A stretch of DNA of 64,000 nucleotides from an uncultured Alphaproteobacteria bacterium (lineage in GTDB: Bacteria > Pseudomonadota > Alphaproteobacteria > Rs-D84). The translations under genes and the position numbers were made by a program. Shown one piece after another: positions 1-64,000 of this stretch (positions are counted from its first letter, which is position 1; the number at the start of each line of letters is the position of its first letter). The notes beneath the pieces are model-generated. The model saw only the letters and a program-made list of their open reading frames with translations. It was not told where the DNA came from and searched no databases. Location: positions 2,915 to 66,914 of the forward strand of contig CALXMR010000003.1 in NCBI GenBank assembly GCA_944389525.1. Direction: 5' to 3'.

Positions 1-337
1 TGTCGAACGCAGCAATATTAATTGCCGTGTTGGCGATGATTTGGCCCAGGTCGGGTACGGAAAATCTTATTCGATTGAATCGTTGCGTGATTTCTATGTC
101 AAATGGGGGTTGCGTTTGCCAGATACTATTTCGCCAACGGGCACGGCCGTTGATTGTGATTCTTGGCGGCGTACATGTGCCACTTTGACAGATGTGGAGC
201 AATGTAAAAATGCCCAATTGAATTACAAGCCAGCAGATGCGTCAACAGTAACATTAATCGATTCGGCGTGCACCGTGTCGGGCAGTGCGTGCATTGAAAA
301 CTATCCCGTGGCGCGGTCATATGGTGCATGCGAATAA
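1..337 (+). CDS. 3' end of a Cys-rich hypothetical protein (5'-truncated by window edge)
   Basis: Frame is open from position 2 (VERSNINCRVGDDLAQVGYGKS...) to TAA at 335-337. It has several Cys and is followed by a terminator hairpin. Confidence 0.7.
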   Translation, partial: VERSNINCRVGDDLAQVGYGKSYSIESLRDFYVKWGLRLPDTISPTGTAVDCDSWRRTCATLTDVEQCKNAQLNYKPADASTVTLIDSACTVSGSACIENYPVARSYGACE

Positions 338-354
338 GGTTTTGTCAAGGTGTT

Positions 355-381
355 AAAAATCCCACCAGTTGGTGGGATTTT
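355..381. terminator. Bidirectional intrinsic terminator
   Basis: AAAAATCCCACC-AGTT-GGTGGGATTTTT between convergent genes. Confidence 0.8.
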
Positions 382-1208
382 TATTTCTGGTCAACCGCAA
401 TTATAAAGATACCCAGTTTGTTTGCGGTTTTTATCACTGCGTCTTTGTTCACAACAAAGCAGGTTTTTGTATTTACCACAATTCCACGCAGGTGGGCCGC
501 CGCAACGGCGTTTACTGTATCAACACCAATTGCTGGGATATCAATGCGCAAGTCCTGGCCGGGTTTGGTCATTTTGGCAAATACGCCACTGGATTTTTTG
601 CGTCCGTGGCGCATATCAACAACGCGTTCTAACATTTTGGCGGTGCCTTCGGCTGCCTCGACTGCGATGACCTGTTTGTCGACAACAACAGATGCCCCAA
701 TGTCTGCCGCCCCAATAGTATGTGAAACATCAATTGCGCGTTCAATGTCACGACGATCACGGGCGGTTGGTTTTGTCTTTGTTTGAACGCCCGGTGTTTG
801 GAATGTTAAATCTGGTGCGACATCTTGGGCCGCAACAATTTCAAATCCGCGTTTTTCCAGTGCCTTGTTTAATGCAACCGCCATAGAATCATACCCCCGT
901 TGATGTTTTAATATGCTGAACAATAATCCGATTGACCACCAGTCGGGCCGCATATCCGCCAGGTTTGGGTGACCCAATGCCCCGACAAAGGTCAGTTTCT
1001 TTATCCCGCGGCGGCGAAATTCCCGTACCGCCGGCCATCCTGCCGCCGGGCGCACCGCGATATCAGGATTCAGTCGCGGATCATAAAAGTTTTTTAATCC
1101 CACAACATATACATCCCACCCCGCACGGCGCAGTGCGTCACGCGTGAAAAACGGTAAATCCAGTGCGCCTGCAATCAGCGCAATTTTTTTGTCTTTATTT
1201 TTCTGCAT
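381..1208 (-). CDS. lpxI: UDP-2,3-diacylglucosamine diphosphatase LpxI (DUF1009)
   Basis: Motifs IALIAGALDLP, DIGASVVV..VIAVEAAEGT, KPGQDLRIDIPAIG. Confidence 0.9.
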   Translation of the reverse strand: MQKNKDKKIALIAGALDLPFFTRDALRRAGWDVYVVGLKNFYDPRLNPDIAVRPAAGWPAVREFRRRGIKKLTFVGALGHPNLADMRPDWWSIGLLFSILKHQRGYDSMAVALNKALEKRGFEIVAAQDVAPDLTFQTPGVQTKTKPTARDRRDIERAIDVSHTIGAADIGASVVVDKQVIAVEAAEGTAKMLERVVDMRHGRKKSSGVFAKMTKPGQDLRIDIPAIGVDTVNAVAAAHLRGIVVNTKTCFVVNKDAVIKTANKLGIFIIAVDQK

Positions 1209-1296
1209 GTTTTAAATGGTACGAATAAATCAGGCTGGAATCAAGTCGCAATTTATGTTATCATTTCTGTAACAACAGATTTTGGGTGAACAAGAC

Positions 1297-2061
1297 ATGA
1301 AAAAAATATCATATTCTATGATTGCCGTGATGTTGGGGATAACCCCGGCAATGGCTGAATATTCTGATGCGCGCTTTCGTGACGAGATTAGCGAAGGGTT
1401 GGATTTAGTCGCCGCGCGCGAAAACATTGATGTGCCGGATGCGGCGCCAGGGGAACTGGGGCTGGATGTGTATCAGACTGTTGGCGTGGCGGACAATGAT
1501 GATATTCAGATGTTCATTCCAACATCAATGTATATGCGTGCCGGGGCGGGGTTAAACCTGGGGTTTGCGACAGACTATGCACATGTGGGTGATGCCGGGT
1601 ACGAGAGTTCGGGCAGTTGGACCACACAAATCGGATTGGGGTGGAACCTGTCGTCATATGTTCGCACAGAAATTGACTTCCAAGAATCTACATTTGAATT
1701 TTCTGATTTGAAAGATGCCCAGGCAACATATCAAACAGTTGGTGGCATGTTATACTTTGACTTTGCGCGCCGATATGTCCAGACGGGTGACATTACCCGC
1801 CGCCGGCACTTTGTACCGTTTATGGGAATTGGCGCCGGGGCAGGGGCATATAAATTTGATGGCCCAGGTGGGGCAGACGGATTTGTTATCGCCGCACCAC
1901 GGGCGGTGGTTGGATTTAACATAATGCTGACAGATTTGATTGGTGTTGACATTATGTACCAATACCAGATGATGATCGGCAACGGTTTTGGGTGGAATGT
2001 GCGCGCCGGTGGTGTTGATAACATCAGCAATCTGATGGCGTCATTCCGTGTGAATTTCTAA
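1297..2061 (+). CDS. Outer-membrane beta-barrel protein (Opa/OmpA-like transmembrane domain)
   Basis: Signal peptide, alternating beta-strand pattern, VPFMGIGAG, C-terminal FRVNF. Confidence 0.75.
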   Translation: MKKISYSMIAVMLGITPAMAEYSDARFRDEISEGLDLVAARENIDVPDAAPGELGLDVYQTVGVADNDDIQMFIPTSMYMRAGAGLNLGFATDYAHVGDAGYESSGSWTTQIGLGWNLSSYVRTEIDFQESTFEFSDLKDAQATYQTVGGMLYFDFARRYVQTGDITRRRHFVPFMGIGAGAGAYKFDGPGGADGFVIAAPRAVVGFNIMLTDLIGVDIMYQYQMMIGNGFGWNVRAGGVDNISNLMASFRVNF

Positions 2062-2078
2062 GGTGATGTGGGGACAAA

Positions 2079-2726
2079 ATGAAAAAATTATTTTTTATGA
2101 CCGTGTTAACAGTAATGCCAATGATGGCAAATGCGGCAATTCCGTACCGGGTAGAGCAGGTAAATACCCCGGTTGTGGAATCTGAATCTGGTCATGATGC
2201 CCAGGCATTTGCCCGTGTGCGGCGTTTCTATGTTGGTGGGGCGTATAACTTTTCAATGTGGGCAAATGGCGCGGATGATGTGGTTCATATCGATGGAAAA
2301 AATACTTCTTCGTTCGAAGTTGTTGCCGGCGTGCGTCCGTTCGACATTTTCCGGATAGAGGCGAACTATATTCGTACATCTGCGAAATGGAATGCGTTTG
2401 ATTTAACTGGTGATACGGCGATGTTGAATTTTATACTGGATGCGCGTATTGATAATATTTACAGACTATTTTACAGCCAGCGTCTGGTTCCATATGTTGG
2501 CATTGGTGGTGGTGTGTCGTGGAATTCGGTCGATGGCACATCTGTGCAAGACAAGATATCCCCAGTTGTATCGGCAATGGCGGGCCTGGGGATTGAACTG
2601 GGCGACAGATTTACACTGGATTTTGGTTACAGATACATGTATATGTTTTCGCCGAAGTTTGAATATATTGCGGACTTTGCGCCAACCGCGCACCAGTTTC
2701 GTATCGGCGCGCGCGTGAATTTTTAA
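2079..2726 (+). CDS. Outer-membrane beta-barrel protein (Opa-like), paralogue of upstream gene
   Basis: Signal peptide, VPYVGIGGG, LDFGYRY, C-terminal ARVNF. Confidence 0.8.
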   Translation: MKKLFFMTVLTVMPMMANAAIPYRVEQVNTPVVESESGHDAQAFARVRRFYVGGAYNFSMWANGADDVVHIDGKNTSSFEVVAGVRPFDIFRIEANYIRTSAKWNAFDLTGDTAMLNFILDARIDNIYRLFYSQRLVPYVGIGGGVSWNSVDGTSVQDKISPVVSAMAGLGIELGDRFTLDFGYRYMYMFSPKFEYIADFAPTAHQFRIGARVNF

Positions 2727-2729
2727 GTT

Positions 2730-3647
2730 ATGAAGATGTGTCCGTTCTTTGGAATTTGTGGTGGGTGTAAATATGATTTTACATCGCCGGATTATCGTGC
2801 ACAGAAAATTTCAGAACTGGCCAGATTGCCCATTACTGAGGATGCGGTTTGGATTGATGCCGGGACGCGCCGGCGTGCGGAGTTTGCATTTGCAGATGGG
2901 GTGTTTGGATTTTATCAACACCGATCCAAGGCTATTGTTCCAGTGCGGTGTTGCCCACTGTGTTGTGCGGCGATAAATGATGTGTTGCCGGCGGTGGCGT
3001 CTTTGCCGTGGGGCGGGGCGGGTGCGGTGCTGGTGACGGCGTGCGATAATGGGATTGATATTGCGGTCACATCAGCCGTGCCGTATTTTAGTTCTGAATT
3101 TAAGAATGCGGCGGCGCGATTGGATGTGCTGCGTGTGACATGGAATGGGCGCGTTGTGGTTCAAAACGCAACGCCAATTGTTAAATTTGGTGATGTCAGT
3201 GTAGAGTATCCCCCGGGTGCGTTTTTACAGCCAACAATTGTTGGTGCAGATATTTTGCGCGATATGGTCGTTGCCGCGGCGGCGGGCGCACACAGATGCG
3301 CAGACTTGTTTTGCGGACTGGGGAATTTTACATATGCGCTGGGGGCGGATGGGTTTGATATTGCCGGCGCGGGGGTGCGGCGTGACCTGTTTCGTAATCC
3401 ATTGACAGTTGGGATGTTGAATAAATACGATTGTGTTGTGATGGATCCACCACGCGCGGGTGCAATTGCCCAGTGCACAGAATTGGTAAAATCGAATGTT
3501 GGGCGCGTGATATATATTTCTTGTAATCCGCAAACATGGGTGCGCGATGCGAAAATTTTACAGCAGAAATACAGTTTAGTATCGTTGGCTCCGGTTGATC
3601 AATTCGTGGGCAGTGCGCATTGGGAACTGTTTTCCCTGTTCGCGTGA
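2730..3647 (+). CDS. RlmD/TrmA-family RNA m5U methyltransferase (short, no TRAM domain)
   Basis: CPFFGICGGC Fe-S motif, AFLQ, DLFCGLGNF, DPPRAG, YISCNP. Confidence 0.85.
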   Translation: MKMCPFFGICGGCKYDFTSPDYRAQKISELARLPITEDAVWIDAGTRRRAEFAFADGVFGFYQHRSKAIVPVRCCPLCCAAINDVLPAVASLPWGGAGAVLVTACDNGIDIAVTSAVPYFSSEFKNAAARLDVLRVTWNGRVVVQNATPIVKFGDVSVEYPPGAFLQPTIVGADILRDMVVAAAAGAHRCADLFCGLGNFTYALGADGFDIAGAGVRRDLFRNPLTVGMLNKYDCVVMDPPRAGAIAQCTELVKSNVGRVIYISCNPQTWVRDAKILQQKYSLVSLAPVDQFVGSAHWELFSLFA

Positions 3648-3700
3648 TGTGCTACGGTGCCGGTGGTGTGCACTATATCATATTTTGCAATCTGTACCAT

Positions 3701-3730
3701 AAAAAAACGGGGCGCGCGCCCCGTTTTTTT
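3701..3730. terminator. Bidirectional intrinsic terminator
   Basis: AAAAAAACGGGGC-GCGC-GCCCCGTTTTTTT. Confidence 0.8.
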
Positions 3731-6671
3731 ATTGGCATTTATTTGGTGAAAAACTGATCACAACCTTGCGACACGATTCGTTTGGCTTGGTATCAGGTGT
3801 ATTGCATTCGGTTGATCCGACGCCAGACGTCTGTATGTTTGCAGATGGCAGTCCGGCCTGGATTAAGGCATCACCAACAGCCTTGGCCCGATTCTGTGAT
3901 AATGGCATATTTATCTTGTCTGTTCCAGATCTGTCCGTGTGACCGACAACAGTTATACAATAGTTTGTATCACTGCCTTGGGTCGTCTTTACCTGGGTTG
4001 CAAATGTCTTTATTGTTGTTTGGGCCTGTTGTGTTAAATCCGATTTGCCCAGTTCAAATAGGTTTTGTGCAGGCAATATCAGTTGTTCCGGTTCTGGTTG
4101 AGATGGTACAGTCAATTTCTCTAGTGCGCTTTGTATCATGCTTACTTTTACTTCTACACATATACCCTGATCGTTAATTTCATATTTATTAGAAGGACAT
4201 GTGCATTTGTTGTTAACCATATGATATCCATTTATGCATGAACAGGCACCAGTACTGGTATTAACTGTTACATTTGGATCTGTTTGATCGCACTGCACTG
4301 TTACATTGGGCGACAACGTATTGCATGTATTATTTTCCCCAGGTGCCGTTCCTGATGGACATTCACATCCGTTGCCTGTTGTATTTGCAACCTTGGCACC
4401 GGGGCATTGTTCACAGGCGTTTGAATTAGTATTGTATGCATATTTGCTGTTTGTGCAACGGCAATTTGGGAATGTCCCAGTGGAACCAGATGGACAACGA
4501 GCACCAGTTTCGCTGCTGGGCAGTTTCGCCGTATTGTCGCGTAATTTCTTTAGCGGTTCATACTTTGCAATAATTTCATCCGATTGTTCTTTTGGTGCCT
4601 TGTTATTTATAATTAAATTACCAACCATACCACCAACAGCACCAACGCCTGCAATGATTGCTCCAGTTTTTAGTTGTGATGATGTGTCTGCACGCTGTTG
4701 CGCCCATTCGGCGGCATCGGCACCCGTTGGATCAGACAACGCGCGCGACAGTGATGTATATGCACCATCTGTTCGGCCCAGTGATACATCGTCATACAGA
4801 CCCATGGTCGCACTGTCCATTACAACTTCGGATTCTATACCTGGGGCCAGCCCCAAGGCCTCTTTACGCGTTTTTACATCTGTGGACAGGGCAAAAAAGT
4901 CTTGACGAAATTGCAATAGGGTTGCACTAACTGGTAATTGCACATCTGTTTCGCCACCCGCGATATTGCGGCCCGCACCATAGTCACAGCGGAATGTTGC
5001 CAGATATGCCGCCATATCGCGTTCGGCGGCATCATCGGCGCGATTTTCTGCCACCGCAGACGCCAGTTGCATCCCCCCGATACCAGTGGCACCAATCGAC
5101 AGTCCGCCCAATAATTTATTTGCGGTGGATTGTTCTTTCGCTTTCATCGCATCTGCATTCTTTTGCAGTTCGTCTATTTTTTTCTGTGATTCTTCTTCGG
5201 ATAGTGTGGGACGAATACAGCTGCGTTGGTCATCGCTGGGGCGATATTCACCACTGCATTTTTCAATTATGCAAATTTCAGTATTTGTCGTTTCGTCCCA
5301 TTTACGATGCGCTACGGTTGCATGTTCGGGCATAGGATCGCAATCGCCAGAAATTGGGATACATTTGCCATCAGAAGGATTATATCCATCGTCACAGTCT
5401 GTGGCATGGCAAACACCTTTTTTCAATTCGCCTGCCGTTGCGTGTTCAATTGCTGATACCTGTTCGCTGGTACATGGGCCCTCGCTTTTTTTACATGCAG
5501 AACGATTGTCGTTTGGCAGATAGCCCTTTTGGCATGTTTTGATAACACAAACTAATTCATTGTTTATCCATTCGTATTTAGACTTTTTTGCATTTGTATC
5601 GCCAGATGTGCATTCTTTACCAACCTGGTCTTCACACGCATCGCCAATGGTGATTGTTTCGCATTTATCAGTGACTTCACAAAAATCTTCACATGAGCCA
5701 TCTTCACCGGTGGAACCAATACATATTTCTTGCGCGTCTTTTCTGGATTGAACAGAACGTGGATTTGTTAATTTATACCGGTCTGATACACATTGTATTG
5801 GATAGCATTTTTTACTGACGATATCATATGCAAGTGATTTTGAATTAGAGCCCTTTTCTGCAGTGCATACAGTGACAGTCACTTCGTCTATTTGCAGATC
5901 GGCTTCTGCTAATTTTATATCGCCCATGTTGTTATTAGCAGGCACATCAAAAGTCTGTGTTTTATAACCTGTTCGGGAAATTTTTATTTGTGACACAGAA
6001 CCTGGAACCGTTAATGAAAAATTTCCATCTATGTCAGCGGTTATCCCTTTATCTGTGCCCAGGGCAAACACGGCGGCAAATTCAATGGGTTTTTTTGTGA
6101 CAGAACTAATAATACGCCCTGTAATTGTTTTTTCTGTTGTTTCAGATTGATTGTTGGATGTTTCAAGATTTGCGTCTTTTTCTGTTGTAGAAACAGTGTT
6201 TGATTGTGTAGAAGGGGTGCCAGATGTGTTGTTGGTGGTATTACCGCATTCTTCTGCAATTTTTTTGTTTATAAACTGTTCCTCTGCATGGAATGCAATA
6301 AACTTGTCATCCATTTTACCACATACTAGATCCCAGCATTGTTCAGAAACGCATTCACGTAGCGTTTGCCCTTTTTTACATTCATATGTAGTACGAGCAT
6401 AACCAATGGGTTTGCAAGTGCCTTTTGTGTCTCCTGGAAGTGGTGTGTCTAGTTTTTGTTCACATTCTTCATCCTGCTTCTGTTTTAATTCATTATATAT
6501 TTTTTGATAATCTTGATCTTCATCAAAATCGTAAAGAAGATTATACTGGAATCTTATGTCTGATACGCAGTTTTCGTATTCTGAAGATGTTGCTGCCAAT
6601 GCGGGCAGGGTGAATAAAACGGCAAAGATTGTTATTATATAATTTCTTATGCTATTCATTTGTCTTCTCAT
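3729..6671 (-). CDS. Secreted multidomain Cys-rich protein with CarboxypepD_reg-like domain, Gly-rich hydrophobic segments and C-terminal OmpA-like peptidoglycan-binding domain
   Basis: Signal peptide; ITGRII..PIEFAAV..DIDGNFSL..GYKT; C..C..GY.P..C repeats; LFELGKSDL..VGHTDRSG..N..LSQNRA..V. Start overlaps the upstream stop (ATGA). Confidence 0.8.
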   Translation of the reverse strand: MRRQMNSIRNYIITIFAVLFTLPALAATSSEYENCVSDIRFQYNLLYDFDEDQDYQKIYNELKQKQDEECEQKLDTPLPGDTKGTCKPIGYARTTYECKKGQTLRECVSEQCWDLVCGKMDDKFIAFHAEEQFINKKIAEECGNTTNNTSGTPSTQSNTVSTTEKDANLETSNNQSETTEKTITGRIISSVTKKPIEFAAVFALGTDKGITADIDGNFSLTVPGSVSQIKISRTGYKTQTFDVPANNNMGDIKLAEADLQIDEVTVTVCTAEKGSNSKSLAYDIVSKKCYPIQCVSDRYKLTNPRSVQSRKDAQEICIGSTGEDGSCEDFCEVTDKCETITIGDACEDQVGKECTSGDTNAKKSKYEWINNELVCVIKTCQKGYLPNDNRSACKKSEGPCTSEQVSAIEHATAGELKKGVCHATDCDDGYNPSDGKCIPISGDCDPMPEHATVAHRKWDETTNTEICIIEKCSGEYRPSDDQRSCIRPTLSEEESQKKIDELQKNADAMKAKEQSTANKLLGGLSIGATGIGGMQLASAVAENRADDAAERDMAAYLATFRCDYGAGRNIAGGETDVQLPVSATLLQFRQDFFALSTDVKTRKEALGLAPGIESEVVMDSATMGLYDDVSLGRTDGAYTSLSRALSDPTGADAAEWAQQRADTSSQLKTGAIIAGVGAVGGMVGNLIINNKAPKEQSDEIIAKYEPLKKLRDNTAKLPSSETGARCPSGSTGTFPNCRCTNSKYAYNTNSNACEQCPGAKVANTTGNGCECPSGTAPGENNTCNTLSPNVTVQCDQTDPNVTVNTSTGACSCINGYHMVNNKCTCPSNKYEINDQGICVEVKVSMIQSALEKLTVPSQPEPEQLILPAQNLFELGKSDLTQQAQTTIKTFATQVKTTQGSDTNYCITVVGHTDRSGTDKINMPLSQNRAKAVGDALIQAGLPSANIQTSGVGSTECNTPDTKPNESCRKVVISFSPNKCQ

Positions 6672-8395
6672 CTAGATGATACGCCACGAGTTGTTGTGCC
6701 AAGTAAACTTGAGGTTGGTCGGCTGAGCCCCGAGGGTGGTGTTAATGTTCCCATGTTAGTTGGTAATGATGTGTCCAGATTCAACGCTGGCGCCGCCCCA
6801 CATGTGCCGCTGGCTGAATCCCAACTGCCACCGTTTTTACAAATACAATCGTCCCCAGACCACGTATTCCCCAGCGCAGTACACATTTTTTCTTGCTCAC
6901 TTAGTGGTTTTGGGCTTGTTTTAGGATTGCGTTCTATGCAACGACCACTGAAATCATCCCAAATTTGGTCGTCATCACATTCTGGATCTTTACAGATGCC
7001 GTTTTGCCAGCTGCCACCGTTGGATTCACATTCTTTTTGGCGGGCATCTTCGACTGGTCGTGATGAAGAAGTTTTTTCGGCTTCTGATTTTGCGTTTTTA
7101 TCCGTTTTGCTATCGGATTTTTCGTCTTTGGATTCCGATTTGTCACCAAAATTCTCTTCGTGTTCTTTTTTAGCGTCTTTTACGGCGTCCTCTGCCTTTT
7201 GCCGGTCAATTGCGCGGCTAATTGCTCCAGATGTAAGCGCACCTGTGGCCACACCAAGTCCAGAACCCATCAGGGCCGCAGACGCAGATGTCTGGCTGCG
7301 TGTCAAGCGATATGCGTTTTCCATAAATGTTGTGACATCAATTCCAAACCAATCAGGTGTGCAATCAAAAACGCCGCCGGCATATGCCTTTTTCGATGCG
7401 AACAGTGTGGAATCATCGCCTGCATAGAATTCAACCGTGAATACGCAATCTAGACTGCGGTCGTCCAATGTCGCGCCCAGCATGCGGCACTGTTCGCGCA
7501 TCTGATCGCGCAAGTCGTACAGACGCTGTTCATCGCGTTGGACCAAAACCTCGGCATCTTGGCGCAGGGCACCAAACACGGACATTGTGCGTGATGCCAG
7601 ACCACTGTCTTGCTGGACACAGTTATCGGCAATTGTTTTACATTTTGCAATTGCGGCGTCCCCGGCGGATTTGCCTAGGCACTTGCTGAATGTGGTGCCA
7701 CATTCGGTGATGATGCAATCGTTGTACTGGTTACCACAATCAATTACCGCATTATATGATGCCAGACGTGCATTCATGTCACGGTCGGCCTTTATCTCGG
7801 CCGCGAACAGGCGGTATTCTTCACCTGTGCACTGGGCGTCGATGTCGTTGCGGCATGCGTCCATTTTGTTGCCCCATATGGTATCTGTATCACCACGGCA
7901 ATCATAAAAATTATTCCCGCACCGTTCTGTCATACATTGGCGCAGGCCGATGTCACATGCGTTTTGACCGCTGGCCACCGATGTGGTGGCGGTGGAAATG
8001 GCGTCATCTGCATCCAGTGCCGCACGCTGGGCCGCGATTGCATCAGCCAATGCGCGGGCCGAAGTGTCAGCGGTGCTGTTTTCTGTATTAACATCTGCCA
8101 GGTATTCATCAAACTGTGACGATTTATTTTCGATAATAATTTCTTCGTCTGGTTCAGAATCTGGTTCAGTTGTTTTCGTGGTTGACGTTTGTGTTGTTGA
8201 TGGTGCCGTCATTGTTGGCATGCGCCCTGTGACATTTACGCGCGTTGATGTTGTTGGACGCGCGGATGTGCCACGCTGGACCACGGCGGCATCGGCCATC
8301 GGTGTAAACAGTGCGATTATTGCCACAAACGCGGCCAGACCAATTGTGTTGGTCTGGGTGATTTTCTGGTAAAGATTTTCAAACCGGTTTGTCAT
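6668..8395 (-). CDS. Secreted Cys-rich helical protein (novel paralogue family)
   Basis: N-terminal signal/TM segment, Thr-rich linker, Cx6Cx4CGxxFxxC modules, GSGLGVATGALTSG segment. Start chosen at MTNRF. Confidence 0.75.
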   Translation of the reverse strand: MTNRFENLYQKITQTNTIGLAAFVAIIALFTPMADAAVVQRGTSARPTTSTRVNVTGRMPTMTAPSTTQTSTTKTTEPDSEPDEEIIIENKSSQFDEYLADVNTENSTADTSARALADAIAAQRAALDADDAISTATTSVASGQNACDIGLRQCMTERCGNNFYDCRGDTDTIWGNKMDACRNDIDAQCTGEEYRLFAAEIKADRDMNARLASYNAVIDCGNQYNDCIITECGTTFSKCLGKSAGDAAIAKCKTIADNCVQQDSGLASRTMSVFGALRQDAEVLVQRDEQRLYDLRDQMREQCRMLGATLDDRSLDCVFTVEFYAGDDSTLFASKKAYAGGVFDCTPDWFGIDVTTFMENAYRLTRSQTSASAALMGSGLGVATGALTSGAISRAIDRQKAEDAVKDAKKEHEENFGDKSESKDEKSDSKTDKNAKSEAEKTSSSRPVEDARQKECESNGGSWQNGICKDPECDDDQIWDDFSGRCIERNPKTSPKPLSEQEKMCTALGNTWSGDDCICKNGGSWDSASGTCGAAPALNLDTSLPTNMGTLTPPSGLSRPTSSLLGTTTRGVSSR

Positions 8396-8414
8396 GTTTA
8401 TGTGTATCCATTCG

Positions 8415-9281
8415 TTAATCCAGTAAATCACATGCGATGTCATAGAATTCACACAGTTGGGTCGCACTGGCGCGTTCTGATTCGTATCCGTCACCGCATT
8501 TGTTTGGCATGTTGCGTTCGCACACGGTTTCAATGCATGCGTTGCGTGCCGAATCGTTTTTGCACCCGTCTTGTGCGCTGGTTAATTTCTGCGCGCGCGC
8601 CGTTTGGTAATTTTTAACAATCGTGGCCAGCATAGTGTCCGCACTTTCTATTGCAGAATCACGCGCGGCAATTAAATCTGTGCGGATATCAGATACATAG
8701 TCGTCACAGCCGGCGGCCTCTACACTGCATGCGGCGAAAAATCTGTCAAAATCTGAATCGTTTTCGCATGCGCTGTAATCCGGGCCACAGCGATTGGCCG
8801 CGACCAGACATGCGCGAATATTTGTCATGCATGTCGATTGGCTGACCGTTTGGGCGCGTTCCGACAGGGTGGTTGCCAGTTGTGCACTGACCCCCGCGGC
8901 GCGACATGATTGTTCGATTAATTCATCGTATGCGTCTGATACATCGTCCGGGGTACATCCATCGATCTTTTTAATACACTGTGCCGTTGCCCATGCATAG
9001 CGTTGGCCAGGGTCGGTTGGCGCATCTTCCAGTTCATCTTCGCTGAGTGTATAGCGGGCAGATGCCCCCAACGATAAACTGCGCATGCCGGTCTTGGTCG
9101 GTGGGGTGCCGGCACTGGATGTGCCACAATATTGACAGCGCGCCGCCGGATTAGACGATACATTTATCGCACACACAGAATCCAGGCACCGCGTCAGGTT
9201 CGCAACCGAACAGGTCGCCGCCGATGCCACCGCAGGGCACATAAATACCGCCAGTATGAAAAATATGTTTGTTGATTTCAT
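8415..9281 (-). CDS. Secreted Cys-rich helical protein (compact member of the paralogue family)
   Basis: Signal peptide, CLDSVC..RCQYC, AYDELIEQSC, CGPDYSAC. Confidence 0.75.
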   Translation of the reverse strand: MKSTNIFFILAVFMCPAVASAATCSVANLTRCLDSVCAINVSSNPAARCQYCGTSSAGTPPTKTGMRSLSLGASARYTLSEDELEDAPTDPGQRYAWATAQCIKKIDGCTPDDVSDAYDELIEQSCRAAGVSAQLATTLSERAQTVSQSTCMTNIRACLVAANRCGPDYSACENDSDFDRFFAACSVEAAGCDDYVSDIRTDLIAARDSAIESADTMLATIVKNYQTARAQKLTSAQDGCKNDSARNACIETVCERNMPNKCGDGYESERASATQLCEFYDIACDLLD

Positions 9282-9414
9282 TTCTCTCTGTATAGAAAAA
9301 GTATATCAAAAAATACTGGGGCATAAAAGCGAAAAAATAAAATATTATTTTAATACTTGACAAAACGTTTGTGTTTGTCTATATTTTGTACGAACAATAA
9401 AAAAGGAAAACAAA

Positions 9415-10065
9415 ATGGCCTTTAATAAAAAAGTTTTTTGTCATGTCAGTGCGGGTGTTGCGGCGGCAATACTGGTTGCTGTTTGCGTTACACAGTGTAA
9501 TAATCAACAGAATCTGGTGAAAGATCTGGATGTTTATGACAAAGAAATCAAAGAAGCAAAAGAAACAATAAAAAAGGCAGCAAAAATTGTTAATATTTTG
9601 ACAGAAGAAAATCAAATCCAGGCGGATTCGATAGTAGTGTTGAATGATTCTATTGCAGTGTTAAACGATTCGTTAGATGTGGTAAGCGAACGTCTGGCGG
9701 ATTGCCAAAAGGGCAAGTCGCGGCGCAAGCTACCAGCCAAGCCACAGCCAGTACCAGTCAAGCCACAGCCAGTACCAGCCAAGCCACAGCCAGTACCAGC
9801 CAAGCCACAGCCAGCGTCAGAAAATACGACTGTCATTAACATTGATGATGGGGGGCAAAATCATGGTAATATAATTGTTGTGCCCGATGGCGCTGGTAGT
9901 AGTAATACGGCTATTTCGATTGGGGATAATGCTGTTAATACTGGTGATATTACCGTGAATAACGGTGGTGTTATCAATAATTACTATGGTGATACAGCAC
10001 AGAAAAAAGAAAAGTGCAAGGTGCTGATTATCAGACGCGCAAATGTTAAATATAACGTGCGATAA
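9415..10065 (+). CDS. Membrane-anchored or secreted coiled-coil protein with PAKPQPV repeats
   Basis: RBS AAGGA, N-terminal hydrophobic segment, coiled coil, Pro-rich repeat, Asn/Gly-rich C-terminus, downstream terminator. Confidence 0.7.
   Translation: MAFNKKVFCHVSAGVAAAILVAVCVTQCNNQQNLVKDLDVYDKEIKEAKETIKKAAKIVNILTEENQIQADSIVVLNDSIAVLNDSLDVVSERLADCQKGKSRRKLPAKPQPVPVKPQPVPAKPQPVPAKPQPASENTTVINIDDGGQNHGNIIVVPDGAGSSNTAISIGDNAVNTGDITVNNGGVINNYYGDTAQKKEKCKVLIIRRANVKYNVR
9731..9814 (+). repeat. 21-bp in-frame tandem repeat x4
   Basis: TACCAGCCAAGCCACAGCCAG x4 with one C>T change in unit 2. Confidence 0.9.
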
Positions 10066-10174
10066 AATCATATTCGCATCGGTTGTGTACAGTCCGTCCA
10101 GTGTTGGCGGACTGTTTTTTTTCTAGACATATAATTTAAATGTGTGTTAAGATATTTTCTGTACAGACGAGAGA

Positions 10175-13100
10175 ATGGTAATGAAGAAATTTATTCAGGC
10201 GTTTTTATTTGCATTGTTTTTGATTCCGTCAACTGCGTTTGTGGCATCGGCGGCGACTGTGAATAATGAATTTATGGTGGCGGCACAGTTATTGTCGGCG
10301 GCAAAAAATGCCGATATTCAACAGGTCCAGGCACTGATTAACAACGGGGCAAATGTTAACTATGTGGACAGCACGGGGCTGTCGCTGGTCTGTACGGCGC
10401 TGATGAATAATGATTTGCGGGCGGCACAAATTTTACAGATGTATGGGGCAGATGCGTCCCAGTGCGACCGCCAGATAAAACAGTACCAGTCGCGAAATTC
10501 CCCCAATACGGACAGTGGGGGACTGTTCAGCGGACTGTCTTCCGCCCAGAATATTGCATTGGCGGCGGCGGGGGCCGCCGTTGTTGTAGGGGGGCTGTTT
10601 TTGCTGACCGATTGGCTGGATCCGGGAAATGAAAATGACAACGGCGGCAGTGGCAGTGGCGGTAACAGACCCGGCCAGGGTGAAAACGGCGGCGGCAGCA
10701 GTGGGGGCGAAGGTTGGGCCAAGGGCGCGTTGCCGTATGGGCCGGCAATGCCAAATGCCACAGAAGAAAGTGCGAAATATTATACCGAACTGGATTATTA
10801 CAGCCCAGATATCACCGTTGATCCTGATGAGCCCAGTGGTGAAGAGTTAGCGGGTGCCGCCATCAGGCAGGAAGTTTTTGATTTGATGACGGATGCGTAT
10901 AAACAAAATTATCTGTTGATGATGCGTGGGTATTCTGCGCTGGCGCGTGGATATATGGGGCAACGGACATTGCGCCGTACGGATAATGCGCCGTTTTCCA
11001 GTGCGGAATTATCACATTACAATATCGGTGATATTGCCGTGACGGGTGGGCGACCAGTGACAGTTGCGCTGATTACAGAAAATGGTATAAATGCCGCGCC
11101 AAAGCCGGCCGGTGAAGATACGGCGCAAATAAACTCGCTGGATGACGAATTGCTGGGGTGGACAACGACAAATGGTAATAATGGGCTAAGCACGGCGCAG
11201 AACAATATGTTGTCCAGCAAATATTATAACAATGTGGTTCAGCTGGGTACGGGCGAAGCAAACCAGATATCTGGCGCGTACACATACGAAGATGGCAGTT
11301 TGGTAAATAATTTTGATTTGTCAGGATTTGGGACGGCGGTAAACAATACATATGCGACAGATGATGATGACTTGTTGGCGAAAATATTGGGCGGCAGTTT
11401 GTCAGGATTTGGAACGGCGGACTTTATCGGATTTATGCCGAATGGCCAGATGCTGGTCTATCGCACAGGTGGTGGTACAGGGCTGGTGCAATTGAAAGAA
11501 CCATCAAATGCAGGCACATATGTTATGAACAATGAAGAAAGCCTGGCCACTGGGGATACATTGAATTTGTTTGGTAAAACATTAACTGTCACCAGAACTG
11601 GAAATCAAATAACCGCGGTCGCAGATGATGAAACAAAATATACGGGCTATATCGGGGCAGACGGATTACTGTATATCGACAGCGCGGCAGATGGTGTTAT
11701 TAACCAGGCATATCAGATGACGGACAATAATCTGATACTGACCAAAGAAACAGGAAAATTGGATTATTTGAATTACAGTGCGCTGAATGATGCTGCATTG
11801 CGGTTTACATCGGGCGATCTGGCTGGTGGCCGATCCCAGCCGTTTATACTGGCTAATGCGTCTGTGATTGACCCGTTGTATGATCGTGGCGCGGCAACGA
11901 TTAATGATGTGTTGAATTTCAGTACCCAAGAAACGCAACAGGCGGGGTTCGCGCTGTACATAAATCAATACTATAATCAAAACAAGGATGATACGACAAA
12001 TCCGGCATCTGATGCGGCAAAGTTCTTTGGCGGGTTGGGGTCCAGTTATTCGCCGTTGGTGATATTTTCAACCGGTGCGTCAGAAACGGACAGTCTGTAC
12101 AGTGGTGCAAATTTAACCGCGACATTTGAAAATTCTGCGCCGTTGGTTTATGACAATTTGGAACGCCTGTTCATGTCAATTGTGCCGGTAATTCAATCTG
12201 GGAATGGTACCAGTGGTACAGACACGGTCAGTGGATATTCCCAGGAAAATAAATATGTCGTTTCGCAGTGGCAAAATACAAATAATACATCTGATACAAC
12301 GAATGATGATACATATTACAAGGGGCGCGTATGTGGCATCGCGGGTACGGGTGCAAATGGTGTTGATCCATGGTGCTTTGCGGCGGCCGGTGTGACCGAT
12401 GAACAGGCTGTGTCTGCGGCGGCTGGGGCGGCCGGGTCGTTAAAGTCGGCGTTCAGTTATATGACGAACAAGGAAATTTTCACCCTGTTGGCGTTGACGG
12501 CGGACGGCGCGTATTTGGCAACGGATTCCAGTGGTAATGCGTTTTCCGAAGATGGATTGGTTTCGTACTTGCAGTCTATGTACCAGATGCCGAACGAGTA
12601 TGAAATGCGCTGGAAAGTGGGCGGTGAAAATTACCTGGATGTGTTCAAGGAAGTCTTTGGATACGGGGTTATAAATCTGGAACGCGCAACAACGCCGGGT
12701 AAAACAATTTATTTCTTTGACGGCAGTGGTAATATCGTATCTGACAGTGGTAATGCATATTGGCGTGCGGCATCAAATACATTGTTCCGGCCGTCTGCGG
12801 TGTTTGGTTCGGGGACATCAACTATCAGTGCGCCGTTCTATGATGTCCTGGAAAGTTTTGATGGGTCGATGCGTCTGCCGCGTGTGTGGGAAAACGAATT
12901 CGCGCTGGGCGCCACGGGGGAACGCGGACTGTATATGGGCGATGTGTTGGGTGAATTTAAAACGCGTGATACAGAACCCCAGCGGGTCGAGTTTGGTAAC
13001 TTTGGTTTTTCTATGGCTGTGTCTGAAAAGCCGTATGCAGATAATCTGAATGGGCTGGATAATATGCGTTTGGATTATGCGCACGGCGATTGGAATTTTG

Positions 13101-13933
13101 CCGCCGGTTTCCAACGGCACTTTACAGATGGCGCATCGCGATTTGATGGGATGACAAATCCGATATTGGGGCTGGCGTCTAATGCAATTATTACGGATGT
13201 AGCGTATAATTCTGGGGCATGGTCGTTTGGGGCGCGCACATTTTCTGGTGCAATCACAGATGAAACCATGCTGGACAGTGACCCGACATTATCGGCGCAA
13301 TATACGCCGGCACAGTTGGGATTGGTCCAGGGGGCACAATCTGATATCGCATGGAACGGTACGCAGTTTGGATTTACTACATCGGTTGGTATGATGCATG
13401 AAACAAATACATTGTTGGGGGCAATGTCGGGCGGATTGTTGGATATGGGCAATGGCGACACGATGTATGTTGATACGGAATTGCGCTGGGCGCCGACAGA
13501 TTTGCTGGCGTTTAAGTTACGGTCAACATTTGCGCGTACAACGGCGGATGCATCGGGGCAATTTATATTGGGAATGACCGATATTGATTCAAATGCCTTT
13601 GCGTTTGGGGTGGATGCCGGTAATTTCAGTTTTGCTGTTGCGGCACCGTTGGCAATCAGCAGCGGTTCAATACAATATCCACATGCAAATTACCAGGTTG
13701 TGGAAACAGATGATGGGCAGTATGATTTGAATGTGACAGATATGTATGTCGCGGATTTAAATTTGCGCCCTGATACGCGTGAGGTTCGATTTACTGGCAC
13801 ATATCGGCATAATTTTGGCGAATTTACCGATGGGGCGGTTGGGTTTATATATCGGGTAAATCCAAACAATACATCTGAATTTGGCAATGAATCCATATTT
13901 ATGATGAAGTTAACGCATCGGTTGGGAATCTAG
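10175..13933 (+). CDS. Large secreted protein: ankyrin repeats + degenerate subtilase (S8)-like domain + C-terminal beta-barrel-like region
   Basis: AAKNAD..LINNGANVNYVD ankyrin motif; CGIA..WCFAAAG..LLALTAD..FGYGVINLERA matches the subtilase C-terminal signature; beta-rich tail. Confidence 0.7.
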   Translation: MVMKKFIQAFLFALFLIPSTAFVASAATVNNEFMVAAQLLSAAKNADIQQVQALINNGANVNYVDSTGLSLVCTALMNNDLRAAQILQMYGADASQCDRQIKQYQSRNSPNTDSGGLFSGLSSAQNIALAAAGAAVVVGGLFLLTDWLDPGNENDNGGSGSGGNRPGQGENGGGSSGGEGWAKGALPYGPAMPNATEESAKYYTELDYYSPDITVDPDEPSGEELAGAAIRQEVFDLMTDAYKQNYLLMMRGYSALARGYMGQRTLRRTDNAPFSSAELSHYNIGDIAVTGGRPVTVALITENGINAAPKPAGEDTAQINSLDDELLGWTTTNGNNGLSTAQNNMLSSKYYNNVVQLGTGEANQISGAYTYEDGSLVNNFDLSGFGTAVNNTYATDDDDLLAKILGGSLSGFGTADFIGFMPNGQMLVYRTGGGTGLVQLKEPSNAGTYVMNNEESLATGDTLNLFGKTLTVTRTGNQITAVADDETKYTGYIGADGLLYIDSAADGVINQAYQMTDNNLILTKETGKLDYLNYSALNDAALRFTSGDLAGGRSQPFILANASVIDPLYDRGAATINDVLNFSTQETQQAGFALYINQYYNQNKDDTTNPASDAAKFFGGLGSSYSPLVIFSTGASETDSLYSGANLTATFENSAPLVYDNLERLFMSIVPVIQSGNGTSGTDTVSGYSQENKYVVSQWQNTNNTSDTTNDDTYYKGRVCGIAGTGANGVDPWCFAAAGVTDEQAVSAAAGAAGSLKSAFSYMTNKEIFTLLALTADGAYLATDSSGNAFSEDGLVSYLQSMYQMPNEYEMRWKVGGENYLDVFKEVFGYGVINLERATTPGKTIYFFDGSGNIVSDSGNAYWRAASNTLFRPSAVFGSGTSTISAPFYDVLESFDGSMRLPRVWENEFALGATGERGLYMGDVLGEFKTRDTEPQRVEFGNFGFSMAVSEKPYADNLNGLDNMRLDYAHGDWNFAAGFQRHFTDGASRFDGMTNPILGLASNAIITDVAYNSGAWSFGARTFSGAITDETMLDSDPTLSAQYTPAQLGLVQGAQSDIAWNGTQFGFTTSVGMMHETNTLLGAMSGGLLDMGNGDTMYVDTELRWAPTDLLAFKLRSTFARTTADASGQFILGMTDIDSNAFAFGVDAGNFSFAVAAPLAISSGSIQYPHANYQVVETDDGQYDLNVTDMYVADLNLRPDTREVRFTGTYRHNFGEFTDGAVGFIYRVNPNNTSEFGNESIFMMKLTHRLGI

Positions 13934-14062
13934 AATAATCGTCCGGCAAAACGGCCCAGCAATTCGAATTTGCGCGGGTCGTTTTTTGTGATTTATTTCT
14001 GCTTGACGAAAAGTTTTTTTGGTATACAATTTTTTTGAGACAAGATAAAAAAGGACATTATA

Positions 14063-14473
14063 ATGAATTTGTATAAAGCAGTGGAGATTGTGAAAGATTT
14101 TTTTACCCCGCGGGGAAAATCTTTTGATGAAAATGCAAAACAAGATGCGTTGTTGTTATCGCAAATTGCATCCCATGCCCAGTTTATCCGTGCACGTAAC
14201 GGGGTTACTTATTTTTATTTTTTCCCAACTTATGATCGGGATTTGCCAGTGGCCCAGTTTTTGTTTCGCAGAAATGGTATAAAGGTCAGATTTCACAACA
14301 GTTCATTCTTTTACGATAAACGACCGGCATTGCGTGCGTTGCGTAGCGACATTGTAAGAGACGAAGGACGGCGTGCGTTTGTTGAGTCTGTTAAACCAAT
14401 GGATTATAATGCAGAGTATGAACAGAAGATGAACGAAGTCCGTGGATATACCACACCAGTAAAGACGCGTTAA
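14063..14473 (+). CDS. Hypothetical protein
   Basis: RBS AAGGA, upstream TTGACG..TACAAT, ends at a terminator. Confidence 0.65.
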   Translation: MNLYKAVEIVKDFFTPRGKSFDENAKQDALLLSQIASHAQFIRARNGVTYFYFFPTYDRDLPVAQFLFRRNGIKVRFHNSSFFYDKRPALRALRSDIVRDEGRRAFVESVKPMDYNAEYEQKMNEVRGYTTPVKTR

Positions 14474-14499
14474 AAAAAAAGCCCCCATCGGGGGCATTT

Positions 14500-15048
14500 T
14501 TATTTGGATACAACAACCATTGCGGTGCGTAATACTGTATCGCCAAACATGTATCCGGGTTGTAATTCTTCGATAATTGTGTTTGGTTCTGGGGCAGGGG
14601 TTGCGTCCGCAGGGGCGGGGACAACCTGGACCGCGTTATGAAAGATTGGATTTAATTTTTGGCCAAGTGATTCTATTCTTGTAATGCCAATTTGGGCAAA
14701 TGCACCGTCCATTGCCATTGCCATAGATTGTATCCCTGCATCATCAGGGTTATGTTTTTGCGCGGCATCAATTGCATCCATCACGGGCAAGAATTTCTTT
14801 GCAATTGCCATTGACCGATTGCGTGCGGCAGATTCAATATCCAGTGCCGCGCGCCGGCGTGTGTTTTCCAATTCTGCGGCCGTGCGTAGATATTTATCGG
14901 TTATTTCAGTCAATTGCGCAGTCAGTTTTTCGATTTCTTCACCCGGGTCTGGGGTGACACCTGGGGCCAGGGTGGGTGCAGTATCTGTTTTTTCTGGTGC
15001 GTCATTTATTGAAACAGTATCTATTTTTACAGATTTTTTATCATCCAT
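14500..15048 (-). CDS. grpE: Nucleotide exchange factor GrpE
   Basis: YLRTAAELENTRRR, FLPVMD, HNAV, LQPGYMFGDTVLRTAMVVVSK. Confidence 0.95.
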   Translation of the reverse strand: MDDKKSVKIDTVSINDAPEKTDTAPTLAPGVTPDPGEEIEKLTAQLTEITDKYLRTAAELENTRRRAALDIESAARNRSMAIAKKFLPVMDAIDAAQKHNPDDAGIQSMAMAMDGAFAQIGITRIESLGQKLNPIFHNAVQVVPAPADATPAPEPNTIIEELQPGYMFGDTVLRTAMVVVSK

Positions 15049-15111
15049 GTCTGAATACCTATGTTAGTTTATTGGGGGTGGCGGATATGCACCCCCGTTT
15101 GTACTATATAT

Positions 15112-15816
15112 TTATTTAACACTGGTTATTATAGGTATGAAGTCATCCGGTTTCAAGGATGCGCCGCCAACCAATACACCGTCTACATTTGGAATAGACA
15201 TAATTTGCGCGGCGTTTGTACCCTTGACACTGGCGCCATACAGCACCGGTGTGTCGCCCAGTCCCATCGATGTCAATGTGTCCGCAATCAGTTTGTGGGC
15301 ATCGGCGATTTCGCTGTCCGTTGGGGTCAGACCCGCGCCAATCGCCCAGCGTGGTTCGTATGCAACAATCACATTATTATTTGCATCGTTCGGAACAGAT
15401 TCCCGCACGCCTGATTCTATAATCGCCATTGTTTTTCCGGCCTGTTTTTCGTCCATCGTTTCGCCAACACAAATGATAGGGGTCAGCCCCGCCGCAATTA
15501 CAGCCGCGGCCTTGGCCCGGACGATATCGTTTGTTTCGCCGTGGTATTGGCGGCGTTCGCTGTGCCCGACAATTACATATTTTGCGCCAGTCGCCGCAAT
15601 CATATTGGCCGAAACTTCACCAGTGTATGCACCGTGATCGTGTGCGCTGGCATCTTGGGCACCGATGGCAACGCGCCCGCCATCAACCCCCAGCATAGTA
15701 TACGGTACGCACAAGATAACAGTGTTTTTTGAATCAATATCTTGCAATGCGGTCACCATGTGAACCAGACTGTCGCGTGAACCGTTCATTTTCCAATTTC
15801 CGGCAATAATTTTCAT
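15112..15816 (-). CDS. tpiA: Triosephosphate isomerase
   Basis: IAGNWKMNG, GHSERR, AYEPRWAIG, GVLVGGASL. True start at MKIIAG (15816). Confidence 0.97.
   Translation of the reverse strand: MKIIAGNWKMNGSRDSLVHMVTALQDIDSKNTVILCVPYTMLGVDGGRVAIGAQDASAHDHGAYTGEVSANMIAATGAKYVIVGHSERRQYHGETNDIVRAKAAAVIAAGLTPIICVGETMDEKQAGKTMAIIESGVRESVPNDANNNVIVAYEPRWAIGAGLTPTDSEIADAHKLIADTLTSMGLGDTPVLYGASVKGTNAAQIMSIPNVDGVLVGGASLKPDDFIPIITSVK
15128..15157 (-). promoter_or_regulatory. Putative RpoH-type promoter for grpE inside the tpiA 3' end
   Basis: Minus strand CTTGAA...CCTATAAT (CTTG-N18-CCTATA). Confidence 0.5.
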
Positions 15817-15884
15817 ACATTTTCCCCTTTTTTTCGTTGATTTTCTTGATATCGTTTTGCTATGGTATCGCAAAAGGGGATTAA

Positions 15885-17297
15885 ATGCTAGAATATTTAC
15901 GCAATGCGGCGGATAAACCGTTGGCAAAGATTTTAATTGGTATATTGGCGTTTTCTTTTGTTGGGTGGGGTGTTGCCGAATGGATTTTTGGTGGCACGGC
16001 CAGTGATACAACATTGGTAAATGTCGGTCGGTCGGATGTAACAATCCAAGAATTTAGCCTGGAAAAAACACGCCAGTTGTCGGCCATGACACGGAACCAG
16101 CAACGCGAAACATATTCTGATGCGGCGCGTATGGGGGCGTTGGATCAACAGGTGTTGGGCGCATTGGCAACCCAGGCGATGGTTGAAAATCGTGCGGCGG
16201 ATATGGGGTTTGTTGTTTCAGATGCCCAGGTTGCCCGCGAAATCAGCCTGTTTCCAGAATTTCAAATGAATGGCCAGTTTTCGACATTCTTGTTCGATAC
16301 TGTCCTGGCCAACAGTGGTTATAGCGAGGCGGCATTCGCAGATGTCTTGCGCCGCCAGATATTGCGCGGTTATGTTTTGGCGCCGGTGTCTGTGCCAGTA
16401 CAGTTGCCAGAATTTGCCGTGCGCGCCGCATATGATGCACGGTATGCAACACGCCAGATTGAATATTCAACGATAAAATATTCTGATTTTGATGTTGCAA
16501 ACCCCAGCGCAGAAGAATTACAGGCGTTCTATGAACAAAATCCGCATACCGTTCCAGAACAACGAACGGTGTCATATGTGTTGGTTCCGGCCGATATGGA
16601 CAAGCCTGATGATTATGATGCGGCGTATCAAAATGCCATCTTGGTCGAAGATGATATTATCGCCGGTGAATCTATGTCTGATACCGCGAAAAAGCATGAT
16701 GCAAAATTTGTTGAATTGGGGACTTTTGATGCAGCGCATCGACCAGTGGATGTTATTCTGACAGATGCGATGATGAATAATATTTTTGATATGGAAGAGG
16801 GCACAGAAAGTGAACTGATTGAAACAAAACAGGGCTTTGTTATCGTTCGCGTTGAACGCGTTATTCCTGAACATAACGCGGAATTTGAATCAATCAAAGA
16901 TGAACTGGTTACCGCGTGGCGGCGCGCGCAACAGCGTAAACAGGCATATGTTCGTGCAAATGAAATCTTGGTCGATTTGAACAACGGCACAGATATGACA
17001 AATGCGCGTGCGGCGACTGTGTCGCGGGCCAATGGCGCGCCAGTGGATGTTTTGGCGGCGGCATTTAATTCGGAAATTGGATCAAGTTCAATTGTTGATG
17101 GTGCAGATGCGTTCTATGTATTGCATATCGAAAAAGAAGTTATGCCAGAGGCGGATGATAAAAAAATGGCAGACATTCGAACAGAGTTGGAAAATTTATC
17201 TGCCCAGCAAATTACAGATGATTATAACGCATTTCTAAAGCGCCAATATCCCATAGAGATAAACGATAAAGTGTATAATCGTTTCTTTGCAAAGTAA
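15885..17297 (+). CDS. ppiD: PpiD/SurA-N-domain periplasmic chaperone (peptidylprolyl isomerase-like)
   Basis: MLEYLR..ILIGILAFSFVGWGV N-anchor, SurA_N-like region, degenerate parvulin region; divergent from tpiA as in other alphaproteobacteria. Confidence 0.8.
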   Translation: MLEYLRNAADKPLAKILIGILAFSFVGWGVAEWIFGGTASDTTLVNVGRSDVTIQEFSLEKTRQLSAMTRNQQRETYSDAARMGALDQQVLGALATQAMVENRAADMGFVVSDAQVAREISLFPEFQMNGQFSTFLFDTVLANSGYSEAAFADVLRRQILRGYVLAPVSVPVQLPEFAVRAAYDARYATRQIEYSTIKYSDFDVANPSAEELQAFYEQNPHTVPEQRTVSYVLVPADMDKPDDYDAAYQNAILVEDDIIAGESMSDTAKKHDAKFVELGTFDAAHRPVDVILTDAMMNNIFDMEEGTESELIETKQGFVIVRVERVIPEHNAEFESIKDELVTAWRRAQQRKQAYVRANEILVDLNNGTDMTNARAATVSRANGAPVDVLAAAFNSEIGSSSIVDGADAFYVLHIEKEVMPEADDKKMADIRTELENLSAQQITDDYNAFLKRQYPIEINDKVYNRFFAK

Positions 17298-17323
17298 AAA
17301 AAACGGGGCATACGCCCCGTTTT

Positions 17324-18562
17324 TTATGACAGTTTGTGTATTACCAAACCACTGCGCAGTTTTGGTTCAAACCATGTTGTTTTGGGTGGCATGATATTGC
17401 CAGTGTCGGCAATGTCAATAATTTGTTGCATTGTAACAGGGTACATTGCAAATGCCGCCACCATTTCACCAGAATCAACGCGTTTTTGTAACTCGCCCAG
17501 ACCGCGTATCCCACCAACAAAATCAATCCGTTTACTGGTGCGCAGGTCACCCAAGTTTAATATTTTATCAAACACCAGGTTAGACAGCACTGTCACATCC
17601 AATACACCAATTGGGTCGCTGTCGTTGTATGTGCCAGGTTTTGCCGTCAGTGAATACCACCGACCATTCAGGTACATTCCAAAGTTATGCAACTGATTCG
17701 GTTTGTAAATATCTGGTCCCATGTCAACAACATCAAACGATTCGCGCAATTTTTCCAAGAACTGGCCTGGGGTTAATCCATTCAGGTCGCGCACCACACG
17801 GTTATAGTCGATTACGTGCAGTTGGCTGGCCGGGAAAATTACCGCCAAGAAATAGTTGTATTCTTCATCGCCAGTGTGATTGGGATTTTGTTCGCGTTTT
17901 TCGGCACCAACACGCGCCGCCGCCGCAGTTCTGTGGTGGCCATCGGCAACATACAGTGCCGGGATATCACGAAAGATTTCTGTTATGCGATTGATAATAT
18001 TATCGTCATCGATTTTCCAGAATGTGTGTCCAAACCCATCGGGCGCAACAAAATCGTATTCAGGGTCGTGTGATGCGACATATTCGGATATAATTTTGTT
18101 CATTTCATCCACATCTGGATACGCAAAGAATACTGGTTCCAAATTTGCGTTTTGGATACGCACATGAATCATGCGGTCGTCTTCTTTATCCTTGCGTGTT
18201 AATTCATGCTTTTTGATTTTTCCGGTCATATAGTCATCTACATTTGCCGCCGCCACCAGGCCATATTGTGTGCGACCGTTCATTGTTTGGGCGTAAATAT
18301 AGTACATTTCTTTTTCGTCCGGAACCAGCCAGCCGCGTTCTTGCCATTTTTGAAAGTTTTCAACGGCCCGGTCGTATACTGGTTGGGAATGTTCATCGGC
18401 AATCGGGTCAAAATCGATTTCTGGTTTAATGATATGCAACAGTGATTTTTCACCGGCCTCGTTCTTAGCCTCGACAGAATTCAAGACATCGTATGGGCGG
18501 GATGCGACCTGGTCTGCGATTTCACGCGGTGGGCGAATGCCGGCAAATGGTTTAATTTTCAT
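17324..18562 (-). CDS. DUF1015 family protein
   Basis: IKPF.GIRP, IKKHELTR, YVADGHHRTAAA, MPPKTTWFEPKLRSGL. Confidence 0.92.
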   Translation of the reverse strand: MKIKPFAGIRPPREIADQVASRPYDVLNSVEAKNEAGEKSLLHIIKPEIDFDPIADEHSQPVYDRAVENFQKWQERGWLVPDEKEMYYIYAQTMNGRTQYGLVAAANVDDYMTGKIKKHELTRKDKEDDRMIHVRIQNANLEPVFFAYPDVDEMNKIISEYVASHDPEYDFVAPDGFGHTFWKIDDDNIINRITEIFRDIPALYVADGHHRTAAAARVGAEKREQNPNHTGDEEYNYFLAVIFPASQLHVIDYNRVVRDLNGLTPGQFLEKLRESFDVVDMGPDIYKPNQLHNFGMYLNGRWYSLTAKPGTYNDSDPIGVLDVTVLSNLVFDKILNLGDLRTSKRIDFVGGIRGLGELQKRVDSGEMVAAFAMYPVTMQQIIDIADTGNIMPPKTTWFEPKLRSGLVIHKLS

Positions 18563-18638
18563 GATATTCCCCTTTTGGTTATATATGCGAAATTATATCA
18601 CATAAAATAAAAAGGCAAATGGGGACCGAAAAATATTT

Positions 18639-19742
18639 TTACCGATTTGTTGGTGCGCCGTTTATCTGGACTGGGATGATAGTTTCTGCGCGTACGGTAT
18701 CCAGTGGGTGTGATTGGAATGCGATATTTGCAAAATCAATCTTGTTCAAATCAATCGAACGCAATGTGCGGTTATACATCGTGTTATAGTACACAACCTT
18801 GTCATGCATGTCGGTGGCAATCGTCCATTGGGTTGCCGATGGCATATTAACTGGTGCGCGGCCAGGCGCGTATTCTGTCCCCAGTGGCACATCAAAATTA
18901 TTCAATATATGAAACGCCTGCATTGCCGAATCGTATGAAGTGTCTTGTTGAATAGAATAGTTCTGTAAAAATGCCGCGCGAACGAATCGCGATGGTGGTG
19001 TAAAATCGCCTGGCAATCCCAAAAATCCAGATCCTGCGCCAAATGCGCGCAGCGTGATTGGCCCAAATTGAACCGGGCCGGCGGTGCCGGGAATCAAATT
19101 GACATAGTTATTCAGATTTCGCAATTGCCATGGATAATCTGGCGAATTGGTCAGCACGCCCAGTTTGCTGTCATATACATTGGCGCGACCGTTTGTGATT
19201 TCGATTATAATCTGGGCACCAGATGCATCTGTCACGCGCCAGTGCGCCGTTGATGCGCGTGGGTCGATACTGGTAACACGAATGTTGTTGATTGCGGCGC
19301 GTACTTGGTCCACCGTAGAAAAACGAGACAGTATCCACGACACCAATTGAAAGTCAGAAATTGTTCGGGCGGCATCGGACGGATTGTATTCTGGATATTG
19401 GCCATAGCCGGGGAAATAAAACAATCCTGCGGACAGGCCGGCTTCGTTCATGCCGTCAACCACCCATCCTGGTTGCACCACTGCCAATCCGACATAGCCA
19501 TACATGCTGGAAAAAGTCAGGCCACCTGTATCACCATTGGGCAGCATTGATTGCTGGATATATCCGCGTGGGACGATGGTGTACATGTTTTCCATTTCTG
19601 ATTCGCCCCATTCAATGGTGCGGGCGGTGACAACGCCGTTGTCTTTGGATTTCAGGGTTATGCCTGTACAGGCGTATGCCCCGTTGGCGCACACGATGCC
19701 GATTAACGCGGCCAGTGCGGAAAATTTTTTTCTGCTCTCCAT
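18639..19742 (-). CDS. Choloylglycine hydrolase / penicillin V acylase family (Ntn hydrolase) with signal peptide
   Basis: Signal peptide then catalytic N-terminal Cys (CTGITL), ART, DGMNEAGLS, VLTNSP, GLPGDFTPPSRFVRA. Confidence 0.92.
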   Translation of the reverse strand: MESRKKFSALAALIGIVCANGAYACTGITLKSKDNGVVTARTIEWGESEMENMYTIVPRGYIQQSMLPNGDTGGLTFSSMYGYVGLAVVQPGWVVDGMNEAGLSAGLFYFPGYGQYPEYNPSDAARTISDFQLVSWILSRFSTVDQVRAAINNIRVTSIDPRASTAHWRVTDASGAQIIIEITNGRANVYDSKLGVLTNSPDYPWQLRNLNNYVNLIPGTAGPVQFGPITLRAFGAGSGFLGLPGDFTPPSRFVRAAFLQNYSIQQDTSYDSAMQAFHILNNFDVPLGTEYAPGRAPVNMPSATQWTIATDMHDKVVYYNTMYNRTLRSIDLNKIDFANIAFQSHPLDTVRAETIIPVQINGAPTNR

Positions 19743-19815
19743 GTCTGTATTGTGGTGCATTTGTTTGACTTTTACCACAGGAAAGATATCGGGTCCGCGC
19801 CCTAAGATGAATGTG

Positions 19816-20574
19816 CTAGAACAATGCTTTTAGTCCGACAGATAAACTGTGTATATAAAAGCCTCCCGCCACCCAGAATCTATCATCGGATCCGATATCG
19901 GTGTAATACGAATATTCTGTGTACAGATTCAGCCAATCAAATGTCCGGAATTCCAATCCGACACCAACTTTTGTCCATGTTGATGCTTGGGAACTTTCAT
20001 ATCCAAAATCTAGTCTGGAAATAGTATCAGATGCCTGGTATTCAGAAAGCAGCAGTGCTGCGGTGGCATATGCATTGAACCGTTTATAGATATTATAGCC
20101 CAGATTATATGACACTGTATATGCCATTGCGTCAAAAGTCATAGTTTTATCATACAGGGCAAACCGTGTTGCCAGGTTGTTAAACTTTGCAATTCCTAGT
20201 TCTATATCTTGGAACCATGAACCTGGCTTTGATATTCTGATGCCAAATCCGGCGGAATAGCCTGTATCTGTATCAAATGTGTTTGTTTGATATTTTGGCT
20301 GGTCCCAGTTCATATATGAAGATGAAATGGTGTATGATTTAATTGCCTGGCGGTTCATTGGGCTGATGCCCACACGCAACAGTATTCGTATGTCGGTATC
20401 AACAAAATCCGAAGCGATGTCGGCGTTTGCATTATTTTCAGAATAGTGAATAGTGTTATCGCATTCATATTCAACCAGGTTAAAGTCTTCATCAAAATCC
20501 ATACAGGTTCCTGCTTGCACCAAACCGGGCGCAAGCAGCCCCAGACATACCACAGGGATTTTTATTTTGTTCAT
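19816..20574 (-). CDS. Outer-membrane beta-barrel protein
   Basis: Signal peptide, VGVGLEF..LYTEYSY, C-terminal VGLKALF. Confidence 0.7.
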   Translation of the reverse strand: MNKIKIPVVCLGLLAPGLVQAGTCMDFDEDFNLVEYECDNTIHYSENNANADIASDFVDTDIRILLRVGISPMNRQAIKSYTISSSYMNWDQPKYQTNTFDTDTGYSAGFGIRISKPGSWFQDIELGIAKFNNLATRFALYDKTMTFDAMAYTVSYNLGYNIYKRFNAYATAALLLSEYQASDTISRLDFGYESSQASTWTKVGVGLEFRTFDWLNLYTEYSYYTDIGSDDRFWVAGGFYIHSLSVGLKALF

Positions 20575-20599
20575 TACAAAATATCCTTTCTGTCCATTA

Positions 20600-21055
20600 T
20601 TATTTGGCCGATGTTGCTTTGTCTTTTATAGATGTGATGGAACCAGCATAACCGCTGACAATGACATGGGTTGTGCCATATAAACATCTGTTTTTAAAAC
20701 ACAACAGACCTTGTTGTGCGACCGTATATTGCGGTGCAACGATAATGTCTGCATTAGATTTGCTCATAGCATCGTATAATGCGCCGGCCACACACTCATC
20801 TGGTGCGATGTTACCATCGTTTGTTTGCAATTCTGGACCATATGTTTGGCGCACCGGTGTGCTGTTGAATGCCCATAACACAGAAGTACATTTTGCACTG
20901 CCTGATATTTTGTTTTGTGCGTCAATGTTCACATTTACCTGTTTTGGGGCAAATTCAATTTCTGGATTTGTAAAGTTCATACCCATTTTTCCATTATGGT
21001 ATGTCGTACAACCAGTTAATGCCAATATGCCGGCCAAGATTGCGTATTTTTTCAT
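20600..21055 (-). CDS. Lipoprotein of unknown function
   Basis: Lipobox LTGC; A.YDA....ADII..PQY..V.G pattern. Confidence 0.75.
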   Translation of the reverse strand: MKKYAILAGILALTGCTTYHNGKMGMNFTNPEIEFAPKQVNVNIDAQNKISGSAKCTSVLWAFNSTPVRQTYGPELQTNDGNIAPDECVAGALYDAMSKSNADIIVAPQYTVAQQGLLCFKNRCLYGTTHVIVSGYAGSITSIKDKATSAK

Positions 21056-21268
21056 GCTTGTTTTCCTTTGGTTATGTTATTGGTTTGTTTAGTGATGTAT
21101 TTTCCCAGTTGATGTGGATTGACAACGGTTCTGAACCATAGTTCCACAGTTATGACAAAAATCATAAACTGTTTTGGGCAGATATTACAAGCAATTTTTT
21201 GCGCCATTGTGTGGTGGCGGGGTATCTAAATCACGGGATGACAAGAGAAAGTCCCGGTGTTTTATTAT

Positions 21269-22852
21269 TTACACAAATTTTTCAGGAACCAGGTTTGTGA
21301 TTATTTTTAACGCCCGCCGGAATATTGATGTGTCTGGGCTGTGATGATATACGCGTGGTTCGGTATCGCCCGGGCGACTGCCTGTCCAGACAGGGTCGCC
21401 ATTTTCGTCCAATGTCACCCGCCATGATGTTTTTGTGTCACGAATAATCATCTCGCGCAGTTTGTCGGCAAAATCACGGCTTTCAAAAATGGCGACATTT
21501 TCTGTGTTGTAATACGCGCTGCGCGGGTCCAGGTTAAAACTGCCTATCCATGAAATATCGTCATCGAACACAATTGTTTTGCTGTGCAGTACAGAAAAAC
21601 TAGATTGCTTGCGTTCGCGGTCATGTTCTTTGCCGCGCAGATTTTCCGCCGACAGCATGAATTCATACACATCTGCCCCAGATTCAATCAGTTGCCGTCT
21701 GTATTTTTCCCACTTTGCGTACACGGTCGGCGCGTTTGTTGACGCCAGTGAATTTGTAACGATTGTCATATGCACGCCAGATTTTTCTTCGCGCAGCATG
21801 TGTTCCAGCCCCCCCTGGCCCGGGACAAAGTACGCCGCCGACATGTATACAGAATCTGTTGTTTCGCCCCACAGGTGTTGCAATGCCTGGATAATATCGC
21901 CACGATATTTTTCTTTTTCATCCATGGTCATTTCCACCTTGGCCGGTGGGTCAGCCAGAAATTTACCGTGTCCCCAACTGAAATCGAATTTTTTGTTTTT
22001 ATATTCGCGTTGCGCGCGCGCAATGATTTTTTGATATTCTTTGATTGCGTCTGCGCTTTTTTGTTCAATATCGGCGAACTTTTTTTCCAGTTTGCGCATT
22101 GCGCGTTCTGACTTTGCCTTTGGAAATACAGATGCCGGAATTGACAAGTGATAATTCCAATATTCATCAAAACTGGCGGTTGCATACTTGGTCATGTCGC
22201 CGATAAACAACACATCGGTATCAGAAAAGTTAGACGCCGTTTCTGGATAGAAATAATTACTGCCCACATTGCGGCCGCCAGTGATGTATGCAATGTTGTC
22301 GACAATAAATAACTTGTTATGCATTCTGGAATTCAGGCGATTAAAGTCCAGCAAGAATTGCGGATAGTACAACAAACGCGACCGATTGGCGACCGGGTTA
22401 AAAACCTTGACCTCTATATTCGGGTGTTGGTTCAGCAGCATAACATCCGCAATATCAGATTTTGTTCCATAATCGTCCAGCAGTATTCTGACCTTGACCC
22501 CGCGGTCGGCGGCGTTTTTCAGTTCACCAATTAACACCTTGGACGAGAAGTCGTTACTGTAAATATATGTTTGTAAATCAATTGTCTTGGTTGCCATGCG
22601 TGCAAACGCGGCGCGGATAACAAACGCCGACAGACCATCTTCGATTAATGTAGCACCACTGATATCATCGCCCGCCGCCAATTCGTTTGCATAGCACTGT
22701 GCAATTGGTGTCTGCATCGGGTCATATTTGAAATCTGTTGCAGTGACCTTGGGTGTATAGTTCGCCAGCCGTTCATCTGTTGTCGATGTTGGTATGGTCG
22801 TGCACCCCACCAGTGGCAGTGTCAGAATAAACATAGAAACTTTCTTTAACAT
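21269..22852 (-). CDS. Phospholipase D family lipoprotein (ClsC/YmdC-like cardiolipin synthase)
   Basis: Lipobox LVGC; two HKD motifs (MHNKLFIVD, LHSKTIVFD), GGRN, GSFNLDPRS. Confidence 0.92.
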   Translation of the reverse strand: MLKKVSMFILTLPLVGCTTIPTSTTDERLANYTPKVTATDFKYDPMQTPIAQCYANELAAGDDISGATLIEDGLSAFVIRAAFARMATKTIDLQTYIYSNDFSSKVLIGELKNAADRGVKVRILLDDYGTKSDIADVMLLNQHPNIEVKVFNPVANRSRLLYYPQFLLDFNRLNSRMHNKLFIVDNIAYITGGRNVGSNYFYPETASNFSDTDVLFIGDMTKYATASFDEYWNYHLSIPASVFPKAKSERAMRKLEKKFADIEQKSADAIKEYQKIIARAQREYKNKKFDFSWGHGKFLADPPAKVEMTMDEKEKYRGDIIQALQHLWGETTDSVYMSAAYFVPGQGGLEHMLREEKSGVHMTIVTNSLASTNAPTVYAKWEKYRRQLIESGADVYEFMLSAENLRGKEHDRERKQSSFSVLHSKTIVFDDDISWIGSFNLDPRSAYYNTENVAIFESRDFADKLREMIIRDTKTSWRVTLDENGDPVWTGSRPGDTEPRVYHHSPDTSIFRRALKIITNLVPEKFV

Positions 22853-23050
22853 CCTCAATTTATGTTAGCCTTTTGTTGTTGCGGGCGTAGTATACAGTAT
22901 ACATTATACATATGTCAAATTCATTAAAAAATATAATAATCAGGAATACAAACCCAGAAGCGTGAAATATTGGAGAATGGCAGTGTACTTTTTGTTTGCG
23001 TGATTTTGTGTAATGTGATAAAATCATATGTAATAGGAAGGATTTTTTAT

Positions 23051-25435
23051 ATGAAAAGACTTGTTGCCGTAATTAGTGGATTGTTGGTTTTACCCGCATT
23101 TGCAGAGGTTGCGCCCGAATATTTCTATCAGGAAATGATGGCGCAATATGCAGCAGAAAATCCAGAGATGGAATTTGTGACAGATTCTGCCACGGACGAA
23201 GTGGCGGATGTGTCAGAGCAGTCTGCAGACACTCAGCCGGTTGTTCCAGTTGTTCCAACCGCGGTCAGTCCGCGTAACACATCTGGTCGTGCGGCAGCGT
23301 CTCGTGCGGTCGCGTCATCAACAACCACATCTGCGCGTAATGTTGCAAATCGCGCAACGGCGGCGACAACGGCGCGTACTGTCTCTGCGCGGCCGGCGGC
23401 GGTGAACACGAAAACAACATCTTCGCGTGCGGCGGTAACGACACCGTCACGTGCGGCGGCATCGCGCACGGCACGGTCTGCATCAAATACGGTGGCCAAT
23501 CGGCCGACAACAACGGTGCGTTCGACAACTGCGTCTGTGCCGGGTGTAACAACGCGTACGGCATCGGCGCAAAAGAATAATTCAAATACGGCACGTGCAT
23601 CAATTGTTCAAACAGATACGGTCAATACCCCATTGTATATCAGTGGTGATACCACCGCACGGGTCAGCACTCGGTCCACGAATGTCAGTGCGCGTGTTCC
23701 GACAATACGCGTGGGGTCAACAACATCAACTGGGACATCTGAAACCAGTACATCGTCAACAATATCTATGGATGAATTGGCCCAGTTAACCGATTATTGC
23801 AAGGCCCAGTATGTTGCGTGTATGGATAATTTCTGCAATGTTCTGGATGACAGCCAGGGGCGTTGCAGTTGCAGTGCGAACCTGGATAATTATGCTGAAA
23901 CCGAAGCGGCGTTGAAGCAGGCAACTGCTGATTTGCAGGAGGTTGCCCAACAGATTCAATACATCGGCCTGACCGCAGAAGAAGTGGAAACATTATTCAC
24001 CCAGACCGAGGCGGAATTGCAAATGCAATCCAGCACGGATAACAGCCAGTTAAAGAATGATTTGGACAAGATAAAAAGTCTGATTGTTGATGTTGAATCT
24101 GGTCGCGCATCATCATCTTCGTCTGGGGGGGTAAGTTTTGATTTGTCGGGTTTGTTGGACTTTACAATCGACAGTACTGGATTTGATTTAGGATCCTTGC
24201 TGGGGATGAGTACCACGGACACCAGCAGTATCAGCAACCAACGTGGTGAAAAATTATATGATACCGCGGCGGCGCGTTGTCGTGCATCTGTATTGAACAG
24301 TTGCCAGGCCCAAGGGGTGGATATAACTGTTATCACAAACGCGTATGATTTGGAAATTGACAAGGCATGTATCGCGTACGAACGTGCCCTGACAGAATCT
24401 AATGATCAAATGGCATCAACGGTTCGCAACGCGAAAAGTGTGTTGCAGCGCGCGCGTCTGTTGGTGGCCCAGCAAAAGAATCAATACGATTTGCGTGGGT
24501 GTGTGACAGAATTAGACAACTGCATGCAAGATGATTTTGTTTGTGGCGATGATTACGAAAACTGTCTGGACCCCAGTGGTAAATTCATTGTTAACGGCGA
24601 AATTGTCGTGGGCAGTGAACCGGGCGCCCCGGGTGATGCTCTTGCGGCGATATATGACGCATGGGAATATACCAAGTCGAGCGGCGCTGGTTCCACAATA
24701 TATAATGCATGGGGGTTAAGTTCTTCGGATACGGACAACAAAGTATCTGCGGGTACGCTGGCGGACTATATTGCAGAAACGGTTACCAGTTCTGTGCCAT
24801 CGGGAACCTCGACCGACATGTCAAAGTTCTTGCAGAACAAAATCGGTTATCATGATGATGGGGACGGCAAAAACTATGGTATGTGCATCGCGGTGCTGAA
24901 TCGTTGCCAGGATCTGACATACGAAGGTACCGGCCAAAACAAGAAATATATACCAAACAATAATGTTATCAAAGAATACCTGAACCGTACATTAGTGCAA
25001 ATCAAATCTGCCCAGGATACAATTCTGGCCGATTATGCAGAAGACTGTATTACGGATGTGGCATCGTGTCTGACCCAGAATAACTATGATCCAGATGGGG
25101 GGGCTGGACAGATAGAATGGATTTATAACGGTGACTTGTGGTTCGAAACTGAAGGTGGGAGGTGTGGCCCGTTGTCATCACAGCAGACATTATTTGAACA
25201 TTTAGGCAATGCTGGTTTTGGGCTGTATAGTGCCGAAGGATGCCCGGAAGAAAAAGAGGTTAAGCTAAACGATGTTATACGGGTATCAACTGTGTCTGCG
25301 GCTAATATGGTTGCGATGCGCGCATGTAACCCAGTAATAACAACTTGTATGAGTGTTAATGGTGTTGAAAAGTCTGACGATTTTGATACATCGTTAACCC
25401 AGGCTGTCTGGATTCAACAGGTAATGGGAAATTAA
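23051..25435 (+). CDS. Secreted Cys-rich helical protein (novel paralogue family) with S/T/R/A-rich linker
   Basis: Signal peptide; CKAQYVACMDNFC..RCSCS; GEKLY..C; CGDDYENC. Confidence 0.8.
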   Translation: MKRLVAVISGLLVLPAFAEVAPEYFYQEMMAQYAAENPEMEFVTDSATDEVADVSEQSADTQPVVPVVPTAVSPRNTSGRAAASRAVASSTTTSARNVANRATAATTARTVSARPAAVNTKTTSSRAAVTTPSRAAASRTARSASNTVANRPTTTVRSTTASVPGVTTRTASAQKNNSNTARASIVQTDTVNTPLYISGDTTARVSTRSTNVSARVPTIRVGSTTSTGTSETSTSSTISMDELAQLTDYCKAQYVACMDNFCNVLDDSQGRCSCSANLDNYAETEAALKQATADLQEVAQQIQYIGLTAEEVETLFTQTEAELQMQSSTDNSQLKNDLDKIKSLIVDVESGRASSSSSGGVSFDLSGLLDFTIDSTGFDLGSLLGMSTTDTSSISNQRGEKLYDTAAARCRASVLNSCQAQGVDITVITNAYDLEIDKACIAYERALTESNDQMASTVRNAKSVLQRARLLVAQQKNQYDLRGCVTELDNCMQDDFVCGDDYENCLDPSGKFIVNGEIVVGSEPGAPGDALAAIYDAWEYTKSSGAGSTIYNAWGLSSSDTDNKVSAGTLADYIAETVTSSVPSGTSTDMSKFLQNKIGYHDDGDGKNYGMCIAVLNRCQDLTYEGTGQNKKYIPNNNVIKEYLNRTLVQIKSAQDTILADYAEDCITDVASCLTQNNYDPDGGAGQIEWIYNGDLWFETEGGRCGPLSSQQTLFEHLGNAGFGLYSAEGCPEEKEVKLNDVIRVSTVSAANMVAMRACNPVITTCMSVNGVEKSDDFDTSLTQAVWIQQVMGN

Positions 25436-25539
25436 AAAATGCCCCACGTGGGGCATTTTTATTGCTGGTAAATTTTGTTCGATGTATTTTGTCACACTTG
25501 TGGTGTGGTTTGTTGGTTTTGGTGTAATATCTAGTTCAG

Positions 25540-25872
25540 TCAATTGTGGGCCGTACACCAGTGTAATATCACACTGATAATAAAAATAATCGTAATTGCC
25601 ATCAATATGACTTTCTGTATGCGATGATTCTGATTACCATGACAATGGTCGCAATCACAGTGGCAATCGCGCAGCACCAAATACCATGACAGTGCCAACA
25701 TTAACCCAGAAAACACGAACAGCCACGGTTCAATCCAGTGTGGAATAAATTCTGCGTGCGCGAATTCAGGCGCAAATAAACTGATAACAGATAGCGCAAT
25801 TGGCAGCACACAGCAAAACAAATGCGGCAAAATACTGGCAATTATTCCGATTTTAATGGCTTTGTTTTTCAT
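25540..25872 (-). CDS. Small membrane protein, MerT/MerC-like metal-binding transporter
   Basis: CC pair in TM1 (FCCVLP), three hydrophobic segments, CHCDCDHCH loop. Confidence 0.6.
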   Translation of the reverse strand: MKNKAIKIGIIASILPHLFCCVLPIALSVISLFAPEFAHAEFIPHWIEPWLFVFSGLMLALSWYLVLRDCHCDCDHCHGNQNHRIQKVILMAITIIFIISVILHWCTAHN

Positions 25873-25889
25873 ATTCTATCTCTGTTATA

Positions 25890-26006
25890 TGGCGTCCCCA
25901 ACAGGATTACTGCGCCACCTGGCAAAATTGCGCACTTGCGCAACCGGCGTACTGTCGTCCGCCTTTTTGCGGCGGTTCGAACCTTTGCCACATGTTCGAT
26001 TCCTGT
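25890..26006 (-). repeat. tRNA-linked mini-element duplicating the tRNA-Arg 3' end
   Basis: TGGCGTCCCCAACAGGA occurs at 25890 and 26007. An inverted T-arm copy GTTCGATTCCTGTTGG lies at 25994-26009. Confidence 0.8.
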
Positions 26007-26082
26007 TGGCGTCCCCAACAGGAATCGAACCTGTATCAAGGGTTTAGGAAACCCCCGTTCTATCCAGTTGAACTATGGGGAC
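26007..26082 (-). tRNA. tRNA-Arg (CCT)
   Basis: GTCCCCATAGTTCAACTGGATAGAAC..TTCCTAA..GGTTCGATTCC..GGGGACGCCA cloverleaf with encoded CCA. Confidence 0.93.
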
Positions 26083-26178
26083 AGCAGACTATATTTTATT
26101 CACAGATTTTAATATTGCAAGTTGTATTCGCGACATGTATAATACCCCAGGTTTAAGACGCAGGAAAGGGATAAGTAT

Positions 26179-27117
26179 ATGGGAAACAGACTGATTGGAT
26201 ATGGATCTTATCTGCCGGAACGCATTGTCACGAATTTCGATCTGGAAAAAATGGTCGATACATCTGATGAATGGATTGTTCAACGCACAGGCATGCGGGA
26301 ACGGCACTTTGCGCGTGATGACGAAACAGTTGTCGATATGGCGACCATTGCCGCCACGCGTGCGCTGGAAAATGCAAATTTAACAATAAACGATATTGAT
26401 ATGGTGATTGTCGCAACAACGACCCCAGAACTGGACTTTCCATCTGTGGGTGTACAAGTATTGGGTCGCATGGGCGCAACAAACAGTGCGCCGGCCTTTG
26501 ATGTGCGCGGTGCATGTACCGGATATATATACGCGTTGCATTGCGCGCGTGCGTTCTTTGCGGCGGGCATTCACAATCGCATAATGGTAATCGGTGCGGA
26601 AAAGATGTCACGCTTTATCGATTGGTCTGATCGCAGCACGGCGGTATTATTTGGCGATGGGGCTGGGGCGTTAATATTTGAACATTCTTCGTCCAGTTAT
26701 TCTGGGATTATTGACACGGTTGTTATGTCTGATGGTGGCGAATTTGAAATGCTGCATGGCACGCCCGATCATCATATAATAATGAACGGCCCAGAAACTT
26801 ATAAAAAGGCCGTGACATTAATGCCGGACGCCGCCAGTTATATCATGGAACACGCCGGCATTACGGCGGAAAATGTTGACTGGATTGTCCCGCACCAGGC
26901 GAATTTGCGTATTATTCAAAGTGGGGCCGCACGTCTGGGCTTTCCATTGGAAAAGATTTTGGTGACGGTGGACAAACATGCGAATACCAGTGGGGCATCT
27001 GGGGTACTTGCATTATCGTACGCATTTGATAATAATATAATAAAGCGCGGGCAACTGGTTCTGTACCCGGCATTTGGCAGTGGGCTGACATGGGGGGCCG
27101 CGTTAATCAGGGTGTAA
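26179..27117 (+). CDS. fabH: 3-oxoacyl-ACP synthase III
   Basis: DTSDEWIVQRTG, ACTGY, LFGDGAGA, PHQANLRI, NTS, FGSGLTWG. Confidence 0.96.
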   Translation: MGNRLIGYGSYLPERIVTNFDLEKMVDTSDEWIVQRTGMRERHFARDDETVVDMATIAATRALENANLTINDIDMVIVATTTPELDFPSVGVQVLGRMGATNSAPAFDVRGACTGYIYALHCARAFFAAGIHNRIMVIGAEKMSRFIDWSDRSTAVLFGDGAGALIFEHSSSSYSGIIDTVVMSDGGEFEMLHGTPDHHIIMNGPETYKKAVTLMPDAASYIMEHAGITAENVDWIVPHQANLRIIQSGAARLGFPLEKILVTVDKHANTSGASGVLALSYAFDNNIIKRGQLVLYPAFGSGLTWGAALIRV

Positions 27118-27120
27118 AAA

Positions 27121-27408
27121 ATGGCAACAATAACCAGAAATGACTTTGCAAACAGATTGCGTGAACGATTTGGTCTGACGACCGCGGACGCGTTCAAGTT
27201 AGTAGATATCGTATTTGACGAAATTCGTGAATCGCTGATTCATGGCGAAGAGGTTAAGTTCGCCGGCTTTGGCACATTTAAAATATTGGCAAAGCCCCAG
27301 CGTATGGGACGTAATCCAAAAACAGGCGAATCGGCGGTAATATCGGCGCGCCGTGTGGCGTCATTCCGCCCCAGCAATGAATTCAGACGCCGTGTTGCGA
27401 AAAAGTAA
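27121..27408 (+). CDS. ihfA: Integration host factor alpha / HU family
   Basis: VKFAGFGTF, GRNPKTG, ISARRVASFRPS; located directly after fabH. Confidence 0.88.
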   Translation: MATITRNDFANRLRERFGLTTADAFKLVDIVFDEIRESLIHGEEVKFAGFGTFKILAKPQRMGRNPKTGESAVISARRVASFRPSNEFRRRVAKK

Positions 27409-27498
27409 TAAAACGCCGGCCTGTGCCGGTGTTTTTATTTATTGCACCAATCCGATTTCAGTAATAATATGAATTGCGAAAATTAAAAAGGATTGGGT

Positions 27499-28584
27499 AT
27501 GAAAATTTACGAACAAACAGAATTGGATTTCAAAGATGTATTGGTAAAGCCAAAGCGGTCTTTTATTAATTCGCGGTCCGAAGTGGATGTAACCCGCGAA
27601 TATAAATTCAAGTGGTGTCCGCGGACAATTGTGGGCACTGGCATTATATCTGCGAATATGGCAACGGTTGGCACATTCGAAGTTGCGCGGCATATGATAC
27701 AGAATAAAATGTTCTGCTGTTTACACAAACACTATCCGGTGGACGATTTAATAAAATTTATCACAGAAAATGATTGTCGCGAATATGTATTCTTGTCCAT
27801 GGGGCTGCGTGACGAAGACAGGGAAAAAATTGAAAAAATCTTGACCGAATATCCAGATTGTTGTCGCAACATTTGCATTGATGTGCCGAACGCATATATC
27901 CCGCGGGTCAAAGAACTGGTGGTGAAAATGCGCGAACAGTTCCCAGATATTTTGCTGATGGTTGGTAATGCGGTGACCGCGGAACTGGTCGAAGATTTAA
28001 TATTGTCGGGCGCCGACATTGTAAAATGTGGCATCGGCAGTGGCAGTGCATGTATCACCCGCCGCATAACTGGGGTTGGGCGTCCACAGTTATCAACAAT
28101 ATTTGAATGTGCCGATACCGCGCATGGCATTGGCGGCATGATTTGCAGCGATGGTGGCGTGGTCTATATCGGCGACATATGCAAGGCATTTGGTGCCGGT
28201 GCAGACTTTGTAATGATGGGCGGGTTTTACGCCGGCTGTGCCGAGGCCGCAGGCGATATTATCGAAAAGAAATTCATCACGAATCAGATCGATGAAAAAA
28301 CCGGCGAACGCATAATAGAAACAAAACAGTTCAAAGTGTTTTATGGTATGTCGTCTGAATACGCCCAGAACAAACATTACCACGGCATGCCTAAATATCG
28401 CGCCAGCGAAGGCCGTGTTGTCGAAGTTCCATTGCGTGGTTCCATTGATAAAATGAACCAAGATATTTTGGGTGGTCTGCGTTCGTATATGACCTATATC
28501 GGTGCGCGCCGGTTAAAAGATGTTTCAAAGTGTACAACATTCTATCGTGTGAACACACAGTTAAACACGGTGTTCGGGGAATAA
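27499..28584 (+). CDS. guaC: GMP reductase
   Basis: LDFKDVL.KPKRS..SRSEV, ANM.TVGTF, GIGSGSACITR, SDGG, FYGMSS, YRASEG. Confidence 0.93.
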   Translation: MKIYEQTELDFKDVLVKPKRSFINSRSEVDVTREYKFKWCPRTIVGTGIISANMATVGTFEVARHMIQNKMFCCLHKHYPVDDLIKFITENDCREYVFLSMGLRDEDREKIEKILTEYPDCCRNICIDVPNAYIPRVKELVVKMREQFPDILLMVGNAVTAELVEDLILSGADIVKCGIGSGSACITRRITGVGRPQLSTIFECADTAHGIGGMICSDGGVVYIGDICKAFGAGADFVMMGGFYAGCAEAAGDIIEKKFITNQIDEKTGERIIETKQFKVFYGMSSEYAQNKHYHGMPKYRASEGRVVEVPLRGSIDKMNQDILGGLRSYMTYIGARRLKDVSKCTTFYRVNTQLNTVFGE

Positions 28585-28627
28585 GTCCGGCCGGACTGCC
28601 TGGGGTAATATAAGAACTGTGTCACCA

Positions 28628-29071
28628 TGGCGCAGCGGATACCCTCGGCTGGCGCCTGCGGGGAAACCGTGACGATTTGACTGCGCGTGCGCTTGTCAAA
28701 TCTACTTGTTTTCGAACCAGGCGATGTTCATCGCATGATTGAACCATCGCCACGACCCAAAAACAAAAACGCCACCAGGGCATTTTAATAATGTTTAATA
28801 TCAAGTGCGTCTGCCACACTTCGTTAAAACTTCGTGTGGCACTCCTTCGCGTGAACTGTTCCGCTCCGGCTTGCCACCCGAAGCGTCACAGACGCGAAGG
28901 GTGGTTGGGGCAGCTGGATACCCTCGGCTGGCGCCTGCGGGGAAACCGTGACGATTTGACTGCGCGCGCGCTTGTCAAATCTACTTGTTTTCGAACCAGG
29001 CGATATTCATCGCATGATTGAACCATCGCCACGAACCAAAAACAAAAACGCCACCAGGGCGTTTTAATTTT
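28628..29071 (-). repeat. Two near-identical ~150-170 bp structured repeats downstream of tRNA-Gln, each ending in a tRNA-like 3' end, separated by a ~110 bp hairpin-rich spacer
   Basis: 28638-28788 is nearly identical to 28917-29067. TGGTTGGGGCAGCTGGAT occurs at 28903 and 29072. Confidence 0.9.
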
Positions 29072-29145
29072 TGGTTGGGGCAGCTGGATTCGAACCAACA
29101 CTGACGGAGTCAGAGTCCGGAGTTCTACCGTTAAACTATGCCCCA
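29072..29145 (-). tRNA. tRNA-Gln (CTG)
   Basis: TGGGGCATAGTTTAACGGTAGAAC..CTCTGAC..GGTTCGAATCC..CCCCAACCA. Confidence 0.93.
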
Positions 29146-29197
29146 ATGCGGGGGTATTATATATTGTATTATGCGTGTTTGCAATCTATTTTTTTAT

Positions 29198-29226
29198 TTG
29201 CGTTTTAGCAGATGGTTGCGTATAAT
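29198..29226 (+). promoter_or_regulatory. Sigma70-type promoter
   Basis: TTGCGT-N17-TATAAT. Confidence 0.65.
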
Positions 29227-29233
29227 GTTTCCT

Positions 29234-29495
29234 GAATCCAAAGGGATTTGGATTCGGGTTCGTAAGAAAACCTTTACCAAATCGGCATATTAATATATGT
29301 CGTAATCCGCATGGGGATAGTATGCGGCGCAAAGGTTGCGCCTTTTATTATCCACAACCCCGCACAGGTCGGGGGGCCGTCAGTTATACAACAGGGACGC
29401 AAGCGGACCTGATTCAGGTTTCCCAAAGGCTGGCGGGGTCAAATTTGGTTGATTTTCTTAACCCACCCGACCGCCAAATCCGATTTGGATTGGCG
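29234..29495 (+). ncRNA. C4-antisense-like structured leader RNA with downstream complementary target sites
   Basis: Series of hairpins ending GGCGCA..TGCGCCTTTT. TAAGAAAA and ACCAAAT are complementary to ATTTGGT..TTTTCTTA at 29443-29460. GGTCGGG..CCCGACC forms a long-range stem. Confidence 0.55.
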
Positions 29496-29610
29496 GTGTT
29501 TTATAACCAGGAAATTTTTCACAATAATTTATGTTGAAAGTTTTTTTGGTTATGCTACGCTGAGAGAACAGAAGGGTATCAAATTTCAAAAACAGCAAAA
29601 GGAGAACGGT

Positions 29611-32526
29611 ATGGCGACATACAAGCATTTAACAGATTTATTAAAGATCTGTTCCGTGCTGCCTGCGTTGGCGATTATGCCCGCAATGGCAGAAGAACCA
29701 AACGTAAATATAAATAACAATAACTTGGCGCAGGACAATCGCGTATATAACGGCACAATAGCAGGCCAGCGTGCTGATAACGTACAACGTGGTGGTGCGG
29801 TAACTATTGGCTATGGTGTATCGGGTGTATCTGTGGCAGATGGCACCAGTTTCATAGGTAACAAGCATCTTGCCGCCACTGGTGGTGGTGCGATCAAGGC
29901 ACTGAATGGATTTACAATTGGTAATAATGTAACATTTGATGGCAATACCGCAGATAATAATGGGTGGGCCGGTGCACTGTATATAAAGCTGGCTGACAAG
30001 GCGAACCCTTCTGAAAATACGACTGTAAAGATTGGTGAAAACAGCGTATTTAAAAATAACAGTGGGTTGTTTGGTGGTGCAATTGGTCTGGAATATGGTA
30101 ACCTGGAAATTGCCAACGGTGCGCAGTTTATTGGAAATCATGCGAATGGTACGGCAGATACCTTTGGTGGTGGTGCAATTATCGTTTGGCAGGACCAAAA
30201 AGATCGTCCAGAACTGCATTCAACATTGAAATTGAATAACGCAACGTTTGAAGAAAACACGGCGAAGAAGTATGGTGCGGCGATTGCGGTATTTGATACA
30301 GGTGCAGAAACAACCATAAACGGTGGTTCGTTTAAGAAGAATTCAGTGGCAGAATCCGATGCAAAGAACCCAAGTGGTGGTGCGATTTATAATGTTGGCA
30401 TCATGAACATAGATGGTGTTGAGTTTAAAGAGAATAACGGAAATTACTCCGGTGGTGCGATTTACAATGCAAATAGCGGTGTTACAACGGTTAAAAATTC
30501 TCTGTTTAGTTCCAACACAGCTGCACAAGGTGGTGCGATTAATAATGCGGCCACAGCTGCGGATGAAGCCGGGGAATTAACCGTTGTTGATTCGGTGTTT
30601 GAAAATAATTATGCGTGGAATGGTGGCGCAATTAGAAACCAGGGGAAGGCAGACATACAGATAGCAAATATTGTTGGTGGTGATTTTGTCAACAATAGCT
30701 CGGCAAATGGCGGTGCTATTTGGAATGGTACTTGGGGAAAAATGACCATCTCTGGTGCCGAATTTAAAGGCAATTCGGTATCAAAGACATCCGAGGTTTA
30801 TAATACAGATAAGACGTCTGATGGTCAAGGTGGTGCGATTACTAATGCAGGTGTGTTAGAAATCACCAATGCCACATTTACTGGTAATAGTGCTGCTGGT
30901 ATTGGTGGTGCGATTGCGAATGTTACACCACAGACGAAAGACTCAGAGATAGTTTCGAAAATTGTGTTCGATACAGTTGCATTTGAAAATAATCATGCAG
31001 ATGAAAAAGGTGGTGCTATTTACAATGTCGCACGTGGTGAAATTGTTCTGAACGGTGAAAACACATTCAGTGGCAATATGGCGGGTGACGTTGCAAACGA
31101 CATCCACAATGATGGTAAATTTTCCATCGCGTCTGGCACAACAACGCTGGGTGGCGGTATTACCGGTGACGGTACACTGACCATTGAGGATGGTGCAACA
31201 CTGAATATCGGTACAACAACCGTAAAACAGTCTGAGGTTACACTGGATGGTACACTGACTGCACAAATCTTGAACCAGGGTTCGTGTGGTCGTGTCGAAA
31301 CAGGTAAGATCACCGTTGGCGATAAAGGACTGTTGAACCTGATGTTCGGATCTGTGGGTACATATAACTTTGGTGTGACAGTACCAGAAGATAAGATTGT
31401 GTATAACAATGCAATCTATGACGCCACATTCGGTGAAACAGGTGAAATCACTGTTGCAACCAAATCAGTGGAAGAAATTGCCCAGGGTACAAACCTGTCG
31501 ATGGGTGCGGCAAACGCGATCAGCATCATGGCCAACACAAAGGACGATGTGTTGAATACGATTTCGCTGATGGCGCAACAAGACCTGGTCGCGGGCAAGA
31601 CTGGCAATGCTGAAAAAGAACTGGCAAAACTGAACCCAGATGACAAGCCGGTCGCACAATCGGTCGCATCGTCTGTCCAGAACCAGGTGATGTCGCTGGC
31701 TGCGGGTCGTATGTCCGGTGCATCGGTCGGCCGCAGTGGTGGTGATTTAACATCTGCGGATTATGGCCTGTGGGTCCAGGGTCTGTACAACCATTCGAAA
31801 TATAATGGCAAGTTCAGCGGCGATACATGGGGTATTTCTGTCGGTGCAGATACACTGATTGACGGTAAATATACTCTGGGTATCGGTTATGCATACAATG
31901 ACACTGATGTCGATTCGAATTCGCGTGATACAGGTATCGAATCGAACAGCTTGTTCCTGTATGGCCAGTACAAGCCAAACGAATGGTATGTCAATGCAGC
32001 ATTGAACTATACAATGGCTAACTATGACGAATCTGCGGATCCATATGGATTCAAACGCAAGACAGAATATGATGTCGATTCGTTCGGTGGTCAAATCATG
32101 ACGGGTTATGACTTTGCAGCCGGTTTCACACCAGAAGTTGGTATGCGTTACCTGCATATCAGCCAGGATGCATATCAGAGCTGGTTGGGCGAAGTTGACG
32201 CGTTGGATACAGACTATCTGACCGGTGTCGCGGGCGTAAAGTATGCGTTCGAAATCGAATCGGCGTCTGAACTGAAATTCCGTCCGGAACTGCGTGCGGC
32301 GGCAACATATGACTTTATGTCTGATGCAGCCGTGGCAACAGTGACCGCGCCGGGTAATGTTGCATATGTCATCGATGCGGATCGTCTGTCACGGTTCGGT
32401 GGTGAATTCGGTATCGGATTGACCGCACAGTATCGTGGGCTGGATGTATCGTTGAACTATGAACTGGATCTGCACGAAGATTACACTTCACAGACCGGTA
32501 TGTTAAAGTTCAGATATGATTTCTAA
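29611..32526 (+). CDS. Autotransporter with Pmp-like GGA(I/L/V)/FxxN repeat passenger
   Basis: RBS AAGGAG, extended signal peptide, many GGAI and FxxN motifs, GRSGGD then beta-barrel ending FRYDF. Confidence 0.9.
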   Translation: MATYKHLTDLLKICSVLPALAIMPAMAEEPNVNINNNNLAQDNRVYNGTIAGQRADNVQRGGAVTIGYGVSGVSVADGTSFIGNKHLAATGGGAIKALNGFTIGNNVTFDGNTADNNGWAGALYIKLADKANPSENTTVKIGENSVFKNNSGLFGGAIGLEYGNLEIANGAQFIGNHANGTADTFGGGAIIVWQDQKDRPELHSTLKLNNATFEENTAKKYGAAIAVFDTGAETTINGGSFKKNSVAESDAKNPSGGAIYNVGIMNIDGVEFKENNGNYSGGAIYNANSGVTTVKNSLFSSNTAAQGGAINNAATAADEAGELTVVDSVFENNYAWNGGAIRNQGKADIQIANIVGGDFVNNSSANGGAIWNGTWGKMTISGAEFKGNSVSKTSEVYNTDKTSDGQGGAITNAGVLEITNATFTGNSAAGIGGAIANVTPQTKDSEIVSKIVFDTVAFENNHADEKGGAIYNVARGEIVLNGENTFSGNMAGDVANDIHNDGKFSIASGTTTLGGGITGDGTLTIEDGATLNIGTTTVKQSEVTLDGTLTAQILNQGSCGRVETGKITVGDKGLLNLMFGSVGTYNFGVTVPEDKIVYNNAIYDATFGETGEITVATKSVEEIAQGTNLSMGAANAISIMANTKDDVLNTISLMAQQDLVAGKTGNAEKELAKLNPDDKPVAQSVASSVQNQVMSLAAGRMSGASVGRSGGDLTSADYGLWVQGLYNHSKYNGKFSGDTWGISVGADTLIDGKYTLGIGYAYNDTDVDSNSRDTGIESNSLFLYGQYKPNEWYVNAALNYTMANYDESADPYGFKRKTEYDVDSFGGQIMTGYDFAAGFTPEVGMRYLHISQDAYQSWLGEVDALDTDYLTGVAGVKYAFEIESASELKFRPELRAAATYDFMSDAAVATVTAPGNVAYVIDADRLSRFGGEFGIGLTAQYRGLDVSLNYELDLHEDYTSQTGMLKFRYDF

Positions 32527-32543
32527 AAAAAACAGTCTGACTG

Positions 32544-32572
32544 AAAAAAATCCCCCAATTGGGGGATTTTTT
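32544..32572 (+). terminator. Intrinsic terminator
   Basis: AAAAAATCCCCC-AATT-GGGGGATTTTTT. Confidence 0.8.
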
Positions 32573-32594
32573 GTTGGATGTGAATTATTGCGCG

Positions 32595-32734
32595 TTGTCA
32601 TCCTGGGGCCTTCTTCTTGTCACCCCGTGGCGCGGGGCCCCGCGCACTTTCTTGTCATCCTGGGGTCAAGCCCCAGGATGACAAAGAAAAGAAAGCCCCA
32701 GGATGATAAAGAAAAGAAAGCCACGGGGTGACAA
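32595..32734. repeat. Nested GTCA..TGAC palindromic (REP-like) repeat cluster
   Basis: GTCATCCTGGGG x2 and CCCCAGGATGA(C/T) x2, GTCACCCCGTGGC/GCCACGGGGTGAC, with AAAGAAAAGAAAG spacers. Confidence 0.8.
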
Positions 32735-32845
32735 AAAATAAGGGGCAGGGAAATCACACATCGGGATTGTACAGGTGGAATACAAATTTATTGCAAGGGG
32801 TGGGGGTTTGTTTTTATGATATGCTTGTTGGAAAAGGGGATGTGT

Positions 32846-35218
32846 ATGATTTTGCGTTTTTATAATATCTGTATAACTGGGGCGATTGTAATGATGGTGG
32901 TGATGCCCGCGGCTGGGGCCGACCGAATCGTTGTTGATGCCGGCGGGGAATTTACACTGGATGCACCAAAATATACTCAATATGTTACCGAGACTGAAAA
33001 TGGGGGACTGGTTTTTAATGCCGGAACATTGGAATTAAATTCTGGGGTTGTGGTGACCGAAAATTCGGGGGTATTTGGTGGTGCAATCTGGAACCAGGGA
33101 ACAATAACGCAAAATCTGAATTCGGGGGCAGGACAGTTATCTTTTTTCAGAAATAAATCGACAAATGCCGGTGGCGCAATCTATAACAGCGAAACAGGGG
33201 TTATAAAAAGTCTGAGTCATGTTTTATTCCAAGAAAATACTGCGGCAATGGGGGGCGCAATCAATAATTCCAAGGTGAATGCCGCGGCACATGGTGGTGT
33301 TATAGAATTGATTTCTAATACCAGTTTTATTGGTAATTCTGCGGGCGCGTCCCAGGGCGGGGCGATTCGTAACCAGGGAAAAATTAACGATATTGTCGAT
33401 TCGTTGTTTATGCAAAATACGGCTGGGAATGGTGGCGCAATCAATAACGGATCGTGGGGCAGTGTTGTTAATGGTATTACAAATACACAATTCGTGAATA
33501 ATACGGCACTGGCTGGCGATTGGCAACAGGGTGGCGCAATCGTAAATGCCGGTGTGATTAATCGCATAGAAGCGTCTGAATTCAGCGGAAACCAGGCTGG
33601 AAAAAATGGGGGCGCAATCGCAAATGTTATAAATACGGCCGGAACCCAGCCTGTTATTTCATTGAAAGATGTTCAATTCTTGAATAATCGCGCGGGTGTT
33701 GCCGGGGGTGCAATTTATAACGAAGTGGGCGCTGTGGTCAATCTGGATGGTGATAATATTTTTTCAGGAAATACCGCGGGCGATGATACAAATGATATTC
33801 ATAACCTGGGCCAGGTTGTAATTAATTCTGGGGTTACAAAGTTTGGTGGCGGTATTACGGGAACAGGTGAATTGACCATAAAATCAGATGCCACAATGGA
33901 TATTGGCGCAACAACCGTGACCCAGGGGATTATAAACCTGGATGGGACGGTGTCGATGTCGGTGCTGAACGCGGATTCGTATGGACAGTTAATGGCGGAT
34001 ACATACAATATCGCCGATGGTGGCGTTGTGCGGATATCATTGGGGACGGCGGGAACATATGAACTGTTTTCGGATGGTTGGGATGGAAAACTGGAATACA
34101 ACGATTCGATGTATAATATGTCACTTGATGGTGGCCATGTGACATTCAGTACAAAATCTGTGGATGAAATCGCAGATAAAAATAATCTGACTACGGCCGC
34201 CGCCACGGTGATGGCGGGACTGGCCAATGTGGGGGATTATTCTGTGGCGGTTGCATCGTTGAACGCGCAACAGGCACTGGCCAGCGGTAATACAGAATAT
34301 ATTGAACAAGAATCAAAAAAACTGGGGGCGTATGATGTGCCAGTTGTGCAATCGGTCGCCGCGTCTGTCCAGGGCCAGGCGTTGTCACTGGCCGCGGGTC
34401 GTATGTCCGGCGCATCGGTCGGCCGCAGTGGTGGTGACGCGATTGCAACAGAATACGGTGTCTGGGGGCGCGGAATGTTTAATCATACCCAGTATTCAGA
34501 TGTATTTACCGGAAATATGCGCGGTATTGCCGTTGGAATAGATGGGCAGATAAATAAAAAATATACCGTTGGACTGGGGTATTCTTATAACAGGGCGGAT
34601 CTGGATGCCAACGCGCGGGATACAAATGTCGAAAATAATACACTGTTTGTCTATGGCCAGTATCAACCAAACAAGTGGTATATTAACGCAACAGCAAACT
34701 ATACGATGTCAAAGTATATGGATACGGCAAATGTGTTCGGAATCATGATTGAATCGGAATACGATACCACTGCGTTTGGTGGTGCCATCATGACAGGATA
34801 TGATTTTGCGTTTGGTTTGGCACCGATGGCAGGGGTCAGATATTTGCACATAGATTCTGATGAATATGATAATGGTATATTGACAATTAATGCCGATGCA
34901 ACAAATTATCTGACGGGCGTTGTTGGGGCGCAATACGATTTTGTGATTGGGTCTGATTGGACGGTTAAATTCCGCCCAGAATTGCACGCGGTGGCAACAT
35001 ATGATTTCTTGTCGGATTCGGCGTTGGCCACAGTAACAGGAATCGATTCTGTGGCATATGTTGTTGATGGGGGACGGCTGTCGCGATTTGGGGGCGAATT
35101 CGGAATCGGACTGGCGATGATGTATGATGGATGGGATATTTCTGTGAATTACGCGTTGAATTTGCACAGTGACTATACATCACAGACAGGTATGTTAAAA
35201 TTTAGATATGATTTCTGA
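32846..35218 (+). CDS. Autotransporter with Pmp-like repeat passenger (tandem paralogue)
   Basis: GGAI/FxxN repeats, GRSGGD, beta-barrel ending FRYDF. Start could be 32840 or 32846. Confidence 0.9.
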   Translation: MILRFYNICITGAIVMMVVMPAAGADRIVVDAGGEFTLDAPKYTQYVTETENGGLVFNAGTLELNSGVVVTENSGVFGGAIWNQGTITQNLNSGAGQLSFFRNKSTNAGGAIYNSETGVIKSLSHVLFQENTAAMGGAINNSKVNAAAHGGVIELISNTSFIGNSAGASQGGAIRNQGKINDIVDSLFMQNTAGNGGAINNGSWGSVVNGITNTQFVNNTALAGDWQQGGAIVNAGVINRIEASEFSGNQAGKNGGAIANVINTAGTQPVISLKDVQFLNNRAGVAGGAIYNEVGAVVNLDGDNIFSGNTAGDDTNDIHNLGQVVINSGVTKFGGGITGTGELTIKSDATMDIGATTVTQGIINLDGTVSMSVLNADSYGQLMADTYNIADGGVVRISLGTAGTYELFSDGWDGKLEYNDSMYNMSLDGGHVTFSTKSVDEIADKNNLTTAAATVMAGLANVGDYSVAVASLNAQQALASGNTEYIEQESKKLGAYDVPVVQSVAASVQGQALSLAAGRMSGASVGRSGGDAIATEYGVWGRGMFNHTQYSDVFTGNMRGIAVGIDGQINKKYTVGLGYSYNRADLDANARDTNVENNTLFVYGQYQPNKWYINATANYTMSKYMDTANVFGIMIESEYDTTAFGGAIMTGYDFAFGLAPMAGVRYLHIDSDEYDNGILTINADATNYLTGVVGAQYDFVIGSDWTVKFRPELHAVATYDFLSDSALATVTGIDSVAYVVDGGRLSRFGGEFGIGLAMMYDGWDISVNYALNLHSDYTSQTGMLKFRYDF

Positions 35219-35224
35219 TGCCAG

Positions 35225-35252
35225 AAAAAATCCCCCAAACGGGGGATTTTTT
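35225..35252. terminator. Bidirectional intrinsic terminator
   Basis: AAAAAATCCCCC-AAAC-GGGGGATTTTTT, the same hairpin as at 60308. Confidence 0.8.
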
Positions 35253-35967
35253 AATTGTCTTTGAAATATTTTGAACGCTGGGTCTGGGATACGGATTCCA
35301 TCTTGTCGAATATATCGTTCGCCGCGTCAATATCCACCGGCGCATCGCCTGATGGCATGGTGTAATCCGCACCATTTAATACAATTATCCGTTCGGGCAG
35401 TAAATCACCTGGGCCACATTGGATATAGTATTTATATGGATCATAATATTTGCCATAGCATTTACCAACCTGGATTGCGACATATCCATCCAATGCCAAT
35501 TCAGCACATGTTGGTTGTGCACCCGATGTAACAATCATGCCGTTTGGCAGTTGTTCTATTTCATCGGCATATAATGGAACAGTGTTGCACCACACCGGTA
35601 CATATTCATCACCAACAGATGCCATCGCACCATTCGATGTTGTTCGCCGCACACCAAAGCAATCGCCGTTTAATTCATCTGTATCAAAATCAGCCTTGAT
35701 TTTATCGCCGCGTGCAATATCTGTTTTTCCCATCGGGACCGGTATGTAATCGTCATTGTTTACCAATGCGTCCGGACAAATCAGTTTCATTCCCCAACAT
35801 TGACTGGATGCGTCCCACATTTCACGATCGTATCCCGTGCCCATGCTGGGATAGCATGTGGTTGTGTCCAGGCGACATACAGTTTCTTGGCGCCACCAAT
35901 CAACCGCGTCACATGTCATCGGCGCAAACATCAACCCGAATACAGAAAATGCAAATATTTTTTTCAT
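35251..35967 (-). CDS. Secreted Cys-rich hypothetical protein
   Basis: Signal peptide MKKIFAFS.., multiple Cys; downstream of the large Cys-rich gene. Confidence 0.75.
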   Translation of the reverse strand: MKKIFAFSVFGLMFAPMTCDAVDWWRQETVCRLDTTTCYPSMGTGYDREMWDASSQCWGMKLICPDALVNNDDYIPVPMGKTDIARGDKIKADFDTDELNGDCFGVRRTTSNGAMASVGDEYVPVWCNTVPLYADEIEQLPNGMIVTSGAQPTCAELALDGYVAIQVGKCYGKYYDPYKYYIQCGPGDLLPERIIVLNGADYTMPSGDAPVDIDAANDIFDKMESVSQTQRSKYFKDN

Positions 35968-36060
35968 CGTTTCTTTGCCTTTTATTTTATCAAAATTTTT
36001 TATGCGTGGCAATATTGTATTTATGATAACCCCATTGTTGTGCTAGTCCCTGTGTCGTCA

Positions 36061-38574
36061 TCAACCACTGGTGGACGGGTTTTCTGTATCAGAATCATCT
36101 TTTTCTGCGCAATATCCCCACTTTGTATTTGCCCCCGTTTCATCATAGAAGTATTTATATAAAGTACCTGTGCTGGAACCGTCAGATTTCCATTGCGTGT
36201 CAAACCATGTCCCGCCCAGCCTCTCGCATTCAGTCGACAAGACTTTTGCCATTTCTACCTTGACCGAGTCCATGACCGAATTGACATCCCCCATAACTTC
36301 TGCTGGAATTTCTATTTCCCCATTGGTAATTTTTTCTGAATCCGATGGACGAACACAAACCTGGGTTGCATAGCGTACTACTTTTTGATATAAACTGCCG
36401 GCATAATCTGGCCCACAGTCAAATTCTGGTTCTGTTATAAGCGGGGCAGATGTTCCGCCAGGGCAATTTGCATCGGCCAGCCCCGAGACTGCATCACATT
36501 TCAGACACATATTGTTAAACTTGCCGGCTGCTTCGGCACCTAAAAGAATTTTTGCGTTTCCATCCGCTGTGTTTTCATCTTTGTATGCCAGAACATATCC
36601 TTGTTTGCATTCATAATAGGCGCGTATTTTTGGTTCGCAATAGTAACCATTGCTTGTGGGATATTGTGTGTTGTCAATATTGATGTCAGATGTGTTGAAT
36701 GTCATAGACAATGCATTACATTGCCAGCGGTCAGCATATATTTGATCGCCAGGGGCGTATACACGGCATCCATATGGGTATGCGTGCAGACTGTCATTAC
36801 TGGGGACTTTGCAAGTGTCTTGGACAAAGCTTTCCAATAATGTGTGGCATTCTTTGACAATTTTTTGATCGGTGATTTCATGCATCGCTGCTATTAATAA
36901 GTCCAGACCACTGCCATTCGGGTCGCCGTACAAATTGCTGCAGGCGTACAATTTTTCCTCACATAATTCTTCGGATAATTCCAGACGCGATCCCGTCAGT
37001 AATTCTTCTTTGATATTACTAAAATCTTTCAGTGATTCATTTTGTTCATCGTAACAGGTGTTAACGACAGCCAGACATTCATTTTTGACATCGCGAATTT
37101 TTTCTTGTTGGCCCTGGTATATTTCGACAATTGCCTGGCGAACAAATTCATCCCATACCTCGTCTGCGATATCGCGACATGTTTCCAGACCGCGCGCGGC
37201 ATAAATTCGTTTGTTGTTTAATTCAGAAACAATTAAACGGTTGGTGGCGTTTGTTAAAACATCGCCATCTAATGATATCTGGTATTCCAGTTGATAAAAG
37301 TCTGGGGAATAAATCGGTTCGCCAGTATCACGATTTAAGTATCTGCCGGTTACATCCAGGCAATGAACATAGTTGGGCCCACATGCCGTTTCGGCGGTTA
37401 TGTCGGTGCGAACCTGGGCAATACAGTCATTAATTGATGTTGAATTGTGGGCATTATAATTTTCCAGACGCGCCACATTCATTTCGCGTTCGGTATCACG
37501 GATAGAACTGTTGGCCTGGACCAGTTGGGAATCCAGTGCGTTCAACAGGGTTGTGCAATCATTTTCAATATACATCCCATATGCAGATATTACCATGTTT
37601 AATGTGGATTGTGATGGGCAGTTAGATGCGATTAAATCCACACACTGTGAATGAACCGCATTGTACAATGATTCGCCGGTCAGGTTCGCGATGTTTTCAC
37701 CCGATGCTAAATTCGTTGTTGCCCATATTTGGTTTATGTCGCCCGCGATATCTAATGTCCCCAGTGTTGATAACGCCTGGGATTTAGTGGAAGACAAAAC
37801 CGCGCTGATGCCGGCCAATGTTTGTGCCGATTGTGAATCGTCTTCGGTTATGGCCAGTTCACCTTCGCTGGCGGATAGCATGGCATTAACCTCGGTCGCG
37901 GTTTTGGGGATAACTTCGATATTTAAATTTTTAAAGTCGGTTAACTGATCGGCGGTTTGCCCCAGTGCGCGTTCACGATTTTGGACATCGGTCAGACGTG
38001 ATGAACATATGCAACGGCGATAAGAATCATTCATGGTCGCACAAAACTGATCCATACATGTAAAGTATGCATCACGACAAATGTTATATTCTGTGCCGAA
38101 TGTGTTTGTGACAGATGCCGGTGCAACGGTTGTGGCGCGTGGTGAACGTGCCACGCGCGCAGATGACACAGATTGGCGTGGGGCCGCACTGCGAACAACC
38201 GACTTGTTTGTGGTACCCCGTGATTTTGTGGTATTCCCCGTTATGCCGGTGCGCGACGATGTGATTGCATTCGCACTGCGGGCAGATGTCGGGGGGGCAG
38301 ATGTAGACGTGTTGGTTGCATTGTGTGCAGATATTCCACTGCGTGCAACGGTTGTGCGCGCGTTGCGCGATGATGATGTATCAGATTGCGAAATAGATGT
38401 TCGGTTTGATGATACGCTGCGTACAGGTGGGGTGGTTGTGCCACGTGAAACCACGGATGTGGTATTAGTGCTACCAGACTGATTTCGGGATATGGATTTT
38501 GAATCACGAACAGCAGCATCGGCATGCATGATGCCAATGCAACACATCAGTGTAAAAAGTAAAATCCTTTTCAT
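36061..38574 (-). CDS. Secreted Cys-rich helical protein (novel paralogue family) with S/T/R-rich linker
   Basis: Signal peptide; CRDAYFTCMDQFC..RCICS; GESLY..C; CGPNYVHC. Confidence 0.8.
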   Translation of the reverse strand: MKRILLFTLMCCIGIMHADAAVRDSKSISRNQSGSTNTTSVVSRGTTTPPVRSVSSNRTSISQSDTSSSRNARTTVARSGISAHNATNTSTSAPPTSARSANAITSSRTGITGNTTKSRGTTNKSVVRSAAPRQSVSSARVARSPRATTVAPASVTNTFGTEYNICRDAYFTCMDQFCATMNDSYRRCICSSRLTDVQNRERALGQTADQLTDFKNLNIEVIPKTATEVNAMLSASEGELAITEDDSQSAQTLAGISAVLSSTKSQALSTLGTLDIAGDINQIWATTNLASGENIANLTGESLYNAVHSQCVDLIASNCPSQSTLNMVISAYGMYIENDCTTLLNALDSQLVQANSSIRDTEREMNVARLENYNAHNSTSINDCIAQVRTDITAETACGPNYVHCLDVTGRYLNRDTGEPIYSPDFYQLEYQISLDGDVLTNATNRLIVSELNNKRIYAARGLETCRDIADEVWDEFVRQAIVEIYQGQQEKIRDVKNECLAVVNTCYDEQNESLKDFSNIKEELLTGSRLELSEELCEEKLYACSNLYGDPNGSGLDLLIAAMHEITDQKIVKECHTLLESFVQDTCKVPSNDSLHAYPYGCRVYAPGDQIYADRWQCNALSMTFNTSDINIDNTQYPTSNGYYCEPKIRAYYECKQGYVLAYKDENTADGNAKILLGAEAAGKFNNMCLKCDAVSGLADANCPGGTSAPLITEPEFDCGPDYAGSLYQKVVRYATQVCVRPSDSEKITNGEIEIPAEVMGDVNSVMDSVKVEMAKVLSTECERLGGTWFDTQWKSDGSSTGTLYKYFYDETGANTKWGYCAEKDDSDTENPSTSG

Positions 38575-38683
38575 TCCTTTATATATGTAGAATGATAACA
38601 AAAATATATTTTTATGGAAAGCGATTATTTGTTCACATGTTTATTTTTTTTCCAAGAAAAAATCCCGCAATGGCGGGACCTTT

Positions 38684-38935
38684 TTATTTCGTGTTTTGTT
38701 CGGTGGTACTTGGGCGATTTCGTTCAACAAATGTTATGCGGCCCTTGTCCAAATCGTACGGTGTCATTTCAACGCGAACATGTTCACCAACATTGACCCA
38801 TATGCGCAACTTGCGCATTTTGCCACATACCGTTGCCAAAATTTCGTGCCCATTTTCCAGTCTTACCCGGAACATAGTATTGGGTAATTTGTCTTCTACG
38901 ACACCAGAAAAAACAATCACATCGTCTTTTGCCAT
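38684..38935 (-). CDS. infA: Translation initiation factor IF-1
   Basis: [38 protein letters not shown]. Confidence 0.96.
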
Positions 38936-39076
38936 TATTATCCTCTGTATTTACTGCGAAAAAATTCTAGGCTAATGATATTATTTTGTAAAATGTAAAG
39001 CAAGTTGTTTTTATGTGCTTGCACATGTTGGTGGGTTTTGATAGAATTATAGGTAAATATATGTAGGGTGGGCGTT

Positions 39077-41224
39077 ATGAAATTACATGTTGTTTTAGCA
39101 ATATTGATGTCGTTACCAATGACTGCCATGGCAGTCAGTCGGGATGGTGCGGTGGTACGTGTTGGCGCCAGTCGCGCAAACCAGGTTGGGGCCCGTATGC
39201 CCAGTATGGTCGCGGGTACAACCCAAATGGTGGTAAACACACCAACAACGGTAAATCCTACATTGTCAACAAACCCCAGTGGTGCTGGAACGTCGGGTGG
39301 TGGATCAGATGCGGGTGGCGACAGTGGTGGCGCGACAACATCGGAAAGTTGTCGTGATGCGTATCGTGCATGTATGGATGAATTTTGTTTGCTGGATGAA
39401 TCCGAAGGGTACAGATGTGCATGTTCGTCTAATATAGAGCAATCAAAATCATTGATTCAGGAAATCCAAGAAATCCAAGAAAAAGCGGATCTGTTATATA
39501 CCGAAGGGGTGGAACGCGAACAATTGGGGGCCCAGGCAAAATTAGTCTTTGGCGAGAGTGAGGCCGCGCAAAAAAGTTCGCGTATATCTGGTATTAGTTT
39601 TTCAGCTTGGATAAACAGTGATTCTAGTGATGTAGATGCTGGTTTGGGGGCCGATGCAGATATTGGTGATGGTTTGTATGCAATGGCGGCGGAATTTTGT
39701 GCCAACCGTCTGGATGCGTGTGGTGATGATGCCGAAATGGAAGAAATGCTGTATGCACGTCAAATTGTTCAGGATTGTAAATCTTATGAAACATATTTAA
39801 AAGATCAAAAATCAATTGCGGAATCTAATAAACGCACGGCCGAGGCTGCGGTACGCCAGGCGCGTTTGCAAATGTTGGACACGACAAACAAATATAATCG
39901 TGGCGAATGTTTGTTGGCGTATCGTTCGTGTATCGCGGACAAGGGTGGTTGCGGCGTAAATTTTGAAAACTGTTTGGATGCTGATTTGTTGCAACGCCGC
40001 GCAAATGCGTGCGAAAATGTTCTGGACCAGTGTATGGCGGTGCGTGAATATGTTCTGGCTGACTGGGCCGAAGAATCAGAAAGTATTTTGGCCGAAGCGG
40101 CCAAATATGCCGACAGAAATGCGCGTGCAACGTGTCTGGCGCGGATTCAGTTGTGTCTGGAAGACAGTTGTTCTACGGAAACAAATTCGGCATGCTTGAC
40201 CGATGTTAATGTTGCGGCGGGAATTTGTCCGGTTATTACAGAATGCGAAGAAATGATTCCAGGTATTCAGGCTGTTGTAAATGACAAGTTGGGATATTTG
40301 CGGACACAGTTTTGTCAGAATGATGTCGATGCCTGTTTGCGCGACAGATGTGGTGAAAACTTTACCGCGCCGGAATGTCTTGGTAAAAGTGCGCTGGAAA
40401 TAGCGGCCATGTGTCCCCAGAGTATGTTCCCATCGTGCAAAACCGAAACACAATTTGATATTATTGTCCAGGCGGCCATGCTGCAAATGGATTATCAAAT
40501 GTTACAGGGATGCCTGAACTATTTCGGTGAAAGATTGGGTGCGGTTTGCGGAACGGATATGTCGTGTTTGCCCACGGATACATTGACCGCATCATTGGTT
40601 GAAATCCCCGAAGACCAGGCGGAGCTGGCGACATTGCGTGAAACGGTTCGTGCAAATACAGAAAATGCGGTTAATGAATTCTTTGAACAGTTTGAGCAGG
40701 ATAAAACCGTTGCCGCATGTCAGGACAGTCAAAAGCCATCTGATCGTGAAAGTCTGGGTGATAGTGTGTTTAACACTGCAAAGATGATTGCACAAATCGG
40801 GGCGGAAAATCGTGCCATGCGCGAACTGGAAACCAAGATTGCAGAATTATCACGCCAGCAAGATCTGGAAGAGGCAGAACAAAACTGTTATAACACATAC
40901 CAGGTTGAAACCCCAGACGAATCCAGCAAGAATTATAGTTATATCCGCAGTGTGTCATGGGAGCCGTCATTGCGTAACTGCCATGTGTGCCGCATGCAAC
41001 AGGTGTGCGAAACAGGTGGCCAGTCCAAGGGTGCGGCCGGTGTCCAGGGCTTGGCCGGTGGTTTGTCGGCGGGGGCCGCGGCTGGTACCATGGTAACCCC
41101 GGGTTGGGGTACTGCGATTGGTGCGGTCGTCGGCGGAATTGGCGGATTCATTGCGGGCCAGTCCGCGGGCGGTGAAGAGGAATTCTGTCAGGAAATTGAA
41201 TCTTGCGAAGATATTAATATGTAA
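39077..41224 (+). CDS. Secreted Cys-rich helical protein (novel family) with C-terminal glycine zipper
   Basis: Signal peptide; CRDAYRACMDEFC..RCACS; CGVNFENC; GLAGGLSAGAAAG..GTAIGAVVGGIGG; ends CEDINM. Confidence 0.8.
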   Translation: MKLHVVLAILMSLPMTAMAVSRDGAVVRVGASRANQVGARMPSMVAGTTQMVVNTPTTVNPTLSTNPSGAGTSGGGSDAGGDSGGATTSESCRDAYRACMDEFCLLDESEGYRCACSSNIEQSKSLIQEIQEIQEKADLLYTEGVEREQLGAQAKLVFGESEAAQKSSRISGISFSAWINSDSSDVDAGLGADADIGDGLYAMAAEFCANRLDACGDDAEMEEMLYARQIVQDCKSYETYLKDQKSIAESNKRTAEAAVRQARLQMLDTTNKYNRGECLLAYRSCIADKGGCGVNFENCLDADLLQRRANACENVLDQCMAVREYVLADWAEESESILAEAAKYADRNARATCLARIQLCLEDSCSTETNSACLTDVNVAAGICPVITECEEMIPGIQAVVNDKLGYLRTQFCQNDVDACLRDRCGENFTAPECLGKSALEIAAMCPQSMFPSCKTETQFDIIVQAAMLQMDYQMLQGCLNYFGERLGAVCGTDMSCLPTDTLTASLVEIPEDQAELATLRETVRANTENAVNEFFEQFEQDKTVAACQDSQKPSDRESLGDSVFNTAKMIAQIGAENRAMRELETKIAELSRQQDLEEAEQNCYNTYQVETPDESSKNYSYIRSVSWEPSLRNCHVCRMQQVCETGGQSKGAAGVQGLAGGLSAGAAAGTMVTPGWGTAIGAVVGGIGGFIAGQSAGGEEEFCQEIESCEDINM

Positions 41225-41261
41225 ACCTGGGGACAGTGGCATATTGACACAGGGGGAGGGG

Positions 41262-43817
41262 ATGAAATATAAACTGATTTTTGGAACAGTCGTTTGTGGG
41301 GTCGCGTTGATTGCGGCGGCGGATTTGTACGGCGCGGCCAGCACCAAACGCCAGTCTGCAATTCAACAGGGAACAACCGTTCGTACGAAAATAGAAGCGG
41401 CCGGACTGTACGACCAGGCGTGTTATGATGCGTACTTTGGTTGTATGGATCAGTTTTGTATAACTGATAACGCCAGTGGTGGGGCATGCACATGCAGTGA
41501 TAATATTGCCGAATATGACAAAGAGTATGATGCAATCCAAGATATCTTGGCACAGGCGAATATTTTGCGTACCGAAGAAGTGGAACGGGTCAAGGCTGGC
41601 GCGGATGCGGATATTATATTCACAGGTGAACGCCGTTATGATGCAGATGGAAATATCTTGGATGAAGGTGAATTAACGGAAGAAGAAGAAAAAGAACAGC
41701 GGCGTGCAAGTTTGCTGGCCATGTTTAACACCAGTATTTATGATGACGATGATGAACTGGAATCGTCTGTTACCAGTATGGCGGATATGATGGGTGACGA
41801 ATTATATCAGGCGGCCGACGAAATGTGCACTAACCAAATTCCTGATTCGTGTTCAGAAGATTTAGCATTCTTGCGTCAGTTATACACCCGGCAAATAACG
41901 TCCGACTGTTTGGGTTATAAAAACTCTCTGGCTCAGCAACGCGCCACTGCCGAAGCGGATCTGGCCGCGGCTGAATCCGAAGTGCGTGCGGCACTGCAAG
42001 AAAGTTTGGAAAGCGCGAATAAGTATGATTTAGGTCAGTGCATGGTCGAATTTAGAAAATGTATGCAGACCACTGACGCGTGTGGTGAAAATTGGGAAAA
42101 TTGTGTTGCGACAATCGCGTCAGAAAATATGCAAAATAATGTTGCGGTCAGTACGGCGGGAACAACCGCGGAATCTGTGGATACATATGACATAACTGCG
42201 TCAACAATGGAAATCTTGAATAGCAAGAGACCGATTTGTGAAAACATTTTGGATCAGTGTGTTGCGGTGCGGGACCAGGTGTGGCCAAATTTCCTGCGCG
42301 AGGCGGCGCCAACAATTCGTGTCGCAGAATCCCAGGCGGAATCAAAATTCCGGCAGTCGTGTTTGGGGGATATTTCTGATTGTATTCAGACCGCGTGTCG
42401 TGATGATATCGCCGGCAAAGGGGTCGCAACAATGGATGCCTGTTTGGCACGGCCCGATATGGCGCGCAGTTTTTGCAAGGTCGAAATCGATCCGTGCGAA
42501 AGAATGGAACCACAAATTTGGGACTATGTCGTAGACAAGTTGGCGGCAATGCGTGTTGATGCATGTACCCAAGAAGTCAAAGATTGCTTTACCGCGGATA
42601 CACGCTGTGGGCCGAATTTTGAAAACTGTATCGGTATGGATTATGACTATATCCACGATATTTGTCCGATTGACACATTGGTTGTTTGTAAACAGGATAA
42701 TCCTAATTTCTCGATGGATGATCTGGACAGCATGTTAATGGGCCTGTATTTGAATATCGATAACGCAATGATGACCCAGTGTCAAAATCTGGTTGATACA
42801 AAGATGGCAGAAATTTGTGGCAGTACATCTGATTGTAATCGTTTCGCAGCAGATGATACAATTGGTACAGGATCTGTGCGTAGCCAAAAGGATGGTGATG
42901 TCTATCGTGTAACGGGAATGATTTCGTTTGGCAGTATTAAGATGGGCAGTGCGTCTGGGACCGATCGTACAATCGACAGCGAAGGCAAGACGGTAACATT
43001 GGCACCTGGTGAAATTGGGGTCGAAGAGTATTTGGCCAAGATACGTGAAAATAATGCGTCTGTTCCGAACGCAGAAGCGATTATTTCTTCGATAGAAGAA
43101 GAATTGAATAATATCGCTGGTACGATTAATCGCACAATAGAAATGATAGAAAGTGACCCAGAAATTCAATATTGTGTTACTGGGCGCAGTCTGGAACAAA
43201 TTACCGGTGAAAAAGGGGCGTCAACCGAAGGGCGGTTCCCGAATCTGTTGAACCAGGTTAAAATGCAAATCGCGGTGGCGGCATTGCGCCAGGCTCAGGA
43301 TAATTATAATAATAAGTTAAACCAGGCTATTGCCGATGCAACAAAGGATGCATCAGCCGATTTGGCACAGTATATGTGTCAAATGTTGCCAGTTACAGGT
43401 GGAGCTGTTCTGGGGGGCTTGGATGTAGATACGCCTTTGACGGCACCGTATGCAATCAGTTACGATGTTGGAACTGGTTTGGATAATACTTTGTTGGCCC
43501 AAGGTGGCCGAGGTGGTGGTGCGGTTAGTGGTAATGCAACCATGGATACGACTGCGGGAACCAGTCAGGCTGCTGAAATCATAAATTCGTTTACTGGTTT
43601 GGGTTCAAATCGTGTCAAGATAGATTTGCCCAGTGGTACGCGTGAAATGTGGTCTTTGTTTAATCGGGAAACACGTACATGCCATTATTGTACGTCTACG
43701 ATTACAAAATCATGTGAATCAATCAGTAAAAAAGGATTCTTGGGCATTGGGGCAAAAAACGAATTGAAATGTACAGAATCCGAGCCTGTGGAAAAGTGTG
43801 AAGATATTGTGATGTAG
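41262..43817 (+). CDS. Secreted Cys-rich helical protein (novel family)
   Basis: RBS GGAGG; signal peptide; CYDAYFGCMDQFC..ACTCS; CGENWENC; ends CEDIVM. Confidence 0.8.
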   Translation: MKYKLIFGTVVCGVALIAAADLYGAASTKRQSAIQQGTTVRTKIEAAGLYDQACYDAYFGCMDQFCITDNASGGACTCSDNIAEYDKEYDAIQDILAQANILRTEEVERVKAGADADIIFTGERRYDADGNILDEGELTEEEEKEQRRASLLAMFNTSIYDDDDELESSVTSMADMMGDELYQAADEMCTNQIPDSCSEDLAFLRQLYTRQITSDCLGYKNSLAQQRATAEADLAAAESEVRAALQESLESANKYDLGQCMVEFRKCMQTTDACGENWENCVATIASENMQNNVAVSTAGTTAESVDTYDITASTMEILNSKRPICENILDQCVAVRDQVWPNFLREAAPTIRVAESQAESKFRQSCLGDISDCIQTACRDDIAGKGVATMDACLARPDMARSFCKVEIDPCERMEPQIWDYVVDKLAAMRVDACTQEVKDCFTADTRCGPNFENCIGMDYDYIHDICPIDTLVVCKQDNPNFSMDDLDSMLMGLYLNIDNAMMTQCQNLVDTKMAEICGSTSDCNRFAADDTIGTGSVRSQKDGDVYRVTGMISFGSIKMGSASGTDRTIDSEGKTVTLAPGEIGVEEYLAKIRENNASVPNAEAIISSIEEELNNIAGTINRTIEMIESDPEIQYCVTGRSLEQITGEKGASTEGRFPNLLNQVKMQIAVAALRQAQDNYNNKLNQAIADATKDASADLAQYMCQMLPVTGGAVLGGLDVDTPLTAPYAISYDVGTGLDNTLLAQGGRGGGAVSGNATMDTTAGTSQAAEIINSFTGLGSNRVKIDLPSGTREMWSLFNRETRTCHYCTSTITKSCESISKKGFLGIGAKNELKCTESEPVEKCEDIVM

Positions 43818-43924
43818 TATATAAAACCCACGTAATGTGGGTTTTTTGTTAAAAATAAATTCCTAGACAATTTATTAAATAAATGTGATATTATATAAAG
43901 GCAAACGAACAAAAGGGGTAATGT

Positions 43925-44302
43925 ATGAAAAAAATATCAATCTTGACGGTTGTTTGTGCAATGACATCTGGTGCGGCATTTGCTGATTTCCAGCCAAATA
44001 CACCACAACCAACATCGCCAATGGGCGGATTTGTCGGTGGAACTGAAAATGTTGTCACGGTCAGCCAGGCCAAAGAAATGCGCGATGATACACCTGTTAT
44101 TGTCCAGGGGCATATTGTCCAGCGCATGGGCGATGAAGACTATTTATTCGAAGATGCTACGGGCTCAATCACGGTTGAAATTGATCGCAAAGATTGGCGT
44201 GGTCAAACGGTTTCACCAACTGATACAGTGAAACTGTATGGCGAAGTAGATGCCGGTTTGTTCCATACAGATATCGATGTTGATTATGTGGAAAAACTGT
44301 AA
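43925..44302 (+). CDS. YgiW/YdeI (bacterial OB-fold) periplasmic protein
   Basis: GGFVG, DDTPV.VQG.I, YLFEDATGSITVEID, V.LYGEVD. Confidence 0.9.
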   Translation: MKKISILTVVCAMTSGAAFADFQPNTPQPTSPMGGFVGGTENVVTVSQAKEMRDDTPVIVQGHIVQRMGDEDYLFEDATGSITVEIDRKDWRGQTVSPTDTVKLYGEVDAGLFHTDIDVDYVEKL

Positions 44303-44368
44303 AAAATCGCCCAGATAGGCGGTTCTTTCGTAACCGGTTGTTAAAAAAACGGGGCGTGTGCCCCGTTT

Positions 44369-45481
44369 TTATCGATTCGTTAACTGTAATTCAATACGGC
44401 GATTTTGCTGCATGCTGGCCGCATCGCGACCCAATGCAATCGGGTGCAGGTCGCCAAACCCACTGGGGACCAGGCGCCGGCGTGATACACCATCGCGCGC
44501 CAGTTCATCAACCACCGCGTTCGCACGCAGCAATGATAATTCCATATTGTTTGAATATCCACGTGTGCCGGGCACAACCTGTTGACGATCTGTGTGGCCA
44601 TCGACACGAATAATCCAATCAATATTTGTGGGTAGTTTGTTTTCTAAGTCTTTGATTACTGTTGCAATCAGGCGCAGTTGATTTTTTCCTTCGGCTGATA
44701 GTGTATATGAACCACTGCTGAACAAAATATCACTGGCAACGATAAAGCGGTCACCCGTGGTTTTAATAAAGTTGGTATCACCCAATGCGTCTTTGATTGC
44801 CTTGTAAAACACAGATTGATATTTTGCAACATTGTTCAGTTCCGCAACCTTGTCCGCCAATGCCTTGTTCAGGCGGTTCGACATTTCGACATACTGGATA
44901 TCTTTTTGATGTGCGGCATCTTCGGCCGCGGCCAGTGCATCTTGTAATTTTTGCAGTTGCGCGGCCAAATCGGCGCGTTGCTGGGTCATTTCGTCTTGCA
45001 ATTTGCGGCGTTCTTGTTCCAGTTCGGCCGTCCGCTGTTTGTCCAGGGTTGCCTGGTTCAATTGTGTGGTCAAGGACGCAACCTGGGCCTGTAAATCTGC
45101 GCCTTGGGATTGTAATTCTGCAACGCGCTGTTCGTATTCAGCGACCAATTCGTCAAAACTGATATCAACCTGGGCCAATTCGGCGGACAATTCATCATTA
45201 TTCGCCGCCAAATTTTCCAGTTCGTTACGCGCCAGTATTAACAGACGCTTTGCCTCGGCCTCGTCCGCGGTCATCTGGACGATTTTCTGGGCCTGTTCTT
45301 CGTTGGCGCGGCGCAGGTCGGCCACCGTTTTCGCGCCAGTGTCCTTGTTAAACACGCTGGTCGTGGTCCACAGAAATACAAATACAATTAATAAAAATAT
45401 CAATATGATAACCAGATTGGAAAACAAGTCCACAAATGCCGGCCATGTATTTATTTTATCACGAAAGCGAAAATTCATCAT
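44369..45481 (-). CDS. MotB/OmpA-family peptidoglycan-binding membrane protein with long coiled coil
   Basis: WPAFVD TM motif, coiled coil, ILFSSGS..RVDGHTD..N.ELS..RA..NRRIE. Confidence 0.85.
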   Translation of the reverse strand: MMNFRFRDKINTWPAFVDLFSNLVIILIFLLIVFVFLWTTTSVFNKDTGAKTVADLRRANEEQAQKIVQMTADEAEAKRLLILARNELENLAANNDELSAELAQVDISFDELVAEYEQRVAELQSQGADLQAQVASLTTQLNQATLDKQRTAELEQERRKLQDEMTQQRADLAAQLQKLQDALAAAEDAAHQKDIQYVEMSNRLNKALADKVAELNNVAKYQSVFYKAIKDALGDTNFIKTTGDRFIVASDILFSSGSYTLSAEGKNQLRLIATVIKDLENKLPTNIDWIIRVDGHTDRQQVVPGTRGYSNNMELSLLRANAVVDELARDGVSRRRLVPSGFGDLHPIALGRDAASMQQNRRIELQLTNR

Positions 45482-45513
45482 TTTTTGGCTCCTCTCTCTC
45501 TGGTGACATTGGG

Positions 45514-46278
45514 CTAGGTCAGTTCAGAAAATGTTTGTTTCAATTCTTGGACACTTTTGTTTAATTCTTGGGCGGCGTTGCATACAACAGATGCGTCATC
45601 TGTGGGGACAACGCTGGTATGCGCGGCCAGATAATCTTCGACATCGCGGAATATGCCGTTTTGCGCCAGTTGTACTTGCAAGCCCAAGAATCCGGTTATC
45701 AGGCTGCCCGCCAGACCCATCAGCGAACTGGTAAACGCGGTGGCCATTCCAGATAGTGGTCGCGACAGGCCCGTTTGCATCGCAGTTAAAACGGAATCGT
45801 CTGAAAAATCCAGGTTCGTAATTAAATCGGCAAAACCGCCAACCGTGATAATTAATCCCCAAAATGTCCCCAGCAATCCCAAGAATATTAATGTGTTTGT
45901 TATGTACCGCACCGATTCGCGCGAATCGTCAAAACGCATTTGAATCATGTCCAGCATGCCATTTAATGTCGATGCCTGTATCCGCAGGGGACGTGCCCGT
46001 AACATCAATGCCACTGGCCGCAACAGCCGCGGGGGCAGGGGGGCATTTTTGCGCCCGGCAAAATATGCGCGCGCCCATTTATATTCTGGCAATAATTTAA
46101 ACATTTCGACAAAGCACAATCCAATTCCAAACAATGTTGTGCCGATAATAATCCCATTCAGCACAATGTTTGCCGATGCAACCCGCAGGAATGGCGCGTA
46201 AAACAGTATTAACCCCGCCGCCAACAGTGCGGTGAAAAATGCCATTCTGTTCAGTGCGCGGTGAAATTGGTTGGTCAT
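45514..46278 (-). CDS. MotA/TolQ/ExbB-family proton channel protein
   Basis: LGLLGTFWGL, GMATAFTSSLMGL. Confidence 0.85.
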   Translation of the reverse strand: MTNQFHRALNRMAFFTALLAAGLILFYAPFLRVASANIVLNGIIIGTTLFGIGLCFVEMFKLLPEYKWARAYFAGRKNAPLPPRLLRPVALMLRARPLRIQASTLNGMLDMIQMRFDDSRESVRYITNTLIFLGLLGTFWGLIITVGGFADLITNLDFSDDSVLTAMQTGLSRPLSGMATAFTSSLMGLAGSLITGFLGLQVQLAQNGIFRDVEDYLAAHTSVVPTDDASVVCNAAQELNKSVQELKQTFSELT

Positions 46279-46460
46279 GCAATCTCTCTTTACTATATCT
46301 ATGTTTTGATAATAGTAAATTTTGTGAATCTAAGTCAATAGGCATTATATAAAATGAATCTGGTTTATTTTTACTTGATTTTATTTGAAAAAACGGCATA
46401 ATGTGCGGTGTTCCTGCTGGCAATATGGGATTGTCGGCTGTACAAACCAAAGGAAATAAA

Positions 46461-46799
46461 ATGGCTTTTTATGAAAGTGTTCTGGTTTTCCGCCAGGATC
46501 TGACCGAGGCGCAGGTCAAAGAAAAGGCGTCAAAATACACAGATGTTATCAAAGAATTGGGCGGGGATGTTAAATCCACAGAATTTTGGGGATTGAAAAA
46601 TCTGGCCTATGTTATTCGTAAAAATCGCAAGGCGCACTATGTCATGTTGAACATTGAAATGCCGGGCGAACAGATTGCGGAATATGAACGCCGTATGCGC
46701 ATTGACGAAGATATTATTCGTTTCTTGAATGTGCGTGTTCACGCTTTATCAACTACACCGTCAATCATGATGAAAAAAAATAACGAAGAGGCAGAATAA
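46461..46799 (+). CDS. rpsF: 30S ribosomal protein S6
   Basis: [22 protein letters not shown]. Confidence 0.95.
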
Positions 46800-47026
46800 T
46801 GGCAGTTCGTGCAGCAATTTATCGTAAAAAATCAAACCCATTAAAGGGCAAGGTTATCGATTACAAGGATATCAAGACTTTGTCGCACTATATCACCGAA
46901 CGCGGCAAAATCGTTCCATCGCGTATCAGTGGTGTTTCCCAAAAGGACCAGCGTGAATTGGCAACCGCCATCAAGCGCGCGCGGCATTTGGGGTTAATGC
47001 CATTCGTTCGCAACAATCTTGGTTAA
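46799..47026 (+). CDS. rpsR: 30S ribosomal protein S18
   Basis: [31 protein letters not shown]. Confidence 0.96.
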
Positions 47027-47129
47027 ATTGTATCATAACACCGCATTTGCTGGTTGTTGGCGCGCTCATGTAACTATTGTACACTACGCTTGCCAACAAC
47101 GGCGCAACTGCAATATTCTGATACAATTT
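47025..47129. repeat. ~105-bp palindromic element (RPE/MITE-like) inside the rpsR-rplI spacer
   Basis: Terminal IR AAATTGTATCA/TGATACAATTT, internal GTTGTTGGC/GCCAACAAC, central TGTA..TACA. Confidence 0.7.
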
Positions 47130-47183
47130 CAATAAGTTAAATATTTGGGATTTATCCCTAACTTTGAATAAAGGACAGATAAA

Positions 47184-47795
47184 ATGAAAGTTATTTTAAC
47201 AGAAAAAATTACAAAACTGGGCAATATTGGCGATACGGTCGAAGTAAAGACTGGGTTTGCGCGTAACTATCTGTTGCCAAATGGCAAGGCAATGCGCTGG
47301 ACCCGCGAAAATGTCGCGTTGTTCGAAGCGAAAAAGGCAGAATTACAGGCACGCCAAGATGCCGCGCGTAAATCTGCGGAATCTAATGTTGATGCGGTAA
47401 AGAATGCAAAACTGCATATGATCCGCCAGGCGGGTGATACAGGTCAATTGTATGGATCCGTATCAACACGCGATATTGCGCGTATGTTGAAAGAATTGAC
47501 CGGGATTAATATCGAATCGGCCCAGGTGTTGTTGGGTGCACCGATTAAATCCATTGGTGCGTTTGATACACAAATCGCACTGCACCCGGATGTTATTGTG
47601 CCGGTCAAGATTTATGTCGCCCAGACCCAAGATGAAATTGACGCCTTGGTCGCGGGCAAGGTTCTGACATTCGGCACCAAGAAAGTCGAAGAAGAAGCGG
47701 ATGCCGGAACAGCAGCAGATGTATCTGATGCATCAGCACAGCCGGCCAAAGAACCAGCAGAAGAACCAGCAGAAAAAACTGGTGATGCAGAATAA
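47184..47795 (+). CDS. rplI: 50S ribosomal protein L9
   Basis: LGNIGDTVEVKTGFARNYLLP, LYGSVS; acidic tail. Confidence 0.96.
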   Translation: MKVILTEKITKLGNIGDTVEVKTGFARNYLLPNGKAMRWTRENVALFEAKKAELQARQDAARKSAESNVDAVKNAKLHMIRQAGDTGQLYGSVSTRDIARMLKELTGINIESAQVLLGAPIKSIGAFDTQIALHPDVIVPVKIYVAQTQDEIDALVAGKVLTFGTKKVEEEADAGTAADVSDASAQPAKEPAEEPAEKTGDAE

Positions 47796-47900
47796 AAAAC
47801 GCCCCGTTGGGGCGTTTTTTTATGGGGCGAACCGGAATGATGAATTGTCGTTCTGTGAAAAATTTTCCATTTATCATAAAATTGTGATATCGTTGTTGAT

Positions 47901-48524
47901 ATGAAAGAAAGCCCAACATTTGATATAGAAAACAATTATGGATTTGAATTAATCGCCGGCGTGGACGAGGCTGGACGCGGCCCCCTGTGCGGGCCGGTGG
48001 TTGCGGCGGCAGTTGTCTTTCCGCGGCGCGATATTGAAATTCCGGTTATTATTCGGGATTCTAAACAAATGACATCGCATATGCGCGGTGCGGCATATGA
48101 TTGGATTGTGCATAATACAATTTGGGCGGTGGCACAATGCAGCGCGGCCGAAATTGACCAGATGAATATTTTAAATGCGTCATTGGTCGCAATGGCACGG
48201 GCAGTGCAAAAATTGACCCAGGTGCCCCAGTTTTGTTTAATTGACGGGAACAAGTTGCCGCCAGATTTGAATGGCCTGGCGGTTGTAAAGGGTGATGCAA
48301 AATCACTGTCGATTGCGGCGGCGTCAATTATTGCCAAGGAAACGCGTGATAAAATTATGCATGAATTGGCGGTGCAATATCCAATGTATGCATGGGATAA
48401 AAATGCGGGATATCCAACCCCAGAACATTTGCGCGCGATTGAAAAATATGGTATAAACCAACATTATCGAAAAAGTTTTAAACCGATCAAGGAAAGGATA
48501 AAAAATGAAACTGCGTGGGATTGA
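47901..48524 (+). CDS. rnhB: Ribonuclease HII
   Basis: GVDEAGRGP, DSK, IDGN, KGD.KS.SIAAASIIAK, GYPT. Confidence 0.96.
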   Translation: MKESPTFDIENNYGFELIAGVDEAGRGPLCGPVVAAAVVFPRRDIEIPVIIRDSKQMTSHMRGAAYDWIVHNTIWAVAQCSAAEIDQMNILNASLVAMARAVQKLTQVPQFCLIDGNKLPPDLNGLAVVKGDAKSLSIAAASIIAKETRDKIMHELAVQYPMYAWDKNAGYPTPEHLRAIEKYGINQHYRKSFKPIKERIKNETAWD

Positions 48525-49674
48525 AAACCTGGATGTGCGCGGAAAGTATGTTTTGCTGCGCGATGATTTTAATGTCCAGATTGTTGATGGAAAAATTACA
48601 GATGCGTTCAGAATTCAGCAAAGTATGCCGACAATTAATGCACTGTGTGCGGCGGGGGCGCGGGTCGCGATTTGCGCCCATCTGGGGCGGCCAAAGGGTG
48701 CGCGTAATATGGCGTATACATTGGCACCGGTCGCAGAATATATGAATGTGCCACTGGTTGCGGATTGTTTGGACAAAGATTTTATGGCAAAAATGCACGA
48801 TGGTGATGTTGTGTTATTGGAAAATGTACGCTTTTACCCCGGGGAAGAAGCAAATGATCCTGGGTTTGCTGCAAAATTGGCCGATGGTTTTGATATATTT
48901 GTAAATGACGCATTTGCCGTGTCGCATCGCGCACATGCCAGTACGGTTGGTGTGGCAGAAATATTGCCGGCGTATGCAGGAAAGTTACTGGCGTCAGAAA
49001 TTGAACATTTGTCCGCTGTTATGGAAAATCCGCGCCGGCCATTGTTATCGATTGTCGCCGGCAGCAAGGTGTCTACGAAAATCGGTGTATTAAAGGCGTT
49101 GGCGAAACTGTCGGATAAACTGATTATTGGTGGCGCGTTAGGGACGACTTTTAATTACGCCATGGGTGGACGGGTTGGTAATTCGCTGTACGAAGCAGAC
49201 CAGAAAGATACTGCGTTGGATATTCTGGATTATGCGAAACAGAATAATTGCGAAGTATTGTTGCCACTGGACAAAGGTGTTGCCAAGGAATTTGTCCCGA
49301 ACGCCACCCGTACGAATAAAGATTTCACAGAAATCGAAGATGACGATATTATAATTGATGCTGGCGAAAAAACAACGCAGCGCGATGTGGCGGCGATTCG
49401 TTCGGCGGCAACAGTTATATGGAATGGCACGGTTGGTATGGCGGAATGGCAACCCACATGGTCGTACGGTTCGTTTGCAATTGCGCGTGCCATTGCGGAA
49501 CAGACGCGTGCCGGAAAATTGGAAAGCATTGTTGGTGGTGGGGATACCGTTGCCGCATTAGAGGCATGTGGTGTGAAATCTGATATTACATATGTTTCAA
49601 CGGGTGGTGGCGCGTTCTTGGAATTTATTGAGGGACGCGTTTTGCCAGGAATTGCAATATTGGAAAGCAAGTAA
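48505..49674 (+). CDS. pgk: Phosphoglycerate kinase
   Basis: R.DFNV, HLGRP, LENVRF, NDAF..SHRAHAS, GGGDT, STGGGAFLE. Confidence 0.97.
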   Translation: MKLRGIENLDVRGKYVLLRDDFNVQIVDGKITDAFRIQQSMPTINALCAAGARVAICAHLGRPKGARNMAYTLAPVAEYMNVPLVADCLDKDFMAKMHDGDVVLLENVRFYPGEEANDPGFAAKLADGFDIFVNDAFAVSHRAHASTVGVAEILPAYAGKLLASEIEHLSAVMENPRRPLLSIVAGSKVSTKIGVLKALAKLSDKLIIGGALGTTFNYAMGGRVGNSLYEADQKDTALDILDYAKQNNCEVLLPLDKGVAKEFVPNATRTNKDFTEIEDDDIIIDAGEKTTQRDVAAIRSAATVIWNGTVGMAEWQPTWSYGSFAIARAIAEQTRAGKLESIVGGGDTVAALEACGVKSDITYVSTGGGAFLEFIEGRVLPGIAILESK

Positions 49675-49782
49675 AAATGGGGCATTTGCCCCATTTTTTA
49701 TGTTGGCTTTATGTCATGAAAGGCATGTCATAGAATAAAAAATCCCACCGGTTGGTGGGATTTTTATTATACGGGCAAACGA

Positions 49783-50616
49783 TTATTCCGCTTCGTCCAG
49801 TGCAGATTCAATTTGATCCGCCGGGATTGCGCCAGGGAATGCCTGTTCGCCGATAATCAAGAACGGTGTGCCGCTGATTTCAAAGCGCTGTGCCAGGTCA
49901 CGCACATTTCTTAATTCACGCGCAACAACTTCGCCGTTCATGTCTTCTTTCAGTTTGTCTGTATCCAGACCAACTTCTTTGGCCATTTTCATAACGTTTG
50001 CTTCGACTTTATCGGCCAATGTTGATTGATCTTGCAAATCTTTGGAAGAATAGAATTCGCGGGTCATCAACATGTTGGTCAGTTCTGCTGCCTTTTCTTT
50101 GTCTTGCAGATTCGCTGCAATAACAGCCTTGGCCGGTGCATCAGACAATGGACCGTGGATAGAGAAGTTCTTTATCACGACACGGGTGTCGTCACGATCT
50201 GCTAATACGCGTTCCAATTCACCGTGTACGCGGCGGCAATATGGGCAAGAGAAGTCAGTCCAGACATAAATTGTCTTTTTCGCATCGCGATTACCCAAAA
50301 CTGGTGCATCACGCATCATCTGTTTACCTTCGGAACGAACATATTTACGAATTTGTTTGTTCTTTTCGGCCTGTTGCTGTTCTTGCATACCGTTGACCAT
50401 TTCTTGAACGATTAACGGATTTACCGCCGTCAAGTAATATGGCATATACAGGCGGCACACACTGCCCGTAATCAGGATGATGGCAATCAGGTTAATACAT
50501 TTGCCCATCACAATATTCCCAGCCGATGGTTTTTTATTGTCTGTTTTTGGCAGTAACATGCCACCAAACAAGAACAACAGAATACCAACAACCAGTACCA
50601 AGATTGTCCAAGTCAT
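49783..50616 (-). CDS. Membrane-anchored DsbA-family (Com1-like) thiol:disulfide oxidoreductase
   Basis: Two N-terminal TM segments, DFSCPYC, GTP cis-Pro loop. Confidence 0.88.
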   Translation of the reverse strand: MTWTILVLVVGILLFLFGGMLLPKTDNKKPSAGNIVMGKCINLIAIILITGSVCRLYMPYYLTAVNPLIVQEMVNGMQEQQQAEKNKQIRKYVRSEGKQMMRDAPVLGNRDAKKTIYVWTDFSCPYCRRVHGELERVLADRDDTRVVIKNFSIHGPLSDAPAKAVIAANLQDKEKAAELTNMLMTREFYSSKDLQDQSTLADKVEANVMKMAKEVGLDTDKLKEDMNGEVVARELRNVRDLAQRFEISGTPFLIIGEQAFPGAIPADQIESALDEAE

Positions 50617-50696
50617 AGTTTTCTCCTTTGTCTGTTGAACATGCCTAGAATAGTCAAAAAAAATAATATTGGCAAGGAAAATAAATCGCGTTTTTT

Positions 50697-51350
50697 TTAT
50701 GCGCGCATAATCAGTCGGCGTTGAAACGGTAATTCTGTGCCCTGGGTCGCGGCGGCGCGTTCGATAAATTTATATGTTGTGTTCAAATCCAGTGGCATTT
50801 TGTATAACCGGTCTGCGTACGGTGCACCACAATTTTTACATATTGCACGGCCCGTGCGCGGGGATATATACATTAAATCGTCATGCGTTCCGCATGCGCC
50901 GCACAGACCCAAATTTAACCCGTATCCTAATTCGCGCAGTAATTCTGTTTCCCACTGTAAATATGCCGCATCCCCAGATTCTGTCGGTAATTGTTCCAGT
51001 AATTTTATCGTCTGGGTGTACAGATGTTTGTATTGTTCGCGTTCCGGAACCAGCGCAGAAATTAATGCAAATGCACTGTTCATCATGTCCAGCAAAACAG
51101 GACGACACATTATTGGTGATGACAGATTTTTTTCTGGTTCCCAATGAAATGTGCCCAGTTGTGAATCCAGGCGCGCGTTCCAGGCCACAGCACCCATTTG
51201 ACCGACCAGTGGGCGATTCTTGCGTGCAATTTGTCCTGCACGCATTACACCGCACATCACGCCAAAATCGTATGTGAAAATGCGTGCCACCGAATCGCGT
51301 TCGCCAATAGGGCGCAGATTGATTAAAATACCAACTGATTCCAATTTCAT
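50697..51350 (-). CDS. recO: DNA repair protein RecO
   Basis: GE..S....T..FG, W.ARL..QLG, LL.ELGYGL, C..CG....L.YISPRTGRA. Confidence 0.9.
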   Translation of the reverse strand: MKLESVGILINLRPIGERDSVARIFTYDFGVMCGVMRAGQIARKNRPLVGQMGAVAWNARLDSQLGTFHWEPEKNLSSPIMCRPVLLDMMNSAFALISALVPEREQYKHLYTQTIKLLEQLPTESGDAAYLQWETELLRELGYGLNLGLCGACGTHDDLMYISPRTGRAICKNCGAPYADRLYKMPLDLNTTYKFIERAAATQGTELPFQRRLIMRA

Positions 51351-51407
51351 GTTATTGGAATTATACATTTTATGGTCTGAAATGTTTATGAAAAAATGTG
51401 TTCTGGC

Positions 51408-53138
51408 CTATATTGACATACGATTAGCAATTTGCTGTTGCACATATTCATCTTCGCTGTTGTACAGTGGCCATTGCGATTCCGCCAATTCACGCATAGT
51501 GGTCAATGGTTGGTCCAGACGCGCCCGGTACAGCCACATATTTGACATAACGCGTTTTATATAACTGCGTGTTTCGTATGTTGGAAAACTTTCTATGTAC
51601 AGCAGCGGGTCGTATGTTTGGAACATTTTTTCGAAATCTAGCATGGTGCCCATCCCGGCGTTATACGCCGCCAGCATTTTTATAATATTATTGTTTATGT
51701 TCGGATGTGCCAATAAATCGACAATGTATTGTTGCCCCAGAAACATATTGTGTTCAGGATTTGACATATCGATATCTGATATATCAACGCTGTTTTCACG
51801 GGCAACGCGTTTTGCAGTGCCTGGCATAATTTGCATCAGTCCATTTGCCCCCGCGCCAGATGTTGCCGTGGTGCGGAATCCGCTTTCCTGTTTTGTTATC
51901 GCCAGCAATAGCGCACGGTCAATTGACCAACCGCCCATCGGTTCCCAATCGGGTAACGGATATTGCGCGGAATATATAATATCATCATCAATTTCCAGAA
52001 TACCGCGATCTTGGATTAAACTGGACGCCTGGATTGATGTGCGGGCCAGACCGTATGCGGTTGCCACAGAATTGATGGCGTGCAGTGTGCGGTCAGAAAC
52101 CTTGGGTGTTATCATATATTTCAGGTATTGTTCCGCGCGTTCTTTTTGTCCAACCTGTAACAAGCCCAATGCAATTTTTCCGTACTTGGTTTCGCGCAGT
52201 TCGTCAATATCTTCGTCTGTTATATCTTGTTCAAAGAATTCGTATTTTGGGGTGTGGCCCAACATAACAGACGCCAATGCACCATAAAACGCCATCGGGT
52301 GCGCCGCCGCAATCTGCCAGTATTTTTTTGCCGCACTGCGGTCGCCATTTGCATCGGCCGCACGACCAGCCCAGAATGCTGCCTCGGTCTTGCGGGCGTT
52401 ATTAATTTGGTTTAAATCCAGTATCGCGCTGAAATATTTTTCACTTTCGTCAAATTTTTCTTCTTTGTAATACAACAGCCCCATTGCCCACAGACCGTAT
52501 TCAGATTTTGCATCAGATGCAACAAAACCCCACTTTTTCGCCAGTTCAAATTCGCCGTTGGTATAATATATGAATGACAGACGACCCGCCAGACGACCAT
52601 AATCCGATTCGGTCAGTTTGCGTTTGAACGAAGAATCTTCTAGGATCAGGCGCGCACGCTTGGTTGAACCACTGCGTATGGCGCGTTTGAATTGGGTGAT
52701 TTTTTTGTTGGTGTCCCCGGTGTATTTTTTTGCCGTCCATGTTTCAGACTGGGCCGTTTCGATTGATGCGCCACCGCTGATTATGCGCGGAACATATGCA
52801 CTGCGTACGGTTGCCTGTTTGATTTTGGCCAATTTTACCATGCGTTCAGCACCCGGCATGTCATAGTATTTTTCCATCCATGCCGCCAGTTCTTTGCCGC
52901 GCGTGCGATATGTGTCAGATATATAGCGTTGGTATAAAACCTCGTTCATTAGCAGTGGGTCATTTAATTGTTCTTGCAGTTTTTGTGCCGCACTGATTTC
53001 TTCGGCATCTTGTAACAAGAATATTTGTTCATACAGACTGGCATCGCCGTCAGATAATATGTCCAGATCGGGCGCATCATACGCCAATGCCCCCAACGGC
53101 AAGAATATTGCAATTAAAAATGTAAATATTTTTTTCAT
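51408..53138 (-). CDS. Soluble lytic murein transglycosylase (SLT domain)
   Basis: Signal peptide, TPR-like helices, AITKQESGF, GANGLMQIMP, AAYNAG, ETRSY. Confidence 0.92.
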   Translation of the reverse strand: MKKIFTFLIAIFLPLGALAYDAPDLDILSDGDASLYEQIFLLQDAEEISAAQKLQEQLNDPLLMNEVLYQRYISDTYRTRGKELAAWMEKYYDMPGAERMVKLAKIKQATVRSAYVPRIISGGASIETAQSETWTAKKYTGDTNKKITQFKRAIRSGSTKRARLILEDSSFKRKLTESDYGRLAGRLSFIYYTNGEFELAKKWGFVASDAKSEYGLWAMGLLYYKEEKFDESEKYFSAILDLNQINNARKTEAAFWAGRAADANGDRSAAKKYWQIAAAHPMAFYGALASVMLGHTPKYEFFEQDITDEDIDELRETKYGKIALGLLQVGQKERAEQYLKYMITPKVSDRTLHAINSVATAYGLARTSIQASSLIQDRGILEIDDDIIYSAQYPLPDWEPMGGWSIDRALLLAITKQESGFRTTATSGAGANGLMQIMPGTAKRVARENSVDISDIDMSNPEHNMFLGQQYIVDLLAHPNINNNIIKMLAAYNAGMGTMLDFEKMFQTYDPLLYIESFPTYETRSYIKRVMSNMWLYRARLDQPLTTMRELAESQWPLYNSEDEYVQQQIANRMSI

Positions 53139-53146
53139 GGATTTGT

Positions 53147-53647
53147 TCAAAATAGTGATGTTTTCGGCAACGGACATACCGCAGCGTTGTCGTCAGCCTG
53201 GGGTATTTGATCCAGAATCTTTTTAAAATCTGATATGCGCGAAAACTTACGATATACGGATACAAAGCGCACAAATGCAACCGGATCAAGATTTAATAAT
53301 GAATCGGAAACCATTTGACCAACCTGGGCGCTGGTGACCGTATCATCAGCGGTTTCGGTTTCCAATCTGCGGTGTATAGATGTCACCAGTTTTTCAATCT
53401 GTTCGTCACCGACATCGCGGTTGCGACATGCCAGTTTTATACTGCGCCGCAATTTTTCACGGTCAAATGCCTCCAGCTTGCCGCTGTTCTTGCGAACCAT
53501 CAGATCGCGCATTTGAACGCGTTCAACCGTTGTGAATTTGGCCCCGCATTGATTGCATACACGGCGGCGCCGAATAATGGCGTCTTCGGTATCTGGGCGG
53601 GAATCGGTCACCCGGCTGTCAGTTGAATTACAGTACGGACATCTCAT
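53147..53647 (-). CDS. nrdR: Transcriptional repressor NrdR
   Basis: MRCPYC..V.DSR..IRRRR.C..C..KFTT.E, ATP-cone, VRF.SVY. Confidence 0.96.
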   Translation of the reverse strand: MRCPYCNSTDSRVTDSRPDTEDAIIRRRRVCNQCGAKFTTVERVQMRDLMVRKNSGKLEAFDREKLRRSIKLACRNRDVGDEQIEKLVTSIHRRLETETADDTVTSAQVGQMVSDSLLNLDPVAFVRFVSVYRKFSRISDFKKILDQIPQADDNAAVCPLPKTSLF

Positions 53648-53826
53648 AGTTATATACGGTAGCAGTCAAAATTCCAACTGTAAAGCAGAATTTGCAAATG
53701 GGCATCGGGGTAAAAAAATTGCTTTTTTATAAAAATCAAGTGTTTTATTTGCATCGTATGTTGGCCTGGCGGCTTTTTAACAGGGGCAATTTATGATAAA
53801 ATGTATATTGAGACTGACAGAGAGAG

Positions 53827-54927
53827 ATGGAAAAATTTCTGAACCAGATTTTGACCGGTGACTGCATAGAAGTTATGCGCGAAATCCCAACGGCATCAGT
53901 GGACGCGGTGTTCGCAGATAGTCCATATAACTTGCAATTGGGGGCAAAAACACTGTATAGACCCGAAGATCAGACCGCCGCGCGTGCCGTGCGTGATGCG
54001 TGGGATGCGTTTGACAGCCCGGCCGCCTATGATGAATTTACGCGCCAATGGTTGTCCGAATGCCGGCGGATTTTGAAACCAGATGGTGCAATGTGGGTCA
54101 TCGGCAGTTATCATAATATTTTCCGTGTTGGCGCAATTTTACAAGATTTGGGTTTTTGGATACTGAATGATGTTGTTTGGGTCAAGACTAATCCAATGCC
54201 GAATTTTCGTGGCACGCGATTTACCAATGCGCATGAAACACTGATTTGGGCGACCCCGCGCAAGACGGGTAAATATACATTTAATTATGAAACAATGAAA
54301 AAACTGAACGGTGGTAAACAGATGCGTTCAGATTGGAATATAAATATTTGCCTGGGCGAAGAACGGGTCAAGGATGCCGCCGGGAAAAGTTTGCACAACA
54401 CACAAAAACCAATGGATTTGCTGCGGCGCGTTATCTTGGCATCGACCAAGGCGGGTGATGTTATTCTGGACCCGTTTTTGGGCAGTGGTACAACCGCCGC
54501 CGCCGCCAAAGAATTGGGACGTAATTTTATCGGTATCGAACGCGAAGAATCATATGTTGCGGCTGCGCGGGCGCGTGTCGATGCCGTGCAACCAATTGAT
54601 TTGTCGGAAATAGAGGTTGCAACCCCAAAACGGGACGAAGTTCGTGTTGCGTTCAAGGAATTGATAGAGGCAGGATTGCTGTATGTCGGACAGACATTGG
54701 TCAGTCCGCGTGGCGAACGCGTTATGATTACCCGCGATGGATTGTTGGCGCATTCATTGCATGGCAAGGCGTCTATTCATGTCATGGCGGCCCGGTTACA
54801 GCATTGTGCCAGTTTTAACGGTTGGGATTATTGGTCAGCCCAGCGGCGCGATGGGTCGTTGGTGCCAATTGATGAACTGCGTAAATATATACGCGGGGTA
54901 AAACGCGATATGAAAAAAGTTGCATAA
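53827..54927 (+). CDS. ccrM: Cell-cycle-regulated DNA adenine methyltransferase (GANTC type)
   Basis: DSPYNLQL, WVIGSYHNIFRVG, PMPNFRGTRFTNAHETLIWA, QMRSDW, DPFLGSGTT, C-terminal SIH..NGWDYW domain. Confidence 0.92.
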   Translation: MEKFLNQILTGDCIEVMREIPTASVDAVFADSPYNLQLGAKTLYRPEDQTAARAVRDAWDAFDSPAAYDEFTRQWLSECRRILKPDGAMWVIGSYHNIFRVGAILQDLGFWILNDVVWVKTNPMPNFRGTRFTNAHETLIWATPRKTGKYTFNYETMKKLNGGKQMRSDWNINICLGEERVKDAAGKSLHNTQKPMDLLRRVILASTKAGDVILDPFLGSGTTAAAAKELGRNFIGIEREESYVAAARARVDAVQPIDLSEIEVATPKRDEVRVAFKELIEAGLLYVGQTLVSPRGERVMITRDGLLAHSLHGKASIHVMAARLQHCASFNGWDYWSAQRRDGSLVPIDELRKYIRGVKRDMKKVA

Positions 54928-54954
54928 AAAAAGCCCCCATGTGGGGATTTTTTG

Positions 54955-55365
54955 TTATCTGGTTTTTTGAAATAGTGCGGCAATATGTGCGCGTATTCTG
55001 TCGCAGATACACATGTTTTGGCGGTTTAATCGTGTGTATGCGATATTTTCAGCGATATCGATAATCTGGTTTATTTCGTTATAATAACAATCATTATTTT
55101 CGCGCAAATCATCCCAAATTTCACAAAAACCATGTATTATGTGGTCTGCGTGTATTTGATCTTTTTTGATTTCAGAGAGAATGCGATTGTACATATATGG
55201 CCGTTGGTTATATTTTATCAATAGCTTTAACACATGTTGTTTGTATTCAATTCTTTTCAATATAGATTTGTATAGCAACATTGTTGCCTGCATATTATCA
55301 GTTATTCGTTTATGCTGGATAAGATAAAATCCTGGGGTCATAGTGGCGTTACCATAACACATCAT
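54955..55365 (-). CDS. Hypothetical AT-rich protein
   Basis: Single ORF filling the ccrM-clpP gap and ending at a terminator; start uncertain. Confidence 0.5.
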   Translation of the reverse strand: MMCYGNATMTPGFYLIQHKRITDNMQATMLLYKSILKRIEYKQHVLKLLIKYNQRPYMYNRILSEIKKDQIHADHIIHGFCEIWDDLRENNDCYYNEINQIIDIAENIAYTRLNRQNMCICDRIRAHIAALFQKTR

Positions 55366-55390
55366 TTGAATTTGTCAATTATGTTTTAGG

Positions 55391-55418
55391 CTTGTATTTT
55401 ATTTGCACATATCTATAT
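55391..55418 (+). promoter_or_regulatory. Putative RpoH-type promoter for clpPX
   Basis: CTTG-N17-TCTATAT. Confidence 0.5.
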
Positions 55419-55488
55419 ATATGATAAATTCGCGAATCGGGCATTTGTGTGATATAGTTCTAGGTGTAAAAAAGTAAGGATTTAAATT

Positions 55489-56070
55489 ATGGCATTAATA
55501 CCAATGGTTATCGAGGAATCGCCACGTGGGGAACGGTCCTTTGATATTTATTCCAGATTGTTGCGTGACAGAATTGTTATGGTAAATGGTCAAATCGAAC
55601 CAAATATGGCCAATTCGATTGTTGCGCAATTGTTGTTCTTGGAATCTGAAAATCCAAATGCGGATATTTCTATGTATATTAATTCGCCGGGCGGGGATGT
55701 ATCGGCCGGTTGGGCAATTATGGACACGATGCAATATATTAAATCGCCGGTGTCGACAATTGGTATGGGACTGGTTGCATCAATGGGGTCTGTGTTGCTG
55801 GCGGCGGGGACGCATGGGAAACGCTTTGTCTTGCCCAACACCCAGATTATGATACACCAGCCGATGGCCGGCGCCGAAGGGCAAATTACCGATATGGAAA
55901 TTCGTATGGCACAATATCAAAAGAATAAAAAGACATTGATAAAACAGATGTCTGAATTCACCGGGCGTAAAGAAAAAGAATTGTTTGATGCAATGGAACG
56001 CGATAACTGGATGAGTCCGGACGAGGCGAAAAAATTCGGCCTGATTGATGAAGTGCTGAAACGCAAATAA
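55489..56070 (+). CDS. clpP: ATP-dependent Clp protease proteolytic subunit
   Basis: DIYSRLL, YINSPGG, ASMG, IMIHQP, ERDNWM. Confidence 0.97.
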
Positions 56071-56106
56071 TATTTACCATGGTTTTTTCGTGGGGGATAA
56101 TTGGAC

Positions 56107-57381
56107 ATGAGTGACGATAAAATAAAATCTTCGAATACATCACAGGCAAACGCGGAAACACAATTTTGCAGTTTTTGTGGCAAGGCCGTGTACGAAGTAA
56201 AAAAACTGGTCAGTGGACGCAATGTATGCATTTGTGATGAATGTATAAATCTGTGCAATGACATTATGGCGGATGATATGCGGCGTAATGTTGCCACGGC
56301 GCATGCAAAATTGCCAACGCCACGCCAGATTTATGATTTCTTGAATGAATATATTATCGGCCAAGACGATGCAAAACGCACGCTGTCAGTGGCGGTATAT
56401 AATCATTACAAGCGGCACAGTGTAACTGACACGACCCAGGTTGAAATACAAAAATCAAATGTTTTGCTGATTGGGCCAACAGGAACCGGCAAGACGCTGT
56501 TTGCACAAACTTTGGCACGGGTTTTGGATGTGCCGTTCGCAATTGCCGATGCCACCACATTGACCGAGGCTGGATATGTCGGTGACGATGTGGAAAGTGT
56601 TTTGACGCGTCTGTTACAGAATGCAAATTTTGATGTTGAACGCGCCGGGCGCGGAATCATATATATTGACGAAATCGATAAAATCGCACGCAAGTCTGAA
56701 AATCCATCATTGACGCGCGATGTTTCCGGCGAAGGTGTGCAACAGGCATTATTGAAACTGGTCGAAGGTACGGTTGCGAATGTCCCGGCCGGCGGGGCAG
56801 GGCGCAAGCACCCGGGCGAGGCCACAGTCCAACTGGATACATCCAAGATTTTGTTTATTTGTGGCGGGGCGTTTGATGGATTGAATAAAATTATTGGGGC
56901 GCGAACAAATGCCCGGGCTGGCATCGGGTTTGGCGCGCATGTCGAATCAAAAAAAGAACGCGAATCCAAAAATTATCTGGACGATGTGCAACCCGAAGAT
57001 TTAGTGAAATTCGGTATTATTCCAGAATTGGTTGGCCGTTTGCCAGTAATTACCACATTACAGGATTTGGATGAAGATGCGCTGGTAAAAATTCTGACGG
57101 AACCAAAAAATGCAATCGTGCGTCAGTATGCGGCAATGTTGGAATTGGATGGGGTGAAATTAACAATTACCGATGACGGATTGCGCGAAATTGCGAAAAT
57201 GGCGGCCGCACGCAAGACGGGCGCACGTGGCCTGCGCAGTATATTGGAAAAACTGTTACTGGGGCCGATGTTTAATGCGCCAGATAATGACGATTTGGTT
57301 GAAATTGTTATTGATAAAGATGTTGTGGCCGGGAAAAAGCCACCAGTTGAAATACTGCGTGATGCGAAGAATGTTGCATAA
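56107..57381 (+). CDS. clpX: Clp protease ATP-binding subunit ClpX
   Basis: CSFCGK..CICDEC zinc finger, [39 protein letters not shown]. Confidence 0.97.
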
Positions 57382-57543
57382 AAAACGTGGCATTTGCCAC
57401 GTTTTTTATGCATGCTGATGTTCCTTTGTTCTTGTGCAAAAAATAGCTGGTGTAAGAATTTATTAATACATATCTTGTCCGACCGGGATATACAAATGTT
57501 AAATGAAAAAAATACCCCAAAATGGAGCATTTTTTATTTATTC

Positions 57544-57628
57544 TGGTGGCCCTGGTCGGACTCGAACCGACACTCCTTGCAGAACTTGATTTTGAGTCAA
57601 GCGCGTCTACCAATTCCGCCACGGGGCC
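57544..57628 (-). tRNA. tRNA-Leu (CAA)
   Basis: GGCCCCGTGGCGGAATTGGTAGACGC..CTCAAAA..variable arm..GGTTCGAGTCC..CACCA. Confidence 0.93.
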
Positions 57629-57649
57629 AAAATGCAATACGGTCGGGTT

Positions 57650-58024
57650 TTATTTCGCCGCTGCTTTCTTGGCATCAACCTTTTTCACCAGGCGTGCACT
57701 GCGATTTGCCTTGTGCACTGGTTTCTTTGCTGGTTTTTCCTGGGTGCCAATTTTTTTGTTAATCGCCTTTTTAATTGCGGCCATTTCTGGGGTTAAACGG
57801 GACGGTGATTTTGACATCACATATGCGTCCAGACCACCATGCTTGGTCAATGTGCGCAGACCCGCCGTTGAAATACGCAACGAAAAATCGCGATTTAAAA
57901 TATCACTGTGAAACTTTAATTTTTGCAGATTAGGCAGAAAAGTACGCTTTGTATGGCGTTCCGAATGGGAAACGTTCATCCCAACTTGTGTTTTCTTGCC
58001 TGTAACTTTACATACACGTGGCAT
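57650..58024 (-). CDS. rpmB: 50S ribosomal protein L28 (Lys-rich C-terminal extension)
   Basis: MPRVCKVTGK..GMNVSHS..TKR.FLPNL. Confidence 0.95.
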   Translation of the reverse strand: MPRVCKVTGKKTQVGMNVSHSERHTKRTFLPNLQKLKFHSDILNRDFSLRISTAGLRTLTKHGGLDAYVMSKSPSRLTPEMAAIKKAINKKIGTQEKPAKKPVHKANRSARLVKKVDAKKAAAK

Positions 58025-58185
58025 ATTATAATCCTTTGATAACCGGGGCATAATTTATAATAAAAATCCATGAAAGTCAAGGATTGTTTTATTTTTGCAC
58101 ATTTTTTAGTGCATCTGCGCAATTGTATCATAAAAAACACAAAAATTAAAGCGTATATAATAAATCAATGTTTTGATTCCTGTAC

Positions 58186-58213
58186 CTTGAAAAAGCATAT
58201 TTTGATACTATAT
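58186..58213 (+). promoter_or_regulatory. Putative RpoH-type promoter for clpB
   Basis: CTTG-N17-ACTATAT (reads CTTGAA at -35). Confidence 0.55.
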
Positions 58214-58251
58214 ATAGGAAAAATTAAATTTAACAAGGGGGATTTTTAAAC

Positions 58252-60309
58252 ATGAATCCAGATGAAATGCAAGAAACGCCAGAGCAGGCGATTGCAAAAT
58301 ACACAACTGATTTTACAAAACTGGCGGCCGATGGAAAATTGGACCCGGTTATCGGGCGTGATGAAGAAATTCGCCGTACTATCCAGGTGTTGTCCCGCCG
58401 GACAAAAAATAATCCGGTGTTAATCGGTAATCCGGGGGTTGGTAAAACCGCAATTGTCGAAGGTCTGGCCCGGCGTATCGTGTCGGGTGATGTGCCGGAA
58501 AATCTGTTAAAGAAAAAACTGTTATCGCTGGATATGGGGGCGTTGATGGCGGGCGCGATGTTTCGCGGTCAATTCGAAGGACGATTAAAGGCGATATTAA
58601 AGGCGGTCAAAGATTCAGATGGGCAAATTATTTTGTTCATTGATGAACTGCACACATTGGTTGGCGCCGGTAAAGGCGAGGGCAGCATGGATGCGGGTAA
58701 TTTGTTAAAGCCCATGTTGGCGCGCGGTGAATTACACTGTTTGGGGGCGACAACACTGGACGAGTATCGTCAATATATTGAAAAAGATCCCGCGTTGGCA
58801 CGCCGGTTCCAGCCGGTCTATGTCGATGAACCAACAGTTGATGATACAATATCAATTTTGCGCGGATTAAAAGAAAAATACGAGGGTCATCATGGTGTGC
58901 GTATTTCTGATGCGGCGTTGGTGTCGGCGGTGCGGTTATCGAATCGATATATCACAGACAGATTCTTGCCAGACAAGGCGATTGACTTGATTGACGAAGC
59001 AGCCGCCCGTGTTCGTATCGAAATTGCGTCAAAGCCAGAAAAACTGGATGAAGTTGATCGGCACTTGATGCAATTAAAAATCGAACAACAGGCATTAAAG
59101 AAAGAAAAAGACGAAGATTCAAAAAAACGGTTAAAAGAACTGGACGCTGTTATCAAAGAAACCCAGGCGGAATCAGAAAAATTAACCGCGGCGTGGCGCG
59201 CAGAACAGTCAAAGATGCGGGCGTTGTCGGATGCGATGGCGGCACTGGATGCGGCCAAGGCCGAAGTTGCCACCGCAATGCGTAATGGTGATTATGAAAA
59301 GGCGTCTGCATTGCAATATGGTAAAATCCCAGAACTGGAAGAAGAAATTCGCAAAATGAATGCGGACGCGCGCGAATATAAAACAGTGTTGCCAGAACAT
59401 ATCGCCGCCGTGGTCAGTAAATGGACCGGTGTGCCGGCGGACAAGTTAAGTGTTGAAGAACAATCAAAACTGTTGAATATCGAAGATGAATTGCGCCGGC
59501 GCGTTGTTGGCCAAGATCATGCGTTGTCTGTGGTGGCGCGTGCAATTCGCCGCAGTCGGGCGGGGCTGTCTGATCCGCATCGCCCAGCAGGCAGTTTTAT
59601 GTTCTTGGGGCCGACCGGTGTCGGTAAAACCGAAGTAGCCAAGGCATTGGCAGAATATCTGTTTAATGACGATACCGCAATGACCCGTATTGATATGAGT
59701 GAATATATGGAACCACATTCGGTGTCGCGTCTGATTGGCAGTCCCCCGGGATATGTTGGTTATGAACAGGGTGGGGTGTTGACCGAAAGTGTGCGGCGCC
59801 GGCCGTATCAAGTGTTGCTGTTCGATGAAATTGAAAAGGCCAATCCAGATGTGTTCAATGTTTTCTTGCAAATATTGGATGATGGTCGTCTGACCGATGG
59901 CCAGGGTCATGTTGTGAACTTTACAAATACAATCATAATAATGACCAGCAATTTGCCAGATATGGATGCGGTAAAGAAACAATTCCGTCCTGAATTCATC
60001 AATCGTATTGATGAAATTGTGTTCTTTGATCCGTTGGGCAAAGATGTCATGGCGGGTATCGTGAAAATCCAATTGCGTAATTTGGAACAGCGTTTGGCCG
60101 AACGCCGTATTAACATAGAGGTGTCGGACAAGGCAATCAAATGGCTGGGGGATAATGGATATGACCCAGTGTTTGGTGCGCGCCCGTTAAAGCGTCTGAT
60201 TACATCGGCGGTCGAAGACAAAATTGCAGATTTGATTTTGTCTGGGCAAGTTGGTGAAGGCAGTACCATATATGTCGATGTTCATGGCAAGGAATTAACG
60301 GTAAAATAA
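58252..60309 (+). CDS. clpB: Chaperone ClpB lacking the N-terminal domain
   Basis: [13 protein letters not shown], two Walker A motifs ([16 protein letters not shown]), coiled-coil M-domain, GARPL. Confidence 0.93.
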
Positions 60310-60334
60310 AAATCCCCCAAACGGGGGATTTTTT

Positions 60335-60541
60335 TTAGAAACCGAAAACCATTCTTTGTTTCGATTGCCGTTTCTTTTCGTTGCGAACGGCTTCTTCTTT
60401 CATACGCTTGCGTTTTGTGGTTGGTTTTTCATAACGCTGGCGTTCTTTCATTTCGCGGTACAGACCTTCTTTTTGCGATTTGCGTTTTGCAACGCGCAGT
60501 GCCTGTTCCACATTGTTATCGCGAACCAGAACCTTTACCAT
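60335..60541 (-). CDS. rpsU: 30S ribosomal protein S21
   Basis: [14 protein letters not shown]...EG..REMK....YEKP. Confidence 0.95.
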
Positions 60542-60582
60542 ATGTTATTCACCCCCTTTGGCGTATTTCATAATTATTTTTT

Positions 60583-60658
60583 TGGTGGAGCCAATCAGAC
60601 TCGAACTGACGACCCCCTGCTTGCAAAGCAGGTGCTCTACCAACTGAGCTATGACCCC
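60583..60658 (-). tRNA. tRNA-Ala (TGC)
   Basis: GGGGTCATAGCTCAGTTGGTAGAGC..TTTGCAA..GTTCGAGTC..CTCCACCA with G3:U70. Confidence 0.95.
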
Positions 60659-60795
60659 AAAACTTTGCCTGGTTTTACCTATTAGAGCCCACGAATTTTA
60701 TACATATTTAATGATATTGTCAAATTAAAAATGAAAATACAGGTTTAAAATCTTTCGCTGGACAGTTTTTAGTATTCGGCATATAATGCATTGCT

Positions 60796-62616
60796 ATGTT
60801 AAAGAAAATTAAAAAACAAATCAGAAACATAATCAAGGGTGACGAAACGAATATTCGCATCAAATGGTCGTTGTACGCGCGTGTGTGGCGCGAAATTGGA
60901 CGGCCACAGTTAAAATGGCTGTTGATGGGGGTCGCGGCAACAATCTGTGCCGCCGGGGCCGAAGCGTATACGATTACCCTGGTGCAACAGGTTGTGGACA
61001 AGGCCTTTATTCAAAAAAGTATGGCGCATATATACTTTTTTGGGTTGCAGGTTATTGCCGCATTCGGGTTCAAGGGCGTATTTAATTATTCTAAATCGCT
61101 GATTATGGCCAAGGCCGGGTTGAATGCATCGGCCAATTTACAAAAACGAATATACAGTCATATGCTGCATATGAATGTGTCAAAGTTTTATGGTGATGGT
61201 ATTGGCAAACATTTAAATTACTTTGGGGTCCAGGCGGGGGCGGTTTTGAACCTGGTAACGGGGACATTAATCAGTACAATTCAACAGATTGCGACATTGG
61301 CCATGACACTGGGGCTGATGGTGTATTATGCACCCCAGTTGTGTGCGGTGTTGTTGTTCTTGGTGCCGGCGATATTAATCCCAATGGTTCTGATTATGCG
61401 CAAGCGCAGAAAGTTGTCTCGTCAATCATTCGGCATCGCAAATGATGTGACACAACACCTAAACCAAACCTTGCGCGGGATGAAGACTATCCAGGCGTTT
61501 GGTACCGAAGACGCAGAAACGAAAAAGTTTTCGCGAATACTGGATACATCTATGTGTAATTCGTACAAGGGAACCCAGGCGTTCGCATTACAGTCGCCGT
61601 TATTGGAACTGATGATTTCAATTGGTTTGTGTATGGCGTTGATTATTGGTGGGCACTTTATCGTCAGTGGCGCAATCACAACCGGTGATTTTACAGCGTT
61701 CTTGTTGGCGTTGACCGCCGCGTACAAGCCTGCGCGCAGTATCACCAGCACCAGCAACACTGTCCAGCATGGATTATTGGCGGCGGAGATATTGTTTGAT
61801 TTCTTGGACAGCAAACCAGATATTCAAAATGCGCCAAATGCAGTTGAGTTGCAACCAGGGGACATGTCCGTTGCGTTCGATCATGTCTATTTCGAATATA
61901 ATCCGGGTGAACCGGTGTTGCAGGATATTAATCTGCATGTGCCAGCGGGCAAGGTTTGTGCGCTGGTTGGGCCATCAGGTGGTGGCAAGACAACAATGTT
62001 TAATCTGATTGAACGGTTCTATGAACCACAGCGCGGTCGGGTCGAAATTAATCGGCATGATATTAAAAAATATACGCTGGAATCGCTGCGTCATAATATT
62101 GCCGAAGTTTCCCAGGATGTGTTCTTGTTTAACGGCACAATCGAAGAAAATATTAAATACGGTATGCCAGATGCCACATTTGAACAGGTCCAGGCCGCAG
62201 CCCGCGCCGCAAATGCCCATGATTTTATCATGACATTCCCAAAGAAATATAAATCCAAGGTTGGCGAAGGGGGGGCGTTATTGTCTGGGGGGCAAAAACA
62301 ACGAATCGCCATCGCGCGCGCAATATTAAAAGATGCACCGATTTTGTTGCTGGACGAAGCGACATCCGCGCTGGACACGCAAAGCGAGAAGTTGATACAG
62401 TCTGCGTTGAAAGACTTGATGCGTGGGCGCACGACTTTTGTTATTGCGCACAGGTTGTCGACTATTCTGGATGCGGATATAATTTGCGTTGTCAAAGATG
62501 GGCGCATAATCGAACAAGGCACGGACGAGGAGTTAGTTGCGCTGGGCGGTGAATACAAAAAACTGCGCGATATTCAATTTAAATCCACGGGCAAGGTAGC
62601 CAAGAAAAAGAAGTAA
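60796..62616 (+). CDS. msbA: MsbA-like lipid A ABC exporter
   Basis: TM domain plus GPSGGGKT, VSQD, LSGGQKQRIAIARA, LDEATSALD, IAHRLST; lpxI in the window supports LPS synthesis. Confidence 0.75.
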   Translation: MLKKIKKQIRNIIKGDETNIRIKWSLYARVWREIGRPQLKWLLMGVAATICAAGAEAYTITLVQQVVDKAFIQKSMAHIYFFGLQVIAAFGFKGVFNYSKSLIMAKAGLNASANLQKRIYSHMLHMNVSKFYGDGIGKHLNYFGVQAGAVLNLVTGTLISTIQQIATLAMTLGLMVYYAPQLCAVLLFLVPAILIPMVLIMRKRRKLSRQSFGIANDVTQHLNQTLRGMKTIQAFGTEDAETKKFSRILDTSMCNSYKGTQAFALQSPLLELMISIGLCMALIIGGHFIVSGAITTGDFTAFLLALTAAYKPARSITSTSNTVQHGLLAAEILFDFLDSKPDIQNAPNAVELQPGDMSVAFDHVYFEYNPGEPVLQDINLHVPAGKVCALVGPSGGGKTTMFNLIERFYEPQRGRVEINRHDIKKYTLESLRHNIAEVSQDVFLFNGTIEENIKYGMPDATFEQVQAAARAANAHDFIMTFPKKYKSKVGEGGALLSGGQKQRIAIARAILKDAPILLLDEATSALDTQSEKLIQSALKDLMRGRTTFVIAHRLSTILDADIICVVKDGRIIEQGTDEELVALGGEYKKLRDIQFKSTGKVAKKKK

Positions 62617-62707
62617 TCTTGTTGTATTTATAGTCAAAGTTTTTGGTGTTTTCTTGGGCGGATAAATGTGATACAATTCCAAGGATAGAAAACAAAAGGA
62701 TTTTGAT

Positions 62708-63202
62708 ATGCCAGTTGCAAAAAAAACTGTAAAGAAACAGCGCGAACCAGTTACCAGTAAAAAGTATACTAATATGTTCCAGGCGTATGGTGCGTTTTGG
62801 CGGCGTGGTTTTACCGAATGGGCGGGCACATCATCACGGTCGGAATATTGGTGGTCGGTCCTGGTTAATTTTTTGGTGATTATTGGTTGGGTGTTCTTGG
62901 TCGCTGTGGCGGGGTGGCAGGGCGGTTTTTATGCGCCAGTGCACTTTGTTTATACCCCGGGGGTTATGGTATTGGCTGCGTTGATGGTTGTGTTTAGTGT
63001 TGCAGTTATAATTCCATCACTGTCCATGACCGTGCGGCGTTTGCACGATGCGGGGTTGAGTGCGTGGTGGATGATGCTGTTAATTGGTACCGCAGTCGAA
63101 GGATTGGATGTTATTATCAGTATCGTATTCTTTGTGTTTTCTGTATTGCCAACCAAAGAAACAGACAATCCATACCATGGGTTTAATAAAGTGACAAAAT
63201 AA
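62708..63202 (+). CDS. DUF805 family membrane protein
   Basis: G.SSRSEYWW, PSLSMTVRRLHD.G.S.W, NPY. Confidence 0.9.
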   Translation: MPVAKKTVKKQREPVTSKKYTNMFQAYGAFWRRGFTEWAGTSSRSEYWWSVLVNFLVIIGWVFLVAVAGWQGGFYAPVHFVYTPGVMVLAALMVVFSVAVIIPSLSMTVRRLHDAGLSAWWMMLLIGTAVEGLDVIISIVFFVFSVLPTKETDNPYHGFNKVTK

Positions 63203-63226
63203 AAAAGTCCGCCAGATGGCGGATTT

Positions 63227-64000
63227 TTATTTGCCCCAATATTTCCCAATTACATAGTCTGCCGCCAGGGGCACAGACAGGTGCGCAACATTTTCCATGG
63301 CAACTTCGATTTTTTGTGCAAAGTCGTTCGCCACGGATTCATCGCATTCGAAAATGATTTCATCATGAACCTGCATAATCATTTTAATTTTATCAGCGTT
63401 TGGTTGTATTATGTCACGGTCAATATTTACCATGGCGCATCGCATTAAATCTGCCTCGAATCCTTGGATTGGGGCGTTTATCGCCGCGCGCATCGCATAC
63501 GCGCGCATGCGGGGATTTTTTACATCAGGCAATTCAATCCGGCGTCCCCATGGGGTATAAACGCATGCATTTTTCATGGCGAATTCTTTGACCGATTCGA
63601 TATATTTTTCAACCTCTGGCAGGCCGGCCATATAAGAATCTATTATATTCTGGGCGGCGGCGCGTGAAATTCCCAATTGTCCCGCCAGACCAAATGACGA
63701 AATTCCGTATATTATTGAAAAGTTTACCGTCTTGGCCGCGCGGCGTAAATCCCGCGGCACTGGTGCATCTTGTGCAATTCTGAATATTTGACGGGCGGTT
63801 TGTTCATGGATGTCGGCGCCCGATTTAAATGTTTCTTTGAATGTCTGGACATTGGCAACATCGGCCAACAGACGCAATTGAATCTGGGAATAGTCCGCAG
63901 ATATTAACACACGACCCGCGGGGGCAATAAAACATTTTCTGATTTCTGTGCCCAGTTCTGTTTTAATTGGTATGTTTTGCAAATTTGGATCGCGACTGGA
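63227..64000 (-). CDS. polA: DNA polymerase I, C-terminal part (5'-truncated by window edge)
   Basis: PNLQNIP, SADYSQIQLR, AKTVNFSIIYG, NAPIQG, MQVHDE. Confidence 0.96.
   Translation of the reverse strand, partial: SSRDPNLQNIPIKTELGTEIRKCFIAPAGRVLISADYSQIQLRLLADVANVQTFKETFKSGADIHEQTARQIFRIAQDAPVPRDLRRAAKTVNFSIIYGISSFGLAGQLGISRAAAQNIIDSYMAGLPEVEKYIESVKEFAMKNACVYTPWGRRIELPDVKNPRMRAYAMRAAINAPIQGFEADLMRCAMVNIDRDIIQPNADKIKMIMQVHDEIIFECDESVANDFAQKIEVAMENVAHLSVPLAADYVIGKYWGK

Follow-up and report, generated by a model that had tools for sequence, protein, structure and literature searches.

We analyzed a window of 64,000 nucleotides from the genome of an uncultured alphaproteobacterium, in which an earlier note, made from the sequence, had described at least six genes for secreted, disulfide-stapled helical paralogues at three loci of a small genome. 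The genome is small (920,960 bp) and an open ORF with a matching translation is present at every one of the six coordinates, but a search of the whole genome expands the family to 16 ORFs on seven contigs, which sum to 34.9 kb or 3.8% of the 0.92-Mb genome. The genes have envelope genes as neighbors, encoding Pmp autotransporters, OmpA, PagL, a Pom-like porin, and LpxB. The features relevant to the family are as follows.

3729..6671, minus strand: P0517, 980 aa, secreted and Cys-rich, with a C-terminal OmpA peptidoglycan-binding domain
6668..8395, minus strand: P0001, 575 aa, with a signal peptide, T-rich linker, Cys-helical core, and further modules
8415..9281, minus strand: P0002, 288 aa, compact and all-helical, opening an operon-like unit of three genes
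23051..25435, plus strand: P0003, 794 aa, with a signal peptide, linker, Cys-stapled helical core, and variable C-terminal region
35251..36012, minus strand: secreted protein of 253 aa containing 10 Cys, encoded immediately after P0004 in the same orientation
36061..38574, minus strand: P0004, 837 aa, with the same layout as P0003
39077..41224, plus strand: P0005, 715 aa, a helical rod followed by a C-terminal Cys-clamped β module
41015..41176, plus strand: glycine-zipper two-helix hairpin of P0005 (residues 647–700), with flanks CHxC..C and C..C
41262..43817, plus strand: P0006, 851 aa, 37 nt downstream of P0005 on the same strand
49783..50616, minus strand: membrane-anchored DsbA-like thiol oxidase (PF01323, E 1.8e-20)

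The four large proteins, P0003, P0004, P0005, and P0006, match one another in phmmer searches with E-values between 1e-9 and 1e-53 and, judged by sequence, are clear paralogues. The ordered motif series attributed to them by the earlier note is borne out by a four-way alignment: the strings CKAQYVACMDNFC, CRDAYFTCMDQFC, CRDAYRACMDEFC, and CYDAYFGCMDQFC are all found in the proteins, and the later modules G-x2-LY-x6-C, Y-x3-I-x3-C, and C-x6-C..CG-x2-Phi-x2-C form invariant columns. Written as C-x6-C..CG-x2-[FYWM]..C, the last module occurs 14 times among the ORFs of the genome, 13 of them in family members, including two copies in P0001 and one in P0002; shuffled ORFs average 0.5 occurrences and never exceed 2. 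By phmmer, P0001 and P0002 match only themselves. Profile comparison with hhalign aligns P0002 to the family with 86% probability (E 4.9e-6, 192 columns), in agreement with the idea that the 288-aa protein is a compact version, and its sequence profile marks it as a distant relative of the large paralogues. The companion claim, that P0001 shares their later modules, is borne out by two Cx6C..CG units in the P0001 core. P0001 pairs with P0002 at 86% (E 4.7e-6) and reaches just 49.5% (E 1.7e-4) against the family, to which its tie is weaker than that of P0002. None of the six proteins has a Pfam or NCBIfam match above cut-off, and a full-text search of the literature for the strings CMDQFC, CMDEFC, and CMDNFC returned nothing; together with the PDB-sequence and fold searches described below, this agrees with the earlier impression that no named family is represented.

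In P0003 and P0004, the signal peptide and the helical core are separated by a linker of unusual composition. The P0003 linker spans ~220 aa and is rich in S/T/R/A and poor in acidic residues; that of P0004 contains 41% S+T, 11% R, and 1% D+E. Across the genome, an S/T/R-rich, acid-free linker is found in 12 ORFs, nine of which encode family members, making this element nearly private to the family. The 253-aa protein encoded downstream of P0004 has no Pfam match and is a possible operon partner. P0006 is the closest paralogue of P0005 (phmmer E 5e-53) and shares its C-terminal Cys clamp, but lacks the long Gly hairpin; some of the genome's own paralogues carry EGF-like Cys repeats.

P0005 is the most conserved of the large members, with orthologues of 65–89% identity in the 80 loci kept. 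Its Gly/Ala-rich stretch of 54 residues (res. 647–700) comprises a pair of helices rich in GxxxG that meet in a short, tight PGWG turn, an arrangement found in 21/21 aligned orthologues, with a hydropathy peak at residues 675–698; AF2 confidence is low across the hairpin. Matches to Gly-zipper_Omp or YMGG at E ≤0.1 were obtained for 6/10 C-termini scanned, all sub-threshold: the best Gly-zipper_YMGG score was 20.6 bits against a gathering cut-off of 28.9, and the best Gly-zipper_Omp score 20.3 bits against 25. The P0005 signal ends in ...PMTAMA/VSRD, with no lipobox and no Cys at position +1. Hydrophobic Gly-rich segments are limited to P0005, P0001, and one other paralogue.

Family members occur in operon-like pairs, in line with the operons surmised earlier. 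The P0002-P0001-P0517 unit retains its order in 5/5 genomes, and the P0001 stop and P0517 start overlap by 4 nt. Mature P0002 contains 20 Cys. In P0001, the core is followed by a conserved Gly-rich hydrophobic segment (res. 374–392), a charged linker, and small Cys-rich repeats. In addition to its OmpA domain, P0517 contains a CarboxypepD_reg-like domain, EGF-like Cys repeats, and Gly-rich hydrophobic helices, as assigned from Pfam and sequence. P0517 was considered as a family member and set aside, as hhalign against the P0001 profile returned a probability of 0.5%; its sequence and position identify it as an operon partner of P0001 and P0002 that is not detectably in the family. A fusion, P0431, joins a P0001-like N-terminal half to a P0517-like C-terminal half that includes the OmpA domain; this natural fusion forms a single cluster, seen on two contigs, and may have arisen through a deletion or through faulty assembly.

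The AF2 model of P0005 consists of long helices (mean pLDDT 82.4, with 354/631 residues at or above 90), and that of P0002 is helical throughout (pLDDT 75.2). A long-helix rod fold is predicted with confidence, but the low pTM values (0.45 and 0.39) make it uncertain how the helices are arranged overall. Searching PDB and BFVD with Foldseek gave no match at E ≤0.001, PDB sequence profiles gave none below E 0.09, and the ESM Atlas held no usable match for the P0005 core. VIA-align retrieved generic helices only, with a best Z of 8.3 for P0005 (a designed coiled coil) and 6.2 for P0002, where helical models typically reach Z 13–14. The suggestion that the proteins serve pore formation or membrane fusion found no specific support: the Foldseek and VIA-align matches to such proteins are generically helical.

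These searches bear on the idea that the paralogues are membrane-inserting effectors, whose glycine-zipper or amphipathic segments would form pores or junctions in a partner or host cell for nutrient uptake. Uptake through cell-cell connections has been proposed for these bacteria (PMC12306168), the P0005 hairpin is conserved, and the same direction is indicated by sub-threshold Pfam hits for Bacteriocin_IIc and for gp7, an ejection protein of P22, as well as by a weak fold likeness to ejection or internal virion proteins of phages. Residues 143–214 of P0002 also resemble saposin-like proteins, at VIA-align Z-scores of 5.3 (3s63_B, 67 residues aligned) and 5.0 (1l9l_A, 60 aligned) that lie within helical-model noise, and Foldseek returned AhlB (6h2f_F), of the ClyA/AhlB toxin type, at E 4.9 and TM 0.14. 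All these structural and Pfam likenesses are within noise (Foldseek E >0.1, VIA-align Z no higher than that of the designed coiled coil), only three paralogues bear hydrophobic Gly-rich segments, and a stable set of ~16 one-to-one orthologues is rare for toxin-like effectors. We consider an effector role unlikely.

The family is found in 14/16 genomes of the order Rs-D84 outside the genus and in 0/298 other alphaproteobacterial genomes; by sequence, it is specific to the lineage of Rs-D84 and greatly expanded in Candidatus Enterousia. According to record titles, this order, including Candidatus Enterousia, is widespread in avian, ruminant, rodent, human, and termite guts. A tree of 150 representatives places nine of the genome's own paralogues, seven of which are each the sole own copy in a clade (clade sizes 40, 32, 26, 25, 21, 10, and 3, with P0003 in the clade of 26), and the remaining two stand alone. 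An orthologue of P0004 with 48–68% identity is present in 22/24 genomes of the genus, most of which hold four P0004-like matches. P0002 has one or two matches per genome in 13/13 other genus genomes and in the 2/2 sister-genus genomes sampled, and the P0004/P0005/P0006 order was seen again in six genomes listed. With orthologues for each paralogue and a retained gene order, related genomes do carry the conserved orthologous set that the earlier note had looked to, and the paralogues read as a fixed component set and not a fluid one. In the same genomes, the housekeeping enzyme PGK shows 60–88% identity, indicating that P0004 evolves faster, as is often the case for surface proteins.

This steadiness weighs on a further reading, in which the proteins would be variable antigens, a stock of exchangeable surface coats that evade host immunity or phage in the manner of Giardia VSPs and trypanosome VSGs. 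The family is Cys-rich and multigene, its C-termini vary, and VIA-align pointed weakly to an invariant surface protein of trypanosomes and to surface proteins of Borrelia (Z 5.6–6.2), but copy number and orthology are steady between species and gene order is kept. Two RNA-labelled libraries contain contigs near-identical to P0004 and P0005, a weak hint of expression, as contigs cannot give level, strand, or transcript ends and the gene parts that they leave uncovered are uninformative; contigs from one RNA run match two different members, again at odds with antigenic switching. Variable antigens are, in our estimate, very improbable.

Cysteine makes up 2.1–7.1% of the family ORFs compared with 1.36% across 392 ORFs of at least 300 aa, and 16 or 18 Cys columns are kept in the alignment of the family core. 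Past residue 30, the Cys count is even in 123/146 representatives that start with M, in keeping with cysteines that act in pairs. Orthologues of P0001 have an odd count in 40/40 cases, which is the sole hint of intermolecular disulfide cross-linking in these sequences; in the P0002 alignment, 23 sequences are even and 15 odd, a tally that depends on a crude N-terminal cut and is not relied upon. Covariation of Cys columns 244 and 315, both present in 85 and both absent in 74 of 159 sequences, was dropped as proof of a disulfide and weighs little because it reflects a single change on the tree. The DsbA-like protein that had been noticed in the window is confirmed by its PF01323 match, has N-terminal hydrophobic segments, and is a candidate for forming the putative disulfides of the family.

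The cysteines might instead bind metals or buffer redox. The gut lumen is reducing, and no DsbB or VKOR that would re-oxidize DsbA was found in the 97%-complete genome; the organism is described as an anaerobe without a respiratory chain (PMC12306168). This lack of a partner for DsbA also counts against the stapled-rod reading preferred below. Against such a role stand the even Cys counts, the i/i+7 helix spacing, the absence of His/Cys clusters and CxxCH motifs in the six sequences, and signal-peptide export combined with DsbA. We regard non-structural cysteines as very improbable.

Each of the six proteins has an N-terminal Kyte-Doolittle peak (residues 11–42, 1–30, 1–25, 1–23, 1–24, and 1–29), in line with the signal or anchor segments ascribed to them. 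Pfam detects no β-barrel or other translocation domain in any of the six; PF03797, the autotransporter barrel, has no match among them, and the same model detects two neighboring Pmp genes. The earlier note had placed the family in a putative hetero-oligomeric surface structure. The lack of an outer-membrane translocation domain, the OmpA-domain partner and fusion, and the P0005 hairpin make a periplasm-facing scaffold tied to the outer membrane at least as likely as a surface organelle.

The surface option is represented by fibrillar adhesins, with a Cys-stapled stalk on or across the outer membrane and a variable C-terminal head directed to host mucus, epithelium, or partner microbes. Among the 22 longest homologues scanned, six contain Listeria-Bacteroides repeats and one of these also an ephrin-receptor-like Cys repeat; such repeats, characteristic of extracellular adhesins, sit more easily with a position on the surface, and the EGF-like Cys repeats add to the variety of C-terminal modules. 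The rapid evolution of P0004 relative to PGK and the adjoining adhesin-type Pmp autotransporters agree with this reading, and the basic N-terminal segment is reminiscent of OmcB, which in Chlamydia acts as a heparin-binding adhesin (PMC2229832). Export of the folded, oxidized protein is proposed to proceed via the type II/type IV-filament machinery of the genome, in which genes for a secretin and its TcpQ-like partner are accompanied by those for an ATPase resembling GspE/PilB and a platform resembling GspF/PilC; this system, however, resembles a type IVb pilus set and has no established link to the family genes. The proteins lack a lipobox, a β-barrel, a sorting signal, and any known anchor; P0001, at the least, is placed in the periplasm by its operon and by the OmpA-domain fusion; and the number of paralogues is stable, not variable. 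Adhesins are the chief alternative, possible but somewhat less likely than the reading given next.

The reading that we tentatively prefer, at somewhat less than an even chance, is a fixed multi-component set of rods, stapled by disulfides and located at the outer membrane and in the periplasm. The signal peptide, represented by the N-terminal hydrophobic segment, would take each protein over the inner membrane, and its paired cysteines would then be oxidized on the periplasmic side, with the anchored DsbA as the probable enzyme. Repeated Cx6C..CGxxPhixxC helical hairpins, whose fold is confidently predicted and whose disulfides are putative, would form stiff rods. These may be fixed in three ways: by the basic, S/T/R-rich, disordered N-terminal tether, by the SlyB/YfgH-like glycine-zipper hairpin of P0005, and by the P0002-P0001 operon partner with its peptidoglycan-binding OmpA domain. 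The varying C-terminal modules would give each paralogue a separate role. Such rods would probably serve, overall, to stabilize the envelope mechanically and to organize it in a bacterium dependent on other cells; for Candidatus Enterousia/Rs-D84, which are uncultured, a life at the cost of other cells has been predicted (PMC12306168). A more ambitious variant, in which this gut bacterium, able to make almost nothing for itself, would use the paralogues as a novel disulfide-stapled helical apparatus of the envelope to attach to another cell and form a conduit, the P0005 hairpin being the tip that inserts into the membrane, strikes us as improbable, at about one chance in ten; if true, it would be an episymbiont feeding device independent of those proposed for Patescibacteria.

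Occupying 3.8% of so small a genome, kept across the genus as a stable set of orthologues, and with no sequence or fold relative found in the searches above, the family very likely plays a central part in this dependent lifestyle. The chained Cx6C..CG helical hairpins, as modeled, may offer a new fold class, and the family provides concrete targets for antibodies, FISH-correlated cryo-ET, and metaproteomics. Should it prove to be merely a structural envelope family, the result would be a useful annotation and no surprise.

The rod set invites comparison with the chlamydial OmcB/OmcA system, with which it may be convergent. In both, a host-dependent bacterium whose genome is reduced exports Cys-rich envelope proteins by the Sec route, a basic N-terminal segment precedes the Cys-rich body, and Pmp-type autotransporters co-occur, here together with a porin like the Pom of Protochlamydia. 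The chlamydial system depends on a DsbA (PMC6752827, PMC2229832), as the family probably does, and the disulfide-cross-linked outer membrane complex of Chlamydia has a working principle similar to that of the proposed rods. Unlike the chlamydial case, 16 paralogues are present instead of two, there is no sequence relationship (no chlamydial OMP family appears in a Pfam-A scan at E up to 1), the host is an alphaproteobacterium with peptidoglycan genes, and cross-linking is only putative. OmcB is presumably not a long-helix rod protein, in contrast to the all-α rods predicted here.

Other parallels concern single elements. The GxxxG-rich helix pair of P0005, with its sub-threshold Pfam scores, is of the type found in SlyB, YfgH, and the Rickettsia 17-kDa antigen; SlyB and YfgH have been described as stabilizers of the outer membrane with a glycine-zipper domain. 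The P0005 hairpin differs in having no lipobox, in being Cys-clamped, in its C-terminal position within a 715-aa rod, and in its restriction to some paralogues. Trypanosome VSG/ISG and Borrelia outer surface proteins are, like the proposed rods, long, disulfide-containing helical bundles from multigene families, whereas the paralogues described here form a stable, orthologous set rather than a switching repertoire, and their VIA-align matches are within noise. In twin-Cx9C (CHCH) proteins, Cys pairs at fixed spacing staple antiparallel helices after export to an oxidizing compartment. The family would follow the same stapled-hairpin principle as these proteins of the mitochondrial intermembrane space, but with a Cx6C motif and a CGxxPhixxC partner, no Pfam match, and hairpins chained into rods of 600–1100 aa.

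The six genes that an earlier note had put forward as a candidate envelope system are all open reading frames, and each translation starts with a hydrophobic segment, in agreement with the signal or anchor segments claimed for it. Export would proceed through these N-terminal signals.

6668-8395 (-): P0001, 575 aa
8415-9281 (-): P0002, 288 aa
23051-25435 (+): P0003, 794 aa
36061-38574 (-): P0004, 837 aa
39077-41224 (+): P0005, 715 aa
41262-43817 (+): P0006, 851 aa

The motif series described for the four large proteins is present in P0003-P0006, where a four-way alignment places C-x3-Y-x2-CMD-x-FC-x9-CxCS, G-x2-LY-x6-C, Y-x3-I-x3-C, and C-x6-C..CG-x2-Phi-x2-C in the same order. These proteins match each other in phmmer (E 1e-9 to 1e-53), while P0001 and P0002 each match only themselves and were connected with the family using profiles built from their orthologues (alignments A6 and A5, respectively). 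P0002 aligns with the family profile at 86% probability (E 4.9e-6, 192 columns); P0001 reaches 86% against the P0002 profile and only 49.5% against the family profile. There are 14 copies of a shared building block, C-x6-C..CG-x2-[FYWM]..C, across the ORFs of the genome, and 13 lie within family members; shuffled ORFs contain a mean of 0.5. Because of the phmmer matches, profile links, and unit counts, the proposed six-protein paralogy stands for P0003-P0006 and, by profile, for P0002, with P0001 as its weakest link.

The original count of at least six genes at three loci understated the family. The genome assembly (13 contigs totalling 920,960 bp, with completeness rated at 97%) contains the N-terminal motif in nine ORFs, and phmmer adds five more, two of which are fragments at contig ends; with P0001 and P0002, the total is 16 ORFs that occupy 34,854 nt (3.8% of the genome). 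Cysteine content ranges from 2.1 to 7.1% in family ORFs versus a mean of 1.36% in 392 ORFs of at least 300 aa, a comparison set in which some frames are non-coding. Between the signal peptide and the core, most members carry a long Ser/Thr/Arg-rich, acid-poor linker, and a 70-residue window of this composition is found in 12 genome ORFs, nine of which belong to the family.

The earlier note recognized no named family, and database searches bear this out: P0001-P0006 gave nothing over cut-off in Pfam or NCBIfam, and family profiles matched no PDB sequence below E 0.09. Among 1.84 billion representative proteins, the family profile identified 1018 hits at E ≤0.001 (576 at E ≤1e-30), with the N-terminal motif in 141 of the best 150 of these 1018. 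A word-indexed search returned 1025 hits, and none of the 120 matches listed carries a name or Pfam domain; the handful of P0001 and P0002 homologues with a name are called 'hypothetical protein'. Full-text searches of the literature on Enterousia and Rs-D84, and for the motif strings, found no description of the family, which is itself undescribed.

The GTDB genus Rs-D84, which shares its name with its family and order, is Candidatus Enterousia (PMC8035907). As reported in the single paper to have analysed them (PMC12306168), genomes of this group are smaller than 1 Mb and lack amino acid, nucleotide, and lipid biosynthesis, a respiratory chain, and standard transporters; an obligate symbiont or parasite lifestyle is predicted there, and 'hypothetical membrane-bound proteins' are all that it mentions. 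Relatives of P0005 in public genomes are recorded under names such as Candidatus Enterousia, uncultured Alphaproteobacteria, or uncultured Rickettsiales, and the hosts whose guts yielded them are chicken, people, ruminants, mice, rabbits, and termites. The window also encodes a member of the choloylglycine (bile salt) hydrolase family (18639-19778, -; PF02275, E 9e-64), in keeping with a gut habitat.

Copy number, orthology, and taxonomic restriction were examined as the earlier note had proposed. The family profile matches all 24 other genomes of the genus (7-24 matches each). Across five further families of the order it matches 14 of 16 genomes (1-9 each), and it matches none of 298 genomes sampled elsewhere in the class. 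One or two P0002 matches are found in each of 13 other genus genomes and two sister-genus genomes. A tree of the N-terminal core was built from 159 sequences, nine own and the best 150 of 1018 representatives, leaving out two of 11 own members with poor coverage. Seven of the nine paralogues are each the sole own copy in a clade of representatives (clade sizes 40, 32, 26, 25, 21, 10, and 3), and two stand alone; the paralogues are therefore old, most with orthologues of their own. P0005 orthologues are 65-89% identical (80 loci kept of 206). A P0004 orthologue of 48-68% identity exists in 22 of 24 genus genomes, the exceptions being a genome that is 70% complete and another whose match is partial, and most genus genomes have four P0004-like matches. 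The P0004/P0005/P0006 order recurs in six genomes among those with coordinates listed, and P0002-P0001-P0517, ending in the gene of an OmpA-domain protein, is kept in 5/5 genomes checked. Orthology and gene order thus define a conserved orthologous set, the absence of which the earlier note had named as grounds for refutation. Identities of phosphoglycerate kinase across these genomes are 60-88%, so the family evolves faster than this housekeeping enzyme; it is stable in number across the genus, and a role in antigenic variation is very unlikely.

An AlphaFold2 model of P0005 residues 85-715, calculated with a 111-sequence alignment (mean pLDDT 82.4, 354 of 631 residues ≥90, pTM 0.45), consists of long helices, the longest of 53 residues, joined in a chain that ends in a small beta module; the P0002 model (pLDDT 75.2) contains helices only. 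The suggested comparison with toxins, fusogens, and secretion subunits gave nothing at E ≤0.001 in Foldseek (PDB, BFVD), and VIA-align (48,161 chains) gave best Z scores of 8.3 for P0005 and 6.2 for P0002, below the usual noise for helical models per the tool's notes, to designed coiled coils and further helical proteins of a generic kind. The predicted fold is most aptly called new or unassignable, rather than related to any of these classes, and is probably new. It is distinctly unlikely that the proteins are membrane-inserting effectors.

The cysteine number after residue 30 is even in 123 of 146 representatives starting with M, and the core has 16 conserved cysteine columns, or 18 in one branch. 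The proteins are predicted to be exported, and the membrane-anchored DsbA noted earlier is indeed in the window (49783-50616, -). Against disulfides, neither DsbB nor VKOR was found in the 97%-complete genome, the organism is an anaerobe, and the sole clean cysteine covariation (columns 244/315) traces to one evolutionary change. On balance disulfides are likely, and DsbA would introduce them; use of the cysteines for metal or redox is very unlikely. All 40 P0001 orthologues (alignment A6) have an odd cysteine number after residue 40, and the P0001 helical core contains 15 cysteines, including the invariant Cys345. One of these cysteines could thus lack a partner and be available to bond with another molecule; that the odd count fits one such bond is a guess. 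DsbA occurs here with no DsbB or VKOR found, in an organism reported to have no respiratory chain (PMC12306168).

No beta-barrel, lipobox, or other known outer-membrane route was detected in P0001-P0006 by Pfam scan or in the sequences. The strongly conserved C-terminal module of P0005 has CHxC..C and C..C on beta strands either side of a 54-residue, Gly/Ala-rich hairpin, formed by two helices with a PGWG turn and present in 21/21 orthologues. Sub-threshold Gly-zipper_Omp or Gly-zipper_YMGG matches occur in six of ten C-termini; hairpins of this type mark the outer-membrane lipoproteins SlyB and YfgH. The P0001 stop overlaps the start of P0517 (3729-6671, -), a secreted, Cys-rich protein of 980 aa with a C-terminal OmpA peptidoglycan-binding domain, and in a public 939-aa protein seen on two contigs (P0431) the N-half resembles P0001 (69% identity) and the C-half resembles P0517 (53%). 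Family genes have envelope genes as neighbours, namely those for two Pmp-type autotransporters, OmpA-family proteins, PagL, a Protochlamydia Pom-like porin, and LpxB. The following features lie in the window or, where a contig is named, elsewhere in the genome.

10175-13933 (+): 1252-aa secreted protein, one ankyrin repeat match near the N-terminus, Gly/Ser-rich stretch
29449-35218 (+): two tandem Chlamydia-type Pmp autotransporters, adjoining P0004
35251-36012 (-): 253-aa secreted protein, 10 Cys, no Pfam match, 48 nt downstream of P0004 on the same strand
44369-45481 (-): 370-aa protein, N-terminal membrane helix, coiled coil of ~200 aa, OmpA_C domain
45514-46278 (-): MotA/ExbB-like multi-pass membrane protein, no Pfam match, upstream of the 44369-45481 gene
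Contig C3, 76690-78204: porin matching the Protochlamydia Pom family, adjoining another paralogue
Contig C1, 2527-5237 and 121898-124187: secretin with TcpQ-like neighbour; elsewhere GspE/PilB-like ATPase and GspF/PilC-like platform

The long, unassigned C-terminal part of the 1252-aa protein may be a beta-barrel. The genes at 44369-46278 (-), just past P0006 on the opposite strand, resemble a MotAB/ZorAB-like stator pair.

We assign the family an envelope role. Tentatively, the likeliest form is one in which disulfide-stapled rods make up a fixed set sited at the outer membrane and in the periplasm. Some rods would be held in the outer membrane through glycine-zipper hairpins and, in one operon, rods would be fixed to peptidoglycan via the OmpA-domain partner. 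Any assembly of the paralogues into a hetero-oligomer, as the earlier note proposed, is hypothetical. Listeria-Bacteroides repeats follow the conserved core in six of the 22 longest homologues scanned, with an ephrin-receptor-like repeat also in one, and the genome's own paralogues bear EGF-like Cys repeats, all of which suggests an outward-pointing, surface role. The main rival, somewhat less likely, is a surface adhesin whose stalk is conserved and whose head varies. The secretin with its TcpQ-like partner, the GspE/PilB-like ATPase, the GspF/PilC-like platform, and two TolC-like proteins make a route for folded proteins conceivable, though unlinked to family genes. Apart from the TolC-like proteins, these components make up machinery for a type IV filament or for type II secretion, retained in this 0.92-Mb genome. 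Contigs from one transcriptomic- and one metatranscriptomic-labelled run match P0004 and P0005, differing at 1-2 of 204-277 bases and 18 of 511; contigs in RNA libraries are no proof of transcription.

The closest known system in working principle is the chlamydial disulfide-cross-linked outer membrane complex. The family has no homology to the proteins of that complex (Pfam), its fold differs in kind, and any cross-linking is putative; the family is therefore not a member. By analogy, it may be likened to the cysteine-rich envelope protein sets of host-dependent bacteria. Although alphaproteobacterial, the genome encodes a set of outer-membrane proteins like that of Chlamydia, and the likeness to Chlamydia is sharpened by the Pmp-type and Pom-like proteins encoded alongside the family.

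Follow-up and report, generated by a model that had tools for sequence, protein, structure and literature searches.

Anatomy of the locus

The stretch of DNA analysed here (the window; 64,000 nt from an uncultured alphaproteobacterium) carries on its forward strand a Pmp-repeat autotransporter gene (29611..32526; 971 aa; Pfam matches Autotransporter, 2.4e-33, and Chlam_PMP, 4.9e-16), preceded by the Shine-Dalgarno sequence AGGAG at 29600-29604. Upstream of this gene, and divergent from a tRNA-Gln(CUG) gene on the reverse strand (29072..29145), lies a forward-strand cassette (29198-29504) composed, in this order, of a promoter, a 5′ lock module, a weak mid hairpin, a 3′ key module and an intrinsic terminator. 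All elements listed in a preliminary description of this region were found in place, and the complementarity between its two halves is real.

The cassette promoter (29198..29226) combines a −35 element, TTGCGT (29198-29203), and a −10 element, TATAAT (29221-29226), across a 17-nt spacer. It was missed by a consensus scan because its −35 agrees with TTGACA at just three of six positions; a TTG −35 and a TATAAT-like −10 occupy the same alignment position in 11/11 relatives and 7/7 paralogues of the same genome. Conservation in the cassette alignments starts at TGAATCC, near the likely transcript start, which together with hairpin H1 falls within 29233..29255 (GAATCCAAA, 29234-29242, opposite TTTGGATTC, 29247-29255). 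H1 is present in the minimum-free-energy fold, with 100% of cells paired and compensatory changes in 4/5 pairs of the homologue alignment. Hairpin H2 (29256..29272; GGTT-CGTAAGAA-AACC at 29257-29272) carries in its loop box b1 (GUAAGAAAA, about 29262-29270), the partner of box b′ in the key, and is followed by box a1 (ACCAAAT, 29276..29282), single-stranded and complementary to a′. When the 5′ module is folded alone, H2 forms and a1 is unpaired. The lock continues, as judged from sequence and fold, with hairpins H3 (29283-29302) and H4 (29307-29327), of which H3 varies more than any other segment across 15 orthologues (identity 0.36) and is still kept as a hairpin.

Between the modules lies hairpin H5 with a T-tract (29326..29351; GGCGCAA..TTGCGCC plus TTTTATTAT), a weak terminator or pause site that is terminator-like in a motif scan and recurs in most copies of this order. 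It is missing from a compact form of the cassette in other taxa, where the lock ends 15-30 nt before stem P1 of the key. A C-rich CCCCGC (29358..29363) is a possible partner for the 5′ strand of P1, and in two divergent copies (L017 and the eighth copy of the same genome) this tentative "anti-P1" and P1 covary; over 38 copies, the pairing is no better than in shuffles (5.89 vs 5.97).

The key module (29367..29476) is an sRNA-Xcc1-like small RNA of ~106 nt, closed by the 7-bp acceptor-like stem P1 (GGTCGGG, 29367-29373, with CCCGACC, 29466-29472). Within it, helix P2 (29377-29385 with 29428-29436) is followed by hairpin P3 (29437-29441 with 29450-29454), whose loop holds box a′ (29442-29449, including ATTTGGT at 29443-29449), and by a single-stranded linker with box b′ (TTTTCTTAAC, 29453-29462). 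A G and CCA follow P1 at 29473-29476; R-Y-C-A stands at this place in 36/38 copies, as RCCA in 25/38. The module adopts the P1/P2/P3 fold on its own, and across 17 copies 94.5% of the structure is paired with double changes in 11/26 pairs, a result equalled by 0/500 shuffles. The intrinsic terminator (29471..29504; CCGCCAA with TTGGCGG plus TGTTTTAT) shows compensatory changes in 5/5 pairs of its helix. It overlaps the 3′ strand of P1 by 2 nt, and in 38/38 copies its stem takes in 1-3 nt from the end of P1. In an RNA library, a discrete contig of 107 nt runs exactly from P1 to P1, corresponding to 29367-29462 plus 10 loose letters; like all the RNA evidence, it is an assembled contig, from which ends, strand and level cannot be read.

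Downstream of the cassette terminator, the autotransporter has a conserved promoter-like motif of its own (29534..29561), with TTGAAA at 29534-29539, a 16-nt spacer that includes TGc, and TACGCT at 29556-29561; orthologous loci likewise show TTGAnn, 16-17 nt and TGnTAnGAAT behind the cassette. The preliminary description had named a promoter in this position as a point against its reading, and a promoter-like motif (TTGAAA-16-TGcTACGCT, with its orthologues) does stand there. Because of this motif, the link between cassette and gene may be weaker in the window than at the loci, a majority of the copies, whose gene begins 20-35 nt past the terminator.

Base pairing, private addresses and distribution

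The 271-nt stretch spanning the two modules folds with z = −6.3, and 0/200 shuffles fold as well. In an alignment of 11 homologues, pairing extends to 97.9% of cells and 20/48 pairs show compensatory changes, a level reached by 0/500 shuffles, with slid controls at 53% or below. The covariation of antisense and target sites that the preliminary description had proposed as a check proved abundant: all eight pairs of the a/a′ helix carry compensatory changes among the 11 relatives. The a/b helices include G-U pairs, which places the pairing in RNA of this strand.

The boxes a1/a′ and b1/b′ match within each copy and differ between copies, giving each a private a/b address. Among 43 distinct copies, predicted lock-to-key duplex energies are −17.9 kcal/mol for cognate and −7.8 kcal/mol for non-cognate combinations, the cognate partner ranking first in 39/43. 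The corresponding values for 28 copies of one genome are −17.2 and −7.1 kcal/mol (cognate first in 23/28), and for 58 distant copies −34.4 and −25.6 kcal/mol (29/58); in one distant copy (L071), lock and key are mismatched. The a box is no more variable among orthologues than the plain hairpins H3 and H5; drift within a purely intramolecular constraint could have produced the private addresses.

The stems of H2 (double changes in 2/4 pairs, 93% of cells paired) and P3 covary while the boxes occupy their loops, by analogy the arrangement of kissing antisense RNAs. In CopA/CopT-type kissing pairs, recognition needs no Hfq, and Hfq was not found in the genome that harbours the window. As in those pairs, recognition would proceed through hairpin loops and the single strands next to them; the CopA/CopT partners, however, arise from opposite strands of one locus, whereas the cassette encodes both one after the other on a single strand. 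Minimum-free-energy folding of the full-length RNA yields the a/b helix together with the final terminator, so that the pairing does not obviously act as an anti-terminator.

Small RNA control cassettes of this kind form a large family, apparently undescribed so far, whose members sit ahead of surface-protein genes in tiny genomes of gut bacteria; the window contains one of them. The genome of the window (0.92 Mb) has eight copies and a relative of 1 Mb (G019) has 50, with differently addressed keys; cassettes are present in 136/151 genomes of the order and, in a sample of the class, in 15/149 genomes of other families. They were further found at 59/80 named loci, at 20/39 viral loci, and in Alphaproteobacteria outside the order as well as some further phyla. 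The statement that no phage genes are present thus holds for the neighbourhood and fails for the family, which also occurs on viral contigs, and a terminase gene lies on another contig of the same genome. These multi-copy cassettes often sit at contig ends.

All 43 distinct copies are full length, with lock and key always adjacent in one transcription unit. Autotransporter orthologues with the same N-terminus stand behind 19 of them (Pfam was run on a sample), and the genes behind the cassettes encode mostly autotransporters, outer-membrane proteins, lipoproteins and glycosyltransferases. Recurrence before autotransporters and other surface genes, which the preliminary description had considered as a possibility, is thus borne out; the cross-regulation of adhesins that it had derived from such recurrence is unlikely given the private address of every copy.

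Relation to known RNA systems

In phages P1/P7, the C4 system comprises an upstream a1b1 site and a further site, a2b2, at the ribosome-binding site, both matching the antisense boxes a′/b′. The P4 CI RNA (seqB) is processed from a leader, pairs with an upstream seqA, is followed by a downstream seqC and governs premature termination ahead of the genes that follow. The layout noted at the outset for the window, i.e., an antisense and its matching site within one transcript, is indeed that of C4 with a1b1 and of CI with seqA. The cassette shares with C4 a two-box small RNA and upstream matching boxes in the same transcript, and with CI an upstream complementary site in the same unit. It departs from C4 in giving no covariance-model match, in lacking a2b2 and in ending in an intrinsic terminator; moreover, it is chromosomal, multi-copy and placed before surface-protein genes, whereas C4 precedes icd/ant. 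From CI it differs in having two boxes rather than one and in the absence of a downstream seqC-like site, for which we searched and found none. Passages of PMC5499578 describe C4 and CI as RNase P substrates and, for C4, an RNase P site at an acceptor-like terminal stem with CCA; in the cassette, this likeness is one of sequence features alone.

A third site of the a2b2 type was sought by pairing keys with the 160 nt downstream, where cognate (−12.9 kcal/mol) and non-cognate (−12.5 kcal/mol) combinations score alike and ranks are uniform. In addition, identical downstream leaders carry different boxes. Together, these two observations exclude the P1 mode of action, i.e., blocking of the ribosome-binding site.

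Rfam covariance models were applied with gathering thresholds of 45 bits for C4 (RF01695), 46.7 for c4-a1b1 (RF03163), 50 for isrK (RF01394) and 53 for sRNA-Xcc1 (RF02221). The preliminary description had pointed to the first three, and none of these matches any copy. C4 gives no match with E ≤ 10 in 28700-29750 (best in the genome 12.4 bits, elsewhere), c4-a1b1 reaches at best 12.7 bits in the genome and at no cassette, and isrK reaches at best 25.2 bits in the genome, with 0/35 weak matches on a cassette. Matches below the threshold yet significant were obtained with sRNA-Xcc1: 31.4 bits for the window copy (E = 5.7e-4, genome), 47.7 bits for the paralogue at C1:177766-177853 (E = 8e-8) and 36-40 bits at 6/20 distant loci; none of the ten copies taken from other families in the class scores E ≤ 0.01.

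Judged by these scores, the key module appears to be a sub-threshold relative of sRNA-Xcc1, an RNA that is reportedly trans-acting, to go by the title of Chen et al. 2011. The two share their fold, in which a terminal stem encloses two hairpins, the first with an AUACAA-type loop. The plan of a closed RNA of ~88 nt with two internal hairpins is kept in the key, with a 31-nt insertion in the P2 loop lengthening the window copy to ~106 nt. Passages of PMC2996969 report sRNA-Xcc1 as an 88-nt RNA in Xanthomonas, determined by RACE. Other passages locate it ahead of accessory genes (symE and ORF6N among them) and, in Xylella, adjoining C4 and isrK; a coupled upstream lock goes unmentioned in these passages, from four papers, and in the abstract openings of 15 of the 24 papers that contain the term sRNA-Xcc1.

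A further likeness, drawn by description, is to the Brt1-9 RNAs of Bartonella henselae, which passages of PMC5387305 present as multi-copy, highly expressed RNAs of 194-203 nt, each directly upstream of a poorly transcribed gene (XRE regulators) and linked to control of an autotransporter adhesin. Brt RNAs and cassettes alike occur in Alphaproteobacteria as multi-copy RNAs of ~200 nt with their own terminator directly upstream of a gene, and one copy in the genome studied here (C1:177753) has an XRE regulator behind it. According to the same passages, the Brt RNAs are 74-100% alike and genus-specific, with no lock or key feature described.

Candidate modes of action

We favour, with moderate confidence, the reading of 29198-29504 as a locus-private, bipartite lock-and-key riboregulator cassette of the C4/CI type. 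For its processing, its action in trans and its effect on termination, we infer the following course. A sigma-70-type promoter would drive a single transcript carrying lock and then key; RNase P, whose RNA is present in the genome, would cut at the acceptor-like stem and the terminator would be trimmed off, releasing the key. The key would then dock on a lock by two loop-to-linker contacts, in the same molecule or in new transcripts of the same locus, and docking would set how much transcription passes the cassette terminators into the gene behind, the whole working as in P4 CI and P1 C4. Because its address is private, each copy is proposed to control itself alone.

A possible, if tentative, alternative is a purely cis-acting structured leader or attenuator, as proposed for the Brt RNAs. 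The cassette would then be one RNA of ~270 nt in which intramolecular a/b contacts hold the halves together, and a ligand, a protein, temperature or the speed of transcription would decide on passage of the terminator. Such a leader would suit the constant adjacency of lock and key, the stable full-length fold with its a/b helix, the short distance from terminator to gene and the unremarkable variability of the a box. It is also consistent with an RNA-library contig of a variant strain that bridges H5 and spans both modules, and with the contrast in PMC5387305, as given in its passages, between highly expressed Brt RNAs and poorly transcribed genes behind them. However, boxes held in the covarying loops of H2 and P3 are more in keeping with folded modules that dock than with a plain helix, and no invariant core resembling a ligand pocket was identified. 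The key, moreover, is related to an RNA that, in the passages on sRNA-Xcc1, accumulates separately at 88 nt, and in X15 RNA-library contigs cover the key and not the lock, a weak hint.

Less probably, the cassette is the self-masked precursor of a trans-acting small RNA whose key hits other mRNAs via a′/b′, with the lock hiding the seeds or serving as a sponge; we consider this unlikely. In its favour, the key is built like a stand-alone small RNA with exposed boxes, and trans action is described for sRNA-Xcc1 and, in passages of PMC5387305, proposed for Brt1 on badA. Yet for none of seven keys of this genome was a second site found in it (best blastn-short E 0.2 or worse apart from self), and regular-expression matches in the genome look like chance. 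If the 50 differently addressed keys of a 1-Mb genome acted in this way, as many target sites should be scattered elsewhere; none was observed.

The preliminary description had assigned the antisense role to the upstream RNA of ~110 nt, running from the promoter to the mid terminator, with the downstream stem as its target or mimic. These roles are probably reversed, since it is the downstream module that has the C4/CI-like build: a 7-bp terminal stem with R-Y-C-A, boxes in loop and linker, and a discrete 107-nt contig. The original orientation, which we regard as quite improbable, could draw on the mid hairpin and T-tract as the end of a short RNA, and on the start codon of the terminase large-subunit gene on another contig, where a site resembles the window's a′b′ stretch at 19/22 positions and would therefore pair with the upstream module. 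That site, however, is a lone match noted post hoc, in a place where coding sequences overlap, and no terminase-like sites were found for six other copies of the genome. The mid terminator is absent from the compact form in other taxa and read through in the bridging contig, and the relative of a known small RNA is the downstream module, not the upstream one.

Finally, a DNA-level element, i.e., an invertible segment or miniature transposon with its inverted repeats (b1a1 and a′b′) acting in DNA, is barely credible: multiple copies, often at contig ends and before genes of the phase-variable surface type, would fit it, but the a/b helices and P2/P3 contain G-U pairs, which can form only in RNA of this strand, the repeats vary from copy to copy and so leave a recombinase no common site, the promoter lies outside them, and conserved blocks reach past them on both sides.

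Within the favoured lock-and-key reading, a bolder version appears doubtful to us: the cassettes may be autonomous, heritable switches of the P4-immunity type, in which a processed key acts only on nascent transcripts of its own address and keeps its locus locked OFF (terminated) or ON (read-through). With as many as 50 mutually orthogonal addresses in a 1-Mb genome, ahead of paralogous genes for secreted proteins, autotransporters and glycosyltransferases, surface genes would then be switched independently of one another and with no change in DNA, an RNA-only phase variation derived from phage immunity RNAs.

If the lock-and-key reading is true, an immunity RNA module of phage type has turned into a control cassette of general use, duplicated on a massive scale, for accessory and surface genes; it is present in Alphaproteobacteria and beyond and fills more than 1% of some 1-Mb genomes. 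The sRNA-Xcc1-type RNAs, annotated as trans-acting in many plant and animal pathogens, may generally be the key half of a two-part cassette, and roughly a thousand loci now lying below Rfam gathering thresholds would be annotated by a covariance model of either module. The orthogonal two-box addresses would constitute a ready natural library for synthetic RNA regulators. For reduced gut symbionts with few protein regulators, in which Hfq was not found, the cassettes would provide cheap gene-by-gene control of dozens of adhesin-like genes.

Architecture and fold of the cassette

Reading window positions 28800-30100 recovered every element listed in the preliminary description, including the complementarity of two upstream boxes (a1 and b1) to two downstream boxes (a′ and b′). 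The cassette opens with a promoter on the + strand, its −35 box (TTGCGT, 29198-29203) followed after 17 nt by TATAAT as −10 box (29221-29226). The 5′ module, termed the lock, holds the hairpins H1 (29234-29255), H2 (GGTT-CGTAAGAA-AACC; 29257-29272), H3 (29283-29302) and H4 (29307-29327), with box a1 (ACCAAAT) at 29276-29282. Between the lock and the 3′ module, termed the key, stands a terminator-like hairpin followed by a T-tract (29326-29351), which a terminator scan returned as well. In the key, the P1 stem (GGTCGGG, 29367-29373, with CCCGACC, 29466-29472) encloses box a′ (ATTTGGT, 29443-29449) and box b′ (TTTTCTTAAC, 29453-29462). The cassette closes with a hairpin and its T-tail (29471-29504).

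In silico folding of the 271-nt cassette stretch gave a z-score of −6.3, equaled by none of 200 shuffles, with both upstream boxes paired to both downstream boxes. Folded alone, each module adopted the modelled structure: in the lock, b1 forms the H2 loop and a1 is single-stranded; in the key, the 7-bp P1 surrounds the hairpins P2 (with a AUACAACAGG-type loop) and P3, a′ being the P3 loop and b′ the linker between P3 and P1. The ORFs 28791-29021 and 29322-29537 lack a Pfam match, and the indel pattern together with the covariation argues for the cassette being a non-coding element.

Covariation and private lock-key addresses

A BLAST search of the region against 40 relatives returned homologues of ~68% identity from the same genus, in whose alignment the −35/−10 boxes and the hairpins are conserved, while the variable segment 3′ of H2 co-varies with a variable segment of the downstream module. 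Covariation of the antisense and target sites, the check proposed in the preliminary description, was indeed evident: in 11 sequences, the eight-helix structure is 97.9% paired and 20 of its 48 pairs carry two-sided changes, a result reached by 0 of 500 shuffles and compared with at most 53% in slid controls. All eight pairs of the a/a′ helix show compensatory changes in this set. Orthologues share one b box, whereas two relatives and all paralogues have a different one with compensating changes. Since the a and b helices contain G-U pairs, pairing occurs in the + strand RNA rather than in DNA. Across 17 copies, the key is 94.5% paired, with double changes in 11 of 26 pairs; P3 and H2 covary strongly, distant relatives included, and thus the boxes are displayed by folded hairpins.

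Two further features recur around P1. The motif R-Y-C-A directly follows its 3′ end in 36 of 38 copies (GCCA 20, GTCA 10, ACCA 5, ATCA 1), and in all 38 the terminator stem extends into P1 by its final 1-3 nt. A C-rich stretch 5′ of P1, able to sequester the P1 5′ strand, covaries in two divergent copies; over the 38 copies, the count of such an anti-P1 hairpin did not exceed that in shuffles, and we tentatively regard the stretch as a putative anti-P1 element on two covariation events only.

The boxes act as private addresses in terms of predicted duplex energy. Among 43 distinct copies, locks paired with their cognate keys at −17.9 versus −7.8 kcal/mol for non-cognate keys, and the cognate key ranked first for 39 of the 43 locks. 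The 7 × 7 lock-key matrix of the own genome is likewise diagonal-dominant, and in G019, a relative rich in cassettes, 28 distinct cassettes gave −17.2 (cognate) versus −7.1 (non-cognate). These G019 cassettes combine ~8 b types with ~24 a types, each (a, b) pair being unique in the list as read by eye. For distant copies the values were −34.4 and −25.6, the cognate key coming first in 29 and among the top five in 47 of 58. One distant copy, L071, has a mismatched lock and key; a search of its own genome for a partner of that key returned the key itself and nothing else.

We then asked whether the boxes address sites beyond the cassette. For a third, a2b2-like target at the downstream ribosome-binding site, the 160 nt 3′ of the cassette yielded −12.9 for cognate versus −12.5 for non-cognate keys, with uniform ranks, and the lock gave no signal against the downstream region either. 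G019 provides a natural experiment: nearly identical leaders and genes follow six cassettes whose boxes differ, which shows that the downstream ribosome-binding site is not what the boxes address. Searching the own genome for trans partners produced nothing convincing, with matches at chance level. The single look-alike of the window's a′b′ stretch (19 of 22 positions) lies at a terminase start codon, within overlapping coding sequence, and is likely a chance match.

Copy number, spread and neighboring genes

The search for further copies suggested in the preliminary description was positive: within the 0.92-Mb genome, nhmmer located seven that are full length, and R1, a covariance model of the key, added a divergent eighth. 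Within the order, R1 matched in 136 of 151 genomes, amounting to at least ~1,330 matches with up to 24 candidates scored per genome; G019, searched alone, contains 50 copies. In other families of the class, sampled at one genome per family, R1 matched in 15 of 149 genomes. A pattern scan of species genomes returned at least 120 stretches. The 80 loci listed by title are mostly from Alphaproteobacteria (Sphingomonas, Devosia, Microvirga, Novosphingobium, Hyphomicrobium, Rickettsia and gut MAGs, including Candidatus Enterousia), with Acidobacteria and others also present, and R1 confirmed 59 of them; 6 of 20 pattern-scan loci are sub-threshold sRNA-Xcc1 matches in Rfam. Among loci on viral contigs, 20 of 39 match R1. 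Cassettes from other taxa have a compact form that lacks the mid terminator and consists of H2, a1, H3 and, 15-30 nt later, P1. The cassette stretch was also found in chicken and other gut metagenomes.

In the window, the cassette lies between a tRNA-Gln gene on the opposite strand (29072-29145, −) and a 971-aa Pmp-repeat autotransporter starting at 29611, after which comes a second Pmp-repeat autotransporter (32816-35218). Recurrence before other autotransporters, which had been envisaged as a possibility, is seen in the own genome and in relatives, as is recurrence before other surface genes. Own copies precede two autotransporters, an outer-membrane beta-barrel protein, RgpF/TOD1-type glycosyltransferases and an XRE regulator, while three own-copy downstream genes, that of the eighth copy included, lack a Pfam match. 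Orthologues of the window's autotransporter stand behind the cassette in 19 of 43 distinct copies, as read off the listing; genes in relatives also encode a YadA-anchor adhesin, GT-D and LicD enzymes, lipoproteins and signal-peptide proteins. A large secreted-protein family follows the G019 cassettes, with a Pfam match in 0 of 15 proteins tested; at loci L241-L270 these are secreted paralogues with the mature N-terminus ASIxSRGFFDE..., each behind a differently addressed cassette. Many G019 cassettes sit at contig ends and thus break assemblies. In other taxa, downstream genes encode XRE and RovC-type regulators, GT8, GmrSD, a DNA methylase and many signal-peptide proteins. The gene starts 20-35 nt 3′ of the terminator in most copies.

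Between cassette and autotransporter, the window and its orthologues carry a second promoter-like motif (TTGAAA-16-TGcTACGCT, 29534-29561); own copy C1:154191 is an example lacking a second promoter. An AT-rich palindrome (29505-29539 and orthologous loci such as L014, L016 and L039; TTCAACAAAAATAT..ATATTTTTGTTGAA in relatives) lies between the terminator and this motif, overlaps the −35 of the motif, and might serve as an operator or form another hairpin.

The neighborhoods hold several further features. Upstream of the cassette, a stretch of 153 nt that includes the tRNA-Gln terminator hairpin is directly repeated at 97% identity (28637-28789 and 28916-29068), and a second copy of the 18-nt tRNA-Gln 3′ end (29072-29089) stands at 28902-28919. 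The arrangement resembles a scar left when an element integrated at the tRNA. A second own cassette, L032 (G000:C7, 4988-5214, −), is divergent from a tRNA (5326-5399, +) at a distance of ~110 nt, as in the window. At L034 (G000:C1:105000-115000), a MerR-like gene and a large serine recombinase beyond the cassette and its small autotransporter suggest a mobile island. On L240, an IMG/VR viral contig, an RVT_1 reverse transcriptase (278-1252) lies directly upstream of a cassette preceding a secreted protein of >480 aa, and the locus may be a diversity-generating retroelement neighborhood. Outside the window, G000:C13:43889-45763 encodes a phage terminase large subunit with GpA ATPase and nuclease domains, the gene at whose start codon the a′b′ look-alike lies; the own genome thus carries prophage genes. 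Within the window, an 821-aa ORF (22970-25435) has only a weak, sub-threshold Pfam match (FTA4).

Relation to known RNAs and possible mode of action

At Rfam gathering thresholds, the whole window contains four tRNAs and nothing else. The C4, c4-a1b1 and isrK models, proposed as a check in the preliminary description, gave no match at the element, whether at E ≤ 10 on 1 kb or genome-wide. The only relevant match on 1 kb was sRNA-Xcc1 (RF02221) on 29367-29480, with 31.4 bits and hence below the cut-off of 53; in the genome-wide search with this model, a paralogue reached 47.7 bits (E 8e-8) and the window copy again 31.4 bits.

RNA libraries offer weak hints, since their contigs show neither ends nor levels: the data are assembled contigs, in which neither uncovered parts (for example the X15 lock) nor depths or contig ends can be taken to show absence or where an RNA ends. 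One library holds a 107-nt contig over 29367-29462 plus ten loose letters, i.e. from P1 to P1, and another a 203-nt variant-strain contig over 29245-29446, spanning both modules. These hints agree with the size of sRNA-Xcc1, measured as 88 nt by RACE (PMC2996969).

Because the cassette shares the layout of the P1 C4/a1b1 and P4 CI/seqA systems, we read it as a C4/CI-type riboregulator whose key would dock on its own lock. This reading also draws on sRNA-Xcc1, which, according to Table 4 of PMC12189769, adjoins C4 and isrK in Xylella and is elsewhere described upstream of symE or ORF6N genes. Passages and abstract openings on sRNA-Xcc1 make no mention of an upstream complementary module. C4 and P4 CI RNAs are both RNase P substrates (PMC5499578), and RNase P RNA is present in the own genome; Hfq, sought in the same genome (97% complete), was not found.

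The main rival explanation is a leader acting purely in cis, the mode put forward for the Bartonella Brt RNAs (PMC5387305), which may themselves be relatives of the cassette. Under the C4/CI-type reading, the key may undergo processing and would dock on its own lock either in cis or in trans, and docking probably controls passage through the cassette's terminators.

Follow-up and report, generated by a model that had tools for sequence, protein, structure and literature searches.

Two tandem genes of Candidatus Enterousia, here called A and B, encode paralogous cysteine-rich exported proteins that end in one common frame, C-x2-C-x5/7-C-tip-C-x5/8-C-E-D-I-x-M, in which the cysteines on either side of the tip are paired as nested disulfides, judging from the way they are lost among relatives. 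As the best explanation of the whole we propose, tentatively, that A and B are envelope paralogues, each with a disulfide-stapled ribbon whose tip is a membrane anchor in A and an exposed, variable contact loop in B. The disulfide map and the switching of the B tail are new in this analysis. The initial annotation, made from the sequence, had suggested that the two may form a two-component membrane-inserting tip resembling fusion loops or pore hairpins.

Results

Organization of the gene pair

Within the window (the whole 64,000-nt stretch of DNA analysed here), gene A (39077..41224, forward strand) encodes a protein of 715 aa with 36 Cys, consisting of a helical Cys-rich core and a zipper-tipped tail, and its paralogue gene B (41262..43817, forward strand) encodes 851 aa with 37 Cys, one of them in the signal peptide; both proteins have signal peptides and both mature chains contain 36 Cys. 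Residue numbering in A takes the ATG at 39077 as its start; translation might instead begin at a GTG (39068). The Sec signal peptide of A is MKLHVVLAILMSLPMTAMA, cleaved in front of VS (AMA↓VS) and free of Cys. The two genes have the same orientation, and their products share 30% identity over 477 aa (E 3e-59). The 37-nt spacer between them (41225..41261, forward strand) contains the ribosome-binding site GGGGGAGGGG ahead of the B ATG and, in a pattern scan, no terminator-like site, while directly 3' of the B stop codon a hairpin with a T-run (43823..43849, forward strand) reads by eye as an intrinsic terminator, although it is absent from the terminator list of the pattern scan. A and B probably form one transcript. 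The 3' neighbour of B is a gene for a BOF-fold protein, and Pmp-like autotransporters adjoin the pair.

A match to B was found in 18/18 same-genus genomes and, in a wider set, in 118 of 121 genus genomes; A and B are neighbours in 16 of 17 genomes fetched from the genus. The family has about ten members in the window's genome, only three of which carry the C-terminal tail, the third being a fragment on contig C12 with the same frame and the end NDTQF instead. Neither the domain and profile libraries nor the literature searched contained a match to the family, and whole A reached E 0.1 with none of the family profiles. We regard A and B as probable members of a hitherto undescribed Candidatus Enterousia family of envelope proteins that are Sec-exported, rich in disulfides and mostly helical.

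The shared tail and its disulfides

The frame runs C635-x2-C638-x5-C644, 59 residues, C704-x5-C710-EDINM in A and C807-x2-C810-x7-C818, 18 residues including KKGFLGIGAK (823-832), C837-x8-C846-EDIVM in B, so that the common ending noticed in the initial annotation is indeed present; a further upstream Cys that had been missed (C604 in A, C706 in B) brings each tail to six. The A tail module (40886..41221, forward strand, residues 604-715) comprises C604, two predicted strands, the zipper hairpin and a last strand with CEDINM. The B tail module (43380..43814, forward strand, residues 707-851), the part exchanged in sister species, comprises a low-complexity linker and a disulfide-laddered beta ribbon. 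In a comparison of tail profiles (hhalign) A and B resemble each other beyond chance (probability 84%, E 7.6e-6, 29 columns). Five tail Cys and the final Met are invariant in 22/22 aligned B orthologues, and the final Met is kept in at least 90% of 32 A rows; in both tails, no feature is retained more widely than the terminal Met and the acidic-I/V-x-M end. In 120/120 close A orthologues the frame is complete and its 59-residue insert contains two or more GxxxGxxxG. Among the same-genus genomes fetched it is kept in 16 of 17, the exception (G012) having an A copy that is out of frame from the zipper onward; another copy (G018) keeps the frame but ends in -INV followed by 13 additional residues.

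Cysteine losses were mapped in 40 A-type tails, with the Cys labelled C0 to C5. All six are present in 23 tails, and in three more C0 falls outside the trimmed alignment. C2 and C5 are jointly absent in 10/40 and C3 and C4 in 4/40, and a half-lost pair was never seen: in all 14 cases of loss both partners are gone and the other pair stays. Such strictly paired loss points to C2-C5 and C3-C4 as two nested disulfides and speaks against a metal-binding site. The spacing is also equal across the hairpin, as fits cross-strand partners (638+710 = 644+704 = 1348 in A; 810+846 = 1656 versus 818+837 = 1655 in B). In A the pairings would be C638-C710 and C644-C704, with C604-C635 as the proposed third disulfide. 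The earlier suggestion that the loops are clamped by disulfides is therefore borne out by the paired losses and equal spacing, together with the Sec signal peptide and a gene in the window (49783..50616, reverse strand) for a membrane-anchored DsbA-like thiol oxidase (Thioredoxin_4, active site CPYC). This is the sole disulfide-forming enzyme found in the genome; neither DsbB nor VKOR was found in the 97%-complete genome of this anaerobe, which counts against the explanation that we favour.

The tip of A

The A tip (41027..41167, forward strand, residues 651-697, 47 aa) is a two-helix glycine zipper with the turn TPGW, helix 1 (651-673) carrying G658/662/666/670 and helix 2 (678-697) G678/682/686/690/694. 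Tandem GxxxGxxxG thus occurs on two adjacent helices forming a hairpin (AF2 helices at low pLDDT), and the zipper hairpin that had been read from the loop proves to be of the textbook two-helix form and conserved. The helices are 73% and 64% identical, against 65.5% for the whole protein (15 genus sequences), and the A tail is nearly monomorphic (85-100% identity among 120/120 matches). The same tip is also found in another family of the order (f4, L027). The helices are weakly hydrophobic (Kyte-Doolittle 1.03 and 1.33 versus 1.91 for the signal peptide), not above the level of envelope lipoprotein anchors. Searched alone, the A tail gave sub-threshold matches to PF13488 Gly-zipper_Omp (16.4 bits, curated gathering cut-off 25), to PF13441 Gly-zipper_YMGG (14.0 bits, cut-off 28.9) and, weakly, to Bacteriocin_IIc. 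Genome scans with PF05433 and PF13488 (E<=1) returned two genuine zipper proteins above cut-off, and A was not among the matches. A has no lipobox, nor do most orthologue signal peptides.

Predicted structures

In the AF2 model of A, strands span 620-629, 634-647 and 701-714, the last two being separated by helices at 651-673 and 677-697; mean pLDDT in 10-residue blocks is 72-84 over the first two strands (611-640) and 56-77 over the last one, but 43-60 over 641-690, where the zipper is a low-confidence region (residues 665-682 below 50). In the model of B (mean pLDDT 61.6, mediocre) strands 806-823 and 832-850 enclose a loop at 824-831. Both models are mostly helical, and in each the tip caps an antiparallel beta ribbon, in a predicted position that is exposed rather than buried. 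With the whole-protein models as queries, Foldseek returned no hit at E<=0.001 for B in BFVD or PDB or for A in PDB, and in a VIA wide search the best hit of whole-protein A (Z 8.1) was on generic helices.

The tip of B and its switching in relatives

The B tip loop KKGFLGIGAK (43728..43757, forward strand, residues 823-832) lies between predicted strands 806-823 and 832-839 and is the least conserved part of B: identity among 17 genus orthologues is 22.7% in the loop, 41% in the tail strands, 68% in the core and 61% overall, and there are at least six sequence types. Nine B-type loops were scored: seven are net positive (net charge 0 to +8 over the set), and each includes one or more aromatic residues. 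The two loops, put forward earlier as one membrane-inserting pair, part ways on conservation, since the zipper of A is retained in every close orthologue while the loop of B varies and is even swapped by DNA inversion in sister species.

In these species the entire B tail trades places with a silent cassette that lies in inverted orientation. Relatives have a constant 5' gene part and two alternative 3' ends, tail to tail between inverted repeats. In one genome (G017) the repeat arms are 373 nt long and 99% complementary, with about 80 nt between the two tails; in another (G099) they are perfect over at least 141 nt, and the invertible segment there also holds a small Cys-rich ORF. Two public proteins, P0004 and P0376, agree at every residue of 1-711 and diverge thereafter. 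When public B proteins were grouped at 99.5% or higher identity over the first 700 aa, both tails were present in three of the nine multi-member groups (49 WFH + 39 GFLGIG; 48 + 16; 3 + 1), so by sequence both joined forms occur in natural populations of the relatives. Reading of translations revealed no recombinase-like ORF in the 9 kb downstream in G017, and gene A lies upstream; the long coding repeat arms (at least 141 nt, and 373 nt) suggest homologous recombination. In the window's own genome (G000) no second B tail or cassette was found (one match only), and contigs of three DNA runs contained no alternative junction; they run on from B into the gene that follows. Tails that vary by phase are as a rule a sign of exposure on the cell surface, which for A or B would call for a route across the outer membrane and in this respect counts against the explanation that we favour.

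Discussion

A proposed stapled ribbon with an anchor or a contact loop

We propose that in each protein an antiparallel beta ribbon would be tied by the C0-C1 disulfide to the preceding long helix and stapled by C2-C5 and C3-C4 like the rungs of a ladder, ending in C-E-D-I-x-Met-COOH; the ribbon may then serve as a rigid stalk that presents whatever sits between C3 and C4. In A this would be the conserved 47-residue hairpin of GxxxG helices as a membrane-embedded anchor. Since the hydrophobicity of the zipper looks too weak for arrest in the Sec channel, insertion would follow export, the tip entering a membrane leaflet that faces the periplasm, most likely that of the outer membrane. In B the short basic/hydrophobic loop may be an exposed contact or recognition tip, which could bind a lipid/LPS surface peripherally, or a partner. 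The window's genome encodes LPS synthesis (LpxC), a secretin and TolC-like proteins, in favour of this explanation. Against it stand the low model confidence for the zipper and for B, the sub-threshold zipper scores and missing lipobox of A, the out-of-frame A tail of G012, and the single B tail and junction in the window's own genome.

The anchor has a parallel in SlyB/Pcp, YfgH and the Rickettsia 17-kDa antigen (PF05433, PF13488, PF13441), exported Gram-negative envelope proteins which, like the A tip, have about 45 residues in two adjacent GxxxG helices with a tight turn and moderate hydrophobicity. SlyB and YfgH are described as glycine-zipper outer-membrane lipoproteins. A differs from them in that it lacks a lipobox, its zipper scores below the family cut-offs and is C-terminal, inserted between two strands of a disulfide-laddered ribbon, and it sits on a 715-aa carrier, Cys-rich and helical, that belongs to no known family. 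For the A zipper, a SlyB/Pcp-like anchor is a better explanation than a fusion loop.

Alternative explanations

The two-component reading of the initial annotation, extended here to B docking on and A penetrating a foreign (partner or host) membrane to cause pore formation or lipid mixing, is in our view unlikely. Glycine zippers do occur in pore formers, to which the weak Bacteriocin_IIc match may be added; throughout the genus the two genes stay paired in an operon, each tip is predicted to crown a rigid stapled ribbon, and B-tail switching fits changing target recognition. Dependence on a partner cell is also plausible, given genomes of about 0.9 Mb and the lack of standard uptake transporters reported for these bacteria in PMC12306168. 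However, the whole-protein model searches found no similarity to fusion-protein or pore-toxin folds, nothing points to A or B leaving the cell or to the two acting jointly as a single tip, the B loop is not conserved as fusion loops are, and the A zipper is no more hydrophobic than lipoprotein anchors.

Rather improbable, too, is a reading in which the tail common to A and B chiefly directs sorting or docking, its stapled ribbon and carboxyl end being recognised by machinery for export, assembly or quality control (such as a secretin pathway or a PDZ protease), with the tips secondary. The wide retention of the terminal Met and acidic end speaks for it, as do the secretin gene and the C12 fragment, which shares the frame but not the ending. 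Yet a tail on three of about ten family members is not the family's general export signal, and a signal role leaves the strong conservation of the A zipper unexplained.

A bolder form of the foreign-membrane reading, for which we see little likelihood, is a contact apparatus of an obligately partner-dependent cell, in which the stapled ribbon serves as a rigid probe, the phase-variable B tip selects a surface and the A hairpin enters the foreign membrane to form a conduit or merge lipids; if true, bacteria would have their own disulfide-laddered equivalent of a fusion or pore hairpin, with DNA inversion reprogramming the half that does the recognition.

It is very unlikely that A acts like Cdz, VacA or the ionophoric CDI toxins, as a glycine-zipper toxin that depolarises membranes, and that B tails are polymorphic effector ends with orphan cassettes. 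The silent displaced C-terminal cassettes do look like orphan toxin modules, the G099 segment holds its small Cys-rich ORF, and the Bacteriocin_IIc match would fit; but the A tail is nearly monomorphic, A and B behave as syntenic core genes (B in 118/121; A adjoining B in 16/17), the next gene in the window is that of the BOF-fold protein with no immunity-like gene after A or B, the G017 tails are so close together, and the B tail is modelled as a bare beta ribbon devoid of an enzymatic or pore domain. A zinc knuckle or ribbon in place of disulfides, which CHxC...C-x5-C with His beside the first pair resembles on paper, is scarcely credible in exported proteins with 36 Cys per mature chain, where either of two independent Cys pairs is lost while the others stay (14/40 tails), a loss that a four-ligand site would not tolerate.

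Comparison with known systems

For B, the anchor-and-contact-loop explanation can be set beside the invertible 3'-end switching of surface or receptor-binding proteins, i.e. the phage Mu G segment, the R64 pilV shufflon and the Campylobacter fetus sap inversion. The B genes of relatives likewise have a constant 5' part and two alternative 3' ends, both forms being common in public assemblies, but the 9 kb downstream of B (G017) revealed no invertase, the arms consist of long coding repeats, what is swapped is a small stapled ribbon and not a fibre tip or pilin, and the window's own genome lacks the arrangement. Class II viral fusion loops are held by disulfides, and Limulus anti-LPS factor has a disulfide-clamped basic/aromatic loop that binds lipid A; the Gly/aromatic/basic loop of B similarly tips a predicted disulfide-stabilised beta hairpin. 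Unlike these, the B loop is not conserved, its carrier is bacterial, Sec-exported and helical, and the whole-protein model of B matched no fold of viral proteins or solved structures; the A tip is conserved but is a 47-residue helical hairpin, not a loop. With the chlamydial OmcB/OmcA complex A and B share large size, export, 4-5% Cys, a small-genome Gram-negative host and the vicinity of Pmp-like autotransporters, whereas they have no sequence or profile similarity to it and are predicted to be mostly helical, and their organism is reported in PMC12306168 to keep the rod-shape and peptidoglycan transpeptidase genes RodA, MreB and MrdA.

Candidatus Enterousia and the order to which it belongs are common in the gut of farm animals and people, with genomes of about 0.9 Mb, and the literature searched describes no isolate of either. 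Their largest gene family consists of unnamed Cys-rich exported proteins without a solved relative or known role, and the predicted three-disulfide module, presenting a membrane anchor or a variable loop, would be the first structural handle on two of its members. Switching by DNA inversion is the usual mark of a surface part that is under phage or immune attack or is used in partner choice, and the B tail is therefore an obvious place to look for the attachment target of these bacteria.

The A and B locus and its protein family

Genes A (39077-41224, plus strand, 715 aa counted from the ATG) and B (41262-43817, plus strand, 851 aa) are separated by 37 nt, with a strong ribosome-binding site preceding B; a hairpin followed by a T-run was read directly from the sequence 3' of B and is absent from the pattern-scan output. 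The source genome (0.92 Mb, 97% complete) carries the window within its contig 3, and a close B orthologue (P0364) is labelled Candidatus Enterousia intestinigallinarum at NCBI. Both products have an N-terminal signal peptide and a mature chain with 36 Cys, and their 30% identity across 477 residues makes them paralogues. The family has about ten members in the source genome and 516 representatives in a library clustered at 50% (E<=0.001). No family was matched by whole A or whole B in Pfam and NCBIfam, and neither the A1 nor the A2 alignment matched anything in a PDB sequence-profile search at E<=1. B was matched in 18/18 same-genus genomes. Among 17 fetched genomes of the genus, 16 have A adjoining B on one stretch, and G012 has the two genes on separate contigs. 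Contigs from an RNA-library run cover the 5' part of B and the next gene, which is no proof of transcription.

The only gene between family member C (36061-38601, minus strand) and gene A is infA (38684-38935, minus strand), whose translation was recognised by eye as translation initiation factor IF-1. Two large paralogues (29449-32526 and 32816-35218, both plus strand) lie immediately upstream of the Cys-rich cluster and share 48% identity over 749 aa. They have GGAI-type repeats and, judged by eye, a beta-barrel-like C-terminal region and the look of Pmp-type autotransporters.

A common cysteine frame at the C-termini

The A protein ends in C635-x2-C638-x5-C644, 59 residues, and C704-x5-C710-EDINM, and B ends in C807-x2-C810-x7-C818, 18 residues, and C837-x8-C846-EDIVM; each tail has one more Cys upstream (C604 in A, C706 in B). 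We number these six residues C0 to C5 and call the segment between C3 and C4 the tip. The initial annotation had described one frame at the ends of both proteins, and this is borne out by the coordinates, by alignment of the A and B tail profiles (hhalign probability 84%, E 7.6e-6) and by the orthologues: the five tail Cys, C706 and the final Met are invariant in 22/22 B sequences, and the A frame with a 59-residue insert containing at least two GxxxGxxxG motifs is present in 120/120 close A orthologues. Three exceptions occur among 17 genus A genes: the G012 gene (L016, contig C58) is out of frame from the zipper onward, the G008 gene (L009, contig C24) has an internal TAG, and the G018 gene ends in -INV followed by 13 more residues. 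The G012 and G008 genomes are fragmented, and the first two defects may reflect either misassembly or genuine decay.

A third paralogue in the source genome, a fragment on contig C12, has the same Cys frame with the tip TKNPLFGSKY and the end NDTQF. This 2744-nt contig carries two convergent C-terminal parts of B-like paralogues (minus strand 1517-2743, plus strand 2-1459), one ending in CHKC...C, the TKNPLFGSKY tip and ...C...CNDTQF, the other Ser/Asn-rich at its end and without the frame. A distant family member of 973 aa (P0207) has, before its end ...C-x5-C-QDIPM, a hydrophobic insert of some 90 residues rich in Ala, Gly, Ser and Val, so the tip position can accommodate a far larger membrane-like insert.

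Pairing of the tail cysteines

To assign the pairing, the A tail of the window was aligned with those of 15 loci and of 24 distant representatives, 40 A-type tails in all. All six Cys are present in 23 tails, and C1-C5 are present in another three in which C0 falls beyond the trimmed alignment; C2 and C5 are jointly absent from ten and C3 and C4 from four, while a single Cys of a pair is missing from none. Some of the paired losses are shared among related tails, so that independent events number fewer than 14; even so, a near relative (P0144) lacks C2/C5, as do distant tails. The residue numbers agree: in A, 638+710 = 644+704, and in B the corresponding sums differ by one, a spacing that fits C2-C5 and C3-C4 because cross-strand partners of an antiparallel hairpin give such sums. 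The tails of A and B are thus predicted to be clamped by C2-C5 and C3-C4 disulfides, as the initial annotation had supposed of the loops, and C0 and C1, which show no variation wherever aligned, would by elimination pair with each other. A four-Cys metal site as the clamp is ruled out by the loss of Cys in pairs. A membrane-anchored DsbA-like oxidase with a CPYC site is encoded 6 kb downstream (49783-50616, minus strand); neither DsbB nor VKOR turned up in the source genome, which is 97% complete, and published genomes of the organism's order are without a respiratory chain.

Predicted structures

AlphaFold2 models were built on alignments of 32 rows (A) and 22 rows (B). In the A model the body is helical and the tail has three strands (620-629, 634-647 and 701-714), with two helices (651-673 and 677-697) between the second and the third. 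Averaged over 10-residue blocks, pLDDT is 72-84 in the first two strands (611-640), 43-60 in 641-690, where residues 665-682 fall under 50, and 56-77 in the final strand. In the B model (mean pLDDT 61.6) the tail follows a disordered linker (714-782) and has five strands, three (783-789, 792-801 and 806-823) before the loop at 824-831 and two (832-839 and 843-850) after it. In neither model is the tip buried; it is placed at the far end of the stapled ribbon.

Foldseek gave no match at E<=0.001 for A and B against PDB or for B against BFVD. Weak rows to leviviral coat proteins (70-100 residues, all with E above 1) probably stem from a simple beta meander, and a wide VIA search with A returned generic helical matches only (best Z 8.1), a TIM23-complex helical hairpin aligning with the zipper hairpin over 52 residues at Z 6.2, within noise. 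A complex prediction with A 590-715 and B 695-851 (score 0.00, mark 0.32) is neutral on binding either way.

The A tip is a conserved glycine-zipper hairpin

The A tip consists of two perfect zipper helices, the first with G658/662/666/670 and the second with G678/682/686/690/694, and TPGW links them. Besides its presence in every one of the 120 close orthologues, the tip is conserved in sequence: across 15 genus sequences identity is 73% and 64% in the zipper helices, 82% and 78% in the ribbon strands, and 65.5% in the whole protein. The zipper persists in distant relatives that have lost one clamp and is found in another family of the order (L027). Its helices score only 1.03 and 1.33 on the Kyte-Doolittle scale, where the signal peptide scores 1.91; with such weak hydrophobicity the hairpin would be expected to pass the Sec channel and enter a membrane later, as zipper lipoproteins do; unlike these, A has no lipobox, and its profile scores fall under the cut-offs of the glycine-zipper families.

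Two further Cys-rich exported proteins of the window (3729-6671 and 6668-8533, both minus strand; 47 and 26 Cys) have hydrophobic glycine-zipper-like segments (K 523-541 and 670-688; L 420-438), and an OmpA-type peptidoglycan-binding domain forms the C-terminus of the first. Anchoring by zipper segments may be widespread among this organism's envelope proteins.

The B tip is variable and its tail is switched in sister species

In contrast to the A tip, the B loop is not conserved across orthologues. Among 17 genus B sequences identity is 22.7% in the loop, 41% in the tail strands, 35% in the linker and 68% in the core, the tail being least conserved. The loop is KKGFLGIG in six of these genomes, N/SWFR in four, SWFHN in three, Y(H/S)WNRNDRD in two, and VLFFDNRK and SYVWGLVDTRK in one each. 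In the nine B-type loops scored, net charge ranges from 0 to +8 and is positive in seven, and every loop has at least one aromatic residue; the types share a character, not a sequence.

The G017 B gene has a WFH tail and is followed, tail to tail, by a silent 241-residue copy of its last third with a GFLGIG tail (L011, G017:C2:52600-58600; invertible segment 4338-5791). The inverted repeats, each 373 nt and 99% complementary to the other, are located within B (residues 615-739) and within the silent copy, and both alternative ends fall within the 708 nt between them. In G099 a 1849-nt contig (L029, G099:C10, 1-1849) consists of two convergent alternative tails with perfect (100%) 141-nt inverted repeats at both contig ends; the arms measure at least 141 nt, and the repeats end exactly past the C0 codon. 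Between these tails is a 125-aa ORF (900-1277, plus strand), rich in Cys and hydrophobic near its N-terminus, which has no counterpart in the G017 segment.

Both joined forms of B exist, as public proteins confirm. Among 237 near-full-length B orthologues, 123 have the WFH loop and 114 GFLGIG; when these were grouped at >=99.5% identity over the first 700 residues, both tails occurred within three of nine multi-member groups (49/39, 48/16 and 3/1), and P0004 and P0376 are identical to residue 711 (...AQYMCQ) and wholly different beyond. No recombinase gene was found in the 9 kb downstream in G017, and tail exchange by homologous recombination is favoured because the repeat arms are long and coding.

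A survey of 121 genus genomes found the B tail in 118 and a second copy in G017 and G099 only; five further genus genomes with B near a contig end (G038, G031, G056, G079 and G076) each showed one tail only. The window's genome has a single B tail. In contigs from three DNA runs of its species B runs straight into the next gene, with no alternative junction or free end in the region of codons 706-711, although a rare form could escape contigs.

Discussion

The initial annotation had suggested that the two loops may form a two-component membrane-inserting tip, likened to a fusion loop or pore hairpin. The clamp, the predicted exposure of the tips and the conserved A zipper are as that reading had anticipated; the B loop is not conserved, and no solved or viral structure resembling A or B was retrieved by Foldseek at E<=0.001 or, beyond generic helices, by VIA. 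We give a fusion or pore role modest likelihood. To our reading of the literature on Enterousia, Rs-D84 and glycine zippers, taken partly at the level of titles and abstracts, no paper describes the A/B family, and the word 'cysteine' does not appear in the main text of an Enterousia paper. The new elements are the map of disulfides, the geometry of ribbon and tip, the difference in conservation between the two tips and the inversion switch of the B tail.

We propose that the common module is a rigid stalk with three disulfides. The stalk of A would hold a conserved membrane hairpin, read as an anchor, in a cell whose LpxC indicates an LPS outer membrane. The stalk of B would display a short loop of cationic and hydrophobic character; its fast evolution, and its phase variation in relatives, form a pattern typical of exposed contact or recognition sites. 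Since the source genome encodes a secretin and TolC-like proteins, B may be exposed on the cell surface.
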